Source of the DNA: Puniceicoccaceae bacterium
Lineage (GTDB): Bacteria; Verrucomicrobiota; Verrucomicrobiia; Opitutales; Oceanipulchritudinaceae
Length of the DNA: 64,000 nt
Direction of reading: 5' to 3'
Assembly (NCBI GenBank): GCA_040830765.1
Contig: JBFOMH010000017.1
Location: 128,001 to 192,000, forward strand
A program made the translations under genes and the position numbers. This document shows positions 1 to 64,000 of this stretch, piece after piece; position 1 is the first letter of the stretch, and every line of letters starts with the position of its first letter. The notes beneath the pieces are model-generated. The model was not told where the DNA came from and did not search any database. It saw only the letters and a list, made by a program, of their open reading frames with translations.

Positions 1-31
1 GGTCAGTTCCGGGGCGGGAGGAAGGTCCATC

Positions 32-2707
32 TTAGGTTCCAATCGAATTGAGCCAGCCGGTGAGGACGGACTCCAGTTTATCCGGTTCCGAACCGCCGCC
101 CATGGCGAAGTCAGGTTTGCCGCCGCCCTTGCCGCCGAGTTCAGCGGTCAGGGTGCGGATGATATCCCCCGCCTTGAAGCCCTTTTTGATGGCTTCCTCG
201 GATGCCATGGCGATGAGGGTGACCTTCGGGCCGAATACGCCCCCGGTGACCAGCAGCCCATTGTTCAATTGCTTGAAGGTCTTGGCGGTGAGGGAACGCA
301 GGTCGTTGGGGTTGTCCGCTTGTAGTTGCTTGGCCAGTACATCCATTCCGTCAATGGAGCGGATTTCGTCCTTGAGAGCGGCGGCCTGGTCTGCCTGGGC
401 CTGGGACTTCGAGGCCTTGATGGCCCGTTCCGCCTCGACCAGGCGTTCCTGCATATCCTTGACGCGCTCCGGCAGTTCGTCCGGCTTGGCGGAGAAGCCG
501 TGGGCGAGGGCAGTCAGGATATCAAAGCGCTGCTCGACAAGACTTGCGGCAGCCTCGCCACAAACGGCCTCGATGCGGCGGGTCCCGGCAGCAATGGCCG
601 ATTCGGAGACAATCTTCAATAGCCCGATTTCGCCACTGGCGGAGACGTGGGTCCCGCCGCAGAGCTCCTTGCTCCAGCCTCCCATGTCGACCACGCGGAC
701 AACGTCCCCGTACTTTTCCCCGAAGAAGGCAATGACATCTTCCGGCTTCTGGTCGAACGGCACCTCGTACCACTTGACGGGATCGTTCTCGAGAATCTTT
801 TCATTGCAGAGCCGCTCAATCTCCCGCAACTGGTCGGCGGAAATCTGCTCGAAGTGGGAAAAGTCAAAGCGCAGGCGATCGGGACCGACGAAGGAGCCTG
901 CCTGCTGCACGTGGGTACCGAGGACCGAACGCAGGGCCCAGTGGAGCACATGGGTGGCGGAGTGATGGCGCTGCACGGCCTTGCGGTAAGGGAGGTCGAC
1001 GTCGATGACGGCCGCTTTACCAGTCATCTGCTCGTCCAACTCGTCCTGTATCTCGTGCAGCACATGCCCGCTGTCATCCTTGGTGGTGTAGGTAACCGGA
1101 TACCGTTCCCCGTCAATGGTGAGGATGCCCTTGTCACCGACCTGGCCGCCCATCTCCGCGTAACAGGGAGTCTTGTCGAGGACGACGAAGGATTGGTCAC
1201 CCTCAGAATGAATCCGGAGGATGGTTGATTCTGTTCCTCTGAGGTTTTCCGGTTCGTAGCCGTTGAAGAGGGTCGGTTCGCTGCCGTCGTCCTCCTCACT
1301 GACCCGGATGACGCTGGACTGGCGGGCGGCACGGGCGCGCTCCCGCTGGATGTTCATTTCCTTCTGGAATCCGGAGGTATCGACGGTAAGTCCCTTTTCC
1401 GCGGCGATGATCTGTGTCAAGTCGAGCGGAAAGCCATGGGTGTCATAAAGCGTAAAGGCATCTTCGCCGCTGATCTGCTCCGGGTTGGTGGCAAAGATTT
1501 TTTCCAGCATCAGCAGACCGCGTTCGATGGTCCGTTCAAATGCCGCCTCCTCGCTGGCGATAACCTTGCGGATAACGGTTTCCTGTTCCTTCAGTTCAGG
1601 GAAGACCGGCCCGAGGATAGCAATAACGGGTTCCACCAGTTCGGTGAAAAAGCCATCCTTCAAGCTGAGCCGGCGTCCATAGAGGATGGCCCGGCGAAGA
1701 ATGCGGCGGAGGACGTAGTTGCGGCCCTCATTACCGGGAAGGATACCATCGGCAATGGCGCAGGAAAGGGTGCGAATGTGGTCGGCAATGACTCGGAAGG
1801 CGATGTCCAGCATCTCCTCTTCCGTCGGTTTGTGGGGATCCGCCGGCAGGCTGGCGCCGTAAGATGTGCCGCACATGGCGGTAATCTTTTCGAAGATCGG
1901 GCTGAAGAGGTCGCAGTTGTAATTGCTCGGCGGCTTGGAGAAGTCCGTGAAATTATCCGTCGTGCCGAGGATACCACAAACCCGCTCGAAGCCCATGCCG
2001 GTGTCGACATGCTTGTTCTTCAGCGGTGTGAATTTGCCATTTTCGTCGGCGTTGAACTGGATAAAGACAAGGTTCCAGAGCTCGATACAGAATGGGGAAT
2101 CGGCATTGACCAGCTTGCCCCCGGTATCACCGTCCGGTGTCAGGTCCATATGGATTTCCGAGCAGGGACCGCAGGGACCCGTATCGCCCATCATCCAGAA
2201 ATTGTCCTTTTTGCCACCGGTGAGGATACGCTCCTTAGGGTCGAGGCCACTCTTCTCCAGGACTTTCGCCCAGTAGTCGTAGGCTTCCTGGTCGAATTCC
2301 GCGGGATCGCCGTCGCCCGGCTTGTAGACCGTGACATAGAGCCGCTCCTTGGGAAACCCCCAGACGTCGGTCAACAGTTCCCAGCCCCATTCAATGGCCT
2401 CCTTCTTGAAGTAGTCCCCAAAGGACCAGTTGCCCAACATTTCGAAAAAGGTCTGGTGGTAGGTATCCAGCCCGACGTCATCGAGGTCGTTGTGCTTCCC
2501 GCCGGCCCGGATGCATTTCTGGGTATCCGCGACCCGGGAATGCGCGGCTTCCCGTTCCCCAAGGAAATAGGGGACAAACGGATTCATGCCGGCGTTGGTG
2601 AAGAGCAGGTTTGGTGCGGTTGGCATGAGGGAGGCAGACGGCACGATGTGGTGTTGCTTGCCGGCAAAGAAATCAAGGAAGGACTGGCGGACTTCTGCGG
2701 AGGTCAT
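32..2707 (-). CDS. alaS: Alanine--tRNA ligase
   Basis: N-terminal MTSAEVRQSFLDFF, FTNAGM, TFFEMLGNWSFGDYFK, editing-domain HSATH and ELCGGTH, C-terminal DHHA1 GGKGGG. Confidence 0.99.
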   Translation of the reverse strand: MTSAEVRQSFLDFFAGKQHHIVPSASLMPTAPNLLFTNAGMNPFVPYFLGEREAAHSRVADTQKCIRAGGKHNDLDDVGLDTYHQTFFEMLGNWSFGDYFKKEAIEWGWELLTDVWGFPKERLYVTVYKPGDGDPAEFDQEAYDYWAKVLEKSGLDPKERILTGGKKDNFWMMGDTGPCGPCSEIHMDLTPDGDTGGKLVNADSPFCIELWNLVFIQFNADENGKFTPLKNKHVDTGMGFERVCGILGTTDNFTDFSKPPSNYNCDLFSPIFEKITAMCGTSYGASLPADPHKPTEEEMLDIAFRVIADHIRTLSCAIADGILPGNEGRNYVLRRILRRAILYGRRLSLKDGFFTELVEPVIAILGPVFPELKEQETVIRKVIASEEAAFERTIERGLLMLEKIFATNPEQISGEDAFTLYDTHGFPLDLTQIIAAEKGLTVDTSGFQKEMNIQRERARAARQSSVIRVSEEDDGSEPTLFNGYEPENLRGTESTILRIHSEGDQSFVVLDKTPCYAEMGGQVGDKGILTIDGERYPVTYTTKDDSGHVLHEIQDELDEQMTGKAAVIDVDLPYRKAVQRHHSATHVLHWALRSVLGTHVQQAGSFVGPDRLRFDFSHFEQISADQLREIERLCNEKILENDPVKWYEVPFDQKPEDVIAFFGEKYGDVVRVVDMGGWSKELCGGTHVSASGEIGLLKIVSESAIAAGTRRIEAVCGEAAASLVEQRFDILTALAHGFSAKPDELPERVKDMQERLVEAERAIKASKSQAQADQAAALKDEIRSIDGMDVLAKQLQADNPNDLRSLTAKTFKQLNNGLLVTGGVFGPKVTLIAMASEEAIKKGFKAGDIIRTLTAELGGKGGGKPDFAMGGGSEPDKLESVLTGWLNSIGT

Positions 2708-2713
2708 TGTTTT

Positions 2714-2755
2714 GGTCGTAGGACTAAGGTCGTAGGTCGAAGGACTTAGGACTAA
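2714..2755. repeat. Six tandem degenerate 7-bp units (GGWC-N-W-A)
   Basis: ggtcgta ggactaa ggtcgta ggtcgaa ggactta ggactaa in the leuB-alaS spacer. Confidence 0.85.
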
Positions 2756-2784
2756 GGGCGCTTGGCGTTTTAAGAAAGGATTTT

Positions 2785-3885
<1,101 letters not shown>

Positions 3886-4000
3886 GATTTAATGACCAAA
3901 GCGTGCGAGGAGAGAAAATCCACCATCAAATGGCAATCCCTTTTCCTGTCGCCCGGTGAAGGGACTTGCCCTTGAGGCCCTTGGTTCTTTTTTTGGTTCT

Positions 4001-4915
4001 ATGTTGCAGCTCATCCGGGAGTCCTGGACCAGTGCGTCGACAAACACCAAGTTACTCCTGGTGTTCCTGTCCGTGGCTATCTTAAGCAGCCTTGCGGTAA
4101 TCACCATTGTCGTCCGCAACTGGCGTGCGGATGCCCCAATCGTCGAGGAAGACCTTAGCCAGCACAAAAGCCGCGATTTGCTCCGGGTCATCCGCCAAAC
4201 CGACATCGGTGAGGGTCCCGTTCAACTGTTGGGCATCGCCGAAAAGGCAGTCCTTGACCGCCACCTCAATGTCATCGGTGGAATTAAAAACATCTCCTCC
4301 ATATCCAGCATTCGTTTTTCCGGCCAGGTTACCTTTCAGGGTGGCCTCGTCCAGGAGGTCATTGTTGTCAAGAAAGGGGGCGACCGGATGCGGACATCGG
4401 TCCGCTCCAAGAAAACCCAAACATCATGGGTAATCTCTCCCGAGTCGAATTGGCGCGGGATCTGGGTGAATGGCAACCTGCGCGAGGTGCAGGACCTTGG
4501 GGATGACGAGCTGGAAAATTCCCTGCGCTACATCAATGTGGTCAGTGAGCTGTATCTTGCCCAGCAAAACGAATGGGACCTCCGTTATCTCGGCGTGAAG
4601 GACTTCAATTACCGGATGGCCCATGTCTTTGAAGTCAAGATGGGTCCCCGGCACATTGTTGAATTCTACATAGATCCGAACTCTTTCCTCGACATGGGCC
4701 AGGTTGAGAAAGTTTTCGAAAGCGATGGGACATTGAATATCACCCGCCGCATCCATAGGAAACACTTTCAAGCCAATGGCTTTACGCTACCCAGTCGTGT
4801 GGACACCTACGTCAATGGCGAGCTGATCCAAAGGTTCGACCTCGAATCCGCCATATTTAATGCAGGGGTGCTGGACTCCGTCTTTGAGCGGCCGGAACTG
4901 GACGTCACACCCTGA
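4001..4915 (+). CDS. Hypothetical membrane-anchored periplasmic protein, possibly LolA-like beta fold
   Basis: ORF 3956-4915 with ATG at 4001 preferred; one N-terminal TM helix; beta-rich C-terminus ending FNAGVLDSVFERP. Confidence 0.6.
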   Translation: MLQLIRESWTSASTNTKLLLVFLSVAILSSLAVITIVVRNWRADAPIVEEDLSQHKSRDLLRVIRQTDIGEGPVQLLGIAEKAVLDRHLNVIGGIKNISSISSIRFSGQVTFQGGLVQEVIVVKKGGDRMRTSVRSKKTQTSWVISPESNWRGIWVNGNLREVQDLGDDELENSLRYINVVSELYLAQQNEWDLRYLGVKDFNYRMAHVFEVKMGPRHIVEFYIDPNSFLDMGQVEKVFESDGTLNITRRIHRKHFQANGFTLPSRVDTYVNGELIQRFDLESAIFNAGVLDSVFERPELDVTP

Positions 4916-6254
4916 TACTTTTCAGGGGAGGCGGATCGGTGATTTGGCAGGCCGGATCGAGCAAATGGATCTGCTCCTTGAACCAGTCCCGGGCCTCCTG
5001 ATCCCCATGTGTAAGAACGACGGCCCGTGGATGGCGAGCCATCGCGTCCTGGAGAATGTCTTCCCGGTCGGCATGTGAACTGAGGTCGAATTTTTCAATA
5101 TGGGCGAGGGCCTGGACCGTCTTGCGCAAGGCCTTGAAGAGGAATTTTTCCCCCTGCCGCAACTTCAGTAATTTCCCCCCGGGGGTATCCGGGTCGCAAT
5201 AGCCGACAAAGCAAATCGTGTTCTGGTGGGAGCCCAGGAGTTCGGCGGCGGCACCGTAGCTGGGGGTATTTTCCACCATCATCCCACTGCTGAGGAGATA
5301 GATGGCCGGACCATCCCGTCCCGGGCGATGGTTTTGGGGCAATTTCATGGCACCCATCTCGCGGAACATCTTCTTGCGCATGTGCAGACGCGGATTCTTG
5401 CGGGCTATCTTGTCGAACTGGCCCATGAGGTCGATGCCCAGTCCACTGACATAAATCGGCAGGCGCTTGATGCGGCCTTCCGAGCGTGCCCGGTGGAAGA
5501 CACCGAGTAATTCCTGCATCCTTCCGAGGGCGAACACTGGTATCAGGGTGGAGCCACCGTGTGAGGCCGTGTGCTCAATGGTGCTGAGGAGTCTTTCCAG
5601 CTCGCTTGCCCTCGATGCCTGTCGCTGGGTTGCCCCACGGGTGGTTTCTATAATCATGGTATCCACATCCCCGCCCGGGAAGCGGGCACCGTCGAGCAGG
5701 GCCGTGTCGGAGAAGAGGACATCCCCGGTATGGAGAATCCGTCGATGCCGGTGCTCGAGGGAGATCCCCACGGCTCCTGGCACATGACCCGCGTCATGAA
5801 GTGTGAAGGTGATCCGTTCTCCGGAATCCGATTCAAAGTGGCGGGGCTGGCCGGGAGGGAGGCCGATAACCTGTCGTGAACAGGCCGTTATGTCGCGGTA
5901 GGAATAGAGCGGATATTCGCCAATGCCAAGTTCCACCCGCTGCCGATCCATTACGCGGTAGGAATTCTGCAGCATCCTTTTGTAGAACTGTTCGGAATCC
6001 CGGCTGGTAATGATGGGTGTGTTGGGATTGTCCCTGGCCAGCAGGGGGAGGGCTCCGAGGTGATCGAGGTGGCAATGGGTTAGAAAGATCAGGTCAATCG
6101 GGAGATCGCGCAAGCGTTCCAGGCGAGGCAGGGCTGCCGCACCAATCTGTTTTGGGTGAATGCCTGCGTCGATGACGATGTTCATCGAGTCCAGCTGCAG
6201 CAGGAGGCAGTTGGCCCCGATTCCTCCAGCGGCGTTCAAGTCGGTTAAGAGCAT
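4905..6254 (-). CDS. MBL-fold beta-CASP metallo-hydrolase (RNA-processing nuclease family)
   Basis: THCHLDH, AGHVPGA, HTGD, PVFALGRMQE, SSGM, SSHAD, LTHGD motifs. Confidence 0.9.
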   Translation of the reverse strand: MLLTDLNAAGGIGANCLLLQLDSMNIVIDAGIHPKQIGAAALPRLERLRDLPIDLIFLTHCHLDHLGALPLLARDNPNTPIITSRDSEQFYKRMLQNSYRVMDRQRVELGIGEYPLYSYRDITACSRQVIGLPPGQPRHFESDSGERITFTLHDAGHVPGAVGISLEHRHRRILHTGDVLFSDTALLDGARFPGGDVDTMIIETTRGATQRQASRASELERLLSTIEHTASHGGSTLIPVFALGRMQELLGVFHRARSEGRIKRLPIYVSGLGIDLMGQFDKIARKNPRLHMRKKMFREMGAMKLPQNHRPGRDGPAIYLLSSGMMVENTPSYGAAAELLGSHQNTICFVGYCDPDTPGGKLLKLRQGEKFLFKALRKTVQALAHIEKFDLSSHADREDILQDAMARHPRAVVLTHGDQEARDWFKEQIHLLDPACQITDPPPLKSIRV

Positions 6255-6652
6255 CCCGTATCTCCCGGTATCTTCAATTCAAATGAAGGGATGGGGACGG
6301 CAATCGGGGTACCGTTGGCATCCACTCCATGAAAGGCCCCCGAGACCAGGGAGCCCTTACCTGCGAGGTGGAAGGAGGCGTAGGAAAAGGATCGACCGGG
6401 CGCCAGTTCGGGCGTCTTGCCGACCACCTTGTCCCCCTCAATAACGTCGATTTGCCCATCCGTCTGGTGCAGGACCCATTTGCGGGCGAGGATAGTGACG
6501 GTTTGGTCGGAGTTATTGTGAATTGTCAGGTGGTAGGTGAAGACATGTGGCCTGCCGGGAGGGGTCTGGATTGGTTCGTAGGTATAATCCAGTCGGTCCA
6601 GGGTGACGAAGACGCCTTTCGGAGTAGAACGTGATTGCTGAGCCTGACCCAT
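6245..6652 (-). CDS. apaG: ApaG-domain protein
   Basis: FTYHLTIHN, ARKW, IEGDKVVGKTPEL..G.SF.Y.S; ATG at 6652 preferred; overlaps the downstream beta-CASP gene by 10 bp. Confidence 0.85.
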   Translation of the reverse strand: MGQAQQSRSTPKGVFVTLDRLDYTYEPIQTPPGRPHVFTYHLTIHNNSDQTVTILARKWVLHQTDGQIDVIEGDKVVGKTPELAPGRSFSYASFHLAGKGSLVSGAFHGVDANGTPIAVPIPSFELKIPGDTGCS

Positions 6653-6791
6653 CTTCAACGGATTAAAGGGACGCTGCGAGTGGCAAGCTGGCAAGGGAAT
6701 TCTGGCGGGGAAACCAGAGCCTGGAGTGATTTATTGTACGCCACCGGCAAATGGGCTTGCCTCAAACGGCCCTCACTCAATCAATGACGGT

Positions 6792-8339
6792 GTGACTAGG
6801 ACAGCGCTCATCAGTGTCAGTGATAAGACAGGAATTGTCTCCTTTGCGAAGGAGCTGGTAACACGCCACGGATTCAAGATCCTTTCCACCGGGGGAACCG
6901 CCAAGGCTTTGGCCGATGCCGGTATTGATGTGGTCGAGGTCAGTGACCACACGGGTTTTCCGGAAATGATGGAAGGCCGGGTCAAGACCCTGCACCCGAA
7001 GATTCACGGGGGCTTGCTCTGTCTTCGCGAAAAGCCCGAGCACATGGAACAGGCGGCTGCCCACGACATTGAGATGATCGAGATGGTGGTGGTGAACCTC
7101 TATCCCTTCGAGGAGACTGTGGCCAAGCCGGACGTGACCCGGGAAGAAGCCATTGAGCAGATAGACATTGGCGGGCCCTCAATGCTGCGGAGCGCGGCCA
7201 AGAATCACCAGTCCGTCACCGTCATTACGGATCCGGCCGATTATGGGCGGGTGCTGGAGGTACTGGATGATGCCGAGGCCCTGACCGCCCTGCGCCGCGA
7301 GCTGGCCATCAAGGTTTATGCCCGGACGAGTGCCTACGATGCCGCTATTACCCGTTTCCTGACGGAGGTCGAGAAAGGGCCGGATATTGAGGCTATCGCC
7401 GGTTTGCCGGAGCAGTTCACCCTGGAGGACGAAAAGGCGGCTTCCCTCCGTTATGGGGAGAATCCGCATCAGAAAGCAGCCCTTTACGGCCGCTTCTTTG
7501 ATGTCTTCGAACAGTTACAGGGCAAGGAACTGAGTTTTAACAATATCATCGACATCTCCGCAGCCACTTACCTCATCGGGGAGTTTGAACGGCCGACCGT
7601 GGCCATCTTAAAGCACACTAATCCGTGTGGCGTGGCCAGTGCGGAAAACCTTGTCGAGGCATGGGACCAGGCATTCGCCACCGACCGGCAAGCGCCGTTT
7701 GGCGGAATTATCGTGGTCAACCAGACGGTGGATGCCGAGCTGGCCAACCGCATCCGGGAGATTTTCTGTGAAGTGATCATTGCCCCGCACTTTGACGAGG
7801 AAGCGCGGGAGTTGTTCGCCAAGCGCAAGAACCTGCGCCTGATGATTACCAAGGATGGTGTGCGCGAGGATTCGTTGCTCGATATTCGATCTGCCATCGG
7901 TGGCTTCCTAATCCAGGACCGGGACCAGAAACGGCTCCGGCCGGCTGACTGCAAGGTCGTGACTGAACGTCAGCCGACCGATGAGGAATGGCGGGCGATG
8001 CTCTTTGGCTGGAAGGTGGTCAAGCACGTCAAGTCCAACGCCATTGTCTATGCGGGGGCTGAGCGGACCATCGGAATTGGTGCCGGCCAGATGTCGCGGG
8101 TCGACAGTTCGCGCATTGCTGTCTGGAAGGCTGGGGAAGCCAAACTTCCGCTCGACGGATCAATTATCGCCTCGGATGCCTTCTTCCCCTTTGCCGACGG
8201 GTTGGAGGCTGCCGCTGCCGCTGGCGCAACCGCCGCGATCCAGCCTGGCGGTTCCGTCCGGGACGAGGAGGTCATCGCCGCGGCCAATGCCAAGGGCATG
8301 GCCATGGTCTTTACCGGGATACGACACTTTCGCCACTAG
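6792..8339 (+). CDS. purH: Bifunctional AICAR transformylase/IMP cyclohydrolase
   Basis: [49 protein letters not shown], terminal RHFRH; GTG start at 6792 inferred. Confidence 0.98.
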
Positions 8340-8345
8340 GCTGCC

Positions 8346-9434
8346 ATGGACATCAGCCCGGCCATCCTCGAAAGCACACCCTATTGCATTCTTGTGCTGG
8401 ACGAGGACCTGAGGCTGGTCTTCGGGAACACGAACTTCCACCGCTTCATCGAGGAAAACTTTGGCATTTCCATGGAGCCGGGATTTTCCCTCCTGGATGC
8501 TGTTCCTGAAGAAAAGCGGCCCCGTTACTCACTGCGACTGAAGGAAGTGCTCAGCGGCCAGTGTGCCCGCCTCGAGGAGTCCCTCAATATCAATGGCTTT
8601 ACCCGGTACTTCGACGTTACCTACCAGCCACTCGAGGGAGGGACGATCTGGGACAAGGTCGTTATCACCTTTGATGACATCACCTCGCGGAAACGAAGGG
8701 AGATGCGGCTTCTTGACGAGGAAGCACACCTGACAAACCGTATCGCCACCCGGGAAACCCTTCTCTCCGTCATTAGCCATGACCTCCGGGCCCCTGTTTT
8801 TCAGCTCAACGGACTCCTCTTCCTGATTCGCCAGGCCGCGGAGTCGCGGGATGAGGCCCGGTTGCAGATGCAGGCGGATGATCTTGAGCAGCGCATCGCC
8901 CACTTGACCCACACCTTGGATAACCTCCTGAGCTGGTCCAGCCTGCAACGCCAGGGGCTCGTCCCCCAGGTCACGCAATTCCAGTTGAAACCGGTTTTCG
9001 AACACGCCATCGGACTGCTCAAGCCCTCCGCGCATCAAAAGGATGTCCGTATCTACTGTAAGGGATTAAACGCAACCGAACTTGTCTCGGACCGCGAGAT
9101 GGTAGCCTTCCTGGTCCGGAACTTGATCAACAATGCGATCAAGTTTTCCCACAATTCCGGCAAGGTTGAAGTGACCGTCTCCCAGACCCGCGAAGGAGTA
9201 TGCTTCACGGTTAAGGACTTTGGCGTGGGCATGCGGCCCGATCGCATCGATTCCCTGAAGGACGGGGAAAACTATTTCAGCGAGACGGGGACCTGGGGCG
9301 AACACGGAACAGGACTGGGACTCAGCCTGTGTGCCGAATTCGTCAAGCGACTCAAAGGTGTCATGGCCTTTGATTCTTCCCCTGGGAAGGGAACGCTGGT
9401 GACAGTAACCCTGCCCCAGATGGACTTGTCGTAA
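8346..9434 (+). CDS. Cytoplasmic PAS-domain sensor histidine kinase
   Basis: N-terminal PAS-like region; H-box SHDLRAP; N-box NLINNAIKF; DFGVGM; GTGLGL; no TM segment. Confidence 0.92.
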   Translation: MDISPAILESTPYCILVLDEDLRLVFGNTNFHRFIEENFGISMEPGFSLLDAVPEEKRPRYSLRLKEVLSGQCARLEESLNINGFTRYFDVTYQPLEGGTIWDKVVITFDDITSRKRREMRLLDEEAHLTNRIATRETLLSVISHDLRAPVFQLNGLLFLIRQAAESRDEARLQMQADDLEQRIAHLTHTLDNLLSWSSLQRQGLVPQVTQFQLKPVFEHAIGLLKPSAHQKDVRIYCKGLNATELVSDREMVAFLVRNLINNAIKFSHNSGKVEVTVSQTREGVCFTVKDFGVGMRPDRIDSLKDGENYFSETGTWGEHGTGLGLSLCAEFVKRLKGVMAFDSSPGKGTLVTVTLPQMDLS

Positions 9435-10454
9435 TCAGGAAGCCTGCTGCTTCGCCTCGACGTTGTCCTCGTAGAACTCCTTGAGGACTTCCATCCGCTT
9501 TGCCTCGAGGCGTTCCTCATGGATTTCCTCATGGCTGCGCTGGCGTTCGTTGGCAATGAGGGCCTTCCGCATGCGGGTTAAGGCCATGTTTTGCAACTGG
9601 CGCACTCGCTCGCGGGTGATTTCAAACATTTCGCCGACTTCCTCCAAGGTAAGTGGCTTATCCCCATTGAGACCAAAGCGAAGGCGGATGATTTCCGCTT
9701 CCCGCGGGTCCAATTCATCGATCAGGGTGTTGAGGTCATTGACCACGTTCTTGTTCTGGAGGTTTTCGAAAGGATTGATTGAATTCTCGTCGCCGATGAG
9801 GTCTCCGAACTCGGTTCCATCGTCATCCCCCACCGGGGCATCGAGGCTGGCCGGGCGAACACTGACGGACTTGAGATGGGCAACTTTGTTGACCGGCATC
9901 TCCATTTCATAGGCAATTTCCTCATCGGTCGGCGCACGTCCCAGAACTTCTTCCAGCTCCATGGTGATGCGGCGCATGCGGGCAATCTTGTCCACCAGAT
10001 GGACGGGTAGGCGAATGGTCTTACTCTGGTTGGCCAAGGCCCGCTTGATGGACTGCTTGATCCACCATGCAGCGTAGGTCGAAAGCTTTCCGCCCTTATT
10101 TGGGTCAAAACGCTCCACTGCCTTGACCAGACCGATGTTGCCCTCGCTGATGAGGTCCAGCAGGGGAAGGCCGAAATTGGAATAATCGTGTGCGATTTTG
10201 ACCACCAAACGAAGATTGGCTTTAATCATTTTTTCCCGTGCCTTGGGATCTCCCCGCTGAATGAGCGCTGCCAGCTCAACTTCCTCTGAGGGCTTCAGGA
10301 GTGGGGTTTTGCCGATTTCCTGAAGGTAAAGTTTTATTGTGCTCTTCTCGGAGGAGGGGAGGTCGCGGACGTCCTCGACTTCCGGCGTGACCGCAGCCGC
10401 ACTGCGGGTTACTTTGATTTCATTTAAGGCAGGCGCGTCTTCGTTAAGCTTCAT
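9435..10454 (-). CDS. RNA polymerase sigma-70 factor, RpoD/SigA family lacking region 1.1
   Basis: YLQEIG, NLRLVVKIA, DLISEGNIGL, STYAAWWIKQ, TIRLPVH, region 4 TLEEVG..TRERVRQ; ATG at 10454 preferred. Confidence 0.93.
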   Translation of the reverse strand: MKLNEDAPALNEIKVTRSAAAVTPEVEDVRDLPSSEKSTIKLYLQEIGKTPLLKPSEEVELAALIQRGDPKAREKMIKANLRLVVKIAHDYSNFGLPLLDLISEGNIGLVKAVERFDPNKGGKLSTYAAWWIKQSIKRALANQSKTIRLPVHLVDKIARMRRITMELEEVLGRAPTDEEIAYEMEMPVNKVAHLKSVSVRPASLDAPVGDDDGTEFGDLIGDENSINPFENLQNKNVVNDLNTLIDELDPREAEIIRLRFGLNGDKPLTLEEVGEMFEITRERVRQLQNMALTRMRKALIANERQRSHEEIHEERLEAKRMEVLKEFYEDNVEAKQQAS

Positions 10455-10719
10455 GTTACTATGGCAAGAGGTTTTTAAGTGGGCTTTATTCTCACTTTTT
10501 GGTGTGCAGCGGTAAATATTCTTGCAAGAAGCGGTGGCTTTATCTCGCAAGTGGTCTTTCGGCGGGATGAGCGGTGAATCCCACCCCGGCGAAGGTCCCC
10601 AAATACCCTGCGCACCATCTATTGAGACTGAGAATCATTAAATTTGTTCAAAGAATCAAGGAAAAAGTGGCGAAGGAACCCTTGCGATTGGGAGGGGAGG
10701 GGTAGATAAGTGTGTGGAG

Positions 10720-12966
10720 ATGAGCGGACGGGACGGGACAGTGACGGTAATGCCCTTGAAGGGGGTGGGTCGTGGCTTGGCGTACCGGGTGGACGAGGGG
10801 TACTGGGAGCGACTGGGAATCGGGAGCCTGGTGCGGATACCGTTGGGGCGGCGAACGGAGCTTGGTGTGGTAATCCGGCTGGGGGATGATGGCGAAGTGG
10901 GCCCTGAGCGAATGAAGCAGATAATGGGTCTGGAGCAGCCATTTCCGGTAGTCGGGGAGGACGGCATCCGGTTGGCGGAGTGGATGGCGGGCTACTACAG
11001 CTGCGGGATGGAACAGGTCTTGGAGGTGATGATTCCGCGAGCGGTGCGGCGTGGGATGCGGCAGAAGGAGGAGCGCCACTTGCGGCTGGCTGAGGCGCTT
11101 GATGCGGAGGTTCTGGAGGTCCTGGGGCGTCGGGCGCCGAAGCAGAAGGCGGTGGTTGAATTTCTTGCCCAGCAGGCGATCAGCGGAAGCTGGCCCCGGG
11201 GGATTTTGATGAAGCGGCTGAAGGTCTCGCCAACGGTGCTGGACGGCTTGGTGGAAAAGGGGATTCTGGAAGAGAGCCGGGAGGTAGCGGAGCGGGTAGC
11301 CTATGGTGATGGATCGGGTGGCATCGAGCAGGTGGCAACCCATGGATTCACCCTGACGGATGAACAGGCGGCCTCGGCCGGGCACATCCGCGAGACATTG
11401 CGGGAAGGGGGCTTCGGGGTGCATCTCCTGCATGGGGTGACCGGTTCGGGGAAGACGGAAGTCTACATGCGGATCATGAAGGAGGTCCTGCAGGAGGGGG
11501 GTGGCATTATATTTCTCGTGCCGGAAGTGGCCCTGACGCCCCAGACAGTAGGACGACTGCGGGCACGGTTTGAGGCGGTCGGCGGTGACAAGGTGGTGGT
11601 CTGGCACAGTCATTTATCGGATGGGGAGCGCTATGATGCCTGGCGGGCTCTGGCAACGGGCGAGGCCCGGGTGGTCGTTGGGGCCCGGTCGGCGGTCTTT
11701 GCCCCCGTGGACAACTTGCGGCTGATCGTGGTGGACGAGGAACACGAGCCAGCCTACAAGCAGGAGGAAGTGCCGCGCTACCATGGCCGGGATGTGGCGG
11801 TCTACCGGGCCATGCTGAACGAGGCCCTGTGCATCCTTGGCAGCGCGACGCCTTCCCTGGAAAGCCTGCACAATGTGAAGAACGGCAAATACAAGGTCGA
11901 TCGGCTGCACAAGCGGGTGGATGATCGCCAGCTTCCACTGATGCATGTGGTCGACATGCGCCGCGAAAAGGGCGGTCAGGTCTTTTCGCGTCTGCTGGCC
12001 GACAAGTTGCAAGAGCGCATCGAGCGCAAGGAACAGGCCATTCTCTTTATCAACCGGCGGGGGCACGATGCCTCGCTCCACTGTCCCGACTGTGGGTTTG
12101 TCGCTCTCTGCGATCATTGCAGCATCACCCTGACCCACCATTACCATGACCGGCGCATGCGCTGCCACATGTGCGGGCATGAGACAGCAGTGCCGCCAAC
12201 CTGCCCGAATTGCCGGTCACCAAAAATCCACTACAAGGGAAGCGGGACGCAGAAGGTCGAGGGGATTGCCAGGAAGCTCATGCCCTTTGCCAACATCGTC
12301 CGGATCGACGCCGACACGATGCGGCGGCGCCATGCGCTGCGGGAGCAGCTGGCGGCCTTCCGCCAGGGAAAGATTGATGTCCTCGTGGGGACGCAGATGA
12401 TCGCCAAGGGGCTGGATTTTCCGAATGTCACTCTGGTCGGCTTGTTGGATGCCGACCTTTCCATGCACCTGCCGGATTTCCGGGCGGCAGAGCGCACCTT
12501 CCAGTTGCTGGTACAGGTCTCCGGCCGCGCGGGACGCGGGGACAGGGCAGGGGAGGTTGTTGTGCAAACCTACATGCCCTCGGCGGCGCCGGTCCAGTAT
12601 GGGAGGCAGCAGGACTTTGACGGGTTTACGGACGAGGAGCTGGAACACCGCCGGGAGTTCGGATATCCGCCCTACCGGCACTTGATCCATCACCTTATTC
12701 GGGGGCCGAGCGTGGAGAAGGTCGAGTTTTATGCCAAGCAGTGGATCAAGCAGGTCGGTCCGGGCCTGAAGGAACTCGGAGTCGAGGTCCGTGGCCCGGC
12801 CCCGTGCCCCATCGAGCGGATCCAGAACATGTTCCGTTACCAGATCTGGTATTTCACCGGCAACGTTAGTCGCATCATGCCCTTCCTCAATCAACAGCGG
12901 GCGGCCTTCAAGTGGGACCCCGACTTGATCGAGGTGGTCGATGTTGACGCCTTTCACCTGATTTGA
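10720..12966 (+). CDS. priA: Primosomal protein N' (replication restart helicase)
   Basis: GVTGSGKTEVY, VPEVALTPQ, DEEHE, four CxxC pairs, GTQMIAKGLDFP, QVSGRAGR. Confidence 0.98.
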   Translation: MSGRDGTVTVMPLKGVGRGLAYRVDEGYWERLGIGSLVRIPLGRRTELGVVIRLGDDGEVGPERMKQIMGLEQPFPVVGEDGIRLAEWMAGYYSCGMEQVLEVMIPRAVRRGMRQKEERHLRLAEALDAEVLEVLGRRAPKQKAVVEFLAQQAISGSWPRGILMKRLKVSPTVLDGLVEKGILEESREVAERVAYGDGSGGIEQVATHGFTLTDEQAASAGHIRETLREGGFGVHLLHGVTGSGKTEVYMRIMKEVLQEGGGIIFLVPEVALTPQTVGRLRARFEAVGGDKVVVWHSHLSDGERYDAWRALATGEARVVVGARSAVFAPVDNLRLIVVDEEHEPAYKQEEVPRYHGRDVAVYRAMLNEALCILGSATPSLESLHNVKNGKYKVDRLHKRVDDRQLPLMHVVDMRREKGGQVFSRLLADKLQERIERKEQAILFINRRGHDASLHCPDCGFVALCDHCSITLTHHYHDRRMRCHMCGHETAVPPTCPNCRSPKIHYKGSGTQKVEGIARKLMPFANIVRIDADTMRRRHALREQLAAFRQGKIDVLVGTQMIAKGLDFPNVTLVGLLDADLSMHLPDFRAAERTFQLLVQVSGRAGRGDRAGEVVVQTYMPSAAPVQYGRQQDFDGFTDEELEHRREFGYPPYRHLIHHLIRGPSVEKVEFYAKQWIKQVGPGLKELGVEVRGPAPCPIERIQNMFRYQIWYFTGNVSRIMPFLNQQRAAFKWDPDLIEVVDVDAFHLI

Positions 12967-12992
12967 TGCCTCCCTTGGAGCGCGGAAAACCC

Positions 12993-13053
12993 CTTGGAGT
13001 GCGGCGACATGTCGCCGCTTTGGAAGGCGGCGCCGAGGCGCCGCACTCCAAAG
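12993..13053. repeat. REP doublet (REPIN-like) of the GGAG-tagged palindrome type
   Basis: TTGGAG-TGCGGCGAC-AT-GTCGCCGC, then an inverted copy GCGGCGCC-GA-GGCGCCGCA-CTCCAA; a truncated third head TTGGAGCGCGG at 12975. Confidence 0.8.
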
Positions 13054-13089
13054 TTGCCGCTTTAAATTAAACCTGTCATGGGTTGTTTA

Positions 13090-13881
13090 ATGTTTGCTTT
13101 CTTCCGATGGCTGGAGCGGCTTTCGCTGGATGCGGTTATTGTGGCCGTGCTGTGGGGATGGGTGCTTTCCCTGCTGGCAGGCCTGACTGTCAACCCCGCC
13201 ACCTTGCTGGTGTTGGCGATGGCCACTTGGCTCACCTATGTCGCCGATCGCCTGCGGGACACAGCCCCGGGCCGGGAGGTTCCGGAAACAAGCCGCCACC
13301 TGTACTACAGGCGTCACTACAATCAGTTCCGGACCATCTGGCTGGCTGTTTTTCCTATGACCGTCCTGTTGGCAGTTCTTCTTCTGCCTTTGTGGAAGGT
13401 CCTGTGGGGCTGGAGTCTGGTGGCGATCATTGCCGCTTATCTCCACCTGCTGGGGAAAGCCGCCAATCCTTCCCAGCGCCTCCTCCTGAAGCGGTTGATG
13501 GTGCCGATTATCTTTACTGCCGGTGTCGGCTGGATGGCCGAAGGCTGGCGCACCATGGAGTCCGGTGCAGCTGTCTTGATTCTCTTTCTGGCCTCATTGG
13601 TGAACGTGCTTCTAATTTCGATGGAAGAGGGCAAGGACAGTTTGGTTCCCCGTTGGCTCCCTGGCTTCCTCGGCGCTTCCCTAGTTGCACTGGTGCTGGC
13701 CGGTAACGCCTCCCTGCTGATCCATTGGCCGGTCGGGGTGGCAGCGCTTTATTGCTCGATGGTGTACTTTGTCCTCTTATTGCGGATCAAGGGAAGCCGC
13801 GTTGACTGGATAAGATTGTGGGCGGATGCTGCGCTCGCTGATGGAGCGATCCTTATCGTAATCCTGCAATTTTTCCTTTGA
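13090..13881 (+). CDS. Multi-pass membrane protein, weak UbiA-prenyltransferase-like signature
   Basis: About 8 hydrophobic segments; LSLD and WLTYVADRLRD motifs; start at 13078 or 13090. Confidence 0.55.
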   Translation: MFAFFRWLERLSLDAVIVAVLWGWVLSLLAGLTVNPATLLVLAMATWLTYVADRLRDTAPGREVPETSRHLYYRRHYNQFRTIWLAVFPMTVLLAVLLLPLWKVLWGWSLVAIIAAYLHLLGKAANPSQRLLLKRLMVPIIFTAGVGWMAEGWRTMESGAAVLILFLASLVNVLLISMEEGKDSLVPRWLPGFLGASLVALVLAGNASLLIHWPVGVAALYCSMVYFVLLLRIKGSRVDWIRLWADAALADGAILIVILQFFL

Positions 13882-13905
13882 AGGCGATCCGGGGCTGGAC
13901 ACGCC

Positions 13906-14949
13906 TCAACTGTCCGGGAACTCGCCTTCCTCGACGGTCCAGCAATCATCCGTGTAGAGGAGCGACTGGATGTCGCCGCGGCCGAGCTTTTCCTGGGCAG
14001 TCTCGATCTGGTTGGAGACCTCGACCTCGTAGCAGGGACGGTTGATCTGGCGCAAGACGCCAACCGGTGTCGGGAGCTCCGGGTAGGCCATCTGGGCCAG
14101 CATCTGAGTGTAGAGGGCGCTCGGATGCTTGGAATCGTGGACAAGGATATCTTCCATGTCCGCGCCACCGGCGCCGATCTTGACCTTTTCAGGCGTCAGG
14201 CCGTTGAGGCGGATGCCATGGTCCTTGTCCTTGCCAAACAGCAAGGGCTGGTCCTCTTCCAGAAAGAGCAATTCGTCATCGCGGGTCTGGCGGCCATAGA
14301 CCGGATCCCATGTCTTGTCATTGAAGATGACGCAGTTCTGCAGGATCTCGACAAAGGAGACGCCCTGGTGTTCGTGGGCGGCCTTGAAGATTTCCACCAT
14401 GTGCTTGACGTTGGTGTCGTAGGTCCGGGCGATGAAGGTGGCCTCCGCACCGAGGGCAAAGAGGAGCGGATTGATCGGGTTATCGACCGATCCCATGGGG
14501 GTGCTCTTGGTGCGCGTCCCGACCTCCGAGGTCGGGCTGTACTGGCCCTTGGTCAGGCCGTAGATGCGGTTGTTGAAAAGGAGGATGTTGACGTTGACGT
14601 TGCGCCGGAGGATGTGGAGGAGGTGATTGCCCCCGATGCTCAGTCCATCCCCGTCCCCGGTGATGAGCCAGACGCTGAGGTCCGGATTGGCCACCTTGAC
14701 CCCGGTCGCCACCGCCGGGCCGCGCCCGTGGATGGTGTGGAATCCGTAGGTGTTCATGTAGTAGGGAAAGCGGCTGGAGCAGCCGATTCCGCTGACAACG
14801 ACAAAATTCTCCCGGGCCACGCCGAGTTCCGGGAAGGCCCTCTGGAGCGAGTTGAGGATGGCGTAATCGCCACAACCCGGGCACCAGCGCACATCGTTGG
14901 CGGTGACAAAATCCTTCTTGGTCAGGGGTTCTTCTGGTGTGGTGCTCAT
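13906..14949 (-). CDS. korB: 2-oxoacid:ferredoxin oxidoreductase beta subunit
   Basis: WCPGCGD, SGIGCSSR, TPP motif GDGD...NN, YGLTKGQYSPT. Confidence 0.93.
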   Translation of the reverse strand: MSTTPEEPLTKKDFVTANDVRWCPGCGDYAILNSLQRAFPELGVARENFVVVSGIGCSSRFPYYMNTYGFHTIHGRGPAVATGVKVANPDLSVWLITGDGDGLSIGGNHLLHILRRNVNVNILLFNNRIYGLTKGQYSPTSEVGTRTKSTPMGSVDNPINPLLFALGAEATFIARTYDTNVKHMVEIFKAAHEHQGVSFVEILQNCVIFNDKTWDPVYGRQTRDDELLFLEEDQPLLFGKDKDHGIRLNGLTPEKVKIGAGGADMEDILVHDSKHPSALYTQMLAQMAYPELPTPVGVLRQINRPCYEVEVSNQIETAQEKLGRGDIQSLLYTDDCWTVEEGEFPDS

Positions 14950-14953
14950 GGCT

Positions 14954-16798
14954 TCAGGAGGGGATGAGGTTGAGGATGGCGTCGCGGACTTCAGCGACCT
15001 TGAAGGGACGGCCCATGACCTTGGTCAAGGGCACGGCATCGATGAGGTACTTCGCACGGACCAGCATCGCCAGCTGTCCGGTGTTGAGCTCGGGAATGAT
15101 CACCTTCTTGAACCGCTTCAGGGTGTCGCCCAGGTCGTTGGGCAGGGGATTGAGGTGGCGCAGGTGAACACTGCTGACGCTGTAGCCTTCCGCCTGCAGG
15201 GTACGGACGGCGGAAGTGATGGCCCCGAAGGTACCGCCCCAGCCAAGAGCGAGAACGTCGCCTTCCGGTTCCCCGTTGATGATCAGCGGGGCGTAGGAGT
15301 CGGCGATGCGCTGAATTTTCTCGGCGCGCATGTTCGTCATATGGTCGTGATTCTCCGGATCGTAGCTGACTTCGCCAGCATCGTTCTTTTCCAGACCACC
15401 GAGACGGTGTTCCATGCCCTTGGTCCCGGGGATGGCGAGGGCGCGGGCAAGCGTCTCCGGGTCCCGTTCGAAAGGCCGGTATGGCTCGTCCGCCGGCGGC
15501 GTGTTGACCCTGAAGGGGGCAAACTCGTCAAGGTTCGGCAGGCGCCAGGGCTCCGCCCCGTTAGCCACGTAGAGGTCGCTCAGGAGGAGAACCGGCGTGT
15601 TGTAGGTCACAGCAATCCGCATCGCCTCATAGGCCACCGGGAAGCAATCGGAGGGGGACATGGCAGCAACGATCGGCAGGGGACTCTCCCCGTGCCGGCC
15701 AAACATGGCCTGGAGGAGGTCGGACTGTTCGGTCTTGGTGGGTAGACCGGTACTGGGACCCCCGCGTTGAATGTTGCAAATGACCAGCGGCAGCTCGGCC
15801 GAAGCGGCGAGCCCCATGAACTCGGACTTGAGGCACATCCCCGGACCACTGGTGCCAGTGATGCCGAGCGAACCGGCAAAGCTGGCCCCGAGGGCCACCC
15901 CGATGGCGGCAATCTCGTCCTCCGCCTGGACCGACTTGATGCCAAAGTGCTTGTAGGTGGAGACCATCTCGAGGATAGAAGATGCTGGCGTGATGGGATA
16001 GCCGGAGTAGACCAGGTCCTTTCCGGCCTGGCGCGCGGCGGCGACAAAGCCAAGGACCAGCGCCTCGTTGCCGGAAATCTTGCGGTAGGTACCGGGGCGG
16101 ACGGCGGCCTTGGTGACGGAATAGCGATTCCGGTGGATTTCCGAGGTCTCTCCAAAGAAGTATCCGGCCTTGAGAACCTGTACATTGGCCTCGGCCACGT
16201 CGGGGAGTTTTTTGGCCCACTTGCCCTCAACGAATTTCACCGTCGGATCGAGCGGGCGCCCATAGACCCAGTATGTGAATCCAAGGGCGAAAAAGTTCTT
16301 ACAGCGCAGCTTGTCGCGAGTCTTCAACGGGCTGTCCTTGAGAGCTTCCTTGGTCAGCTCGGTGATATCGATGGAAACCACCTCGTACTTCTGGGCCAGG
16401 TCGGGATCATCCAGCGGATTGGACTCGAAGCCCGCCATCTTGAGGTTTTCCGGGGTGAAGGCCCCCGTGTTGACGACCAGCAGGCCGCCCTGGGTAAGGT
16501 CTTCGAGGTGCACCGCGAGGGCGGCCGGGTTCATGGCCACGAGGGCGTCCGGCTCATCCCCGGGAGTGAGGATTTCGCGGCTCCCGAAATGGACCTGAAA
16601 GGCGGAGACGCCCGGGATAGTCCCCGCCGGGGCCCGGATCTCCGCCGGGAAGTCGGGAAAAGTGGCGATCGCGTTGGGGACGACCACGCTGCTGTCTGTG
16701 AACCGTTCGCCGACCGTCTGCATGCCATCGCCGGAATCACCAGCGAAACGGACGACCACCGATTGGCGTTCCTCGAAACCAGGAGTGTGTTGAGTCAT
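14954..16798 (-). CDS. korA: 2-oxoacid:ferredoxin oxidoreductase alpha subunit (gamma-alpha fusion)
   Basis: AGDSGDGMQ, FPAEIRAPAG, YPITPAS, QAEDEIAA, QRGGPSTGLPTKTEQSD; ATG at 16798. Confidence 0.93.
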   Translation of the reverse strand: MTQHTPGFEERQSVVVRFAGDSGDGMQTVGERFTDSSVVVPNAIATFPDFPAEIRAPAGTIPGVSAFQVHFGSREILTPGDEPDALVAMNPAALAVHLEDLTQGGLLVVNTGAFTPENLKMAGFESNPLDDPDLAQKYEVVSIDITELTKEALKDSPLKTRDKLRCKNFFALGFTYWVYGRPLDPTVKFVEGKWAKKLPDVAEANVQVLKAGYFFGETSEIHRNRYSVTKAAVRPGTYRKISGNEALVLGFVAAARQAGKDLVYSGYPITPASSILEMVSTYKHFGIKSVQAEDEIAAIGVALGASFAGSLGITGTSGPGMCLKSEFMGLAASAELPLVICNIQRGGPSTGLPTKTEQSDLLQAMFGRHGESPLPIVAAMSPSDCFPVAYEAMRIAVTYNTPVLLLSDLYVANGAEPWRLPNLDEFAPFRVNTPPADEPYRPFERDPETLARALAIPGTKGMEHRLGGLEKNDAGEVSYDPENHDHMTNMRAEKIQRIADSYAPLIINGEPEGDVLALGWGGTFGAITSAVRTLQAEGYSVSSVHLRHLNPLPNDLGDTLKRFKKVIIPELNTGQLAMLVRAKYLIDAVPLTKVMGRPFKVAEVRDAILNLIPS

Positions 16799-16895
16799 GT
16801 GCCGAATACGTTGAGGGAGAGGATGTGCGGTTAAACTTGGAAATACTCCATCCGAAGTCAACGCGCGATGACAGGCTCCGGTAACATTTCAGTCA

Positions 16896-16923
16896 CCGGA
16901 ATTTTACGAAAAGTAAATTCCGG
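16896..16923. terminator. Hairpin downstream of the HAF-repeat gene (terminator-like or korAB operator)
   Basis: ccggaattttac-gaaaa-gtaaattccgg, near-perfect inverted repeat. Confidence 0.4.
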
Positions 16924-16931
16924 GAAATTGC

Positions 16932-18494
16932 TCAGCCGGGAGGGAGCTTCATTTCCTCTTCCTGGACGTTGGTTCCTGTGTCAAAGAGATAGAACCAGCG
17001 CTCCGTCGGTTCGCACCCGACATAGTAGTAAACCCATCCTTCAAGGTAGCCGAACTTGTAGAAATAGGGGTAGAGGTCGGCGTTCGTCCAGTACCAGCAA
17101 TCGAGTCCGTAGTCGAAGATGTAGGCCGAGAGCTCGTCCCCGGTGGAGAATTGCCAGCCGTGCTCGGAGTGCCACATGAAGAGATCAGAAGCCTCGCTGT
17201 AGTAACCGTACCAGTCGGAGTAATTCCAGAACTCGTCGACCTTCTTGTCGAAGATCCACAGCCCGTCGAGGGTGGCGTGGTAGGCGGAGGGTTGATAGGG
17301 ATCATCGACCCCGATTTGCCCGGCAACCGCCCGCCCGTCAGCGGAAACAGCAGCAGCCGTGATGAGTGCAAAGTCGAGGGTGTCTGTCCGGGCTTCCTCG
17401 AGGAAGTCCTTGAGGATCTTGAGCTGTCCATCGGGACCCCAGATGACGGCATGGGACGTGTTGTCGAAATCCGTCATCATGCCCACGACAACTTCCCCGT
17501 CAGCTGAGATGTCGGTAACCGTTGTCATCTTGCCTTGGGTTTCCAGTTCACTGATTCCCACGATGGCATCCCAGCGAAGGATGCCGCTGGTCGAGCCGCC
17601 GCTGTACGGTGCGATGATAGCGCTCATGTCATCACTGACGAGGCTGTTGCTGCCGAAGACGGCCGGTTTCCCGCTCAGGAATGGTCCACCCGGGGCTTCA
17701 GCGAGGACATTGAATCCGTTGGTTTCGTCCCAGTACCAGATATGGGTGGGACCATGACTCCAGCCAAGTTCCAGATCATAGCCCAGTCCAATGATTTGGG
17801 TTCCATCATCGGAGCAGGCGAGGGCAGCATTCTGTCGGCCGGACTCACTTCCATCGACCGGGATGGGGCCAATGTCGACCATCAGGTTGACGCTGTCCCA
17901 GCGCCAGGTCTGGCTGCCGTTCTCGGAAAACCCGGTACCGACAACCAGCGTGCCATCCGCGGAGCAGTCGATGACGTAGGTCCGATCATATCCGCCGGGG
18001 AGAAATCCCAGGCCGGTGATCCAGCCCTCATCGCTCCAGATGGCCGCCTGGGGCGTGGCGAAGCCGTTCCTGGCAACAATCCCTTCCCCGAGCACAACCT
18101 TGCCATCGTAGGTGATGCCGGTGGCCTTGCTCTCAAACCGGCTGGTGGACAGATCACCCAGCTCCTCGATTCCTTTGGATGTCCACCGGAAGGCTTCCGA
18201 GTCGCCGTTGGCGGAGGAGCTCCAGCCAACGACAGTGGAACCATCTCCAGATATGGCCAGCGGCCGTGTTCTTTCAGCTCCGCCGGGCAGGTCACCCAGA
18301 ATGAGCGGTGCCCCCGGAGGCTTCCACCAATAGCCCCATTCTTGAGCTCCAGGCGGGGTCCTGAGTACAACAACCGCCCCGTCATCAGACATGCCCTTGG
18401 CCACAACTATTCCAGCAGCCTTGTTGAATTCACCTCCCAATGCAGCCGCAAATGCGACTGTCACCACCATGCAGGTCAGTCCCCATTTCTTCAT
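16932..18494 (-). CDS. Secreted HAF-repeat (beta-propeller) protein with Trp/Tyr-rich C-terminal domain
   Basis: Signal peptide MKKWGL...AALG with a strong SD upstream; repeated ISxDGsxVVG...AFRW...LGDL units; aromatic tail WYWTNADLYPYFY. Confidence 0.8.
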   Translation of the reverse strand: MKKWGLTCMVVTVAFAAALGGEFNKAAGIVVAKGMSDDGAVVVLRTPPGAQEWGYWWKPPGAPLILGDLPGGAERTRPLAISGDGSTVVGWSSSANGDSEAFRWTSKGIEELGDLSTSRFESKATGITYDGKVVLGEGIVARNGFATPQAAIWSDEGWITGLGFLPGGYDRTYVIDCSADGTLVVGTGFSENGSQTWRWDSVNLMVDIGPIPVDGSESGRQNAALACSDDGTQIIGLGYDLELGWSHGPTHIWYWDETNGFNVLAEAPGGPFLSGKPAVFGSNSLVSDDMSAIIAPYSGGSTSGILRWDAIVGISELETQGKMTTVTDISADGEVVVGMMTDFDNTSHAVIWGPDGQLKILKDFLEEARTDTLDFALITAAAVSADGRAVAGQIGVDDPYQPSAYHATLDGLWIFDKKVDEFWNYSDWYGYYSEASDLFMWHSEHGWQFSTGDELSAYIFDYGLDCWYWTNADLYPYFYKFGYLEGWVYYYVGCEPTERWFYLFDTGTNVQEEEMKLPPG

Positions 18495-18636
18495 TTCCCC
18501 CTCCTGTTGAATGTGTCGCGGAAAGCGTAACAAGCCGGATCGAATTTGGCAAGGCTATGTCCGGGCCGCGAACGAATCCCTGAACCTTAGGCTTGCCTTT
18601 AAGGCGCCCCTTCTTCCAATCTCCTCCCCCTTACGT

Positions 18637-18726
18637 GGAGAGATGACAGAGTGGCCGAATGTGCCTGACTCGAAATCAGGTGTGCCCTCACGGGTACCGG
18701 GGGTTCGAATCCCTCTCTCTCCGCCA
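18637..18726 (+). tRNA. tRNA-Ser (anticodon CGA)
   Basis: Acceptor GGAGAGA/TCTCTCC, discriminator G, encoded CCA, anticodon arm CCTGA-CTCGAAA-TCAGG, long variable arm, GGTTCGAATCC T-loop. Confidence 0.98.
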
Positions 18727-18881
18727 TTCGACAAGCTCATGGCAGGCCAAGCGAGCCAGCCCTGAGTTTATCGAAGGGAGCTTGGAATGCCTGAGCGCAG
18801 GAGAATGCCCTGCCGAAGGCACTGAGATTGCCGAAGTGAGCGATCCCGCGAAACGAAGTGAAGCGGGAGAGTCGAACGGGC
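18727..18881. repeat. TTCGACAAGCTCA / TGAGTTTATCGAA palindromic repeat element with a split second half-copy
   Basis: Arms at 18727-18739 and 18763-18775 pair with two G-U positions; further fragments CCTGAGC (~18790) and AGTCGAACGGG (~18870). Confidence 0.65.
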
Positions 18882-18963
18882 TTCTAAAAAAGCAAGAACT
18901 TGGGCATTTGAAATCCTGTTAACGGGGATCGGATCGTTACCACGGTCGAATTTTTCGCCGGCT

Positions 18964-20271
18964 TTATTTGTCCAAGCGGAAGCGTCGTCCAAGAATGGCC
19001 ACGGTAGCCGCTGTCCAGCCCTGCATGGGAGCGGTCGGGTAGCGTTCGACCGGAATTTCGATACCGCCGTCTGCAGCGTGGTATTTTTCCCAGAGTTTGC
19101 CGGTTTCCTCGAATTTCCGCAGAATGGTGAGGAGCAGGCGGGATGCGACAACATCTGCTTCAGCCGTGTACCCGTAGGCATCCAATCCCTCAATCAATAG
19201 GAGGTGAAAGGAAGGCCAGGCAGCCGGATAGGACCATTGCAGATGCTGGAACTCCGGATGCGGACTGGGATAAGCCTTGTCCGTGAAGGGGCAACCAAAC
19301 GGAAGGAGGAAATCGGGAAGATGACGGGAGACAAGGCACTGCGCCTGTTCGGGTGAGGCTATTCCGGCCCAGAGCGGCATGAACATTGCCAGGGAACGAA
19401 AAGGCAGCGATGTCCCGGTAGTGTATTGGAACTCGTAGTATCCTTTGCGTTCTTCGTTCCAGATGTAGTGATTTATCAATGACTTTCTCTGCTCAAACCG
19501 ATCGGCCCACTTGCTGGCCAATTCCTCAAGACCCAGTTCGCTAGCCATCCAGCCAAGGGCGGTTTCAGCCCGTGCGAGGGCAACGTTAATCATGATTGGA
19601 GTGCAGTTGCGCACGTCTCCCTCGAAGACTGCCGTGAAATCAAAGACCTCGGCTTCCGCTGCCAACTCGGGCCGCAGCCCTTCATTGAGCAGGTCCCGGG
19701 CAGTTGAAAGGCCTGTCGGGGTAAGATGGTGATCCGCGGTCCAATAGGTTTCATATTCCCGGGAAAAGCCCCCGAGCGCCTGGAGCATGAGATGCCGGTC
19801 CGGTTGCTCCATGAAGTAGCGCCGGGCCCCTTCGGCCCCAAGGGGGATCTGCGACCGTCCGAGGTAGTAGGTGCGGTTTCCGGTCAGGACGAAGCCATAT
19901 CGGTCAATGAGAAAGAGCTGGTTACGCAGGTGGTCTTGAATGGCCCCGAAGTGTTCATGGGCTCGCAGGCCTTCGTTGATAAAGAATGTATCCCAGGCAT
20001 ACATTTCACTGAAAGCTGCCTCCTTTCCACCGGGGGTCAGGTAGGGATGGGGGAGATAAAGAAGGCTATCCCGTATGCCCGTGCTGCTGTCGACCTCATC
20101 CGCGTCATGGGCATCAGGATCTCCCGGGAGAATGACATCCCGGACTGTCCGGATTTCCTTTTCCCGCGCCTGGCGACGGGAATCCAGCCAAGAGGTTCGG
20201 ATATCTGCATCGAGCTCCTGCCAAAGCCCGCGCCGTCGATTGAGTGCAACGAGTGTGTCATCCATGGGCAT
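18964..20271 (-). CDS. Trehalase-family (GH37-like) glycoside hydrolase, cytoplasmic
   Basis: PGG..FSEMYAWD, GNRTYYLGRSQ.P, QWSYPAAWP, LWEKY, GWT; no signal peptide. Confidence 0.8.
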   Translation of the reverse strand: MPMDDTLVALNRRRGLWQELDADIRTSWLDSRRQAREKEIRTVRDVILPGDPDAHDADEVDSSTGIRDSLLYLPHPYLTPGGKEAAFSEMYAWDTFFINEGLRAHEHFGAIQDHLRNQLFLIDRYGFVLTGNRTYYLGRSQIPLGAEGARRYFMEQPDRHLMLQALGGFSREYETYWTADHHLTPTGLSTARDLLNEGLRPELAAEAEVFDFTAVFEGDVRNCTPIMINVALARAETALGWMASELGLEELASKWADRFEQRKSLINHYIWNEERKGYYEFQYTTGTSLPFRSLAMFMPLWAGIASPEQAQCLVSRHLPDFLLPFGCPFTDKAYPSPHPEFQHLQWSYPAAWPSFHLLLIEGLDAYGYTAEADVVASRLLLTILRKFEETGKLWEKYHAADGGIEIPVERYPTAPMQGWTAATVAILGRRFRLDK

Positions 20272-20486
20272 CGGGCATCAGTTTCAAGCACACGAACTGC
20301 CTAGTCAATCCTGCGAAATTGTCACGACCGTCGAAATGAACAGAAGAATGAACCCATAGGCACAGGCATGGATTATTGAGAAGCGACCCAATAGCTCGAT
20401 TGATTGTTATGAGGGTGAGTTGGGGGGTAGTATGCTATGGGAATCGTTCATTTACCTGTCCCCTACACAATCTATACATTTGTGGT

Positions 20487-22466
20487 TCATCCACTGACAT
20501 TTAACTCGGTGACTGTATTGGTTAGTGGAACGGCATCCTGCGGAATCTTGTTGGAGTATACTCCCCATCGGAAGTGCCACTGTTCTCCGTCCTTCCCATC
20601 GGTAGGGCGGTCCACCATCTTGGTGCCATTGAAGTAGACCTCGACGCGGGAGCCGTCGGTACGCATCTTCGCTTTGAAGCTTCGGCCGACGTAGTCCTCG
20701 GGACTCAAGGTCACGTTTCCTGCTCCGCCATTCAGCGAACCGACTCCAACGGAGCCGTCGGGACGTATCTCAATGCGTGCGTCGGGACCGTTGGGGCCAA
20801 ACATCTGCCCGATCGTAATGGTGATTTCAGGATGTTTGTTAACCTGCATGCGGGCTTCCCACTCCATCCAGCGACCTTCCCCTTTGGTGACCCACAGGCC
20901 GTCTTCAAATTCGCAACGCTGGTGGCTGCGACCATTCACAATATGGTTGGCCATGTCGTCACCCTTATGGAGGCTAAACTCCTGGACGGGTTGGCCGTCT
21001 GAACCAAGCCATTCACTGTACCACTTGTCGGCGTCGCAAAAATCCACCCGCTCCATCCGCTTGGTCAGCACATTGTGCATGGTGAAATCATAAGGTGGCA
21101 AACCTGGAACAGGGGTGTCGAGAGTGCAGTCATCAGTATCCGCAGAGGCATCGGCAACCGCTTCGGCAAGCCCAGCTTTGCAACCTGCACAAAGGGGGTT
21201 TCCAAGTGCACAACGCCTTCCCTCCGATTTGCTATCCAGACAACCGGTCGCGGGATCAACTGTTGGCAAATGCAGGTAAGCATCGAGGGTAGGTGTTTCC
21301 CAGCCAATGGCTTTGATCGTCCTCTCGATATCCGGATCGGAATAGACAACATTGGCAATTTGCAGGGTTACCTCGAACCTTTCCGGCTGCCATTCGGTAA
21401 TCTGCATGTAGGGCCAATTATTCTCGATGCTCGTGTAGGGGAGGAGGAAGTCTATAACGGACTTGAGGTCGCCTCCGTCGGTTGCCGTGTAGTGGTAGAG
21501 GTCGATACCGACATGCTGTGCCATGTTCGCCAGGCGAAAGAAGTATTTGATGTTTTCGATGCAGTAATTCCAGCCTTTGGTTCTCCGCAGCTCTTGCGGT
21601 TGGGCACCGTCCGGTTCAATCTGTGATTCAATGCGGCAGATGGTATTATTCTCGATGATGTTTTTGGCGGTTGCGGTGTCACCCGTATAGAGCGCCAGGC
21701 TGACGACCAGCATGTCGTAGGCTGTGCCATGATTGTTGCCGGCTTTGCGTTCCTTTTTTCCAAATTCTGAAGTCAGAAGCCAATCGAGAAATTCCGCCAT
21801 CCAATGTTTCAGTTCTTCATTGTCTGCTGCACTCCACCCTGGGGAGTTTTCAATCATTCCGATGGAATCCACAAGGAGGCAGAAACGGCGTGTGTCAATA
21901 ATGCCGCCTGCAGTTCCCTCATTGTGGCCCTTTCGCACCTGGGCATGATTCAGGTTGGGATTCATCCTTGTCTCATGATCCAGAAACCATGTCCGCAGCA
22001 GCCGGCCTGCCCACTTTGCGTATTTGGGATCCCCTGAGAAGAAATAGGCCTGGCCTAGAATACCGACGTCGTCGATCAATGATTCGACTGGCCTTCGGTC
22101 CGAGACCCGGTCTCGTTCCGGATTGGTCTCACCATCCTTCCGAATGTAGGGCAGTCCATCTGGCTTTGAAGGATCCGGCCACCAGTATGGGCTCAGGCTG
22201 TAGTAATCGTGGATGTCGCCGCTGGGGGGAAGGTCCCCGGTTGCTGTGACGGAATAGATGGTGCCAGCCTCGAGAATTGCATCTGCACTCTCGATCAGGG
22301 TTTTAATCCCTTTCGCGTATGCAAAACCGGCTTCCTGCGACTGGCCTCTGATTTGTTCCAGCCTGTCGGCATTCAGGATGAAGACCCGGGGTCCTCCGGC
22401 TTGCAGGAAGGAGGTTGCGAAGATTGCTATAAGGAGCAGTGCGAATTTCATGGTCACAATACTCAT
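20487..22466 (-). CDS. Secreted alginate-lyase-family (PL5-like) protein with a C-terminal PL7-like lyase domain
   Basis: PPSGDIHDYYSLSPYWWP, RKDGETNP, MNPNLNHAQ, NNHGT, QIEPDG.QPQEL.RT; C-terminal RCE, IGQMF, FRWGVYSN. Confidence 0.8.
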   Translation of the reverse strand: MSIVTMKFALLLIAIFATSFLQAGGPRVFILNADRLEQIRGQSQEAGFAYAKGIKTLIESADAILEAGTIYSVTATGDLPPSGDIHDYYSLSPYWWPDPSKPDGLPYIRKDGETNPERDRVSDRRPVESLIDDVGILGQAYFFSGDPKYAKWAGRLLRTWFLDHETRMNPNLNHAQVRKGHNEGTAGGIIDTRRFCLLVDSIGMIENSPGWSAADNEELKHWMAEFLDWLLTSEFGKKERKAGNNHGTAYDMLVVSLALYTGDTATAKNIIENNTICRIESQIEPDGAQPQELRRTKGWNYCIENIKYFFRLANMAQHVGIDLYHYTATDGGDLKSVIDFLLPYTSIENNWPYMQITEWQPERFEVTLQIANVVYSDPDIERTIKAIGWETPTLDAYLHLPTVDPATGCLDSKSEGRRCALGNPLCAGCKAGLAEAVADASADTDDCTLDTPVPGLPPYDFTMHNVLTKRMERVDFCDADKWYSEWLGSDGQPVQEFSLHKGDDMANHIVNGRSHQRCEFEDGLWVTKGEGRWMEWEARMQVNKHPEITITIGQMFGPNGPDARIEIRPDGSVGVGSLNGGAGNVTLSPEDYVGRSFKAKMRTDGSRVEVYFNGTKMVDRPTDGKDGEQWHFRWGVYSNKIPQDAVPLTNTVTELNVSG

Positions 22467-22644
22467 AGGGCTAAAGAAGCAGGAGTAAACATCCGTATTG
22501 TACGGACAACTTAATCGTACTCGCTCGGTGGAATTCTCCTGTTAAGTGCACTAGTGGTGGCCCCTGGGCTTAGCCGGTCGTTTTGTCCAGATTTTGGATG
22601 ATTTGTAAGTAACAGAATCATAACAACTTAAGAGGTCCTGTACA

Positions 22645-22667
22645 AATCCCTCTCTCTCTCTCCGCCA
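22645..22667 (+). repeat. attR-like direct repeat of the tRNA-Ser 3' end
   Basis: Matches 18708-18726 except for two extra TC units. Confidence 0.75.
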
Positions 22668-22777
22668 AGTTTGCTCTCCCGTTAGCACTGAACCCAACCG
22701 GTCAATCTTCTGGCTTCTCAAACAGGGATAAAGCTGATTCTGTAGTCACGTCTCATTAAGTCGCACAGGCACCTGTC

Positions 22778-24850
22778 ATGCATCCTACCCCTATCTGTTG
22801 TTGTATGTTCCGGACACTTCGTGCCGGGAATGTATTCCTCCTTTTGGCTGCCGGTCTGCAGGCACAGAATCTCATTGAGGACCGCTTTCTCTCAGACGGG
22901 CCACTGGCCGGGCAGCTTTCTTCGCCGGTGAGCAACGGGCACCCGTGGATTGAGGCGGTGTCGTCGGGGGCCGCGACTGTATCCGGGGGTCAACTGCAGA
23001 TGCGCCCGACAAGCGGGAATTCGGTCCTGGTGGCGGTGGATCCCCTGCAGAACAACCGGGTATACCGGCTTTCGGTGGATGTCTTGGACAGCGGCAACGA
23101 CTGGCTGGGACTGTCGCTCTTCAATGTCGCGGAACCCGAGGAGTGGTTCGACCCGGGGGTCCTTGGGCCCTGTGCCGTTCTTCAGAATTCCCAGGACTCG
23201 GTGAAGCTCTTCCACACCGCTGGGGGAATCACCGGTGACCAGGTCTCCGTCCCGGCACCGGGAAGCCCCATTACCGGTAATTTTGTCATCGAGGTGGCGG
23301 TGGATTGGACCGGTGCGGCGGAGCTGACTTTTCTTTGGGATGGCGTCGTTCTCAGCTCGGGCCACCGCTTGAGTGCGGAGGAGGTCGATGCCATTATGGC
23401 CGTGGGCCTGACAGTGGCCGGTGGCGGGACACCGGTAGTGGATAACTTTGTCCTGGAAATCGTGGGAACCACGGAGTCGGTGACGATCGACCTGTCCATG
23501 TCGGGAACGGAGGTTGTCCTGGACGGGTTTGGCGGACCGCCTCACGGTGCTTACAGTGTTTTGCAGGCTCCTGACCTGACCCTGCCGCTGGCCAGTTGGG
23601 AGCAGGCGGAGATCGGCATGTTCGATGCCGCGGGCGGCTCCAGCCTTTCCCTGCCGATGGTCGCCGGGGCCGACAGGTTTTACCGGATGATGGTCCTTTC
23701 CGAGGTGGCTGTTCCCGGAATAATCGAGCAGCCGCAGGACTTGGTCGTCATGGAAGGAGGCGAGGCAGCCTTTACTGTTTCCGCTGTAGGGGCTCCACCG
23801 CTACAGTATCAATGGTATCTTAATGAGAGCACGGAGATGGCCGGAAAAACGGAGTCGACCCTGACCCTTGCCAACGTCCAGTCAAACAACGCCGGGGCCT
23901 ATTCCGTTGAGGTCTCGAATTCGTTCGGGATTGCGCAGAGTGGTCAGGCACAATTGACCGTCCTCCCCGCCGGCTATGGCCCCTTTGGTTGGGCCTCCAT
24001 GAACGGGGGAACCACCGGCGGTGAAGGAGGGGCAACCGTTGTTGTCACAACCCGGAGCGAGTTACAAAACGCCCTCAATACCAATGGCCCCTTGATCATT
24101 CAACTTTCCGGTATCATCGATGCCGGGTTGGTCATCCAGGGGAAAAGCGACAAGACCATCGAGGGGCTCGACGCGAACTCCGGCTGGGACAGTTTCATCC
24201 AGTTCAAGAACTGCCACAATATCATCATCCGGCACTGCAACATCGGCAATTCCGGCAGCGACGGGATTACCATCCAGGATAGCTCGACCAACTTCTGGAT
24301 CGACCACTGCACCCTTGGGGATTGCGGGGACGGCCAGATCGACATCGTCCGCGGGTCGGACTTCGTCACTGTCTCCTGGTGCAAATTCATCTATACCGAT
24401 CCGTCCAATGAGCACCGCCTGCCCAACCTGATCGGGAGCAGCAGTGAACTCGTGGAGGACGCCGGCCACCTTCGGGTCACTTTCCACCACAACTGGTGGT
24501 CCGACCTCTGTCACGGGCGCATGCCCCGGGTCCGCTTCGGCCAGGTGCACGTCTACAACAACTATTATTCCATTCCCGACCATGGCGGCTATTGTATCGT
24601 CGCCGCCTGGCAGTCGCAGCTCCTCGTGGAGAACAACTACTTCCACCTCGTCAAGGATCCCTGGACGATCACCGACATCGGGGCCGGCAACCCCGGCAGG
24701 CTCAAGGCCACCGGCAACATCCTCGACCAGACGACCGGCACGGTCAGTTCAGGGGATGATGAGGTTTTTACGCCCCCCTATCCCTACATCCTTGAGGACC
24801 CGATTGTTGCCAGGGACCGGATCATCGCCGGGGCCGGGAATGTGTTCTGA
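22778..24850 (+). CDS. Multidomain secreted pectate lyase (PL1) with Ig-like domain
   Basis: GTTGGEG, NIIIRH, FWIDHC, DGQID, VTFHHNW, RMPRVRFG, HVYNNY; one Ig domain (QPQD...YQWY..Y.V.VSN); start may be 22805. Confidence 0.88.
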   Translation: MHPTPICCCMFRTLRAGNVFLLLAAGLQAQNLIEDRFLSDGPLAGQLSSPVSNGHPWIEAVSSGAATVSGGQLQMRPTSGNSVLVAVDPLQNNRVYRLSVDVLDSGNDWLGLSLFNVAEPEEWFDPGVLGPCAVLQNSQDSVKLFHTAGGITGDQVSVPAPGSPITGNFVIEVAVDWTGAAELTFLWDGVVLSSGHRLSAEEVDAIMAVGLTVAGGGTPVVDNFVLEIVGTTESVTIDLSMSGTEVVLDGFGGPPHGAYSVLQAPDLTLPLASWEQAEIGMFDAAGGSSLSLPMVAGADRFYRMMVLSEVAVPGIIEQPQDLVVMEGGEAAFTVSAVGAPPLQYQWYLNESTEMAGKTESTLTLANVQSNNAGAYSVEVSNSFGIAQSGQAQLTVLPAGYGPFGWASMNGGTTGGEGGATVVVTTRSELQNALNTNGPLIIQLSGIIDAGLVIQGKSDKTIEGLDANSGWDSFIQFKNCHNIIIRHCNIGNSGSDGITIQDSSTNFWIDHCTLGDCGDGQIDIVRGSDFVTVSWCKFIYTDPSNEHRLPNLIGSSSELVEDAGHLRVTFHHNWWSDLCHGRMPRVRFGQVHVYNNYYSIPDHGGYCIVAAWQSQLLVENNYFHLVKDPWTITDIGAGNPGRLKATGNILDQTTGTVSSGDDEVFTPPYPYILEDPIVARDRIIAGAGNVF

Positions 24851-24861
24851 GTCGTCGGTGC

Positions 24862-27780
24862 CTACTCTCCATTAAAAACCAACCGCAAGCGGTAGAAGCG
24901 GCGGGGCTGGCTGCCCGAGGAATCGGTCACTTCGACCCATTCGCCGACTGTTCCTGGATTGGTAGAAAGGGTGGTCCAGTTCACCAGGTCATCCGAGGCC
25001 TCGGTGGCGTAGGTCACACCGGCACGCTTGCGGAAAAAGGAGAGGGTGTTTGTCGTCCCGTCGGTGTGGAGTTCGGGCATTCGAACTTCACCAGTTGCCG
25101 GGTCCTCGCCGAATGCATAGAGGAGAAGTTCGTCGTCCGAAGGAACCGCGAGGTAGCTCGTTTTGAGCCAGTTTTCTTTGGCCCATGAAAGGCGGCCGGC
25201 ACCGGCCCCAGCGAACAGGTTCTCGGCGAGATTGACCGGGTCGTCCGTGATGTAAGTGTAGGGCAGGGTACCTCCCGGCAGATTCCATGAAAACGGCTTG
25301 ATCGGTGCCTGGAAGGGCCCCATGGGATTGCCGGAGTCCGTGCTGTCGCCCCGCACCGTGACCGAAACGCCCTCATTATCCGTCATGCGGGTGATGCAAT
25401 CAATGCCCAGTATCTTGCCGGTGTAGACGGGATTGGAGGGATCGGTCTGGTTGTTGCGAAGGGGCGTCAGGCAATCGAGATAGACGGACTTTTCGACCAG
25501 GATGGCTCCATCCTCGGTGGAGATGGTTCCATTGAGGAAGGGGTTGAAATTGTAGGTGCCCGAGCTGCTGAGCTTGGCTGCATCAGTCGGGTTCATGGCC
25601 GCCACGCGCTCGTCACGCAGGCGCTTGGCCTGCCGGGCCCGTTCATCGTCGACCAGAATATTGTAATTGTGCACGTTGCCGGCCCGCAGTCGGGGGAGGC
25701 GGTCCCAGGTGTTCTGGTACCACTGGTGATGGAAGGTGACCGCATGGTCGGCGTTTTCCGAGTTGAGCGAATTGGCGCCGATAAGGTGCGTCTTGCCTGT
25801 GCCCTGGATGACCTGGACGATGTCCTCCACGCTGAATCCCCTGGAGCGGAGGAAATTGTACATTGGGTAGCTGCTTGGATTTTCTTCCAGCTTGTTGATC
25901 TGCTGGCGAACGAAACTATTGGAATTGGTGGCGCCGTCATCGCCCACGTAGTTGTTCCATGAGAAGGTGATGTTGTAGCTGCCCCCCTTGATATCGCAAA
26001 TGCCGTCGTAGGCCTTGGTGAAAGTGCAGTGATCGATCCAGATGTCCCAGACTGTGCCGGCGTTGCCGAGGCTAATGAAGTCCCAGTCGTTGCTGTCGTA
26101 GTCGCCCTTGGAGGCCTCGTCCCATTCCCAGAGCTCATCGAACCTCAGGTTCCGGATGATGATGTTGCTGCTGGCCTTGATGTTGAAGGAGGCATGGCGG
26201 ATGGTTGAGCCGTTGGCAGAGAAGATGGTCAGGCCGGTCTTTCTCTGGATGTCGATGAGGGAAACCCCGGTGACGATCAGGCGGGGATGAAGCTTCGGGG
26301 TGGCATGCTGACGGAAGAGGCTGAAGTCACGCACCGCCGGTTCGACTTCAAGGTAACCGAGATCGAGATCGTTGAGGATCTCGATCACCTTGACGGAGCC
26401 GGACTTGTCCGCGAGGGCGGTGACAAACTCCAGCGGCGTGGCTACCTTGACATAGCCGGGATCGGTTTCCGGGATGACGCCCCCGCCAGTGGTGGCCTCC
26501 CCAAATCCAGCCAGATTGAAGGCCGATGAAGGCAGTCCGGTTGTCGTGGTCAGGATCGCCGTCCCGCTCGTCGCTGCGCCGTAGGCATTGGTCACCGTGA
26601 CATGGTAACCCGCCTCGTCCGCCTCGGAAACGCCAGTCAATTCGAGTACCGACTGGTCCTCTCCAGACATGGGCTCGTTATCCCGGTACCACTGGTAGAC
26701 GAGGGGTTGGGTACCGGTGACCTCGACGGAAAAGAATGCCGTTCCGCCATTGATGATGACCTGGGAATCCGGACCCGACAGGATTTGCGGGGGCTGTGGC
26801 GTTTCGGAAACCGTCAGGCTGGCGGATTCGCTGGTGGCGGAACCCAGGTAGTTTGTGGCCACGCAACTGTAGTCACCGGCCTGCTCAAGCTGGACATTTT
26901 CCAGAACGAGGGTGGCATTTACGGCTCCCGCGAGAGGGGTCTCACCGTGAAACCATTGGAAGCTGGGTGCCGGGGTGCCGGATGCCTCAACGGAAAAGGT
27001 TGCCGTTCCTCCAGTCCCGACCTCCTGCGGCACTGGTTGGAGAGTGATTTGCGGTGCTTCGCCGGCGCCTGCCACGACCGGTGTGAAGGACACGTCATCC
27101 AGTGCCATGGTGTCGTGGGATGCTGTGCTTGAGGAGGCGCTGTTTCTCCATTTCCACCGGATCCAGATGGATTCCCCGACGGGTATGGGAGCCGTGACCA
27201 ATCCACTGTCCAGCGGGGTTACGGAGCCTGCGGAGCCGCCGAGCGAATTTGCCGTCATGCCGCTGATGGCCGTCCAGCCATTGCTGGCGGGAAGGTCATC
27301 TTCCGCCGCCCCGACACGGTACTCCGTCGCGACCGTGACCGTCCGGTTGTCGGTGGATTCCCTCCACTGCTCGATGGAGCAGGCCAGGGTAAATCCGGAC
27401 AGGGGAACCCCGGATGTGTTTGTGAAGCCAAGTCCCATGTAGGTGTCGGCCGTATTGACCCGCGTGTGGTAGTTGATGGCCCGGTCGCTTCCGCTCCCGA
27501 CACTGTGGATCGTCAGGTCGGTGAGGTTGGAAGAGCCGTCATTCGCCCTTGCTGCAGTGTTCAGGCCGCCGCTGGATGGCGCGGCATACCAGCCCTTCAG
27601 GGTACTGTCGTTTCCCCATGTAAAGTCGGCCGACGGCAAGGCGTCAAATGACTGTATGTAACCGTTATCCAGGATTGCCTGATCGATCCCGATGGCGCCC
27701 AGGAATGACGGAAAGAAGGCAGTCAGGCATGCGCAGAGGAGCAGGACTGAACCGAGGCGGGAGTAGTGTGAAAGATGCAT
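24862..27780 (-). CDS. Multidomain secreted pectate lyase (PL1) with two Ig-like domains and FYRL-type C-terminal domain
   Basis: Signal peptide from ATG 27780; two Ig repeats; TTGGG, NIIIRNL, IWIDHCTF, RLPRLR, HNYN; tail ...SDDLVNW...RRFYRLRL. Confidence 0.88.
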   Translation of the reverse strand: MHLSHYSRLGSVLLLCACLTAFFPSFLGAIGIDQAILDNGYIQSFDALPSADFTWGNDSTLKGWYAAPSSGGLNTAARANDGSSNLTDLTIHSVGSGSDRAINYHTRVNTADTYMGLGFTNTSGVPLSGFTLACSIEQWRESTDNRTVTVATEYRVGAAEDDLPASNGWTAISGMTANSLGGSAGSVTPLDSGLVTAPIPVGESIWIRWKWRNSASSSTASHDTMALDDVSFTPVVAGAGEAPQITLQPVPQEVGTGGTATFSVEASGTPAPSFQWFHGETPLAGAVNATLVLENVQLEQAGDYSCVATNYLGSATSESASLTVSETPQPPQILSGPDSQVIINGGTAFFSVEVTGTQPLVYQWYRDNEPMSGEDQSVLELTGVSEADEAGYHVTVTNAYGAATSGTAILTTTTGLPSSAFNLAGFGEATTGGGVIPETDPGYVKVATPLEFVTALADKSGSVKVIEILNDLDLGYLEVEPAVRDFSLFRQHATPKLHPRLIVTGVSLIDIQRKTGLTIFSANGSTIRHASFNIKASSNIIIRNLRFDELWEWDEASKGDYDSNDWDFISLGNAGTVWDIWIDHCTFTKAYDGICDIKGGSYNITFSWNNYVGDDGATNSNSFVRQQINKLEENPSSYPMYNFLRSRGFSVEDIVQVIQGTGKTHLIGANSLNSENADHAVTFHHQWYQNTWDRLPRLRAGNVHNYNILVDDERARQAKRLRDERVAAMNPTDAAKLSSSGTYNFNPFLNGTISTEDGAILVEKSVYLDCLTPLRNNQTDPSNPVYTGKILGIDCITRMTDNEGVSVTVRGDSTDSGNPMGPFQAPIKPFSWNLPGGTLPYTYITDDPVNLAENLFAGAGAGRLSWAKENWLKTSYLAVPSDDELLLYAFGEDPATGEVRMPELHTDGTTNTLSFFRKRAGVTYATEASDDLVNWTTLSTNPGTVGEWVEVTDSSGSQPRRFYRLRLVFNGE

Positions 27781-27971
27781 CGGTTGCAATTGTTCCAGTA
27801 GATTGCCTTTCAGGACTCCTCGCGGCGAGGACAAAGTGCTTGTGGGGATGGGTGAATTCGAGGTTTGCCGGTTGGCAATTCCAGCGGCCTGGATGAGCCT
27901 CCTGCTCACGATAATTCCCTTTGACCCCGCAGGTACCGAGCGACTAACTTTCGGCTAACTTCAGTTACCCC

Positions 27972-29744
27972 ATGACCCTCCAAATCATCATCGTCTTCCT
28001 GATCCTCGGCCTTTCAGTGGCGGCCTTTGTCTCGGACCGGATCCGCCACGACCTGATTGGCCTGCTGGTGCTGGTCGCGCTTGGCCTGACCGGGATCCTC
28101 AAGCCGGATGACCTCCTGCATGGATTTGGCAACCGGGCGGTGGTGACCATCGGGGCGATGTTTGTCCTCAGTGCGGCCCTGACCCGGACCGGCACGGTGA
28201 CCGCTCTCAGTGGCAAGCTGGCCAACTACTCGCGAGGGGATCCGTTCCGCTTCCTTGTACTGGCCTTGGTCACGGTCTGCGTGATGTCGGCTTTCATCAA
28301 CAACACCCCCGTGGTCCTGGTCCTGATCCCGGCGGCCCTGACGGTATCCACTAAAGTGGGCATGAGCCCTTCGAAATTCCTCATGCCGATCTCCTTTGCC
28401 TCCATGCTTGGCGGCAGCTGCACGCTGATTGGGACCTCCTCGAACATCCTTGTTTCCTCGATCGCCGAGACCGGGGGATACGGAGCGATCAGTATGTTCG
28501 AGTTTTCCAAGGTGGGAATATTCATCGTCATCGGCGGGATGGCCTATCTGCTCTTCTTCTCCTTCCGTATGCTTCCCGACCGGGTGACCATCGCCTCGAC
28601 ACTGAATCCGGATGCTGCCAAACAATATGTCACACAAGTGCGCCTGGGATCGGATTCCAATCTCATTGGGAAGCGGATGGCGGAGACACCCTTCATGAAG
28701 CTTGGCGTCTCCGTGGTCGAATTGATCCGGGGTGAGCAGATCCGGCGATTGGACAAGGAAACCCCTCTGGAGGAGGACGACATCCTCCTGGTCCGGGGTG
28801 ACTTGAATGATATCCTCGAATTGGACCGCCAGCACGCGGTCACCATCACGCCCGGCGCGCCGAAACCGATTGGCGAGCTCAAGCGGGTGGAGATGACCCT
28901 TTTTGAACTGATGATTGCCCCGGACTCGAATCTTATTGGGCAAAAGTGCAGCAGCATCGGCCTGCGGGAAGAGTACGATGTTTCCATCTTTGCCATCCAG
29001 CGGCGTGGGCGTCATCACCAAAGGGAGATTGGAGAGATCGAGCTCAAGTTGGGGGACATCCTGCTGGTCCGCGGCTCCATCGAGGAGGCGGCGCGGTTAC
29101 GTGACAGCCATGAATTCATCCTCCTCGAGGGGGTCCACGAGGAGCGGGAGGAGCGGCACAAGGCACCCATCGCCATGGCCACTATTGCCACTATCATCGT
29201 GTTGGCAGCCTTCGGGGTCTTTCCGATCAGCGTGCTGGCACTGGGCGGGGTGGGGGTTGTCTTCCTGGCCAAGCTCTTGACTCCCCGGGAAGTCTATCGG
29301 GCGGTCGATTGGCCGGTCCTGGTCCTTATCGCCGGGATGATTTCGCTTGGGGATGCCATGGCCCACACGGGAGCCCTTGATCTGGTGGCCGGCCATCTCA
29401 TTGCCGCAACCGGCGCCCTCGGTACCCACGGCACCCTCTGGGTGTTCTACATCCTCACAGCCGGGCTCAGCCTTTTGATCCTGAACAAGCCGGCCGCTGC
29501 CCTGATGGCACCACTGGGAATGATCCTTGCCCAGCAGCTGGGCGTCGATCCAAAGCCGTTTGTCATGGCCGTGGCCTTTGCCGCTTCGACTGCCATGGCT
29601 ACCCCCATGGGCTACCAGACGAACCTGCTTGTCTACGGGCCGGGTGGCTATGCCTTCAAGGACTTCGTCCGTTTCGGCCTGCCCTTGAACATCTTTGTCG
29701 GCGTCATCGCCTGCCTCACCATCCCCTGGATCTGGCCGTTTTAG
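27972..29744 (+). CDS. SLC13/CitMHS-family permease with two TrkA-C domains
   Basis: [22 protein letters not shown], two internal TrkA-C repeats, [20 protein letters not shown]. Confidence 0.92.
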
Positions 29745-31249
29745 GCAGAGTCAGGAGTTCTATTTTGTAATTCAATGACGACGACGGATTTCGCCGGCAA
29801 CTCGATTTGGAGTCTATCCTCGGTCCGGGTATAATCCGTGAAGGGTTGTGCTCGAATCCGGTCAGGTTCTTCAAACGTGTTGTGGGCATCGACCGCATCC
29901 GCCGTCAGGATACGGCCGCTGAGAGGTCCTTCGGGGAGCGCCGAGGCATCCAACATCACGGACACGGGTTCGTTCGGATGCGCGTTGACCAGGGACAGGT
30001 GGACGGTGCCGTTCTCCTTGTTTTTCGAGGCGGAGGCGGAAAGGACTGGAATAGTGTGTTCACCAAGGCCACAAGTTGGCGATTCGATCTTCAGGGGAAG
30101 GAACGTTTCTCCCTGATGGACTTTGAGCATCTCAAAGATCCAGTAGGTTGGGGTGCGGAGCATCTTCTTCCCATCCGTCAGGATCATGGCCTGGAGGACA
30201 TTCACCGTCTGGGCTATGTTGGCCATGCGGACACGGTCTGCATGCCGGTGGAAGATGTGGAAATTGAGGGCTGCGAGGATGGCGTCCCGGAGCGAATTCT
30301 GCTGGTGCAGGAAAGCCCGGTTGGTCCCCGGCTCGACGTTCGTCCAGATGCCCCACTCATCGACCATCAGGCCGACTTTTTTATCGGGATCGTACTTGTC
30401 CATGATGGTCTCATGGGCATTGAGGATGGTTTCCATCTCAAGCGTGCGTGCGAGAGTGGCGAAGTAGGCATCTTCGCCGAATCCGGTCGCCGGCCCCTTG
30501 TCGCTCCACTTGCCCGTCGGCAGGGTGTAGTAATGCAGGGACAACCCGTCCATGTAGCTTGCGGCCCGCTCCATCAGGACCTCTGTCCACTCCAGATTGT
30601 AGTCGTTGGATCCGCAGGCGATGCGGAACACGTGGGGTCCGTGGTCCTTGACGAATGTGTTGTATCGGCGGTAGAGGTCGGCGTAGTACTCCGGGCGCAT
30701 ATTGCCGCCACAGCCCCAGCTCTCATTACCCACCCCAAAAAAATCCAGTGGCCAGGGCTCGTCCCGGCCGTTGGCTCGCCGCAACCTGGCCATGGGCGAA
30801 TCGGCAGGGGAGGTCATGTATTCGACCCATTCCATCATTTCCTGGACTGATCCGCTTCCGACGTTCCCGCAGACATAGGCCTTCGTGTCCAGCAGCTCGA
30901 CCAGGTCGAAGAATTCGTGGGTGCCGAAATGGTTGTTCTCCACAACCTTGCCCCACGTCGTGTTGATCATCGCCGGGCGTTCCGCCCGGGGTCCAATGCC
31001 GTCCTTCCAGTGGTATTCGTCCGCAAAGCAGCCGCCCGGCCACCGAAGGACAGGTATATCCAACTGGCGCAACGCTTCCACGACATCATTGCGGATGCCC
31101 CGTGTGTTGGGGATATCCGAGTCCTCGCCAACCCAGATGCCTTCATAAATACAGCGGCCGAGGTGTTCCGCAAAATGACCGTAGATTTCCGGATGGATGA
31201 CTTGCGGTTCACCATCCCCAAGAATCTGAATACGTGCTTCCTGATGCAT
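29741..31249 (-). CDS. abfA: Alpha-L-arabinofuranosidase (GH51)
   Basis: [28 protein letters not shown] acid/base, DEWG nucleophile, AQTVNVLQ. Confidence 0.93.
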
Positions 31250-31406
31250 AGGTCTGTTTGTTTAGGCTGGCTGAAGGAGAGGACTTCATGCCAGAATGTG
31301 TTATAGAAGACAAACCTGACCATGTCTTCCCTGCACCTTTGCCCATGCTGTACCGTATATCAATGATCCCCTTGAGAGAGCAGCAAATAGCCTGTGTTAC
31401 CGAGAA

Positions 31407-32351
31407 ATGAGGCCACCGTTACCAGAATCCGGCGATAGTGGACCCTGCCTTTCCGTCGACCTTGGCGGTTCGAAGCTGCTGCTGGGGCTGGTTCAAGCCG
31501 ATGGGTCGATTCAGGCTGTTCAACGGGTGGAACCGGCACCTGAACAAGGGGAGAAGCTCCTCGAGATCATTTCTGGATACGTTGATTCGCTTTCACCAGA
31601 CAAGCGGGATTTGCCAAAGCGCTGTGGGGTTGCTGTCCCGGGATTGACGGATTCGGCCGGCGGCCTGTGGCGGCATTCAAGTTATTCCGGTGTGGAGGAT
31701 TGGCCCATCCGGGATGAGCTGGAGGAGCGGCTGGGGATGCCTGTTTTCATAGCCAATGATGTGGATGCTTGCGCTGTCGGGGAGCGGCTCTGGGGTGGGG
31801 CTGCGCATGAACCAAATTACCTCTGGATCACTCTTAGCAATGGAGTGGGCGGTGCCATTGTGCTGGATGGCCACCTGTACCGCGGTCCCGGATTTGCGGC
31901 CGGGGAAGTCGGGCACATGAAAGCAGTACGGGACGGGATTCCCTGTGAGTGTGGCGGTCGTGGTTGCCTCGAACAATATGCTTCCGGTCGGGCCATTAGC
32001 CGTCATTACGAAAAACGGGTCGGTGATTCCCTTTCCGCCGCCGCCATTGCCGAGCGTGCCCGGGAAGGCGACCAGCAGGCCAAGGCGGCCTTTTCCACAG
32101 CGGCGACGCACCTTGGCGATGTCTTGGCTGACGCCATTATGCTCCTCAATATCCCGTGTGTCTTCCTTGGCGGTGGGGTGGCCCAGGCCTTCGACCTGAT
32201 GGAGAAGCCTCTGCAGGATGCCTTGGAGAGAAATCTGTATCCAGAAGCCAATACACTTCCACGAATCCAGGTCACCCGCCTTGGTTATGAAGCAGCCCTC
32301 CTGGGAGCGGCTGCCGTGGCCCATCCTGATGCCCGGGAATCCATTTTATGA
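31407..32351 (+). CDS. ROK-family sugar kinase
   Basis: VDLGGSK, ANDVDAC, GEVGHM, CECGGRGCLE zinc motif; no N-terminal HTH. Confidence 0.9.
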   Translation: MRPPLPESGDSGPCLSVDLGGSKLLLGLVQADGSIQAVQRVEPAPEQGEKLLEIISGYVDSLSPDKRDLPKRCGVAVPGLTDSAGGLWRHSSYSGVEDWPIRDELEERLGMPVFIANDVDACAVGERLWGGAAHEPNYLWITLSNGVGGAIVLDGHLYRGPGFAAGEVGHMKAVRDGIPCECGGRGCLEQYASGRAISRHYEKRVGDSLSAAAIAERAREGDQQAKAAFSTAATHLGDVLADAIMLLNIPCVFLGGGVAQAFDLMEKPLQDALERNLYPEANTLPRIQVTRLGYEAALLGAAAVAHPDARESIL

Positions 32352-32911
32352 AATCCTTCCTTACAGACTATCTTGCTGGCCTTAATGCTGCCGCGGAGGC
32401 CATTCCCACCCATGTCCTTGAAGACATAACCGGTATCCTGAAAGCTGCCCACCAGGCCAAGGCCCGCATATTTGTCATTGGTAATGGCGGTAGCGCAGCC
32501 ACCGCCAGCCACTTTGCCTGCGACTTGGGCAAGAATGCTGTCGAGCCGGGTAAGCCACGCTTCAAGATTATCGCCCTGACGGACTCAACCCCGGCCATTA
32601 CCGCCTACGGCAACGATAATGGCTATGCTTCCGTCTTCCGGGAACAGCTGGTCAACCTGATGGAGCCGGGGGATGTGGTCTTCGCCATCTCGGCCAGCGG
32701 CAATTCACCCAATGTTATCGAGGCCATCGACTATGCGCGCGAGAATGGGGCCACCGTCATTGGCTTGGCTGGATTTGATGGCGGGCAGCTGGCCCGGAAA
32801 GCGCATCATGCCATCACCATACCGGCTGCGACCTATGAGCAGATTGAGGACCTACAGATGGTCCTGACCCATGTCATCGTATCCTGGTTCAAGGCCAACC
32901 CGCCGGCCTGA
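32348..32911 (+). CDS. SIS-domain phosphosugar isomerase (GmhA-like)
   Basis: GNGGSAATASHFACDL, TAYGND.GY, SASGNSPNV; overlaps the ROK stop (ATGA). Confidence 0.85.
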   Translation: MKSFLTDYLAGLNAAAEAIPTHVLEDITGILKAAHQAKARIFVIGNGGSAATASHFACDLGKNAVEPGKPRFKIIALTDSTPAITAYGNDNGYASVFREQLVNLMEPGDVVFAISASGNSPNVIEAIDYARENGATVIGLAGFDGGQLARKAHHAITIPAATYEQIEDLQMVLTHVIVSWFKANPPA

Positions 32912-32945
32912 GCTGTATTGAATGAATTGAACCACCATTCCTGCC

Positions 32946-34382
32946 ATGTCCCAACGCCCGAACATTCTCTTTCTCATGTCCGACCAGCACAGCCCGCACG
33001 TCCTCGGTTGTGCCGGCAATCCTGTCATCCATACGCCGTCGCTGGACCGGCTCGCCGCGGAGGGAATGTTCTTTGAACAGACCTACTGCCAGAATCCGCT
33101 CTGTGCGCCCAGTCGGGCCTCCGTCCTAACCGGGCGCTATTCCAAGGACATTGGCATCTACGACAACATGCACGTGCTGGAGTCCAATTCCCTGACCTTC
33201 CCGCGGGTATTGAGCAAGGCAGGTTACCGGACCTGCCTCATCGGGAAGTCCCATCTCAACGGGGAGCAGTTCCAGGGTTACCAGGAACGTCCCTATGGGG
33301 ATCTATACGGACAAGCCCACCAACCGGACCCGCGCCGCTTGCCGGAGTTCGGTATCAACGGGTTGGGGGATGTCGTCGGCAACCACGGGGCATCGGAAAT
33401 TCCCGATCCCCTGACCCAGACGGAAATCTGCGTCGCCGAGGCCTGCAAGTGGATGCAGCTGCACACCGCCCAGCATTCGGAGCAGCCATTTTTGCTTTCT
33501 GTTCATTTCGACAAGCCACACTTTCCCATTCGCCCGCCGAAGCGCTTCCAGGAGAAGTACGAGGGCAAGGTATCACTGCCCGAGACACCCGACGGCTACA
33601 TCGATGGGGCTGTCCCCTTCATCCGCGAGGCCATTGCCAATAACGAGACGGGCCACCACTACGGGAAGGACTTCGACCTCCAACTGGGGGCACTGGAGTC
33701 ATACTACGGTTGCGTGGAATGGGTGGATGATGCCGTCGGCCGGATTGTCGAGGTCCTCGACTACCTCGGCCTGAAGGAGAATACCCTTGTCATCTACACC
33801 TCCGACCACGGGGAAATGGGGGGTGAGAAGGGGACCTGGCAAAAGACCCTCTTTTTCGACGCCTCCGCCCGTGTCCCCTTCATCATGCGGTGGCCCGAAA
33901 GGATTAAGCCGGGAAGTCGCTCCGGGGAGATTGCCGGCCTGATCGACTGCTTCCCGACCATTTGCGAAGCAGCCGGTATTGATATTCCCGATACATGTGG
34001 AGGCGTCAGCCTGTTTCCGGCGATGGATGGCGGGGAACTGGATCGTGAAGGCATATTCAGCGAGAGCGCCGTTCTGCGAAAGACCGAGGTGGCCGGCTGC
34101 ATGTACCGGACTGGACCGTGGAAGTATTGTTGGTATCTCGATGAAAGTGAGGAACTCTACAACCTCGAGGAGGACCCGGAAGAGTGGGCCAACCGGGCGG
34201 CTGATCCCGAATGTCAAGATGTCGTGGAAAAGCTGCGACAAAAGGCCATCGCCTTCTGGGAGCCGGACAACTACCTCGAACGCCTTCGCCGGACGCCCAT
34301 CATGTCCGGCGAGAAGCACTTCTACGAGTTTTCCAACCAGTTTGTCACCGGCACCGGAGCCATTATCGACGGCCGGCCCTGA
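32946..34382 (+). CDS. Formylglycine-dependent (S1) sulfatase, cytoplasmic
   Basis: PNILFLMSDQH, CAPSRASVLTGRY, GKSH, YTSDHGE, ELYNL..DP.E; no signal peptide. Confidence 0.93.
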   Translation: MSQRPNILFLMSDQHSPHVLGCAGNPVIHTPSLDRLAAEGMFFEQTYCQNPLCAPSRASVLTGRYSKDIGIYDNMHVLESNSLTFPRVLSKAGYRTCLIGKSHLNGEQFQGYQERPYGDLYGQAHQPDPRRLPEFGINGLGDVVGNHGASEIPDPLTQTEICVAEACKWMQLHTAQHSEQPFLLSVHFDKPHFPIRPPKRFQEKYEGKVSLPETPDGYIDGAVPFIREAIANNETGHHYGKDFDLQLGALESYYGCVEWVDDAVGRIVEVLDYLGLKENTLVIYTSDHGEMGGEKGTWQKTLFFDASARVPFIMRWPERIKPGSRSGEIAGLIDCFPTICEAAGIDIPDTCGGVSLFPAMDGGELDREGIFSESAVLRKTEVAGCMYRTGPWKYCWYLDESEELYNLEEDPEEWANRAADPECQDVVEKLRQKAIAFWEPDNYLERLRRTPIMSGEKHFYEFSNQFVTGTGAIIDGRP

Positions 34383-34397
34383 GCGATTTGCACGCTT

Positions 34398-36287
34398 CTA
34401 CAGCTTGCCGACCCCGGCCCCTGCTGTGACAATCGCGGGCACATCCTCGACCGGGTCCAGCGTGTACTGGTAATCCCCGTCAAACTCGATGTCGATCGTC
34501 GAGGTGGTCGGCTTGTTGTTGTCAACATTGACAAAGATGTTGTTGTTCACCTCGTAGCCGCCTGCTGGATTTGAGCTGTCAAACCAGTAGCCGATGGCCC
34601 CGTCAACATTGTTGAAGTAGTTGTTTTCAATGAGCATCTTGGCATTGGTGCGTACATTAATGGCGGAACTGATGTTCTCGAAGTAATTGTTGTAGACATG
34701 CGCGTAACCGCCACGGTAAAGCGGGTGACGCGAACCTCCGTCATGAAACCAGTTGTGGTGGAAGATCACCTTCCGGTCGGGAAGGGCATCAAGTCCATCA
34801 TTACTTCCGACAAGGATAGTCTTGTGGGTGTCATAGATCTCGTTCCATGAGACAATGACGTACATGGCATCGTTCTTGATGCTCAGTAACTCGTCGAACT
34901 TGTCCTTGTCCGGGTTGATATTGAAGGGCTCGTTGTAGAGCGTGCAGTGGTCAATTTTGACGTAGCGACCGTTGTTGACCTGGATGGCATCCCGGGCCAG
35001 CACGTAGCGGACGGTCAGGTTCTGGATGATGACGTTTTCGCCCTGGACGGCCAGGCCGACACCATCCAAAAGGCCATTTGTACCGACTCCAATGATGGAA
35101 ATGTCCCGCATACCTGAGCTGATACTGGCTTCGCGGCCGTTTTGACCAGCGGCAACCCAGTCGTCGTAGGATATGGTTCCGTCAACATAAATAATGGAAG
35201 GTTCCCCGGCAGTGCGTACCGCGGCCAAAGCGGTTACAAATTCCTCTGCATTGGTGACCGTGTGTGTATTTTCTGCTGTTGCACCCTCCCCACCGGTTAT
35301 GAGGGCCTCCATGGTGTCGAATCCCCGCACCTTTGAATCCATGTAGAGGTAGATGTCCTTGATGGTTACTTCACCCTGCCATGGCAATGTGATTTCAATA
35401 TAAGCGTCATCCTCCTGGTTGGTCAGGTAGGGTTCAAGCAGCATGTCCTGCTCCAGCACCCCGGAGGGCAGTCGAGTGTAGGCCGCTACATCGGTATCGC
35501 CGCGCTTCACGCGGACGTAGAAGCCGTTCGTGGTCGACGTCAAGTCGACATCGGCGTGCACGACTACACCACCATATCCACTGATATTCCGGAGGGCGTT
35601 GAAGTCCATATAGCCGGTGCCCTTGTACTGCCCGAAACGGATGTAGCGGTTGGCTGACCCACCCGGAAAGGTCAGGGTGTTTTTAAAGGTGATCCCGTCG
35701 GGTCCATGGGTCATCTGGATGTTATTGTCCACATCCATGAATTGGGCAATATAGTCGGTTCCAAGGTGCAGCGCGCTGGCATACTTTTCCCCAATTGATT
35801 CAGCTTCATGATTGGCGGCAAATTCGGCACTCAGGACAATGGCCTCCGGTGCCAAGGGGAGGGCACTGCCGGTGTTGGCCAGATAGACCCAGCCGCTGCC
35901 GGCGGCAATCTGGCTCTCGGTTACGTAGACAAATCCCTCTGAGGTGGAAAACCAGTACCAGCCGATCTCCGGAGTGGCTACCGGTATCAGGTTGAAGGCT
36001 GCCAGGTCTACCGCATACGCCCAGCCGCCTTGGTTCTTTACCTGGGAGGCTGGCATGTAGAGGTATTGGCCGACCATGGGCGTGTAGACCCAGTCGTTTC
36101 GTCCGTCGCTTCCACACCAAATCCAGCCCAGAAATCCTGTTTCCGTATAAACCCAACCGGAATCCGCCATGATGGGCCCATCCCAGCGAACGTCCTGTGC
36201 CTCCAGGGATGGTGAGGTCACTCCGGTAACGAGCAGCGCCAGTGCGAATGAAATTTTTATGAAATTGGTGTAATTGGGGGTGTGCAT
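34398..36287 (-). CDS. Secreted pectate lyase (PL1) with N-terminal Trp/Tyr-rich repeats
   Basis: Signal peptide; ITGGEG, NVIIQNL, KIDHC, FHHNWF, RHPLYR, HVYNNY. Confidence 0.87.
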   Translation of the reverse strand: MHTPNYTNFIKISFALALLVTGVTSPSLEAQDVRWDGPIMADSGWVYTETGFLGWIWCGSDGRNDWVYTPMVGQYLYMPASQVKNQGGWAYAVDLAAFNLIPVATPEIGWYWFSTSEGFVYVTESQIAAGSGWVYLANTGSALPLAPEAIVLSAEFAANHEAESIGEKYASALHLGTDYIAQFMDVDNNIQMTHGPDGITFKNTLTFPGGSANRYIRFGQYKGTGYMDFNALRNISGYGGVVVHADVDLTSTTNGFYVRVKRGDTDVAAYTRLPSGVLEQDMLLEPYLTNQEDDAYIEITLPWQGEVTIKDIYLYMDSKVRGFDTMEALITGGEGATAENTHTVTNAEEFVTALAAVRTAGEPSIIYVDGTISYDDWVAAGQNGREASISSGMRDISIIGVGTNGLLDGVGLAVQGENVIIQNLTVRYVLARDAIQVNNGRYVKIDHCTLYNEPFNINPDKDKFDELLSIKNDAMYVIVSWNEIYDTHKTILVGSNDGLDALPDRKVIFHHNWFHDGGSRHPLYRGGYAHVYNNYFENISSAINVRTNAKMLIENNYFNNVDGAIGYWFDSSNPAGGYEVNNNIFVNVDNNKPTTSTIDIEFDGDYQYTLDPVEDVPAIVTAGAGVGKL

Positions 36288-36786
36288 CCTTTGAATTCCT
36301 TGATTGTGGGAGACAGCAAATTATTCGAATTTGTTCCAACACTTGCGCGACCTTCGAGCAAATTCATTTTCATGAAAGAAGGTGAAATAAGCTGACGAGG
36401 TTTTCTGCCCAGGTTTGCCGACTGAGGGAAAGGGATAGGAGCTTTGTTCTCCCTGGCCTATTTCTGGTCCTTCCGGGTGGCAGGCGGGACTGCATTGAAA
36501 TATTCACTGGGCCCCTGCGGCGCGCTTATATGAGGAAACGTGTGCGATGATTTCACTACAGGTAGCCGGATTTACTGACTCTTGGATTCCATTGGAGCTC
36601 TTTAAAGCGGATCGATAACCTTCGAGATGAGAAAATATAAGGGCTGAGGCTCTAAAAAGCAGGTTGACTCCGGGGCTGTAATATTTATGCAAGTACTTAC
36701 GTGGAAGTAATTTCACTATTCCTTGAATCCGACCGCTTACGCTCGGCGTTAGCGGTGCTATCACGTTGCAAAAATTGGAGTCTTCA

Positions 36787-38691
36787 ATGAGAAAGAACCT
36801 GTCCCGCACACCTCGTAAACATAAACTCCCAATTTGGGCCGGCTTCCTCGCCTTGGCGATTCCGGCCTTTTTTGTTGCCCCGATAAATCTGTCGGCTGCT
36901 GATATGGCCGACCGAAGCCAGTCTTCGATGGTGGGTGAGACCTACCGCGTCGATGGTATTCTCTTTGTCTTCCAGAGGGAGCATCCTGAGAACCCCTCAG
37001 CGGGTAAACTCGCCGGCGTCCCAATCGAGCTGAGCAAGTCAGCCTCCGGTTATGCCGCTCCCCGAGGCGATGACTCAGATGTCCAAACCAGCGTGGCAAA
37101 TATTGGTGACTCAGCCGGGAGTCGACTCACCGGGGGTGCCATCCAGCATATCGCGACCTCGGTATTGACCTACTTGAACGAGTCGGGCTTGGCAGGTGTC
37201 TGGGTCGGGGCCCACCCGGGGGACATTGATCCGCAAACAGGTGAAGACCTTCGTCCGGGGAAGTCCGGAAACCTGCGCCTTCTGGTGCAAACGGCAGTCA
37301 TCGGCAAGGTGCGGACGCTTGCCCGGGGTGAGCGGGTGCCAACAGGCGACTCCGTGAACAATCCCGCTTACGATTGGATGCTGGAAGGTTCACCGGTCAA
37401 GCCGGGTGCCTCGTGGGCCGACTCCGCCCTTCTCAACAGGGATAAAATTGGCGACTACGCCCGCTGGCTCAGTCGCCATCCTGGCCGCCGGGTAGACATT
37501 GCAGTCTCTCCCATCCAAGACGAACCGGGAGCGGTGGCCCTCGATTATATTGTCCAGGAACAGAAGCCAGTTTCCGTATGGGCCCAGGCAACCAATACCG
37601 GGACTGAGCAAACCGCCGACTGGCGGGGCTCCTTCGGGCTGCAGAACAACCAGTTCACCGGCAACGACGACCAGATCGAGTTGTTCTATTCCTCAGCCGG
37701 GATGGACAGTACCCAGAATTTAAGCGCGCGTTATGAAGCGCCCCTGATGAATAACCGGAATGTTCGTGTGCGCATCAATGGTGGCTGGAACAAGTATACT
37801 GCCTCCGATGTTGGATTTGGTGAACTGGATTTCAAGGGCAAGGGATATAACATCGGACTCAGCGGCGTGCACAATATCCGCCAGCGTGGTTCCCTTTTTG
37901 TCGACCTCGTCTATGGTCTGTCGCTTGAGAACACCACCGTCGATAACCAGGTTGTCGGGCGCGAGGGTGAAGGTGAGTTCCTTTTCCCGATGATTGGGCT
38001 GGAATGGGAAAGGTACACCCGCTTTGGCAACACCATTGGCGGTGTCAGCCTGCGCCACAATGTCCTCGATATTGAGCAGGACGACCTTGATGCCCTTGGC
38101 CGCACCCTGGCCGAGGATAAGTTCACCATCCTCTCCTGGTACTTCTCCCATAACTTCTATGTGGACCGGATCCTCGACAAGGAGGCCACCAGCCTGGCTC
38201 ATGAGATTGCCATTTCCCTTGGCGGTCAAACCTCCTTCGGTTCACGGACGCCCCCGAACTACCAGAAAACGATCGGTGGTATGTACACGGTCCGCGGTTA
38301 TCCCGAGTCGGTCATAGCCGGCGACAATGTGGCCCACGGATCGATCGAGTACAAAATGCACATCCCGCAGTTAATGGGGGTTTCCCAGGACCCCGGTACC
38401 GGCCCCATATTCGGTGGGCCCTTCCGCTACCTCCCGCAGTATCCCTACGGGGTGACGGACTGGGACCTGGCCCTCAAGGGCTTTATCGATGTCGGTTATG
38501 CCGGAGCGGCTGACAAGCTCGACTTTGAATTTGACGAGACACTCGTCGGTGGCGGGATTGGCTTTGAGCTTCGCTACCGCCGCAATTTCTTTGTCTCCGT
38601 CGACTGGGGTGTCGCCATGAAGGACACCAAGTATCCGGCAGTAACCGACGGAAGTTCCCGGGTCAGCATTTCCGCGACCGTCATGTATTGA
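36787..38691 (+). CDS. Two-partner secretion outer-membrane transporter TpsB (ShlB/FhaC/HecB family)
   Basis: Signal peptide; POTRA-like region; N.G...T; conserved lid motif GGMYTVRGY; C-terminal beta-strand ending in Tyr; directly upstream of a TPS-domain gene. Confidence 0.92.
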   Translation: MRKNLSRTPRKHKLPIWAGFLALAIPAFFVAPINLSAADMADRSQSSMVGETYRVDGILFVFQREHPENPSAGKLAGVPIELSKSASGYAAPRGDDSDVQTSVANIGDSAGSRLTGGAIQHIATSVLTYLNESGLAGVWVGAHPGDIDPQTGEDLRPGKSGNLRLLVQTAVIGKVRTLARGERVPTGDSVNNPAYDWMLEGSPVKPGASWADSALLNRDKIGDYARWLSRHPGRRVDIAVSPIQDEPGAVALDYIVQEQKPVSVWAQATNTGTEQTADWRGSFGLQNNQFTGNDDQIELFYSSAGMDSTQNLSARYEAPLMNNRNVRVRINGGWNKYTASDVGFGELDFKGKGYNIGLSGVHNIRQRGSLFVDLVYGLSLENTTVDNQVVGREGEGEFLFPMIGLEWERYTRFGNTIGGVSLRHNVLDIEQDDLDALGRTLAEDKFTILSWYFSHNFYVDRILDKEATSLAHEIAISLGGQTSFGSRTPPNYQKTIGGMYTVRGYPESVIAGDNVAHGSIEYKMHIPQLMGVSQDPGTGPIFGGPFRYLPQYPYGVTDWDLALKGFIDVGYAGAADKLDFEFDETLVGGGIGFELRYRRNFFVSVDWGVAMKDTKYPAVTDGSSRVSISATVMY

Positions 38692-38771
38692 TTTATTGGC
38701 TACAGGAATCCTGTACTGTCCAAATGCAAACACTTTAAATTCATCCATCCCCACAAATAGGCGTATAAGTC

Positions 38772-41700
38772 ATGATACGAAATAAAAAGCACCTCATCCG
38801 CCCCATGCAATTCAGCAGCCTCTTCGAAGGCATCCTCCAGCGGTCCTGGCGAAGAAAGGGCCGTCAACTGACGAGCTTCATGGTTCCCATTTTTGTTGCC
38901 AGCGTTCAGGGGATAGCCGGTCCCGAGGGAGAACAAGTGGCCGCAGGGGACGTCCGCTTCAACCGGCCCGACACCGCCAGCACCCACATTTATCAGGACA
39001 GCATGCAGGCCATCGTCAACTGGCGCAGCTTCAACGTCCAGCTGGACGAGTCGGTCCAGTTCTTCCAACCCAACGAGATGGCCAGCATCCTCAACCGGGT
39101 GATGCAGAACGATCCTTCGCAGATTGCCGGAAGCCTGACCGCCAATGGGCGGGTGTTCATCGCCAATCCGGCCGGGGTGATCTTCGGGGCCAACGCGGTG
39201 ATAGACGTCGGCCAACTGGTGGCCGCTGCGGGGAACATTTCCGATGCCGACTTCCTCGGTGGAAATTACCGGTTTTCCGGGTTGCAGGGTGCAGTCGAGA
39301 ACTACGGCACCATCAACGCCAACACGGTGGCCCTGATTGGGCGGACCGTGGGTAACTATGGCCAGATCCTGGCACCCGCGGGAACCGTCATCATGGCGGC
39401 AGGGGATGAATTGTATCTGGTGGAAGACCAGGGATTCGGCCACTTGCGGGTGCAGGTTGCATCTGTGGACTTGGCGGATGACACGGAAGGTTCCAGTGGC
39501 GCGTATGGTGCAGGGGACGCCTATGCCCTGGCGGCGGGGAACTACGGTCTTATCGAAGCGGGTGATGTGTCCGTTGAGGCGGAACGGGTTATGCTTTCCT
39601 ACGGGTCCACAATTGATGCCGGTGGAGAAAGTGGAGGCAATATCTCGATTGACGCGGAAGCCATTCTGCATGAAGGCACACTTTCGGCTACTGGCAGTAG
39701 CGGCGCAGGCGGTACTGTTAATCTGGACGCTGGATTGGACTACACGGCCATTGGATCGGCAGTGGTTGACGTATCCGGTACCACCGGTGGGGACATAACC
39801 CTCACCACGTCGGGGAAAATCATTAGCTCAGGAACATACCTGGCACAAGGTACCGATGGGGCAGGGGGCCAGATTGATGTTGGCGGTCCTGGGTCGATTG
39901 GCCTTCTCAGTGCCACACTGGATGCATCCGGCACTGCCGGCGGAGGTGTGGTTCGTCTCGGTGGTCCTCTTCAGGGTGGACGTGACGGCAACGGCGATTT
40001 GCCGGTGGCAAGTTCAACAATCGTTTCACCGGGCAGCGAATTGCGGGCAGACGCCACGGGAGCCTCTGGCGACGGTGGTGAAGTCATCATCTGGAGTGAA
40101 GAGGCAACCGAGTTCTATGGTATTGCCAGCGCACGGCCGGGACTTGAGTCCGGGGCTGGCGGTTTTATCGAGCTTTCCTCTGCAGGTCAATTTGTCTTCA
40201 CCCAGGGTGAAAATCTGCAAACCGGTCGTGGCGATCGGTTGGGTGAGGTTTTGCTGGATCCCAAGAGTATCATCATCACGGACGCCAACGGGCTGGACTT
40301 GATCCGGACAATTACCGGCAACTCCCAGATTCTCCGTGAAGGAACCCTGGAGCTGGACAATGGAGACGAATTCGGGGAAGACGTGGCTTTCAATCAGGCG
40401 GGCAACCTCTTCATCGTGGGCGCTCCTGGAGATAGTGCCGATGGCATAAATCCAAACGGGGATGGGGTTGTCTACCTGTTCGGTATCGAGACGGATAACC
40501 TCGGGTTCGCCCCGATTCTCGAGAAAAGACTCGGGGACGGGACGACGCTGTCAGGCGGAGGCACCCTGGATATTTCCACGGCAGGCCGTTTCGGAAGTGC
40601 TGTTGCGGTGAATGAGACCGGGAACCTGCTCGCCGTCGGTGCCGAGGGGGACGACGGTGATGGTGCGGGAAATGCAACCGGGGCCGTCTACATGCTGTCC
40701 ATTGATGTGAACAATCCGAATGCAGATCCAGTCCTCGAAACCGTCCTTGATGACAATGATGTCACACTGGCCGCCGGAGACAAGTTCGGCAGCGCGGTGG
40801 CCTTCAACCAGGATGCCGATATCATGGGTGTCGGTGCTGAGGGTGACACAGGAGGGGCTGGATCGGTTTTCCTTTTCGACATCAGTACGTTCAACGCTCC
40901 AGTGATCGGACTTGGCGGAAACCCCGTGACCAGTTCGACCGGCGGCGCCGTTGCCTCCGGCGCAGCAACTTTCGGCAGTTCCGTATCCTTCAACGGGTCC
41001 GGTAATGTCATGGCCATCGGTGCAGAGGAATCCACCTTCAGTGGTGGCTCCAATCGCGGCGGTGTTTATATCTTCACCCTGGATCCCGACAATCTCAACG
41101 TCACCCCGACCTATCAGCAGAGATTCCAATACAGTGATTTTGGCGAGCCGGCGCTCGGTTCCTCAAACAACAACCTGCGTTTCGGCAGTGCGGTCGCTTT
41201 TAACTCTGACAACACCATTCTCGCGGTGGGTGCGCGCGGACAACCGGGTTCCGGCGGTGCGACCAACCAGGAGCCCCGGGTCTTCCTGCTCAGTCTGAGT
41301 GACGTTTCAACCCTGCCCACTTTCGGGCAGAGAATTGATTTCAATACAGTACCGCTCGGTGGTGGGCCACCCCTTGCCCTCGACTCGGAGGGGCAATTCG
41401 GTGCGGGTATCAGTCTCAGCGGTGACGGAACCGCTTTGTTGGTGGGTGCTCCGACGCAGGATGGCGGCGGCACCGACTTGGGTGAAGTCTTCCTTTTTGA
41501 AATCGATCCGAACAACCTGAGCCAGGCGCCTGACCTCGCCCAATTGCTCACGGACACCTCTCCAATCCGCATCTACGACCAGCTTGCGCTGGGCGGGGGC
41601 GACAGCTTTGGTAACTCTGTTGCTTTGAGCTCCGCAGGTGACGTTCTTGTTGTTGGCGCGCCCGGCAATGACACTGGCGGTGCCGACGCCGGCGCGGCCT

Positions 41701-44700
41701 ATGTATTCTCTGTCAATCCGGCCGACCTCGCCCAGCAGATCACACTGGTCAAGCTGGTTGCCGACAGTACAGTAACCGGCCTCTCTTTGGCGGACGGGGA
41801 TAATTTTGGCAGCGGTGTAGCTGTCAATGGGCTCGGCGACATCATCGCCTTTGGTGCATCCGGGACGAATGTGGGCGGCGCGGATCGAGGCGCGGCCTAC
41901 ATCATCGAGTTTGACACGACCAACCTCTTCGCGGATCCGGTTCTGCAACTGACGCTGAATAACAGCAATGTCACAGGCTTGGCGAACAACGACCTCTTCG
42001 GGCAGTCGTTGGCTCTCGACAACCCAGGCGGTGTCCTGGTGGTCGGCCAACCGGGTGATTCCAGCGGCACTGGCGCCGTTGATGTCTTCAGCCTGAACAC
42101 GACGACTTTCGCGTTCACCCAGGAAAATACGATAGACGGCACTACTCCCGGCCTGACCCTTGCCGCCGGGGATGCATTCGGGACGGGAGTCGCCCTGAAT
42201 GCCGACGCCTCGATTCTGGCGGTTGGTTCCCCCGGAGCTGAAGGGGGTGGAACTAACGAGGGAGCAGTGTCCATTCTTTCTCTCGGGGCCCTGGCTGCGG
42301 ATCCCACCCTTGAGCAGACCATCGATTCCACCACCACTTCGGTGGTCCTTGATGATGACGATGCCTTCGGGACCTCGGTCGCCTTGTCCGGCGGTGGTGA
42401 AATCCTCGCCGTCGGCGCACCTTTCGCGGACGGACCAGCAAACGGTAATCCGGACAGCGGTGAAGTCTTCCTCATGCGCCTGAATTCTTCCAATCTTTCT
42501 ATCCCGGCGGCAGAAATTGCCAAACTGGAACGGGATACTGTTTTGGCCGACGGATCGAATTTCACTGCAGTGGATACAAATGACCAGCTCGGTTCTGGTG
42601 TGGCCCTCAATGACGGGGCAAGCATTTTTGTCGGCGGAGCCGGCAACTCGGACATCAGTGGTCCGGCTACCGGGGCAGCTCACCTCTTCACTCTGGAATT
42701 GGGTCGTGATCCGACCCAAGCCCTTTTTGGCGTAGAGCCGGATGCCGAGTGGATTGTCAGTCCGGCAGACATCGTCTCCGTACTGGCCGGCAATAACCTT
42801 ACCATGCAGGCCAACACCGATATCACGGTGGAATCCCTTGTCGATGCCTCCCTCAATCCCAGCGCAGGCAATCTCACTTTCCAGGCCGGTCGTTCCATTT
42901 TGCTTAACGAAAGCATCCTCCTGAATGGTTCTTTCACCGCTACCGCCAATGATCCGGGTGCCCTCGCAGCCCATCGGGATGCGGGCGATGCCACTATTAC
43001 CATGGCTGACGGCACCAGTATCGACACCAGTGCCGCCAATGGAAGCATCACTTTGGCTTATGGCGTTGGGACCAACGGCAATGACGCGACCGGTGCCATG
43101 ACGCTCGAAACCCTCAACGCCGGTACCGGCGCCATCGACATCGATACCGTGGCCAATCAGGGTGGGGCAGTTTCCTACGAAGACATCCTGCTTAACGGTC
43201 CCGTGACCGGCGGGCTGGTTTCCGCGCAAGGTAATGCCATCATCAGTAATGTGGATGGAACCATCACCGCCAGCGACGATATTCTCCTCGAGACCGCCTC
43301 GACCGGACGTGCCGGCGGAGATATCGATCTCGAAGCAGCCGTTTCCCAGACCGGAGCCGGTACATTGACGATGCGTCCGGTGGATTCGGCTACCCCGATT
43401 CGCGTCGGAGGAACAACAGCCGGTCAGATGGGTGTGGACGTCCCCACTCTCGACCAGGTGCAGGAAGGCTTTTCAACCATCATTGTCGGTTCCTCTGGCC
43501 AGACAGGTGACATTAATGTCGCCGGGGGTCCGACGACCAACTGGAAGGACGACCTTCTCTTCGAGACCGACAGCGGCGACATTAACGTGCTTGCCGATGT
43601 CAACACGACGGGTTCCACCGATCCCGCCGACATTACCTATCGCAGTGCTACCGGTGTAACTACCATGGCCGGTAACCAACTGACGGACGGCGGCAATGTC
43701 ACCGTCGAAACGCCATTGCTGGTCGATGGTACTATCCTCATCGATACGGAAGCCGGTGATGATCTTGTCGCCGGGAACGTGACGCTCAACGGTTCAACCA
43801 TTGGTAGCCGCACCGATGCCGCCGTTGACGCAGCCAACGGTAATACGGATACCCTGACCATTGATGCGCGCGGTCTCATCGACGGGAATGTGGATATCGA
43901 GGGCCATGTTGGGAGTAATACAATCACAGGCGCGGGCGGTGTGATTGGATCCCTGATCGTCGAGGGTGCCGCCACGGTCGACCTTTCCGATGTGACCACC
44001 GCCACAGGCGGTATCCTTGTCGGTAATAGTAAAGCCACTACAGGACCAATCAATCTTCACGCCAGCACCTTGGATACCAGTGGCGCGGGGGCCGGTGTCG
44101 CCACCGGCAACATTGTCCTCAATGCAGATGCCTCCCAGGACATCGAGCTCCTCGATGGCGATGTGCAGCTGAACACCAATGACCTTGGCTACAATGGCGG
44201 AACCAACGTTAATGCCGACGGTGCTATCACGATTGCCGGCAACCAGATTGACGGCCAGACTTTCACCAACGGACTGTCTCTCGATAATGGCAGCAACTCC
44301 CTCGACCAGAGCACGGATATGCCGGTCCTGACCGAGCTGACACACTTCGTTGCCCTCAGTGATGCCAACGTAACGGTTCTCAATCCGAACAATGACGTGG
44401 CCACAGTGGCTGGTCGGACAACAACAGGCAGCTTCGCCTACCGTGATGCCAATGACCTGACTGTCGGTACAGCCGCCGGCGTGAGCGGTATCACAGCTGG
44501 GGCGGATGCCATGGCCGAAACCGTTGCTGGGACTCTAACTGTTGACCAGTCCGTGTCCGGCGGGGCAGACGTCCTTCTTTCCGCTGGCGGTGTGGCCAGC
44601 AATCTTGACCTGAATGCTTCCGTCGACTCCGGCGACGGTACCTCCCTGCTGGCCGGCAACTCGGTCTTGCAGAGTGCCAATGTCACGGCCGGTGGCAGTA

Positions 44701-47700
44701 TCGACGTGGAAGCAACAAACGGAGCCATCACCATGGATCCCGGCTCCAGCTCCACAGCGACCGATGCCAACATCCGTTACGCCGCTAATGGTGACGTGAC
44801 AGTTGGAAGCCTCGCTGCAGGTGCGGGCGATGTCAGTATTTCGTCCACCACTGGTAACATCGTCGATGCCCAGGTGACCGACGCCGTCATTGCCGATCCT
44901 GAAGGTTTTGCCATTAATCTTGGCCGCACGGTCAATGTATCCGGTGCCGGGTTGCGCATGAGCGCCGCCGGTGATGCCGGTGCCGCAGGAACACCTTTCG
45001 ACACCAGTGTCGGTACGGTTGCTGCCGATGTTAGCGGCAGTACTTACATTTACGAGAGCGATGCTGTTACCGTTGGTACAGTCGGCCCGGTTGCTGTTGA
45101 ACGCGTCGTTATCGACGCCGCCAATACAACCGCCAGCGATGCCGCTCTGGCCGGCATCAATGCGGGTGGAAATGCCAAGCTGGAAACCATCAACGGCACC
45201 ATTGCTGTCAATGACCCGGTTTCCGCAGGGACCGATGTCCAGATTGCGGCAAATGGCGCCGGGAGTGATCTTCTTCTCAATAACTCCGTTGCTGCAGGGC
45301 AGAATGTTACCCTGCTGGCCCGGAGTGCCATCATTCAGGATGCCAATGTCAATGCCGGCGGGACGATTGATGCTGAGGCATTTGACAGTGTCATAACGAT
45401 GAGTGCGGGAGCGACATCGACCGCAGCCGGGAATATCCGCTATGCTGGTGATGGAAATGTCACTACAGGTATTCTGGATGCAGGGGCCTCCTCGGTCAGC
45501 GTTGTCTCTGAGAATGGAAGCATTCTCGACGCACAGAACGACACTGTCGGTGTGGATGGAGAAGGATTTGCCACGCAGACAAATGATCCGCGGACAGCCA
45601 ATCTCATCGCCGCCAACGTACGGCTCCAGGCAGCCGGTGATATCGGCAGCGCAGGGAATCCGGTCGACTCGACGGCAGGCGTTGTCGCCGCAAGCAGCGG
45701 AGGCAGTACTTACCTTTATGAAAGCGACGCCCTCACTGTCGGAACGGTGGCCGCTGTCTCGGTTAACCGGGTCGAGCTGGCCTCCACAACCTCAACGGTG
45801 ACGGATATAGCCGCTTCAGGCATCACCGGAGGCACCAACGCCAAGGTGGAAACTGTCAGCGGCTCGATGACGGTTGATGATACCGTAACAGCAACAGCAG
45901 GCGACGCGCTTCTGGCAGCCAATGGGGCAGCCAGCGACATGGATGTAAATGCCGATGTCGCTTCTGGTGGCAATACAACCATTTTGGCCCGCAACAGCGT
46001 CCTTCAGGGAGCCAACATCAATGCCGGTGGAACCATCGACGTGGAAGCCTTTGACGGGGTTCTGACAATGGAAGCGGGTTCATCTTCAACGGCCACGGAT
46101 AATGACACCCGCTACGCCGGTCACCAGGATGTGACCATTCAGGTCCTCAACGCCGGTACGGCTGACATCAGCGTGGTTTCGTCCGATGGCTCCATCGTTG
46201 ACGGGCAGGCTGACACAGTTGGTGTCGATGCGGATGGATTTGCGACAAACGCTGGCCGCACGGTCAACTTTGAATCATCCGGACTGCGCCTCGCGGCAAG
46301 TGGTGATATCGGAGCGGCGGGCAACCCGTTGGATTCCACGGTTACCACCGTAGCCGCCAATGCGGGTGGCAGTGCCTATGTTTACGAGACGGATGCCCTC
46401 ACCGTCGGCGCGGTGGAAACGACCGTCAACCGGGTTGGTCTTGATTCAAGCCTGACCGGTGTGACCGATGCTTCGCTCTCTGGTGTAACAGGTGGTGCGA
46501 ATGCAAAGGTCGAGACGATTGATGGAACTTTGACAGTTGATACCCTTGTCACAGCCACCAGTGAAGACGTTCTTCTGGCAGCTAACGGAACCGGTGGGGA
46601 TGATGATTTGGTAATCAATGCCGACGTCAGCGCCGGGGACAGCGTCAGCCTGCTGGCCCGCGACAATGTTGCCCAGAACGCCAATGTGACCTCCGACGCC
46701 GACGGTGCGGAAGACACAGACGGTACTATCGACGTGGAAGCATTCAGTGGTTCCATTGTTATGGCGCCCGACGCAGTTTCCACAACCGACGACGACAACA
46801 TCCGCTACACGGCCGAAGTTGATGCCGGACTGGGCATTCTGGATGCCGGAACAGCTGATGTCAGTGTCATTGCCCGGACAGGACGCATTTATGATGCCCA
46901 GGGTGATACAGTCGGAGTCGACAGCGAAGGCTTTGCCACGCAGACGGGTGATCCGCGCGTGGTTAATATCCTTGCCTCCGGTATGCGGGTTTCCGCTGCC
47001 GAGGATCTCAATGATGATGGTGCAACGGTCGATCCGCTGGACACTTCCCTTGATGTCCTTGCCGGGACTGTCGGAGAGAGCATCTACATTTACGAAACAG
47101 ACGCCCTGACCATCGGTACAGTTGATGCCGTCGCAGTCGAGCGGGTTGCCCTTGAGTCCACTACGTCCACAGTCACAGACGCTGGTTCTGTTTCCGGTCT
47201 CCTGGCTGGTACAAATGCCAAGGTCGAGACAATCGATGGCACCCTGACGGTGGACCAGTTTGTCGAAGCAACCACCGCGGACGTACTCCTTGCCGCCAAT
47301 GGATCCGGCAGTGATCTCGATATCAATGACACGGTTACATCCGGTCGCCACACGACCCTGCTGGCCCGTAACGAAATTCTCCAAAGCGCCAACGTGACCG
47401 CCACCGGCACTATCGATGCTGAAGCCTTTGACGGCTCTATCCGGATGGACCCGAATGTGGTTTCCGACGCTGATGATGACAACATCCGCTACACCGCGGA
47501 AGTCGATGTCGAGCTCGGTATCCTCGATGCCGGCACAGCCGATGTCAGTGTTGTTGCGACCACCGGCTCCATCCGCGATGTCCAGGACGATCTTGTCGAC
47601 CGCGATGGCGATGGCTTTGCCACCAACGCGGCGCGCACGGTCAACATCATTGCCAATGACCTTCGGCTCGACGCGCAGGGCAGCATCGGTGAGGCCGATG

Positions 47701-50700
47701 ACCCAATCGATACGGCTGTCGACCAAATGGCCGCAGCAGCTGCTACCGGCAGCACTTATGTCTACGAGTCCGACGCAGTGACGATTGGCACGGTGGCACC
47801 GGTTACGGTCAACCGGGTTGCCCTGCAGTCCACAATCGCCGATGTAACGGACGCCGCTGACCTCGTTGGCTCCACAGCATTGGTCAATGCCAAGACCGAG
47901 ACCATCGCCGGCACCCTGACGGTTGACAACCCGGTTCTCGCCATCACCGGCGATGCCCAACTGGCAGCCAACGGCGCCGGTAGCGATCTCGACATCAACG
48001 ACACGGTCACTTCCGGACAACACACAACCTTGTTGGCCCGCAATGACCTTCTCCAGAGTGGCAACGTGACCACCGGTGGGACAATTGATGCCGAAGCCTT
48101 TGACGGCTCCATCCTCATGGACCCGAATGTTGTTTCTGATGCCAACGACGCCAACATCCGCTACACCGCAGCGGTTGACGTCGAGCTCGGTATCCTTGAT
48201 GCCGGAACGGGCGACGTCAGTGTCATTGCTGACACCGGCTCCATCCGCGATGTCCAGGACGACCTCGTCGACCGGGATGGCGAAGGCTTTGCCACCAACA
48301 CGACGCGTACCGTCAACATCATTGGCAACGACCTGCGCCTCGACGCACAGGGCAGCATAGGTGAAGCCGATGATCCGATCGACACCTCCGTTGACCAGAT
48401 GGCCGCAGTTGCCGAACAAGGCAGCACCTATGTCTATGAAACGGATGCGTTGACCATCGGTACCGTTGCACCGGTCACGGTGAACCGCGTCGCCTTGGAA
48501 TCCACCATCGTTGATGTCACGGACGCCGCCGATCTGGTTGGCTCGACCGCCGAGGTCCATGCCAAGACCGAAACTATTAGTGGGACACTGACAGTCGATG
48601 ATCCGGTCCTTGCCAGCACTGCCGATGCCCAACTGGCCGCCAACGGCGCCGGCAGTGACCTCGACATCAACGACACGGTCACGTCCGGTCGCCACACGAC
48701 TCTGCTGGCCCGCAACGACATTCTCCAGAGCGCTAATGTCACAGCCGGCGGAACCATCGATGCCGAAGCCTTCACTGGCTCCATCCTGATGGATCCGAAT
48801 GTTGTTTCCGACGCCGATGACGACAACATCCGTTACACGGCAGCTGTCGATGTTGAGCTAGGCATTCTCGATGCCGGCCTCGCCGACGTCAGTGTCATTG
48901 CTGACACCGGTTCCATCCGCGACGTCCAGGACGACCTCGTCGATCGCGATGGGGATGGCTTTGCGACCAATTCCGCCCGCACGGTGAACATTATCGGTAA
49001 CGACCTCCGCCTCGACGCGCAGGGCAGTATCGGTGAAGCCGACGATCCTATCGACACCTCCGTCGACCAGATGGCTGCGGTTGCCGCATCGGGTAGTACT
49101 TATGTCTACGAGTCTGACGCAGTGACCATCGGTACGGTCGCACCGGTAACGGTGAACCGGGTAGCGCTTGAGTCCACCATCGTCGATGTGACGGATGCTG
49201 CTGACCTCGTTGGCTCCACAGCATTGGTCAATGCCAAGACCGAGACCATCAACGGTACCCTTACCGTCGATGATCCGGTCCTTGCGACCACTGGAGACGT
49301 CCAACTCGCCGCCAACGGTACCGGCAGCGATCTCGATATTAACGACACGGTCACTTCCGGACAGCACACAACCCTCCTGGCCCGCAACTCGGTACTCCAG
49401 AGTGCAAACGTGACCGCCGGTGGCACCATCGATGCCGAAGCATTCGACAATTCAATCCTCATGGACCCGAATGTCGTTTCTGATGCCAACGACGCCAACA
49501 TCCGCTACACAGCGGCCATTGACGTTGAACTCGGTATCCTTGATGCCGGCACGGGCGATATCAGTGTGATTGCTGATACCGGCTCCATCCGCGACGTCCA
49601 GGATGACCTCGTTGACCGCGATGGCGATGGCTTTGCCACCAATACCGCCCGTACGGTCAATATTATCGGTAATGACCTGCGCCTCGACGCGCAGGGTAGC
49701 ATCGGTGAGGTTGATGATCCGATTGACACCTCCGTTGACCAGATGGCCGCTGTTGCCGCAACCGGCAGCACTTATGTCTATGAGACAGATGCGCTGACCA
49801 TCGGTACGGTCGCACCGGTCACGGTGAACCGCGTCGCGCTCGAGTCGACCATCGCTGATGTAACGGATGGCGCCGATCTCGTTGGCTCGACCGCCGAGGT
49901 CAACGCCAAGACCGAAACCATCAATGGAACCCTCACGGTCGATGATCCGGTCCTTGCCATCACGGGCGACGCCCAGTTGGCCGCGAACGGCACAGGCAAC
50001 GATCTGGATATCAATGCCACCGTCACTTCCGGTCGCCACACGACCCTGCTGGGCCGTGATGATATCCTCCAAAGCGCGAACGTAACGGCTGGTGGGACCA
50101 TTGATGCTGAAGCCTTTGACGGCTCCATCCTCATGGACCCGAACGTTGTCTCTGATGCCGACGACGACAACATCCGCTACACCGCGCAGGTTGACGTCGA
50201 GCTCGGGATCCTTGATGCCGGCACGGGTAACGTTGCCGTGACAGCAACAACCGGCTCCATCCGCGATGTCCAGGACGACCTTGTTGACCGTGACGCCGAC
50301 GGCTTTGCCACCAATACTTCCCGCACCGTTAACATCCTTGGTACGGACCTCCGCATGGACGCAGAAGGCAGCATTGGTGAAGCGGACGATCCGATCGATA
50401 CCTCCGTCGACACGCTGGCCGCGGTTGCTGCGACCGGTAGCACTTATGTTTATGAAACGGACGCTTTGACAGTCGGTACCGTCGCACCGGTGACGGTGAA
50501 CCGCGTCGCGTTGGAATCCACCATCGTCGATGTGACGGATGCCGCCGATCTCGTTGGCTCGACCGCTGAGGTCAATGCCAAGACCGAGACCATCGCCGGC
50601 ATGCTTACGGTTGACGATCCGGTCCTTGCCACCACTGGCGACGCCCAGTTGGCCGCCAATGGTGCAGGCAGTGATTTGGATATTAACGCCACCGTCACTT

Positions 50701-53700
50701 CCGGTCGCCACACCACCTTGCTCGGCCGGAACGATATCCTGCAAAGTGCCAATGTGACCGCAACCGGGACAATTGACGCAGAAGCCTTTGACGGTTCCAT
50801 CCTCATGGACCCGAACGTTGTTTCTGACGCCGATGACGACAACATCCGCTACACCGCGGAGGTCGACGTCGAGCTCGGCATCCTTGATGCCGGCACCGCC
50901 GACATCAGTGTCATTGCTGACACCGGTTCCATCCGTGACGTCCAGGATGACCTTGTTGACCGCGATGGCGATGGCTTTGCCACCAACACCACCCGCACGG
51001 TTAACATCATTGCTAACGACCTGCGCATGGACGCAGAAGGCAGCATTGGTGAAGCGGACGATCCGATCGACACCTCCGTCGACCAGATGGCCGCGGTGGC
51101 CGCAACCGGTAGCACTTATGTCTATGAGACAGATGCGCTGACCATTGGTACGGTCGCACCGGTCACGGTGAACCGCGTCGCGCTCGAGTCGACCATCGCT
51201 GATGTGACCGATGGTGCTGATCTCGTTGGCTCGACTGCTGCAATCAATGCCAAGACCGAGACCATCGCCGGCACACTTACGGTTGACGATCCGGTCCTTG
51301 CCACCACCGGCGATGCCCAGTTGGCCGCTAATGGTGCAGGCAGCGATCTCGATATCAACGCCACCGTCACCTCCGGTCGCCATACGACCCTGCTGGCCCG
51401 TAATTCGGTCCTCCAGAGCGCCAATGTCAGCGCCGGCGGTACCATCGATGCCGAAGCGTTCGACAATTCCATCCTCATGGACCCGAACGTCGTTTCGGAC
51501 GCTGATGACGACAACATCCGCTACACCGCGCAAGTCGACGTCGAGCTCGGTATCCTTGATGCCGGCACGGGTAATGTTGCCGTGACGGCGACCACCGGCT
51601 CCATCCGTGATGTCCAGGACGACCTCGTCGACCGCGACGGGGAAGGCTTTGCCACCAACACCACCCGTACGGTGAACATTATCGGTAACGACCTGCGCCT
51701 CGACGCCGAGGGCAGTATCGGTGAAGCCGACGATCCGATTGATACAACGGTCAATACCATGGCCGCAGTTGCCGCAACCGGCAGCACCTATGTCTATGAA
51801 TCGGATGCCTTGACCATCGGTACGGTCGCACCGGTCACGGTGAACCGCGTCGCGCTCGAATCCACCATCGTTGATGTCACGGATGCCGCGGACCTCGTTG
51901 GCTCGACCGCCGAGGTCAATGCCAAGACCGAGACGATCGCTGGCACCCTCACAGTTGATGATCCGGTCCTTGCCACCACGGGCGACGCCCAACTGGCCGC
52001 CAATGGTGCAGGTAGTGATTTGGACATCAATGCCACCGTCACCTCCGGTCGCCATACCACGATGTTGGCCCGCAACGACATCCTCCAGAGCGCCAACGTA
52101 ACGGCCGGCGGAACGATTGATGCCGAAGCATTCGACGGTTCCATCCTGATGGACCCGTTCGTTGTCTCGGATGCCGATGATGACAACATTCGCTATACCG
52201 CGGAAGTCGATGTCGAGCTCGGTATCCTTGATGCCGGTACCGCCGACGTCAGTGTGATTGCTGACACCGGCTCCATCCGCGACGTCCAGGACGACCTCGT
52301 CGACCGCGATGGTGAAGGTTTCGCCACCAATACCGCCCGCACGGTTAACATCATTGCTAACGACCTCCGCATGGATGCAGAGGGCAGCATTGGTGAAGTG
52401 GACGATCCGATCGACACATCCGTTGATAACATGGCTGCGGTTGCCGCAACTGGAAGCACCTATGTTTATGAATCGGATGCCCTGACCATCGGTACCGTTG
52501 CACCGGTCACGGTGAACCGCGTCGCTCTCGAGTCCACCATTGCTGATGTGACCGATGCCGCAGACCTGGTAGGCTCCACTGCTCAGGTCAATGCCAAGAC
52601 GGAAACCATTAATGGCACCTTGACCGTCGATAATGCGGTCCTTGCCACCACCGGTGATGTCCAATTGGCCGCCAACGGCACCGGCAGCGACCTCGATGTC
52701 AATGCCAATGTTACTTCAGGTCAACACACCACGATGCTGGCCCGGAACGATATCCTCCAGAGCGGCGATGTCACCGCCGGCGGAACGATTGATGCCGAAG
52801 CCTTCGACGGCTCCATCCTCATGGATCCGGATACGGTTTCTGACGCCGATGACGACAACATCCGCTACACCGCGCAAGTTGACGTCGAACTCGGTATTCT
52901 TGATGCCGGCACCGCCAACGTCAGTGTGCTTGCTGACACCGGTTCCATCCGCGATGTCCAGGACGACCTTGTCGACCGCGACGGGGAAGGCTTTGCCACC
53001 AACACCACCCGTACGGTGAACATTATCGGTAACGACCTGCGCCTCGACGCGCAGGGCAGTATCGGTGAGGCTGATGACCCAATCGACACGACTGTCAATA
53101 CGGTCGCTGCGGTTGCCGAGACGGGTAGCATCTACCTTTATGAAACGGATGCGCTGACCATTGGTACGGTTGGTTCCGTGACCGTCAATCGGGTTGCCCT
53201 CGAGTCCACGGTTGCCGATGTCATCGACACTGAGGACCTCTCCGGCCTGACCGGTGAAGTCAATGCCAAGGCTGAGACCATCAACGGTACATTGACCGTC
53301 GATGACCCGGTACTCGCCAACACCAACGATGCCCAGCTGGCTGCCAATGGCACCGGCAGCGATTTGGATATCAACGCCACGGTCACCTCCGGTCGCCACA
53401 CGACCCTGCTGGGCCGTGACGATATCCTCCAGAGCGCCAATGTCACCGCTGGCGGGACCATCGACGGGGAAGCCTTTGACGGCTCCATCCTCATGGATCC
53501 GTTTGTCGTCTCGGATGCCGATGACGACAACATCCGCTACACCGCGCAAGTTGACGTCGAGCTGGGTATCCTTGATGCCGGAACAGCCGATGTCAGCGTG
53601 ATTGCCGACACCGGTTCCATCCGCGACGTCCAGGACGACCTCGTTGACCGCGATGGCGAAGGCTTCGCTACCAACACCACCCGTACGGTGAACATTATTG

Positions 53701-56700
53701 GAAACGACCTTCGCATGGATGCGCAGGGCAGTATCGGTGAAGCTGATGATCCGATTGACACCTCCGTCGATACCCTGGCCGCCGTCGCCGAGACGGGAAG
53801 CACCTATGTCTATGAAACGGATGCCCTGACCATTGGAACGGTTGCTCCGGTCACCGTCAATCGAGTGGCCCTTGAGTCCACTATCGCTGATGTGACGGAC
53901 GCCGCCGACCTGGTTGGTTCCACTGCCGAGGTTCACGCCAAGACCGAAACCATCGCCGGGACCCTTACGGTTGATGATCCGGTCCTTGCCAACACCGGCG
54001 ACGCCCAACTGGAAGACAAGGGCACCGGCAGTGAACTCGACATTAATGCCACGGTCACATCAGGTCAGCACACCACAATGCTGGCTCGCAACGATATCCT
54101 CCAGAGTGGCAATGTCACAGCCGGCGGAACGATTGATGCCGAAGCCTTCACCGGCTCCATCCTCATGGACCCGGATGCAGTTTCTGATGCCGACGATGAC
54201 AACATCCGCTACACCGCGGAAGTCGATGTCGAGCTGGGAATCCTTGATTCCGGAACCGCTAACATCAGCGTGCTTGCTGACACCGGCGACATCCGCGACG
54301 TCCAGGATGACCTTGTCGATCGCGACGCTGACGGCTTTGCCACTAACACGGCCCGGACCGTCAACCTCATTGGTGACAACCTGCGCCTCGACGCGCAGGG
54401 CAGCATCGGTGAAGTCGATGATCCGATTGACACGACCGTCAACACAGTTGGTGCGGTTGCTGAAACCGGTAGTATCTATCTCTACGAGTCCGACGAACTG
54501 GTCGTTGGTACGGTCGGTTCGGTTACCGTCAATCGTGTGGCCCTTGAGTCCACGGTTGCTGATATTGTCGACACGGCTGACCTCTCCGGCTTGACCGGTG
54601 AAGTCAATGCCAAGGCGGAAACCATTGATGGTACCCTTACCGTCGATGATCCGGTTCTCGCCAACACGGGCGATGCCCAATTGGCCGCCAACAGCACGGA
54701 TAGCGACCTTGATATCAACGCCACGGTCACCTCCGGTCGCCACACGACCCTCTTGGCCCGCCGCGATATCCTCCAGAGTGCCAATGTCACTGCTGGTGGA
54801 ACCATTGATGGGGAAGCCTTTGACGGCTCCATCCTGATGGATCCGGACGTTATCTCCGACGCTGATGACGACAACATTCGCTACACCGCACAGGTCGATG
54901 TCGAGCTCGGCATCCTTGATGCCGGAACTGGCAATGTCGCCGTCACGGCCACCACCGGTGATATCCGCGACGTCCAGGATGACCTTGTCGACCGCGATGC
55001 GGACGGCTTTGCCACCAACACGGCCCGGACGGTCAACATCATCGGTACCGACCTGCGCATGAGCGCAGAGGGCAGTATTGGTGAAGCGGATGATCCGATT
55101 GATACATCCGTCGACACGCTGGCCGCTGTTGCCAATACTGGCAGTTCCTACGTTTATGAAACGGATGCTTTGGTCATCGGGACCGTCGCCCCGGTCACGG
55201 TGAACCGTGTCGCCCTCGAGTCCAGCCTTGCTGACGTTACGGATGCGGCCGACCTCGTTGGCTCGACTGCCGAGGTCAATGCCAAGGCGGAAACGATCAA
55301 CGGTACCCTGACCATCGATGATCCGGTACTCGCCAATACGGGTGATGCCCAGCTAGCCGCCAATGGCGCTGGCAGTGACCTCGATATCAATGCCACGGTC
55401 ACCTCTGGTCGCCACACGACATTACTCGCCCGCAACGACATCCTGCAGAGCGGGAACGTGACGGCCGGCGGAACTATTGACGCTGAAGCCTTTAATGGCT
55501 CCATCCTCATGGATCCGGATACGGTTTCCGATGCTGACGACGACAACATCCGCTACACCGCGGAAATGGACATCGAGCTCGGTATCCTTGATGCTGGCAC
55601 CGGCAATGTCGCCATCACAGCTACGGCCGGTTCCATCATCGACGTTCAGGATGACCTCGTCGACGTGGACGGGGATGGCTTTGCCACCAACACCAGTCGC
55701 ACCGTCAATATCACCGGCACCGACCTGCGTTTGAATGCCGCTGAGGAAATTGGCGAAACCGACGATCCGATCGATACAATGGTCGACATGGTGGCTGCTA
55801 ATGCAGGTGGAGCTGTGTATCTGTATGAAAGCGATACATTGGCCATCGGCACCGTCGCCCCCGTGACGGTGAATCGCGTTGCGTTGGAATCCACCATTGC
55901 TGACGTCACCGATCCCGCCGACCTCGTCGGCGTGACCGCCACGAGCTACGCCAAGGTGGAAACCATTGATGGTTCCATGACGGTTGATGACGCTGTCACC
56001 GCCACCAGCGGTGATGTCCTGCTCGCCGCCAATGGGACTGGCGGGGATGATGACCTCGTCGTCAACGCTGCCGTTACCTCCGGTGACTATATGAGCTTAC
56101 TGGCCCGCGACAGCGTCCTCCAGAACGCCAACATCACTTCCGATACGGATGGTACTGAAGACGACATCGGCACCATCGATGTGGAAGCCTTCAGCGGCTC
56201 CATCATCATGGATGGCGATGCGGTCTCCCTCACGGACAATGACAACATCCGCTACACCGCGGAAGTCGATGCCGGTCTCGGCATCCTCAACGCCGGTGAT
56301 GCTTATGTAAGTGTCATTGCCCGGACGGGCCGTATCTACGACGCCCAGGGTGACACCGTTGGTGTGGACAGCGAAGGCTTCGCCACCCAGACCGGTGATC
56401 CGCGCGTCGTCAACATCATTGCCAATGGTATGCGGGTCTCCGCCGCTCTCGATCTCAACGACGATGGCGGAACGGTTGATCCGCTCGATACGTCCCTCAA
56501 CACCATCGCTGGTGTAGTTGGACAGAGCATCTACATTTACGAAACGGATGACCTGACCATCGGTACCGTCCCGGCCGTTCCGGTCGAGCGTGTCGCCCTC
56601 GAGTCGACCACCGCCACGGTAACGGATGCCGCTCCGGTCTCCGGACTGGATGCCGGCACCAACGCCAAGGTAGAGACCATCGATGGCTCCCTCACCGTGG

Positions 56701-59700
56701 ATGACTTCGTCAACGCCACGGATAATGATGTTCTCCTCGCCGCCAATGGCGCAGGGAGCAATCTTGATATCAACGATACGGTGACCTCTGGTCGTCACAC
56801 GACCCTGCTGGCCCGCAACGATATCCTCCAAAGCGCCGACGTAACAGCCGGCGGCACCATTGATGCCCAGGCCTACACTGGTTCCATTCTTATGGATCCG
56901 GATGTGGTTTCCGATGCCGACGATGACAACATCCGCTACACCGCGGCAGTCGATGTCGAACTCGGAGTCCTCGATGCCGGTACTGGCGATGTCAGCGTCA
57001 TCGCTGACACGGGATCCATCCGCGATGTCCAGGATGACCTGGTCGATGTTGATGGGGACGGTTTTGCCACAAGCTCGACTCGCACTGTCAATATTCTTGG
57101 CACCAATCTGCGACTCGACGCAGAGGGCAGCATCGGAGAGGTGGACGATCCGGTTGATACGTCAGTTACTCAAGTGGCTGCCGTAGCAGAAACCGGCAGC
57201 ACCTATCTCTACGAGACCGATGCCTTGACCCTCGGGACCGTTGCTCCGGTTACGGTGAATCGGGTTGCCTTGGAGTCGACCATTGCTGATGTCACGGATG
57301 CGGCCGACCTCTCGGGCTCAACTGCCGAGGTCAATGCCAAGACAGAGACCATCAATGGCTCCATTACGGTTGATGATCCGGTCCTCGCCAACACCGGCGA
57401 TGCCCAGTTGGCCGCCAACGGCACAGGAAGTGACTTGGACATCAATGCAACGATTACCTCCGGCCAGCACACCACACTCCTGGCCCGGAACGGTATCATG
57501 CAGAGTGCCGACGTAACTGCTGGCGGAACCATTGATGTGGAAGCCTTCGACGGTTCCATCATCATGGAAGGGGATGCTACCTCAGATGCCGATGACAACA
57601 ACATCCGCTACACCGCGGAGGGTGACCTTGCCCTTGGCATTCTCGATGCAGGTACGGGTGACGTCAGCCTGATTGCCACCACTGGTCGTATCTACGACGC
57701 CCAGGGTGACACCGTTGGCGTCGATGCGGATGGCTTTGCCACCCAGACTGGTGACCCGCGCGTGGTCAATGTCATTGCCTCAGGACTGCGGATTGATGCC
57801 GCCCTGGATGTCAATGATGACCCGTCCGCCGGCACGGTCGATCCGATCGACCTGTCCGTCGATACCCTCGCGGGTGTCGTTGGGGAGAGCATCTATGTTT
57901 ATGAAACCGACGACCTGACCATCGGGACAATCGATCCGGTATCCGTCAATCGCGTCGCCCTCGAGTCGACCACCGCCGTGGTCACCGACGACACGCCGCG
58001 TGTCGGCCTCGTCGCCGGGACTAACGCCAAGGTGGAAACCATCGACGGTTCCATCAATGTCGACAACATCGTCGAAGGCACCTCAGCCGATGTCCTCCTC
58101 GCCGCCAATGGCGCAGGCAGTGACCTCAACATCAACGACACCGTCACCTCGGGTGGAAACACAACCCTCCTGGCCCGCGATTCCATCGCCCAGGATGCCA
58201 ACGTGACTGCCGGCGGCACCATTGATGCCCAGGCCTTCACCGGTTCCATCCTCATGGCCGCGGACGTCGTTTCCGATGCCGATGATGACAACATCCGCTA
58301 CAATGCGGAAGTTGATGTCGAGCTGGGTATCCTTGATGCCGGTACCGGCAACATCGCCGTCGTCGCCAACACCGGTGACATCGTCGATGTCCAGGATGAC
58401 ACCGTCGGCGTGGATGCAGATGGCTTCGCCACCAATACCGGTCGCACGGTCAACCTTATCGGTACAGACCTGCGCCTGAGTGCCGATGGCGACATCGGTG
58501 AGGCCGGTGATCCGATTGACACTTCAGTCGATACAATCGCCGCTACCGCTGCAGGTGGCAGTGCTTATGTCTATGAGACCGACGCCCTGACCATTGGGAC
58601 GGTTGCACCGGTCACGGTGAACCGCGTTGCCCTGGAATCCACCACTCGGGACGAAACCGATGCCGATAGCGCCACAGGTGTCCTGGGTATCATGAATTCC
58701 AAGGTGGAGACCATTGACGGCAGCCTCACGGTCGACGGACCGGTTGGCCCGACCTTCGACGATGTCCTGTTGGCCGCCAACGGTTCCGGCAGTGACCTCG
58801 TCATCAACGATGTTGTCAGCTCCGGTGCCGATACGACCTTGCTGGCCCGCAATTCGATCAGCCAGAACGCTGACGTGACCGCGGGTGGAACAATTGATGC
58901 CGAGGCCTTCGAGGGTGACATCACCATGGCCGCCGATGCCATGTCCACGACCACAGATGGCAATGTCCGTCTAGTGGCAAGTGGGGATGTTACTGTCGGC
59001 GTTGTTGATGCCGGTACGGCTGACATCAGCGTGACCGCCGGTGGCAATATCCTCGACGCCCAGGCCGACACAGTCGGTGTGGATGGGGATGGATTCGCCA
59101 CTAACAGCGACCGCACGGTCAACCTCGTTGCCTCCGACCTGCGGCTGGATGCCGCTGGCGGAATCGGTGAGGCTGGTAACCCGGTCGACACTTCTGTCGA
59201 TACGTTGGCCGCAAGCGCTGCTTCTGGCAACGCCTACGTCTACGAATCCGACGCCGTGACGATCGGTACCGTTGCTCCGGTAATGGCAAACCGCGTCGCC
59301 CTTGAGTCGACTTCAGCCGAGGTGACCGACGCCGCTGAGCTCGCTGGCGTAACCGCCGAGCTCAACGCCAAGGTCGAGACCATCGACGGAACGTTGACCG
59401 TTGACCAGGCCGTGACCGCCACTGTCGGGGATGCCCTTGTGGCAGCCAACGGCTCCGGTGACCTTGACCTTAACGCGGACCTTTCCGCCGGTGGAAACGC
59501 CACCCTGCTGGCCTCGCAAGGCCTCATGCAGGATGCTGACGTGACGGCCGGTGGCACCATTGATGCCGAAGCCTTCGCTGGCTCCATCTCGATGGGCGCC
59601 GATGTGGTATCAGATGCCGATGACGACAACATCCGCTACACCGCGGCGACAGACGTCGAACTGGGTACACTTGATGCCGGTGCAGGCAACATTGCCGTGA

Positions 59701-62700
59701 CTGCCGGTGGTAGCATCCACGATGCGCATGTTGATACAGTCGATGTTGATGCCGATGGGTTTGCAACCAACAGCGGACGCACGGTGAATCTCGTTGGTTC
59801 CGGTGCCCGCCTGACCGCCGGCACGGACGTTGGCGAGGCCGGGGATCCGATTGACACCTCGATTGCTACACTGGCGGCTTCCGCTGGCAGTGGCAGTGCT
59901 TACGTCTACGAGACCGATGCTCTGACTATCGGGACCGTTGCTCCGGTGACCGTGAATCGGGTGGCCCTCGAGTCGACCACGGCCGATGTGACCGATGCGG
60001 ACAGCCTTTCCGGGGTGACCGCCGGTACGAACGCCAAGGTAGAGACCCTCGGCGGTTCCCTGACTGTGGACGATGCCGTGGAAGCAACCGGTGGCGATGT
60101 CCTGCTGGCCGCCAATGGCGGTGACTTGGTCATCAATGCCGCGGTCATGGCCGGACAGAACGCAACCTTGCTTGCCTCTCAGGGCATCATGCAGTCGGCC
60201 AGTGTCATGGCTGACGGCACGGTTGATGCCGAGGCCATTGCGGGTTCCATCACGATGGATGCCGCTGCCACGACCGAGACCACCAATGGCGACATCCGCT
60301 ACGCCGCGGGTGACGATATTGCCGTCGCGTCACTGGTTGCCGGGCCCAACTCGGCCTCCCTGGTCGCCGGTGGCGACATCACCGATGCCGGTACCGATGT
60401 CAATGTCCAGGCAGCCACGCTGCAACTGACAGCTGGCGGCTCCATTGGCGCGGATGACGCTTCGATCACGGTTGGTGCAGGCCCGGTTGCCGCACGTGCC
60501 GGTGGCGACGTCACCCTCGATGCGATTGGTGAACTGGTTGTCGGGGCGGCTGATGCCGTCACGGTTAACCGCGTCGCCCTTGAGTCGAGCACCAGCACAA
60601 TCGAGGATGCCGCTCTCATTGGCATCGAGGCCGGTGGGGATGTGAGTCTCAGCGCTGAGAATGCGATTCGCCTGGCCGTTGCCACGGACAGCCTCGATCC
60701 GGCATCCGATCCGGTACCGGGTGTGGACGGCAACGCCGCGACCATCGTCAGCGGCGGGGCCACGACCCTCGGCACGGCGGTTGTACTTGCTGAAGACTCC
60801 CGTATCGCTGGTGGAACCTCAGTGACTTTCACCTCCACGGTCGACAGTGTCGCTGGTTCCAATAATGACCTCGCGGTCCATTCACCGGATACAACCTACG
60901 CCGACAATGTCGGCAGCACCCAGGCGCTTGGTAACCTGTCAACGACAGATGCCGGCGACGGGATCATCCGCGTCGGTGGGGATGTCACAACGGTTGATGG
61001 CCAACTCTACGGTGAAGCTACCCAGTTGATTGCGGATAGCGTCGCCTTGACCGACTCCGGCAGTGGTATCCAACTTGATTCCACGCTCGACGGTGACGGT
61101 TCGGCTGCAGCTGACCTGACCTTGAATGCGACCGGTGACATTACCATCGCTGGCGATGTTGGTGCCACCAACCGCCTTGGCGATGTCGTTGTCGAAACAG
61201 TCAATGACCTGACCATCGATGGTTCGGCCAGTGTTGCCTCCTTCACCCAGAACGCCAGTTCGGCCTCGGGTGAGGATAGCGGCGATACAACCTTGACCGG
61301 TGCCCTCGATACCGATGGTGGTGCTGTTTCCATCAACACCACATCCGGCTCCATTGCCGTTAACGCCATTGATGCCGGGGCAGGGAATATCACCCTTGTA
61401 CCGGACAGTGGAACACGGTTGAGCAGCGGAGGCAGTTACAGCATCCCTGAAGGTACCATCACCTTGAGTGGTGACCTCACGGGTGGCTCCATCCAGCTTG
61501 GTCCGAATGACCGGGGAGTGAACGCCCTTGGCGTTTCCTCCATCATTGGAACCGATGCGGATGGCCAACTGGCCATTACCGCATCCGGCAGCCTGACCAT
61601 CGGCGAGGATGAAAAGTTTGCCGTCCTCGACGTTGATGGCGACGGCGTCAACCAGCTGACCCTGCGCACCTCCGGTGGAGCTATCCAGCATGGGGACCTG
61701 ACCATTGAGGGCGACTTGCTTGTCGATGGTGGTGGTACCGCGCCGCTGACGCTCGTCACCCGCGACGCCGGTGAACAGCAGTCTGACCTCGACACGAACG
61801 AGGATGGCGTGATTGACCAGCTCGACACCCAGATGGGTGACGGTATCGATGTCGTCGCTACGGGATCCATCACCTATACCGGAGTCGATTTCCTGACCGA
61901 GGTTGGTGAGACTCCGGGCGGTGATATTGGACAACCTCAATTCGCCTTGACTGATTCAACACAAATCAGTCAGGAAATCCTCGAGCGCTATGTCGTCCGT
62001 GAACTGGACCGCTTCCCGCAAATCCGGGGCGACGTCGTCAATCCGAATGCACTTGGCGGCTTGATTCTCGATGCCATCGCCAATGGTGAAATCGTCAATA
62101 ATGTCATTGATGCTATCAGGGGTGTTGGCCGCCCGAGCCTGGCAGAATCCCTCCCGGCTCCGGAGAAGTACCCGCGCCTGCTCGATGTTCACCTCACTCC
62201 GCTGGATGTTGATACCAGCAGCGAGGTAGCCATCGGGGACGCCCTTGGAATCCAGATTCGCGACCGCAACGCCGCTGAACTCGGTTCCGAGAATGTCGTC
62301 ATCTATGATGATGTGGCCAATGGACCAGCCATCTCCGTGGCCCGCCTCAACTCTGCGGCAGCCTCTGAAGCGGTTGACTCCACTCGCTCCATCCTGGGCA
62401 GCAGCGCCCGCCTCAAGGGACAACTGGCCGAAGCCCTCTCCGGCTATATGGCCCAGTCTGAATCCTTCGATGCGAGTGATTTCCGGGAATACGTCATGCA
62501 GTCACGGCAGCATGCCGAGGCCGAGCGCATCATGGATACGCTCTACCAGCTCTGGATGTCCATCGAGGTGCTCGGATTGACCGAGGACGATATCGAGAAA
62601 ATCAAGGAGTACATCTACTCCGAGATTGCTCCCGCCAACCTCACCACCACTCAACTGCACGATGCGGTCATGTCCGGTGATGAGCCCATGTTGGCGCTTG

Positions 62701-62711
62701 CAGGGAACTGA
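38772..62711 (+). CDS. Giant TpsA / filamentous haemagglutinin-like exoprotein (7979 aa)
   Basis: TPS domain ([38 protein letters not shown]); beta-helical stalk; 12 FG-GAP repeats; ~24 tandem ~224-aa repeats; helical C-terminal domain. Confidence 0.95.
40360..42700 (+). repeat. Twelve FG-GAP (integrin-alpha-like) repeats inside TpsA
   Basis: 12 copies of D.FG..VA.N..G..L.VGA.G, from DEFGEDVAF to DQLGSGVAL. Confidence 0.85.
44438..60660 (+). repeat. Intragenic tandem array of ~672-bp (224-aa) units
   Basis: YE[ST]D anchor seen 23 times (45050-59906), spaced exactly 672 bp from 47090 to 55154; degenerate flanking units at 44438 and ~60520. Confidence 0.95.
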
Positions 62712-62732
62712 TTCGTTCTTCCTACTTGCCTT

Positions 62733-62776
62733 TCCGGGTCCGGTCCGCCGCTGACTGGCGGGCCGGAACCCCCGGA
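62733..62776 (+). terminator. GC-rich hairpin after tpsA
   Basis: tccggg-tccggtccgcc-gctgact-ggcgggccgga-acccccgga; no clear U-tract. Confidence 0.4.
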
Positions 62777-62791
62777 CTGGGAGGCAATTAT

Positions 62792-63226
62792 ATGGATAAG
62801 CGAAAGGTTCTCATTCTCTGCACCGGTAACTCCTGCCGCAGCCACATGGCGGAGGGCATCCTGCGGCACCTGACAGGCGACCTCTTTGAAGTCTTCAGCG
62901 CCGGATCCAAGCCGGCCGGATACGTCCATCCCATGGCCATCGAGGTCATCGGTGAGCTGGGCATCGATATTTCCGGCCACACTTCCAAGCACCTCGACCA
63001 GTTTCTTGATGTCGGGATCGAGGTTGTTGTCACTGTCTGTGACAACGCCAACGAGTCCTGCCCGGTCTTTCCGGGTCAACTCGCCCGCCACCACTGGCCC
63101 TTCGAGGACCCGCCCAAGGCGGCCCGGCCCGGGGAATCCGAAATCGATGCCTTCCGGCGCATCCGGGACGAGATTTACCGAACCCTGCAGGCGTACGTCG
63201 ACGGATATCGCGATGCCTCGCATTGA
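62792..63226 (+). CDS. arsC: Arsenate reductase, thioredoxin-dependent LMW-PTP fold
   Basis: CTGNSCRS P-loop, [10 protein letters not shown] redox cysteines, [22 protein letters not shown] before ATG 62792. Confidence 0.88.
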
Positions 63227-63388
63227 CGGCCCTTTTCCTGTTTTCCCTCCCTTGGCGGAACTTATTGGCTCCCGGCCTGTCCACTGCCTCTCATCCGAGT
63301 CCCCCCCCCTCATTCCCGGATTCGCCAGCATTGTGCAATTTAGTGCAATTTTGGTTGCCTTCGGGTCGGGGGCTACCATATTCGCCTG

Positions 63389-64000
63389 ATGCTCAAGATA
63401 TTTACCCCGTTGGCCGGTCTCCTGATTTGCGCCTTTCTTCCGTCCTTTCTGGCGGCGGCCATCGTACCGGTCGACAGCGGCAGCTACACCACGACCTTCC
63501 CCGGTACCGACATTGCCGGGCGGAACGGCTATCCCGGCGGAACGCCTCAACTGAGTGGTGCCGCGGTCGGGCGTCCGGTCCCGACTAACGACTGGTGGTC
63601 GGCCCTGCTGAACAACAACCATGCCAGTAATCTCTTCAATTATCCGCTGACCATGCGGACCCTGCCAACGGGTTTGGACATCGGCCTGATCGTGCCCGGT
63701 TCTGGACCCAACGGCAGCACCCAGCCGATCAGCGACATCAGTCCCGTCATTGTCGGGGTGAGTGGCCTTACGGCGACCCGGGCCACGGTGGACGACTATT
63801 CCGACTGGACGGTGACCATCGGCTGGGACTCTGGCGAACACTCCCTGCGGGCGACCACCGGCATCGGCATGCCCTTTATTCATTTCAAGAAGAGCGCCAG
63901 CCATACCGCCTCGGTCACGGTCAATGTGGGAACGGTCACCGTCGACGGGGAAATCCTCCTCATTACCAATTCCCAGGGCGGGGCCAATTTCGCGGTCTAT
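63389..64000 (+). CDS. Secreted GH81 endo-beta-1,3-glucanase, 5' part (runs off the window)
   Basis: Manual translation MLKIFTPLAGLLICAFLPSFLAAAIVPVDSGSYTTTFPG...PVPTNDWWSALL...DYSDWTV...GMPF; absent from the ORF track because there is no stop in the window. Confidence 0.82.
   Translation, partial: MLKIFTPLAGLLICAFLPSFLAAAIVPVDSGSYTTTFPGTDIAGRNGYPGGTPQLSGAAVGRPVPTNDWWSALLNNNHASNLFNYPLTMRTLPTGLDIGLIVPGSGPNGSTQPISDISPVIVGVSGLTATRATVDDYSDWTVTIGWDSGEHSLRATTGIGMPFIHFKKSASHTASVTVNVGTVTVDGEILLITNSQGGANFAVY

Follow-up and report, generated by a model that had tools for sequence, protein, structure and literature searches.

A transporter gene followed by a single reading frame of almost 24 kb raises the question of what kind of protein such a locus produces, and whether its composite architecture amounts to a new kind of secretion system. 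The explanation leaned towards here, with some reserve, is that of a type Vb (two-partner) secretion system that exports a giant fibre to the cell surface, where it most likely serves as an adhesin. The window, i.e. the whole stretch of 64,000 nt that was analysed, contains the following features at and beside the gene pair:

36787..38691, plus strand: tpsB, Omp85/TpsB-type outer-membrane transporter gene (634 aa counted from ATG)
38772..62711, plus strand: tpsA, a single ORF of 7,979 aa with ATG start
62726..62787, plus strand: RNA hairpin directly 3' of the tpsA stop, without U-tract
62792-63226, plus strand: ORF of the LMW phosphotyrosine phosphatase/ArsC family, 144 aa (PF01451, E=1.8e-20)
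63389-64000: ORF whose match to GH81 is weak (E=0.0055; 16.4 bits, cut-off 25.6), continuing past the window edge

The gene pair and its surroundings

The tpsB frame is open from a TTG at 36766 and has an in-frame ATG at 36787 with GGAG just upstream (ORF list and sequence). Its product matches Pfam ShlB (PF03865; E=1.7e-8, 34.7 bits, cut-off 22.7), its C-terminus matches the NCBIfam model Omp85_fam below that model's cut-off, and VRGY, which we take to be the loop-6 motif, is found at aa 502. The hydrophobic N-terminus, judged by eye, is compatible with a signal peptide. Pfam reported no POTRA family in TpsB even at E≤5, and no PDB sequence match was obtained at E≤0.01. After a spacing of 80 nt tpsA follows on the same strand; the sole stop in its translation is the final codon (23,937 nt stop-free), and the product of 801 kDa (800.8 kDa) has no cysteine and a net charge of about −960 (D+E 15.4%). 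The ORF list and the translation thus bear out the 23.9-kb uninterrupted frame behind tpsB described in an earlier note on this DNA, and the assignment as a TpsB/TpsA pair is supported by the ShlB match together with the TPS domain matches given below. Judged by its sequence, tpsA is real and intact, and encodes a fibre protein predicted to be secreted through the outer-membrane transporter whose gene lies beside it. The GC3 of both genes is 0.66-0.68 compared with 0.70-0.78 in housekeeping genes, which could mean low expression or foreign origin. The hairpin behind tpsA (MFE −46.2 kcal/mol vs −30.3 ± 3.4 for shuffles, z=−4.74) was not called by a consensus terminator scan and is possibly a terminator or an mRNA-stabilising element.

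Three pectate lyases, an alginate lyase, a sulfatase, an arabinofuranosidase and a trehalase-like GH are encoded around the locus, and the pectate lyase gene adjoining tpsB is divergently transcribed. The beta-glucanase gene that had been placed on the other side was not recovered: the next gene, on the same strand and 80 nt past tpsA, encodes the 144-aa LMWPc/ArsC-family protein, and the GH81 match of the following ORF is sub-threshold. A long minus-strand ORF at 62651-63904 looks like an antisense artefact.

Architecture of TpsA and its relatives

Within tpsA, all on the plus strand, the segments are as follows:

38772..38918: long signal-peptide-like region (aa 1-~49), inferred from sequence and a hydropathy window
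39000..39644: TPS secretion domain (aa 77-291)
39645..40346: Gly-rich extension C-terminal to the TPS domain (aa 292-525)
40347..42746: FG-GAP-type block of 12 repeats, 60-74 aa apart (aa 526-1325)
42747..44261: non-periodic beta-rich segment running into the array (aa 1326-1830)
44262..60293: acidic repeats of ~224 aa in an array that opens with a partial unit (aa 1831-2000) and continues with 23 full units (aa 2001-7174)
60294..61691: degenerate repeat and non-periodic beta-rich tail (aa 7175-7640), partly within the AlphaFold tail model
61692..62708: C-terminal region (aa 7641-7979), in which an acidic EF-hand-like loop and a linker of low prediction quality come before a helical bundle

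The signal-peptide-like region consists of a basic stretch followed by a hydrophobic one. The TPS domain is recognised by Pfam (PF05860, E=4e-26) and NCBIfam (TIGR01901, adhes_NPXG, E=1.6e-22), contains LNRV at aa 107 and NPAG at aa 132, and matches EtpA (8cpk, E=8.5e-37), HMW1 (2odl, E=5.7e-24) and HxuA (E=2.6e-13) in the PDB. By these comparisons the N-terminal part of TpsA holds a genuine secretion domain of the TPS type, nearest to EtpA and HMW1. The Gly-rich extension is probably a beta-helix; its aa 329-473 align with EtpA residues 228-372. The next block matches FG-GAP_2 (PF14312) in both of the leading 1000-aa segments scanned (E=1.9e-28 and 1.2e-16), and the repeats, 12 when counted by motif, presumably form one or more beta-propellers. 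The segment at aa 1326-1830, rich in G/T/A/D and with no Pfam match up to E≤5, may likewise be a beta-helix.

A phmmer self-scan delimits 23 full units of 221-233 aa, most of them 224, and a degenerate unit beyond the array (aa 7201-7367), and an HMM trained on the units matches TpsA 25 times, close to the roughly 24 repeats first counted. Their acidic character, likewise noted before, is pronounced (D+E 16.9%, K+R 3.5%). The unit alignment has 41 invariant columns, D32, D36, D41, G44, F45 and A46 among them, and every unit carries an invariant acidic loop D-x-D-G-[DE]-G-F. The Pfam scan of all eight 1000-aa segments of TpsA gave no credible family within the array. Between units the DNA identity is at most 85% and the longest exact DNA repeat is 80 nt; among 12 central units (66 pairs) dN is 0.09, dS 1.06 and dN/dS 0.086, rates by which the repeats are under strong purifying selection. 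The array is far beyond what chance would produce. By these values its units are duplicates of old date that have been kept by selection, not products of the assembly, and with such divergence and so short an exact repeat read-length ambiguity cannot inflate the array. Inflation, the outcome that the earlier note had set against its own reading, is thus contradicted.

For three units AlphaFold predicts a single rigid rod (pLDDT 96.3, pTM 0.90), all-beta and made of short strands only, which follow a 5-3-3 pattern of ~22 residues in the second half of every unit. None of the 62 Foldseek matches to the rod reaches E≤0.001; the PDB matches listed are mostly beta-solenoids (EtpA with TMq 0.35, autotransporter passengers, RTX and ice-binding proteins). 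From the strand pattern and these weak matches the rod is predicted to be a beta-solenoid.

The C-terminal model is of lower quality overall (mean pLDDT 70, pTM 0.53), and the EF-hand_5 match in this region is sub-threshold (E=0.055). AlphaFold places the helices of the proposed helical tail at aa ~7861-7967, residues 382-488 of the model, with a block pLDDT of ~78-92. Hence the domain order first described (TPS domain, beta-helix, FG-GAP block, repeats, beta-helix, helical tail) was confirmed segment by segment, with the beta-helices as probable assignments. PDB and Atlas searches with the C-terminal region gave no relative, by sequence or by structure. The C-terminal end is common to only six of 89 library matches (P0003, P0005, P0006, P0014, P0021 and P0022), and three of these, P0014, P0021 and P0022, are further beta-rich proteins closed by a related helical end. 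P0003 is a separate fragment, 68% identical, with the same unit-plus-tail order as TpsA; identity between the two peaks at aa 7301-7400 (91%) and is 68% over the last 79 aa against 66-77% upstream. In these alignments the C-terminus is conserved, not polymorphic.

Smaller TpsA proteins also contain the ~224-aa repeat, in one to nine copies each (HMM E-values 1e-27 to 1e-186; 39-45% identity at genome loci); some of these proteins come from MAGs of Verrucomicrobiota, Kiritimatiellia and Planctomycetota. It occurs together with a TPS domain in L001, P0068, P0085 and P0082, which are all four repeat-bearing relatives where a TPS domain was found; the remaining ones are fragments or open ORFs, except for the broken gene L002 of a Kiritimatiellia MAG. 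L001 (Verrucomicrobiota MAG) has 1,598 aa with the TPS domain at its N-terminus and adjoins a TpsB, and P0068 has 3,094 aa and nine repeat matches. A collection of 5.8 billion proteins holds the window TpsA as one member on one contig (377,541 bp), and no full-length orthologue was found. An ESM Atlas cluster auto-named 'FG-GAP repeat/TPS secretion domain-containing protein' (50 members, score 0.94) suggests, as a lead, that TPS plus FG-GAP proteins exist elsewhere. The parts of the architecture are not unfamiliar; the full combination, and with it the conserved C-terminal domain, turned up in these searches in no protein other than the window TpsA and a single fragment of 68% identity.

A proposed tethered surface fibre and its alternatives

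In the preferred reading, TpsA would pass the inner membrane via Sec using its long signal peptide, TpsB would recognise the TPS domain, and the chain would thread through the TpsB barrel and fold progressively outside the cell into a beta-solenoid rod. The 23 conserved 224-aa modules would act as a rigid spacer with possible Ca2+ binding by the acidic loop of each module, and the rod, including the other beta-rich segments, may be roughly 90-140 nm long. The best candidate for a ligand-binding module is the 12-blade FG-GAP block beside the TPS domain; it would come to lie at the distal tip if the conserved, cysteine-free helical bundle remains periplasmic as a stopper or anchor. This anchor role is proposed after the HMW1 and HxuA anchors and the retained FhaB prodomain; the C-terminal model is only moderate and without a structural relative, and the role is therefore an analogy. 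Of the very long surface fibre or adhesin claimed before, the long rigid beta-rich rod is thus predicted by AlphaFold, and surface location and adhesion are inferred.

TpsA might instead be secreted by TpsB and shed, serving untethered as a Ca2+-binding polyanionic matrix or scaffold fibre in biofilm or particle aggregates. The extreme acidity of the protein, its freedom from cysteine and from any proven anchor motif, and the partial release of FHA, EtpA and other TpsA (PMC5422565) point in this direction. However, the helical domain stands at the very end of seven proteins (the window TpsA and the six library matches named above), which suggests a dedicated terminal function, e.g. retention or processing. 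Shedding after cleavage is compatible with this, but the untethered fibre is considered rather unlikely.

Less probable still is a polysaccharide-capturing or -processing fibre, with beta-helix modules or FG-GAP propellers binding or even cleaving algal or plant glycans. It would suit the surrounding lyase, sulfatase and glycosidase genes, the right-handed beta-helix fold of pectate and alginate lyases, and a PL6 alginate lyase among the weak Foldseek matches to the rod (E=0.53). But no lyase, GH or CBM family was found in any of the eight scanned TpsA segments, tpsB is divergent from the neighbouring pectate lyase gene, the downstream neighbour is unrelated, and gene neighbourhood by itself is weak evidence. 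Attachment to polysaccharide particles, for which the earlier note had argued from the neighbourhood alone, finds no support with the beta-glucanase flank unconfirmed.

CDI-like contact-dependent delivery, with the C-terminal ~340 aa as a new effector for neighbouring cells, appears improbable, as had been claimed. A giant TpsA ending in a non-beta domain without assigned function and followed by a small same-strand ORF would fit it, all the more as CdiA, with 180-650 kDa, is the largest characterised TpsA (PMC5422565). Against it, Pfam and NCBIfam scans gave no toxin family, the C-terminus shows no abrupt divergence from P0003 and recurs in distant proteins, the opposite of polymorphic toxins, and the downstream ORF belongs to an ordinary enzyme family. 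Furthermore, VENN, ELYN, NEALV, LYVN, DAMV, the loose pattern [VIL]EN[NS] and 'NxxLYN', which we take to be the list of VENN-type CDI motifs, are all absent from TpsA (0 of 7), 'NxxLYN' having been searched as a literal string and so being unable to match as a wildcard. An assembly-inflated array or a decaying giant gene without expression, suggested by the single contig and the missing full-length orthologue, can practically be dismissed in view of the divergent units, the stop-free frame, the low dN/dS and the independent fragment P0003.

Comparison with known systems

The closest systems are EtpA/EtpB of enterotoxigenic E. coli and HMW1/HMW1B of Haemophilus influenzae, which match the TPS domain best by sequence in the PDB and likewise have a beta-helical passenger of large repeat modules; full-length EtpA is also the highest-TM Foldseek match to the rod, at a value that is not significant. 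Both are about five times shorter (the deposited EtpA chain has 1,564 aa), and to our knowledge neither has an FG-GAP block. Their loci include a glycosyltransferase gene, whereas the ORF list and Pfam show none next to tpsB and tpsA or in the gap that separates them. The C-terminal anchors of HMW1 and HxuA stay periplasmic by a disulfide loop (PMC5422565), unlike anything available to the cysteine-free TpsA. The periplasmic tail of CdrA is cleaved by LapG (PMC5422565).

FhaB/FHA-FhaC of Bordetella shares the rod of beta-helix repeats, but FHA lacks conserved 224-aa super-repeats, no FHA match was reported in PDB sequence searches with TpsA, and Pfam reported no FHA-type repeat family in the eight segments. 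The repeats of FHA are coils of ~19-20 aa. FhaB is ~370 kDa in size (PMC4542190) against 801 kDa here; its large C-terminal portion is not secreted (PMC5422565) and controls maturation (PMC4542190). CdiA/CdiB resembles the present pair in its TPS domain, beta-helical filament and distinct C-terminal region and differs in the VENN-type motif, polymorphic C-terminus and immunity-like neighbour, which this locus lacks. With a range of ~100-650 kDa given for TpsA proteins in a 2017 review (PMC5422565), the present one, at 801 kDa, lies above that range, in line with the earlier note.

The same ~224-aa repeat family is shared with the uncharacterised TPS plus DUF5649 TpsA proteins (L001, L002, P0068, P0085 and P0082), which have one to nine unit matches vs 25 and carry DUF5649 repeats where the window TpsA has FG-GAP. 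A tblastn search with the FG-GAP block and the tail found neither in any of the three loci searched. The search for TpsA proteins with the same repeat and tail, proposed earlier, thus succeeded for the repeat in smaller TpsA and for the tail in the library matches, but not for the tail at these three loci.

MpIBP, LapA and SiiE belong to the giant RTX adhesins that leave the cell by type I secretion. They are possibly alike in working: tens of near-identical, acidic, probably Ca2+-stabilised extender modules project a binding region far out, and the end nearest the cell carries a retention domain. However, they use T1SS and Ig-like bead extenders, whereas TpsA has the TpsB route and a predicted beta-solenoid; neither the tpsA ORF nor the 64-kb window yielded an RTX or T1SS family, and membership in this family was rejected.

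Genes above 20 kb are nothing rare in PVC phyla. Of 29 planctomycete genomes, 15 are reported to have them, and the roles predicted are adhesion or carbohydrate binding (PMC5177795); proteins of at least 10,000 aa are frequent in PVC phyla (preprint 10.1101/2023.11.21.568195). In the text searched, neither source mentions two-partner secretion, TpsA, hemagglutinin or FG-GAP. Among the systems compared, the window TpsA belongs to a well-known adhesin family, in which its length is exceptional and its assembly unusual; it is not a new kind of system.

The gene pair and its surroundings

The earlier note had described a 23.9-kb uninterrupted open reading frame (ORF) behind a transporter gene of the two-partner secretion (TPS, type Vb) kind. 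This ORF, here called tpsA, is indeed present in the ORF list as one frame of 7,979 codons, 38772..62711 (+), with a single stop in its translation, at the end. The ORF upstream (tpsB) is open from TTG 36766 and ends at 38691, and GGAG precedes its in-frame ATG at 36787; 80 nt on the same strand separate the end of tpsB from the tpsA start at 38772. The tpsA protein has a mass of 800.8 kDa, contains no cysteine and comprises 15.4% D+E versus 3.4% K+R.

Features of the tpsA protein (amino acid positions; gene on the + strand)
aa 1 to ~49: long signal-peptide-like region, basic and then hydrophobic (by eye and hydropathy)
aa 77-291: TPS secretion domain (PF05860, E=4e-26; TIGR01901 'adhes_NPXG', E=1.6e-22; both above cut-off)
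aa 329-473: continuation past the TPS domain that aligns with EtpA (PDB sequence search)
aa 526-1325: 12 FG-GAP-type repeats, 60-74 aa apart (PF14312, E=1.9e-28 and 1.2e-16)
aa 1326-1830: G/T/A/D-rich segment, no family even at E<=5
aa 1831-7174: large repeats overall (phmmer self-scan)
aa 1831-2000: partial unit (self-scan)
aa 2001-7174: 23 full units, twelve of them exactly 224 aa long (self-scan)
aa 7201-7367: degenerate unit (self-scan)
aa 7175-7979: tail

TpsA proteins have an N-terminal TPS secretion domain of ~250 aa with an NPxG-type motif. The TPS domain found here carries NPAG at aa 132, and its closest sequence match in the PDB is EtpA (E=8.5e-37), followed by HMW1 (E=5.7e-24) and HxuA (E=2.6e-13). 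The FG-GAP propeller of integrins is a closed fold of seven blades; the 12 repeats of tpsA are not divisible into seven-bladed units. For the repeat array and the tail no credible family was obtained from the Pfam scan, which covered the whole protein in eight segments of 1000 aa, or from the NCBIfam scan of six of the eight (all except aa 4001-6000). The Pfam names FLgD_tudor, DUF2171 and RAMA in these segments were rejected as noise, being below the cut-off or having no stretch that passes alone.

TpsB matches the ShlB/FhaC/HecB family (PF03865), which represents the C-terminal beta-barrel, at aa 256-514 with E=1.7e-8 and 34.7 bits versus a cut-off of 22.7; an NCBIfam Omp85_fam match at its C-terminus is below the cut-off of that family. 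VRGY is found at aa 502 within GGMYTVRGYPE and is aligned with VRGF in the TpsB of L001, a metagenome-assembled genome (MAG) locus where the transporter lies beside a TpsA bearing the same repeat unit. VRGY/F we take to be the conserved loop-6 motif of Omp85/TpsB proteins. The two transporters are distant (24-28% identity). Pfam gave no family of periplasmic POTRA domains at E<=5 and TpsB had no PDB sequence match; the ~220 aa between signal peptide and barrel provide room of the right size for two of them. Judged by every applicable sequence test, the locus belongs to the TpsA/TpsB family. A sigma-70 promoter scan upstream of tpsB gave no site, and Rfam revealed neither a riboswitch nor another RNA family around the locus.

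The window is chromosomal. Among its genes are those of AlaRS, isopropylmalate dehydrogenase, PurH, PriA, a sigma-70 factor, subunits of a 2-oxoacid:ferredoxin oxidoreductase and a tRNA. From about 19 kb on, polysaccharide genes are dense (18964-36287): a trehalase-like glycoside hydrolase (GH), an alginate lyase, three pectate lyases (two with Ig-like domains), an arabinofuranosidase and a sulfatase, together with a ROK kinase, a SIS protein and a CitMHS-family transporter. One pectate lyase gene (34398-36287) is divergent from tpsB. The GC3 values of tpsA (0.656) and tpsB (0.679) are lower than those of the housekeeping genes of the window (0.70-0.78); the adjacent pectate lyase gene, at 0.684, is close to the TPS pair.

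Features past the end of tpsA
62726-62787: stable hairpin directly after the tpsA stop (-46.2 kcal/mol, z=-4.74), within 62726-62795
62792-63226 (+): LMWPc phosphotyrosine phosphatase/ArsC-family gene (PF01451, E=1.8e-20), 80 nt past tpsA

The outer stem of the hairpin pairs with GGGAGG, which lies shortly before the start of the LMWPc gene (ATG 62792), and the structure may be a terminator and/or a translational mask of this gene, for which no tie to the TPS system is evident. The open ORF past it has a sub-threshold GH81 match only. On the minus strand a 417/449-aa ORF (62651-64000) overlaps the tpsA end; it is rich in R, G and P, matches no family and is probably a spurious antisense frame over real plus-strand genes.

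The repeat array and its predicted fold

A hidden Markov model built from the 23 full units (each designated R plus a number) finds 25 matches in the tpsA protein. The unit alignment has 41 invariant columns, among them an acidic loop (D32, D36, D41, G44, F45, A46) with the consensus D-x-D-G-[DE]-G-F. The central units R05-R16 share 75-93% identity as protein and only 74-85% as DNA. No two units of the array exceed 85% DNA identity, and the longest exact DNA repeat in the ORF is 80 nt. Over the 66 pairs among R05-R16, dN is 0.090 and dS 1.06 (dN/dS=0.086), and neighbouring units are no more similar than distant ones. The units are old duplicates kept by purifying selection and not collapsed or inflated near-identical copies. 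The divergence in DNA (85% identity at most), the shortness of the exact repeats and the low dN/dS speak against the assembly inflation that the earlier note had considered.

Two unit subtypes with common insertions were recognized, R04/R18/R20 and R03/R17. They recur in the same order as R03-R04 (46110-47483) and R17-R18 (55548-56930), with 85% protein identity between R04 and R18 and 60% plus a common acidic insertion between R03 and R17, which suggests duplication of a larger block inside the array. On the opposite strand, ORFs with ATG starts recur at a spacing of 672 nt or multiples of it (window 47090-59632), 13 of 131 aa (47090, 47762, 48434 ... 57899) and one of 130 aa (59240); they look like antisense by-products of the repeat and not like genes.

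Three consecutive units were modelled with AlphaFold from an alignment of 21 window triplets and two MAG segments. The model consists entirely of short strands (mean pLDDT 96.3, pTM 0.90), which in the second half of every unit follow a regular 5-3-3 pattern with a period of ~22 residues. The units are predicted to form a single rigid body, given the pTM of 0.90 for the 672 residues. None of 62 Foldseek matches of this rod in the PDB reached E<=0.001; the weak ones are largely beta-solenoids, namely EtpA (TMq 0.35), autotransporter passengers, RTX blocks and ice-binding proteins. The array may be read as a continuous beta-solenoid rod, in agreement with the long repetitive beta-helical passenger of TpsA proteins. 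Outside the presumed propeller block the protein has ~6,550 beta-rich residues. Their length was scaled with ~22 aa per 0.48-nm coil, with the 24 strands per unit of the three-unit model, and by the size and length of HxuA, quoted as 96 kDa and 12 nm in a passage of a review (PMC5422565). Together the three scalings would place the fibre at roughly 90-140 nm.

The C-terminal tail and the distribution of relatives

Among 1.84 billion representative proteins, a phmmer search with the tail (aa 7175-7979) found 89 matches at E<=0.001, 22 at <=1e-10 and four at <=1e-30. Most cover just the beta-rich part (tail residues ~140-400), including two proteins with TPS domains (P0013, P0015). A further protein sharing this part, P0033 (4,895 aa), has a CHAT protease domain at its end (PF12770, E=2.9e-64). 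The extreme C-terminus is common to just six of the 89 (P0003, P0005, P0006, P0014, P0021, P0022) and lies at the C-terminal end in each. The Pfam names MYRF_ICA, PolyA_pol and Pop8 in relatives were again noise, below the cut-off or with no stretch passing alone.

The closest relative, P0003, a fragment of 1,348 aa, is encoded on a contig of 7,105 bp. It is 68% identical over 1,360 aligned positions and has the same order of units followed by tail. Per 100 aa the identity is mostly 66-77%. It peaks at 91% in aa 7301-7400 (window 60672-60971), a stretch of the non-periodic beta-rich tail whose conservation may mark a processing or functional site, dips to 43% in aa 7801-7900 and is again 68% over the last 79 aa. 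AlphaFold gave a moderate model of the last 500 aa (pLDDT 70, pTM 0.53), with a helical bundle predicted at aa ~7861-7967 (block pLDDT ~78-92). An EF-hand-like loop at about aa 7670 is below threshold. For the extreme C-terminus no relative was found by Foldseek, PDB sequence or ESM Atlas; the tail model had no Foldseek match in the PDB at E<=0.001, a PDB sequence search with the tail found nothing, and PDB searches with the C-terminal and the repeat profile were at chance level (best E=3.1 and E=0.25). The last 339 aa reached a best ESM Atlas score of 0.77, with unnamed, uninformative clusters only. The conserved helical end is a domain without an assigned family.

A genome scan with the unit alignment yielded three loci out of 155 pattern matches.

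MAG loci bearing the unit
L001, Verrucomicrobiota: TpsB and a 1,598-aa TpsA with TPS domain, DUF5649 and about 2 units
L002, Kiritimatiellia: TPS-bearing ORF, then ORFs with 4-6 units
L003, Planctomycetota: open ORF with 3 units, beside DotU/IcmF-like and FHA-domain genes

In L002 the TPS-bearing ORF is followed by three further unit ORFs on the same strand (5020-16837), two of which overlap; the locus may represent a single TpsA gene of ~3,900 aa that frameshifts or assembly errors have split up. The L003 unit protein adjoins a DotU/IcmF-like fusion gene and an FHA-domain gene (4798-11263), and no TPS domain was detected in the 984 aa present, so that the repeat may also serve outside TPS systems. 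Among library proteins, P0068 (3,094 aa, nine matches), P0085 and P0082 combine TPS domain, DUF5649 and units. FG-GAP repeats are absent from these relatives.

The earlier note had proposed searching for TpsA proteins with the same repeat and tail; by tblastn the tail is in none of the three unit-bearing loci. The FG-GAP block and aa 1326-1830 had no match there either, and the only one obtained was a weak match of aa 292-525 to L002. An alignment of seven C-terminal sequences contained no stretch of sufficient conservation for a genome scan. A genome scan of GTDB representatives, the genome of the window evidently not among them, with an alignment of four C-terminal sequences gave 599 pattern matches, none confirmed. 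Word-limited and hence weak searches returned only the query itself among proteins of 4,388-13,964 aa sharing words with its TPS region or tail, and a 'longer' search with the last 330 aa returned only P0003. In the ESM Atlas, the top feature match of aa 1-1600 is a cluster auto-named 'FG-GAP repeat/TPS secretion domain-containing protein' (50 members, PF14312 on 76%, score 0.94, 220 of 256 features shared). The combination of TPS domain and FG-GAP repeats therefore probably exists elsewhere, as a lead from features and not from an alignment. A literature search joining 'FG-GAP' with 'two-partner secretion' found just a general biofilm review, and the matches listed for 'TpsA' in PVC phyla contained no mention of it, a weak negative.

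Proposed working and comparison with known systems

In line with what is set out on type Vb secretion in parts of the review (PMC5422565), the tpsA protein would most likely be exported by Sec, whereupon its TPS domain would be recognized by TpsB. The chain would be threaded through the TpsB barrel, with folding outside the cell as the driving force. The units would act as extender cassettes, possibly stabilized by Ca2+ via the invariant acidic loop, and the FG-GAP block as a binding module. The C-terminal bundle would be retained in the periplasm and act as a stopper, leaving the FG-GAP block at the distal tip.

Taken further, tpsA could be the first full-length representative of an 'extender-module' class of TpsA proteins among PVC-type bacteria, which would correspond in type V secretion to the giant RTX adhesins. 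Such a protein would unite a new cysteine-free helical stopper, locking the chain in or under TpsB, with Ca2+-dependent 224-aa beta-solenoid cassettes of variable number (1-9 in relatives, 23-25 here) that determine how far the fibre extends, to ~0.1 micrometre or beyond, and an FG-GAP propeller block that binds at the distal tip. That all these parts hold jointly is doubtful. A shed matrix fibre instead of a tethered one is improbable. A glycan-binding or glycan-processing role, suggested by the neighbourhood only, is more improbable still. A CDI-like toxin is unlikely, as the earlier note had also judged: none of seven patterns of pretoxin VENN-type motifs, six of them usable, has a match in the protein, the similarity to P0003 persists to the C-terminal end and so shows no polymorphism, and no immunity-like gene is present. 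That the giant gene or its array is an artefact is very unlikely in view of the unit divergence, the dN/dS and the like unit-tail order of P0003.

Several features of the locus are new. In 2017 a range of ~100-650 kDa was quoted for TpsA proteins in the review (PMC5422565), and the 801 kDa found here lie beyond it; size by itself is not surprising for PVC-type bacteria. New as well are the 23-25-fold expansion of an uncurated TpsA-associated repeat, the FG-GAP repeats where relatives carry DUF5649 and the conserved C-terminal domain without an assigned family. The size raises the question how a single 16-stranded TpsB barrel could handle ~8,000 residues without ATP. The 224-aa unit is an uncurated TpsA-associated module with a fold predicted at high confidence, and with synonymous sites near saturation in each copy and the protein conserved (dN/dS 0.09) it is a clean example from nature of long tandem coding repeats that persist without homogenisation of their sequence. 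A fibre beside pectin, alginate and sulfated-glycan genes may, by this neighbourhood, bear on particle attachment. Were the 'extender-module' reading true, no longer type V fibre would have been described so far, and the reach of the cell would be adjusted through the number of repeats.

In CdiA systems a pretoxin VENN-type motif marks off a variable C-terminal toxin, and a small cognate immunity gene lies directly downstream, whereas tpsA is followed by the LMWPc enzyme gene. RTX adhesins possess C-terminal nonapeptide repeats and type I secretion (T1SS) genes; in contrast, neither was found in the tpsA protein or its neighbours, as no RTX or T1SS family appeared in the eight tpsA segments or the 25 neighbouring ORFs scanned. 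As precedents for C-terminal retention, passages of the review name the disulfide loop of HMW1 and HxuA, the LapG-cleaved tail of CdrA and the prodomain of FhaB (PMC5422565). Unlike HMW1 and HxuA, the tpsA protein is free of cysteine, so any anchor must work otherwise than by a disulfide loop, and its helical end could reveal a second, disulfide-free TpsA tether.
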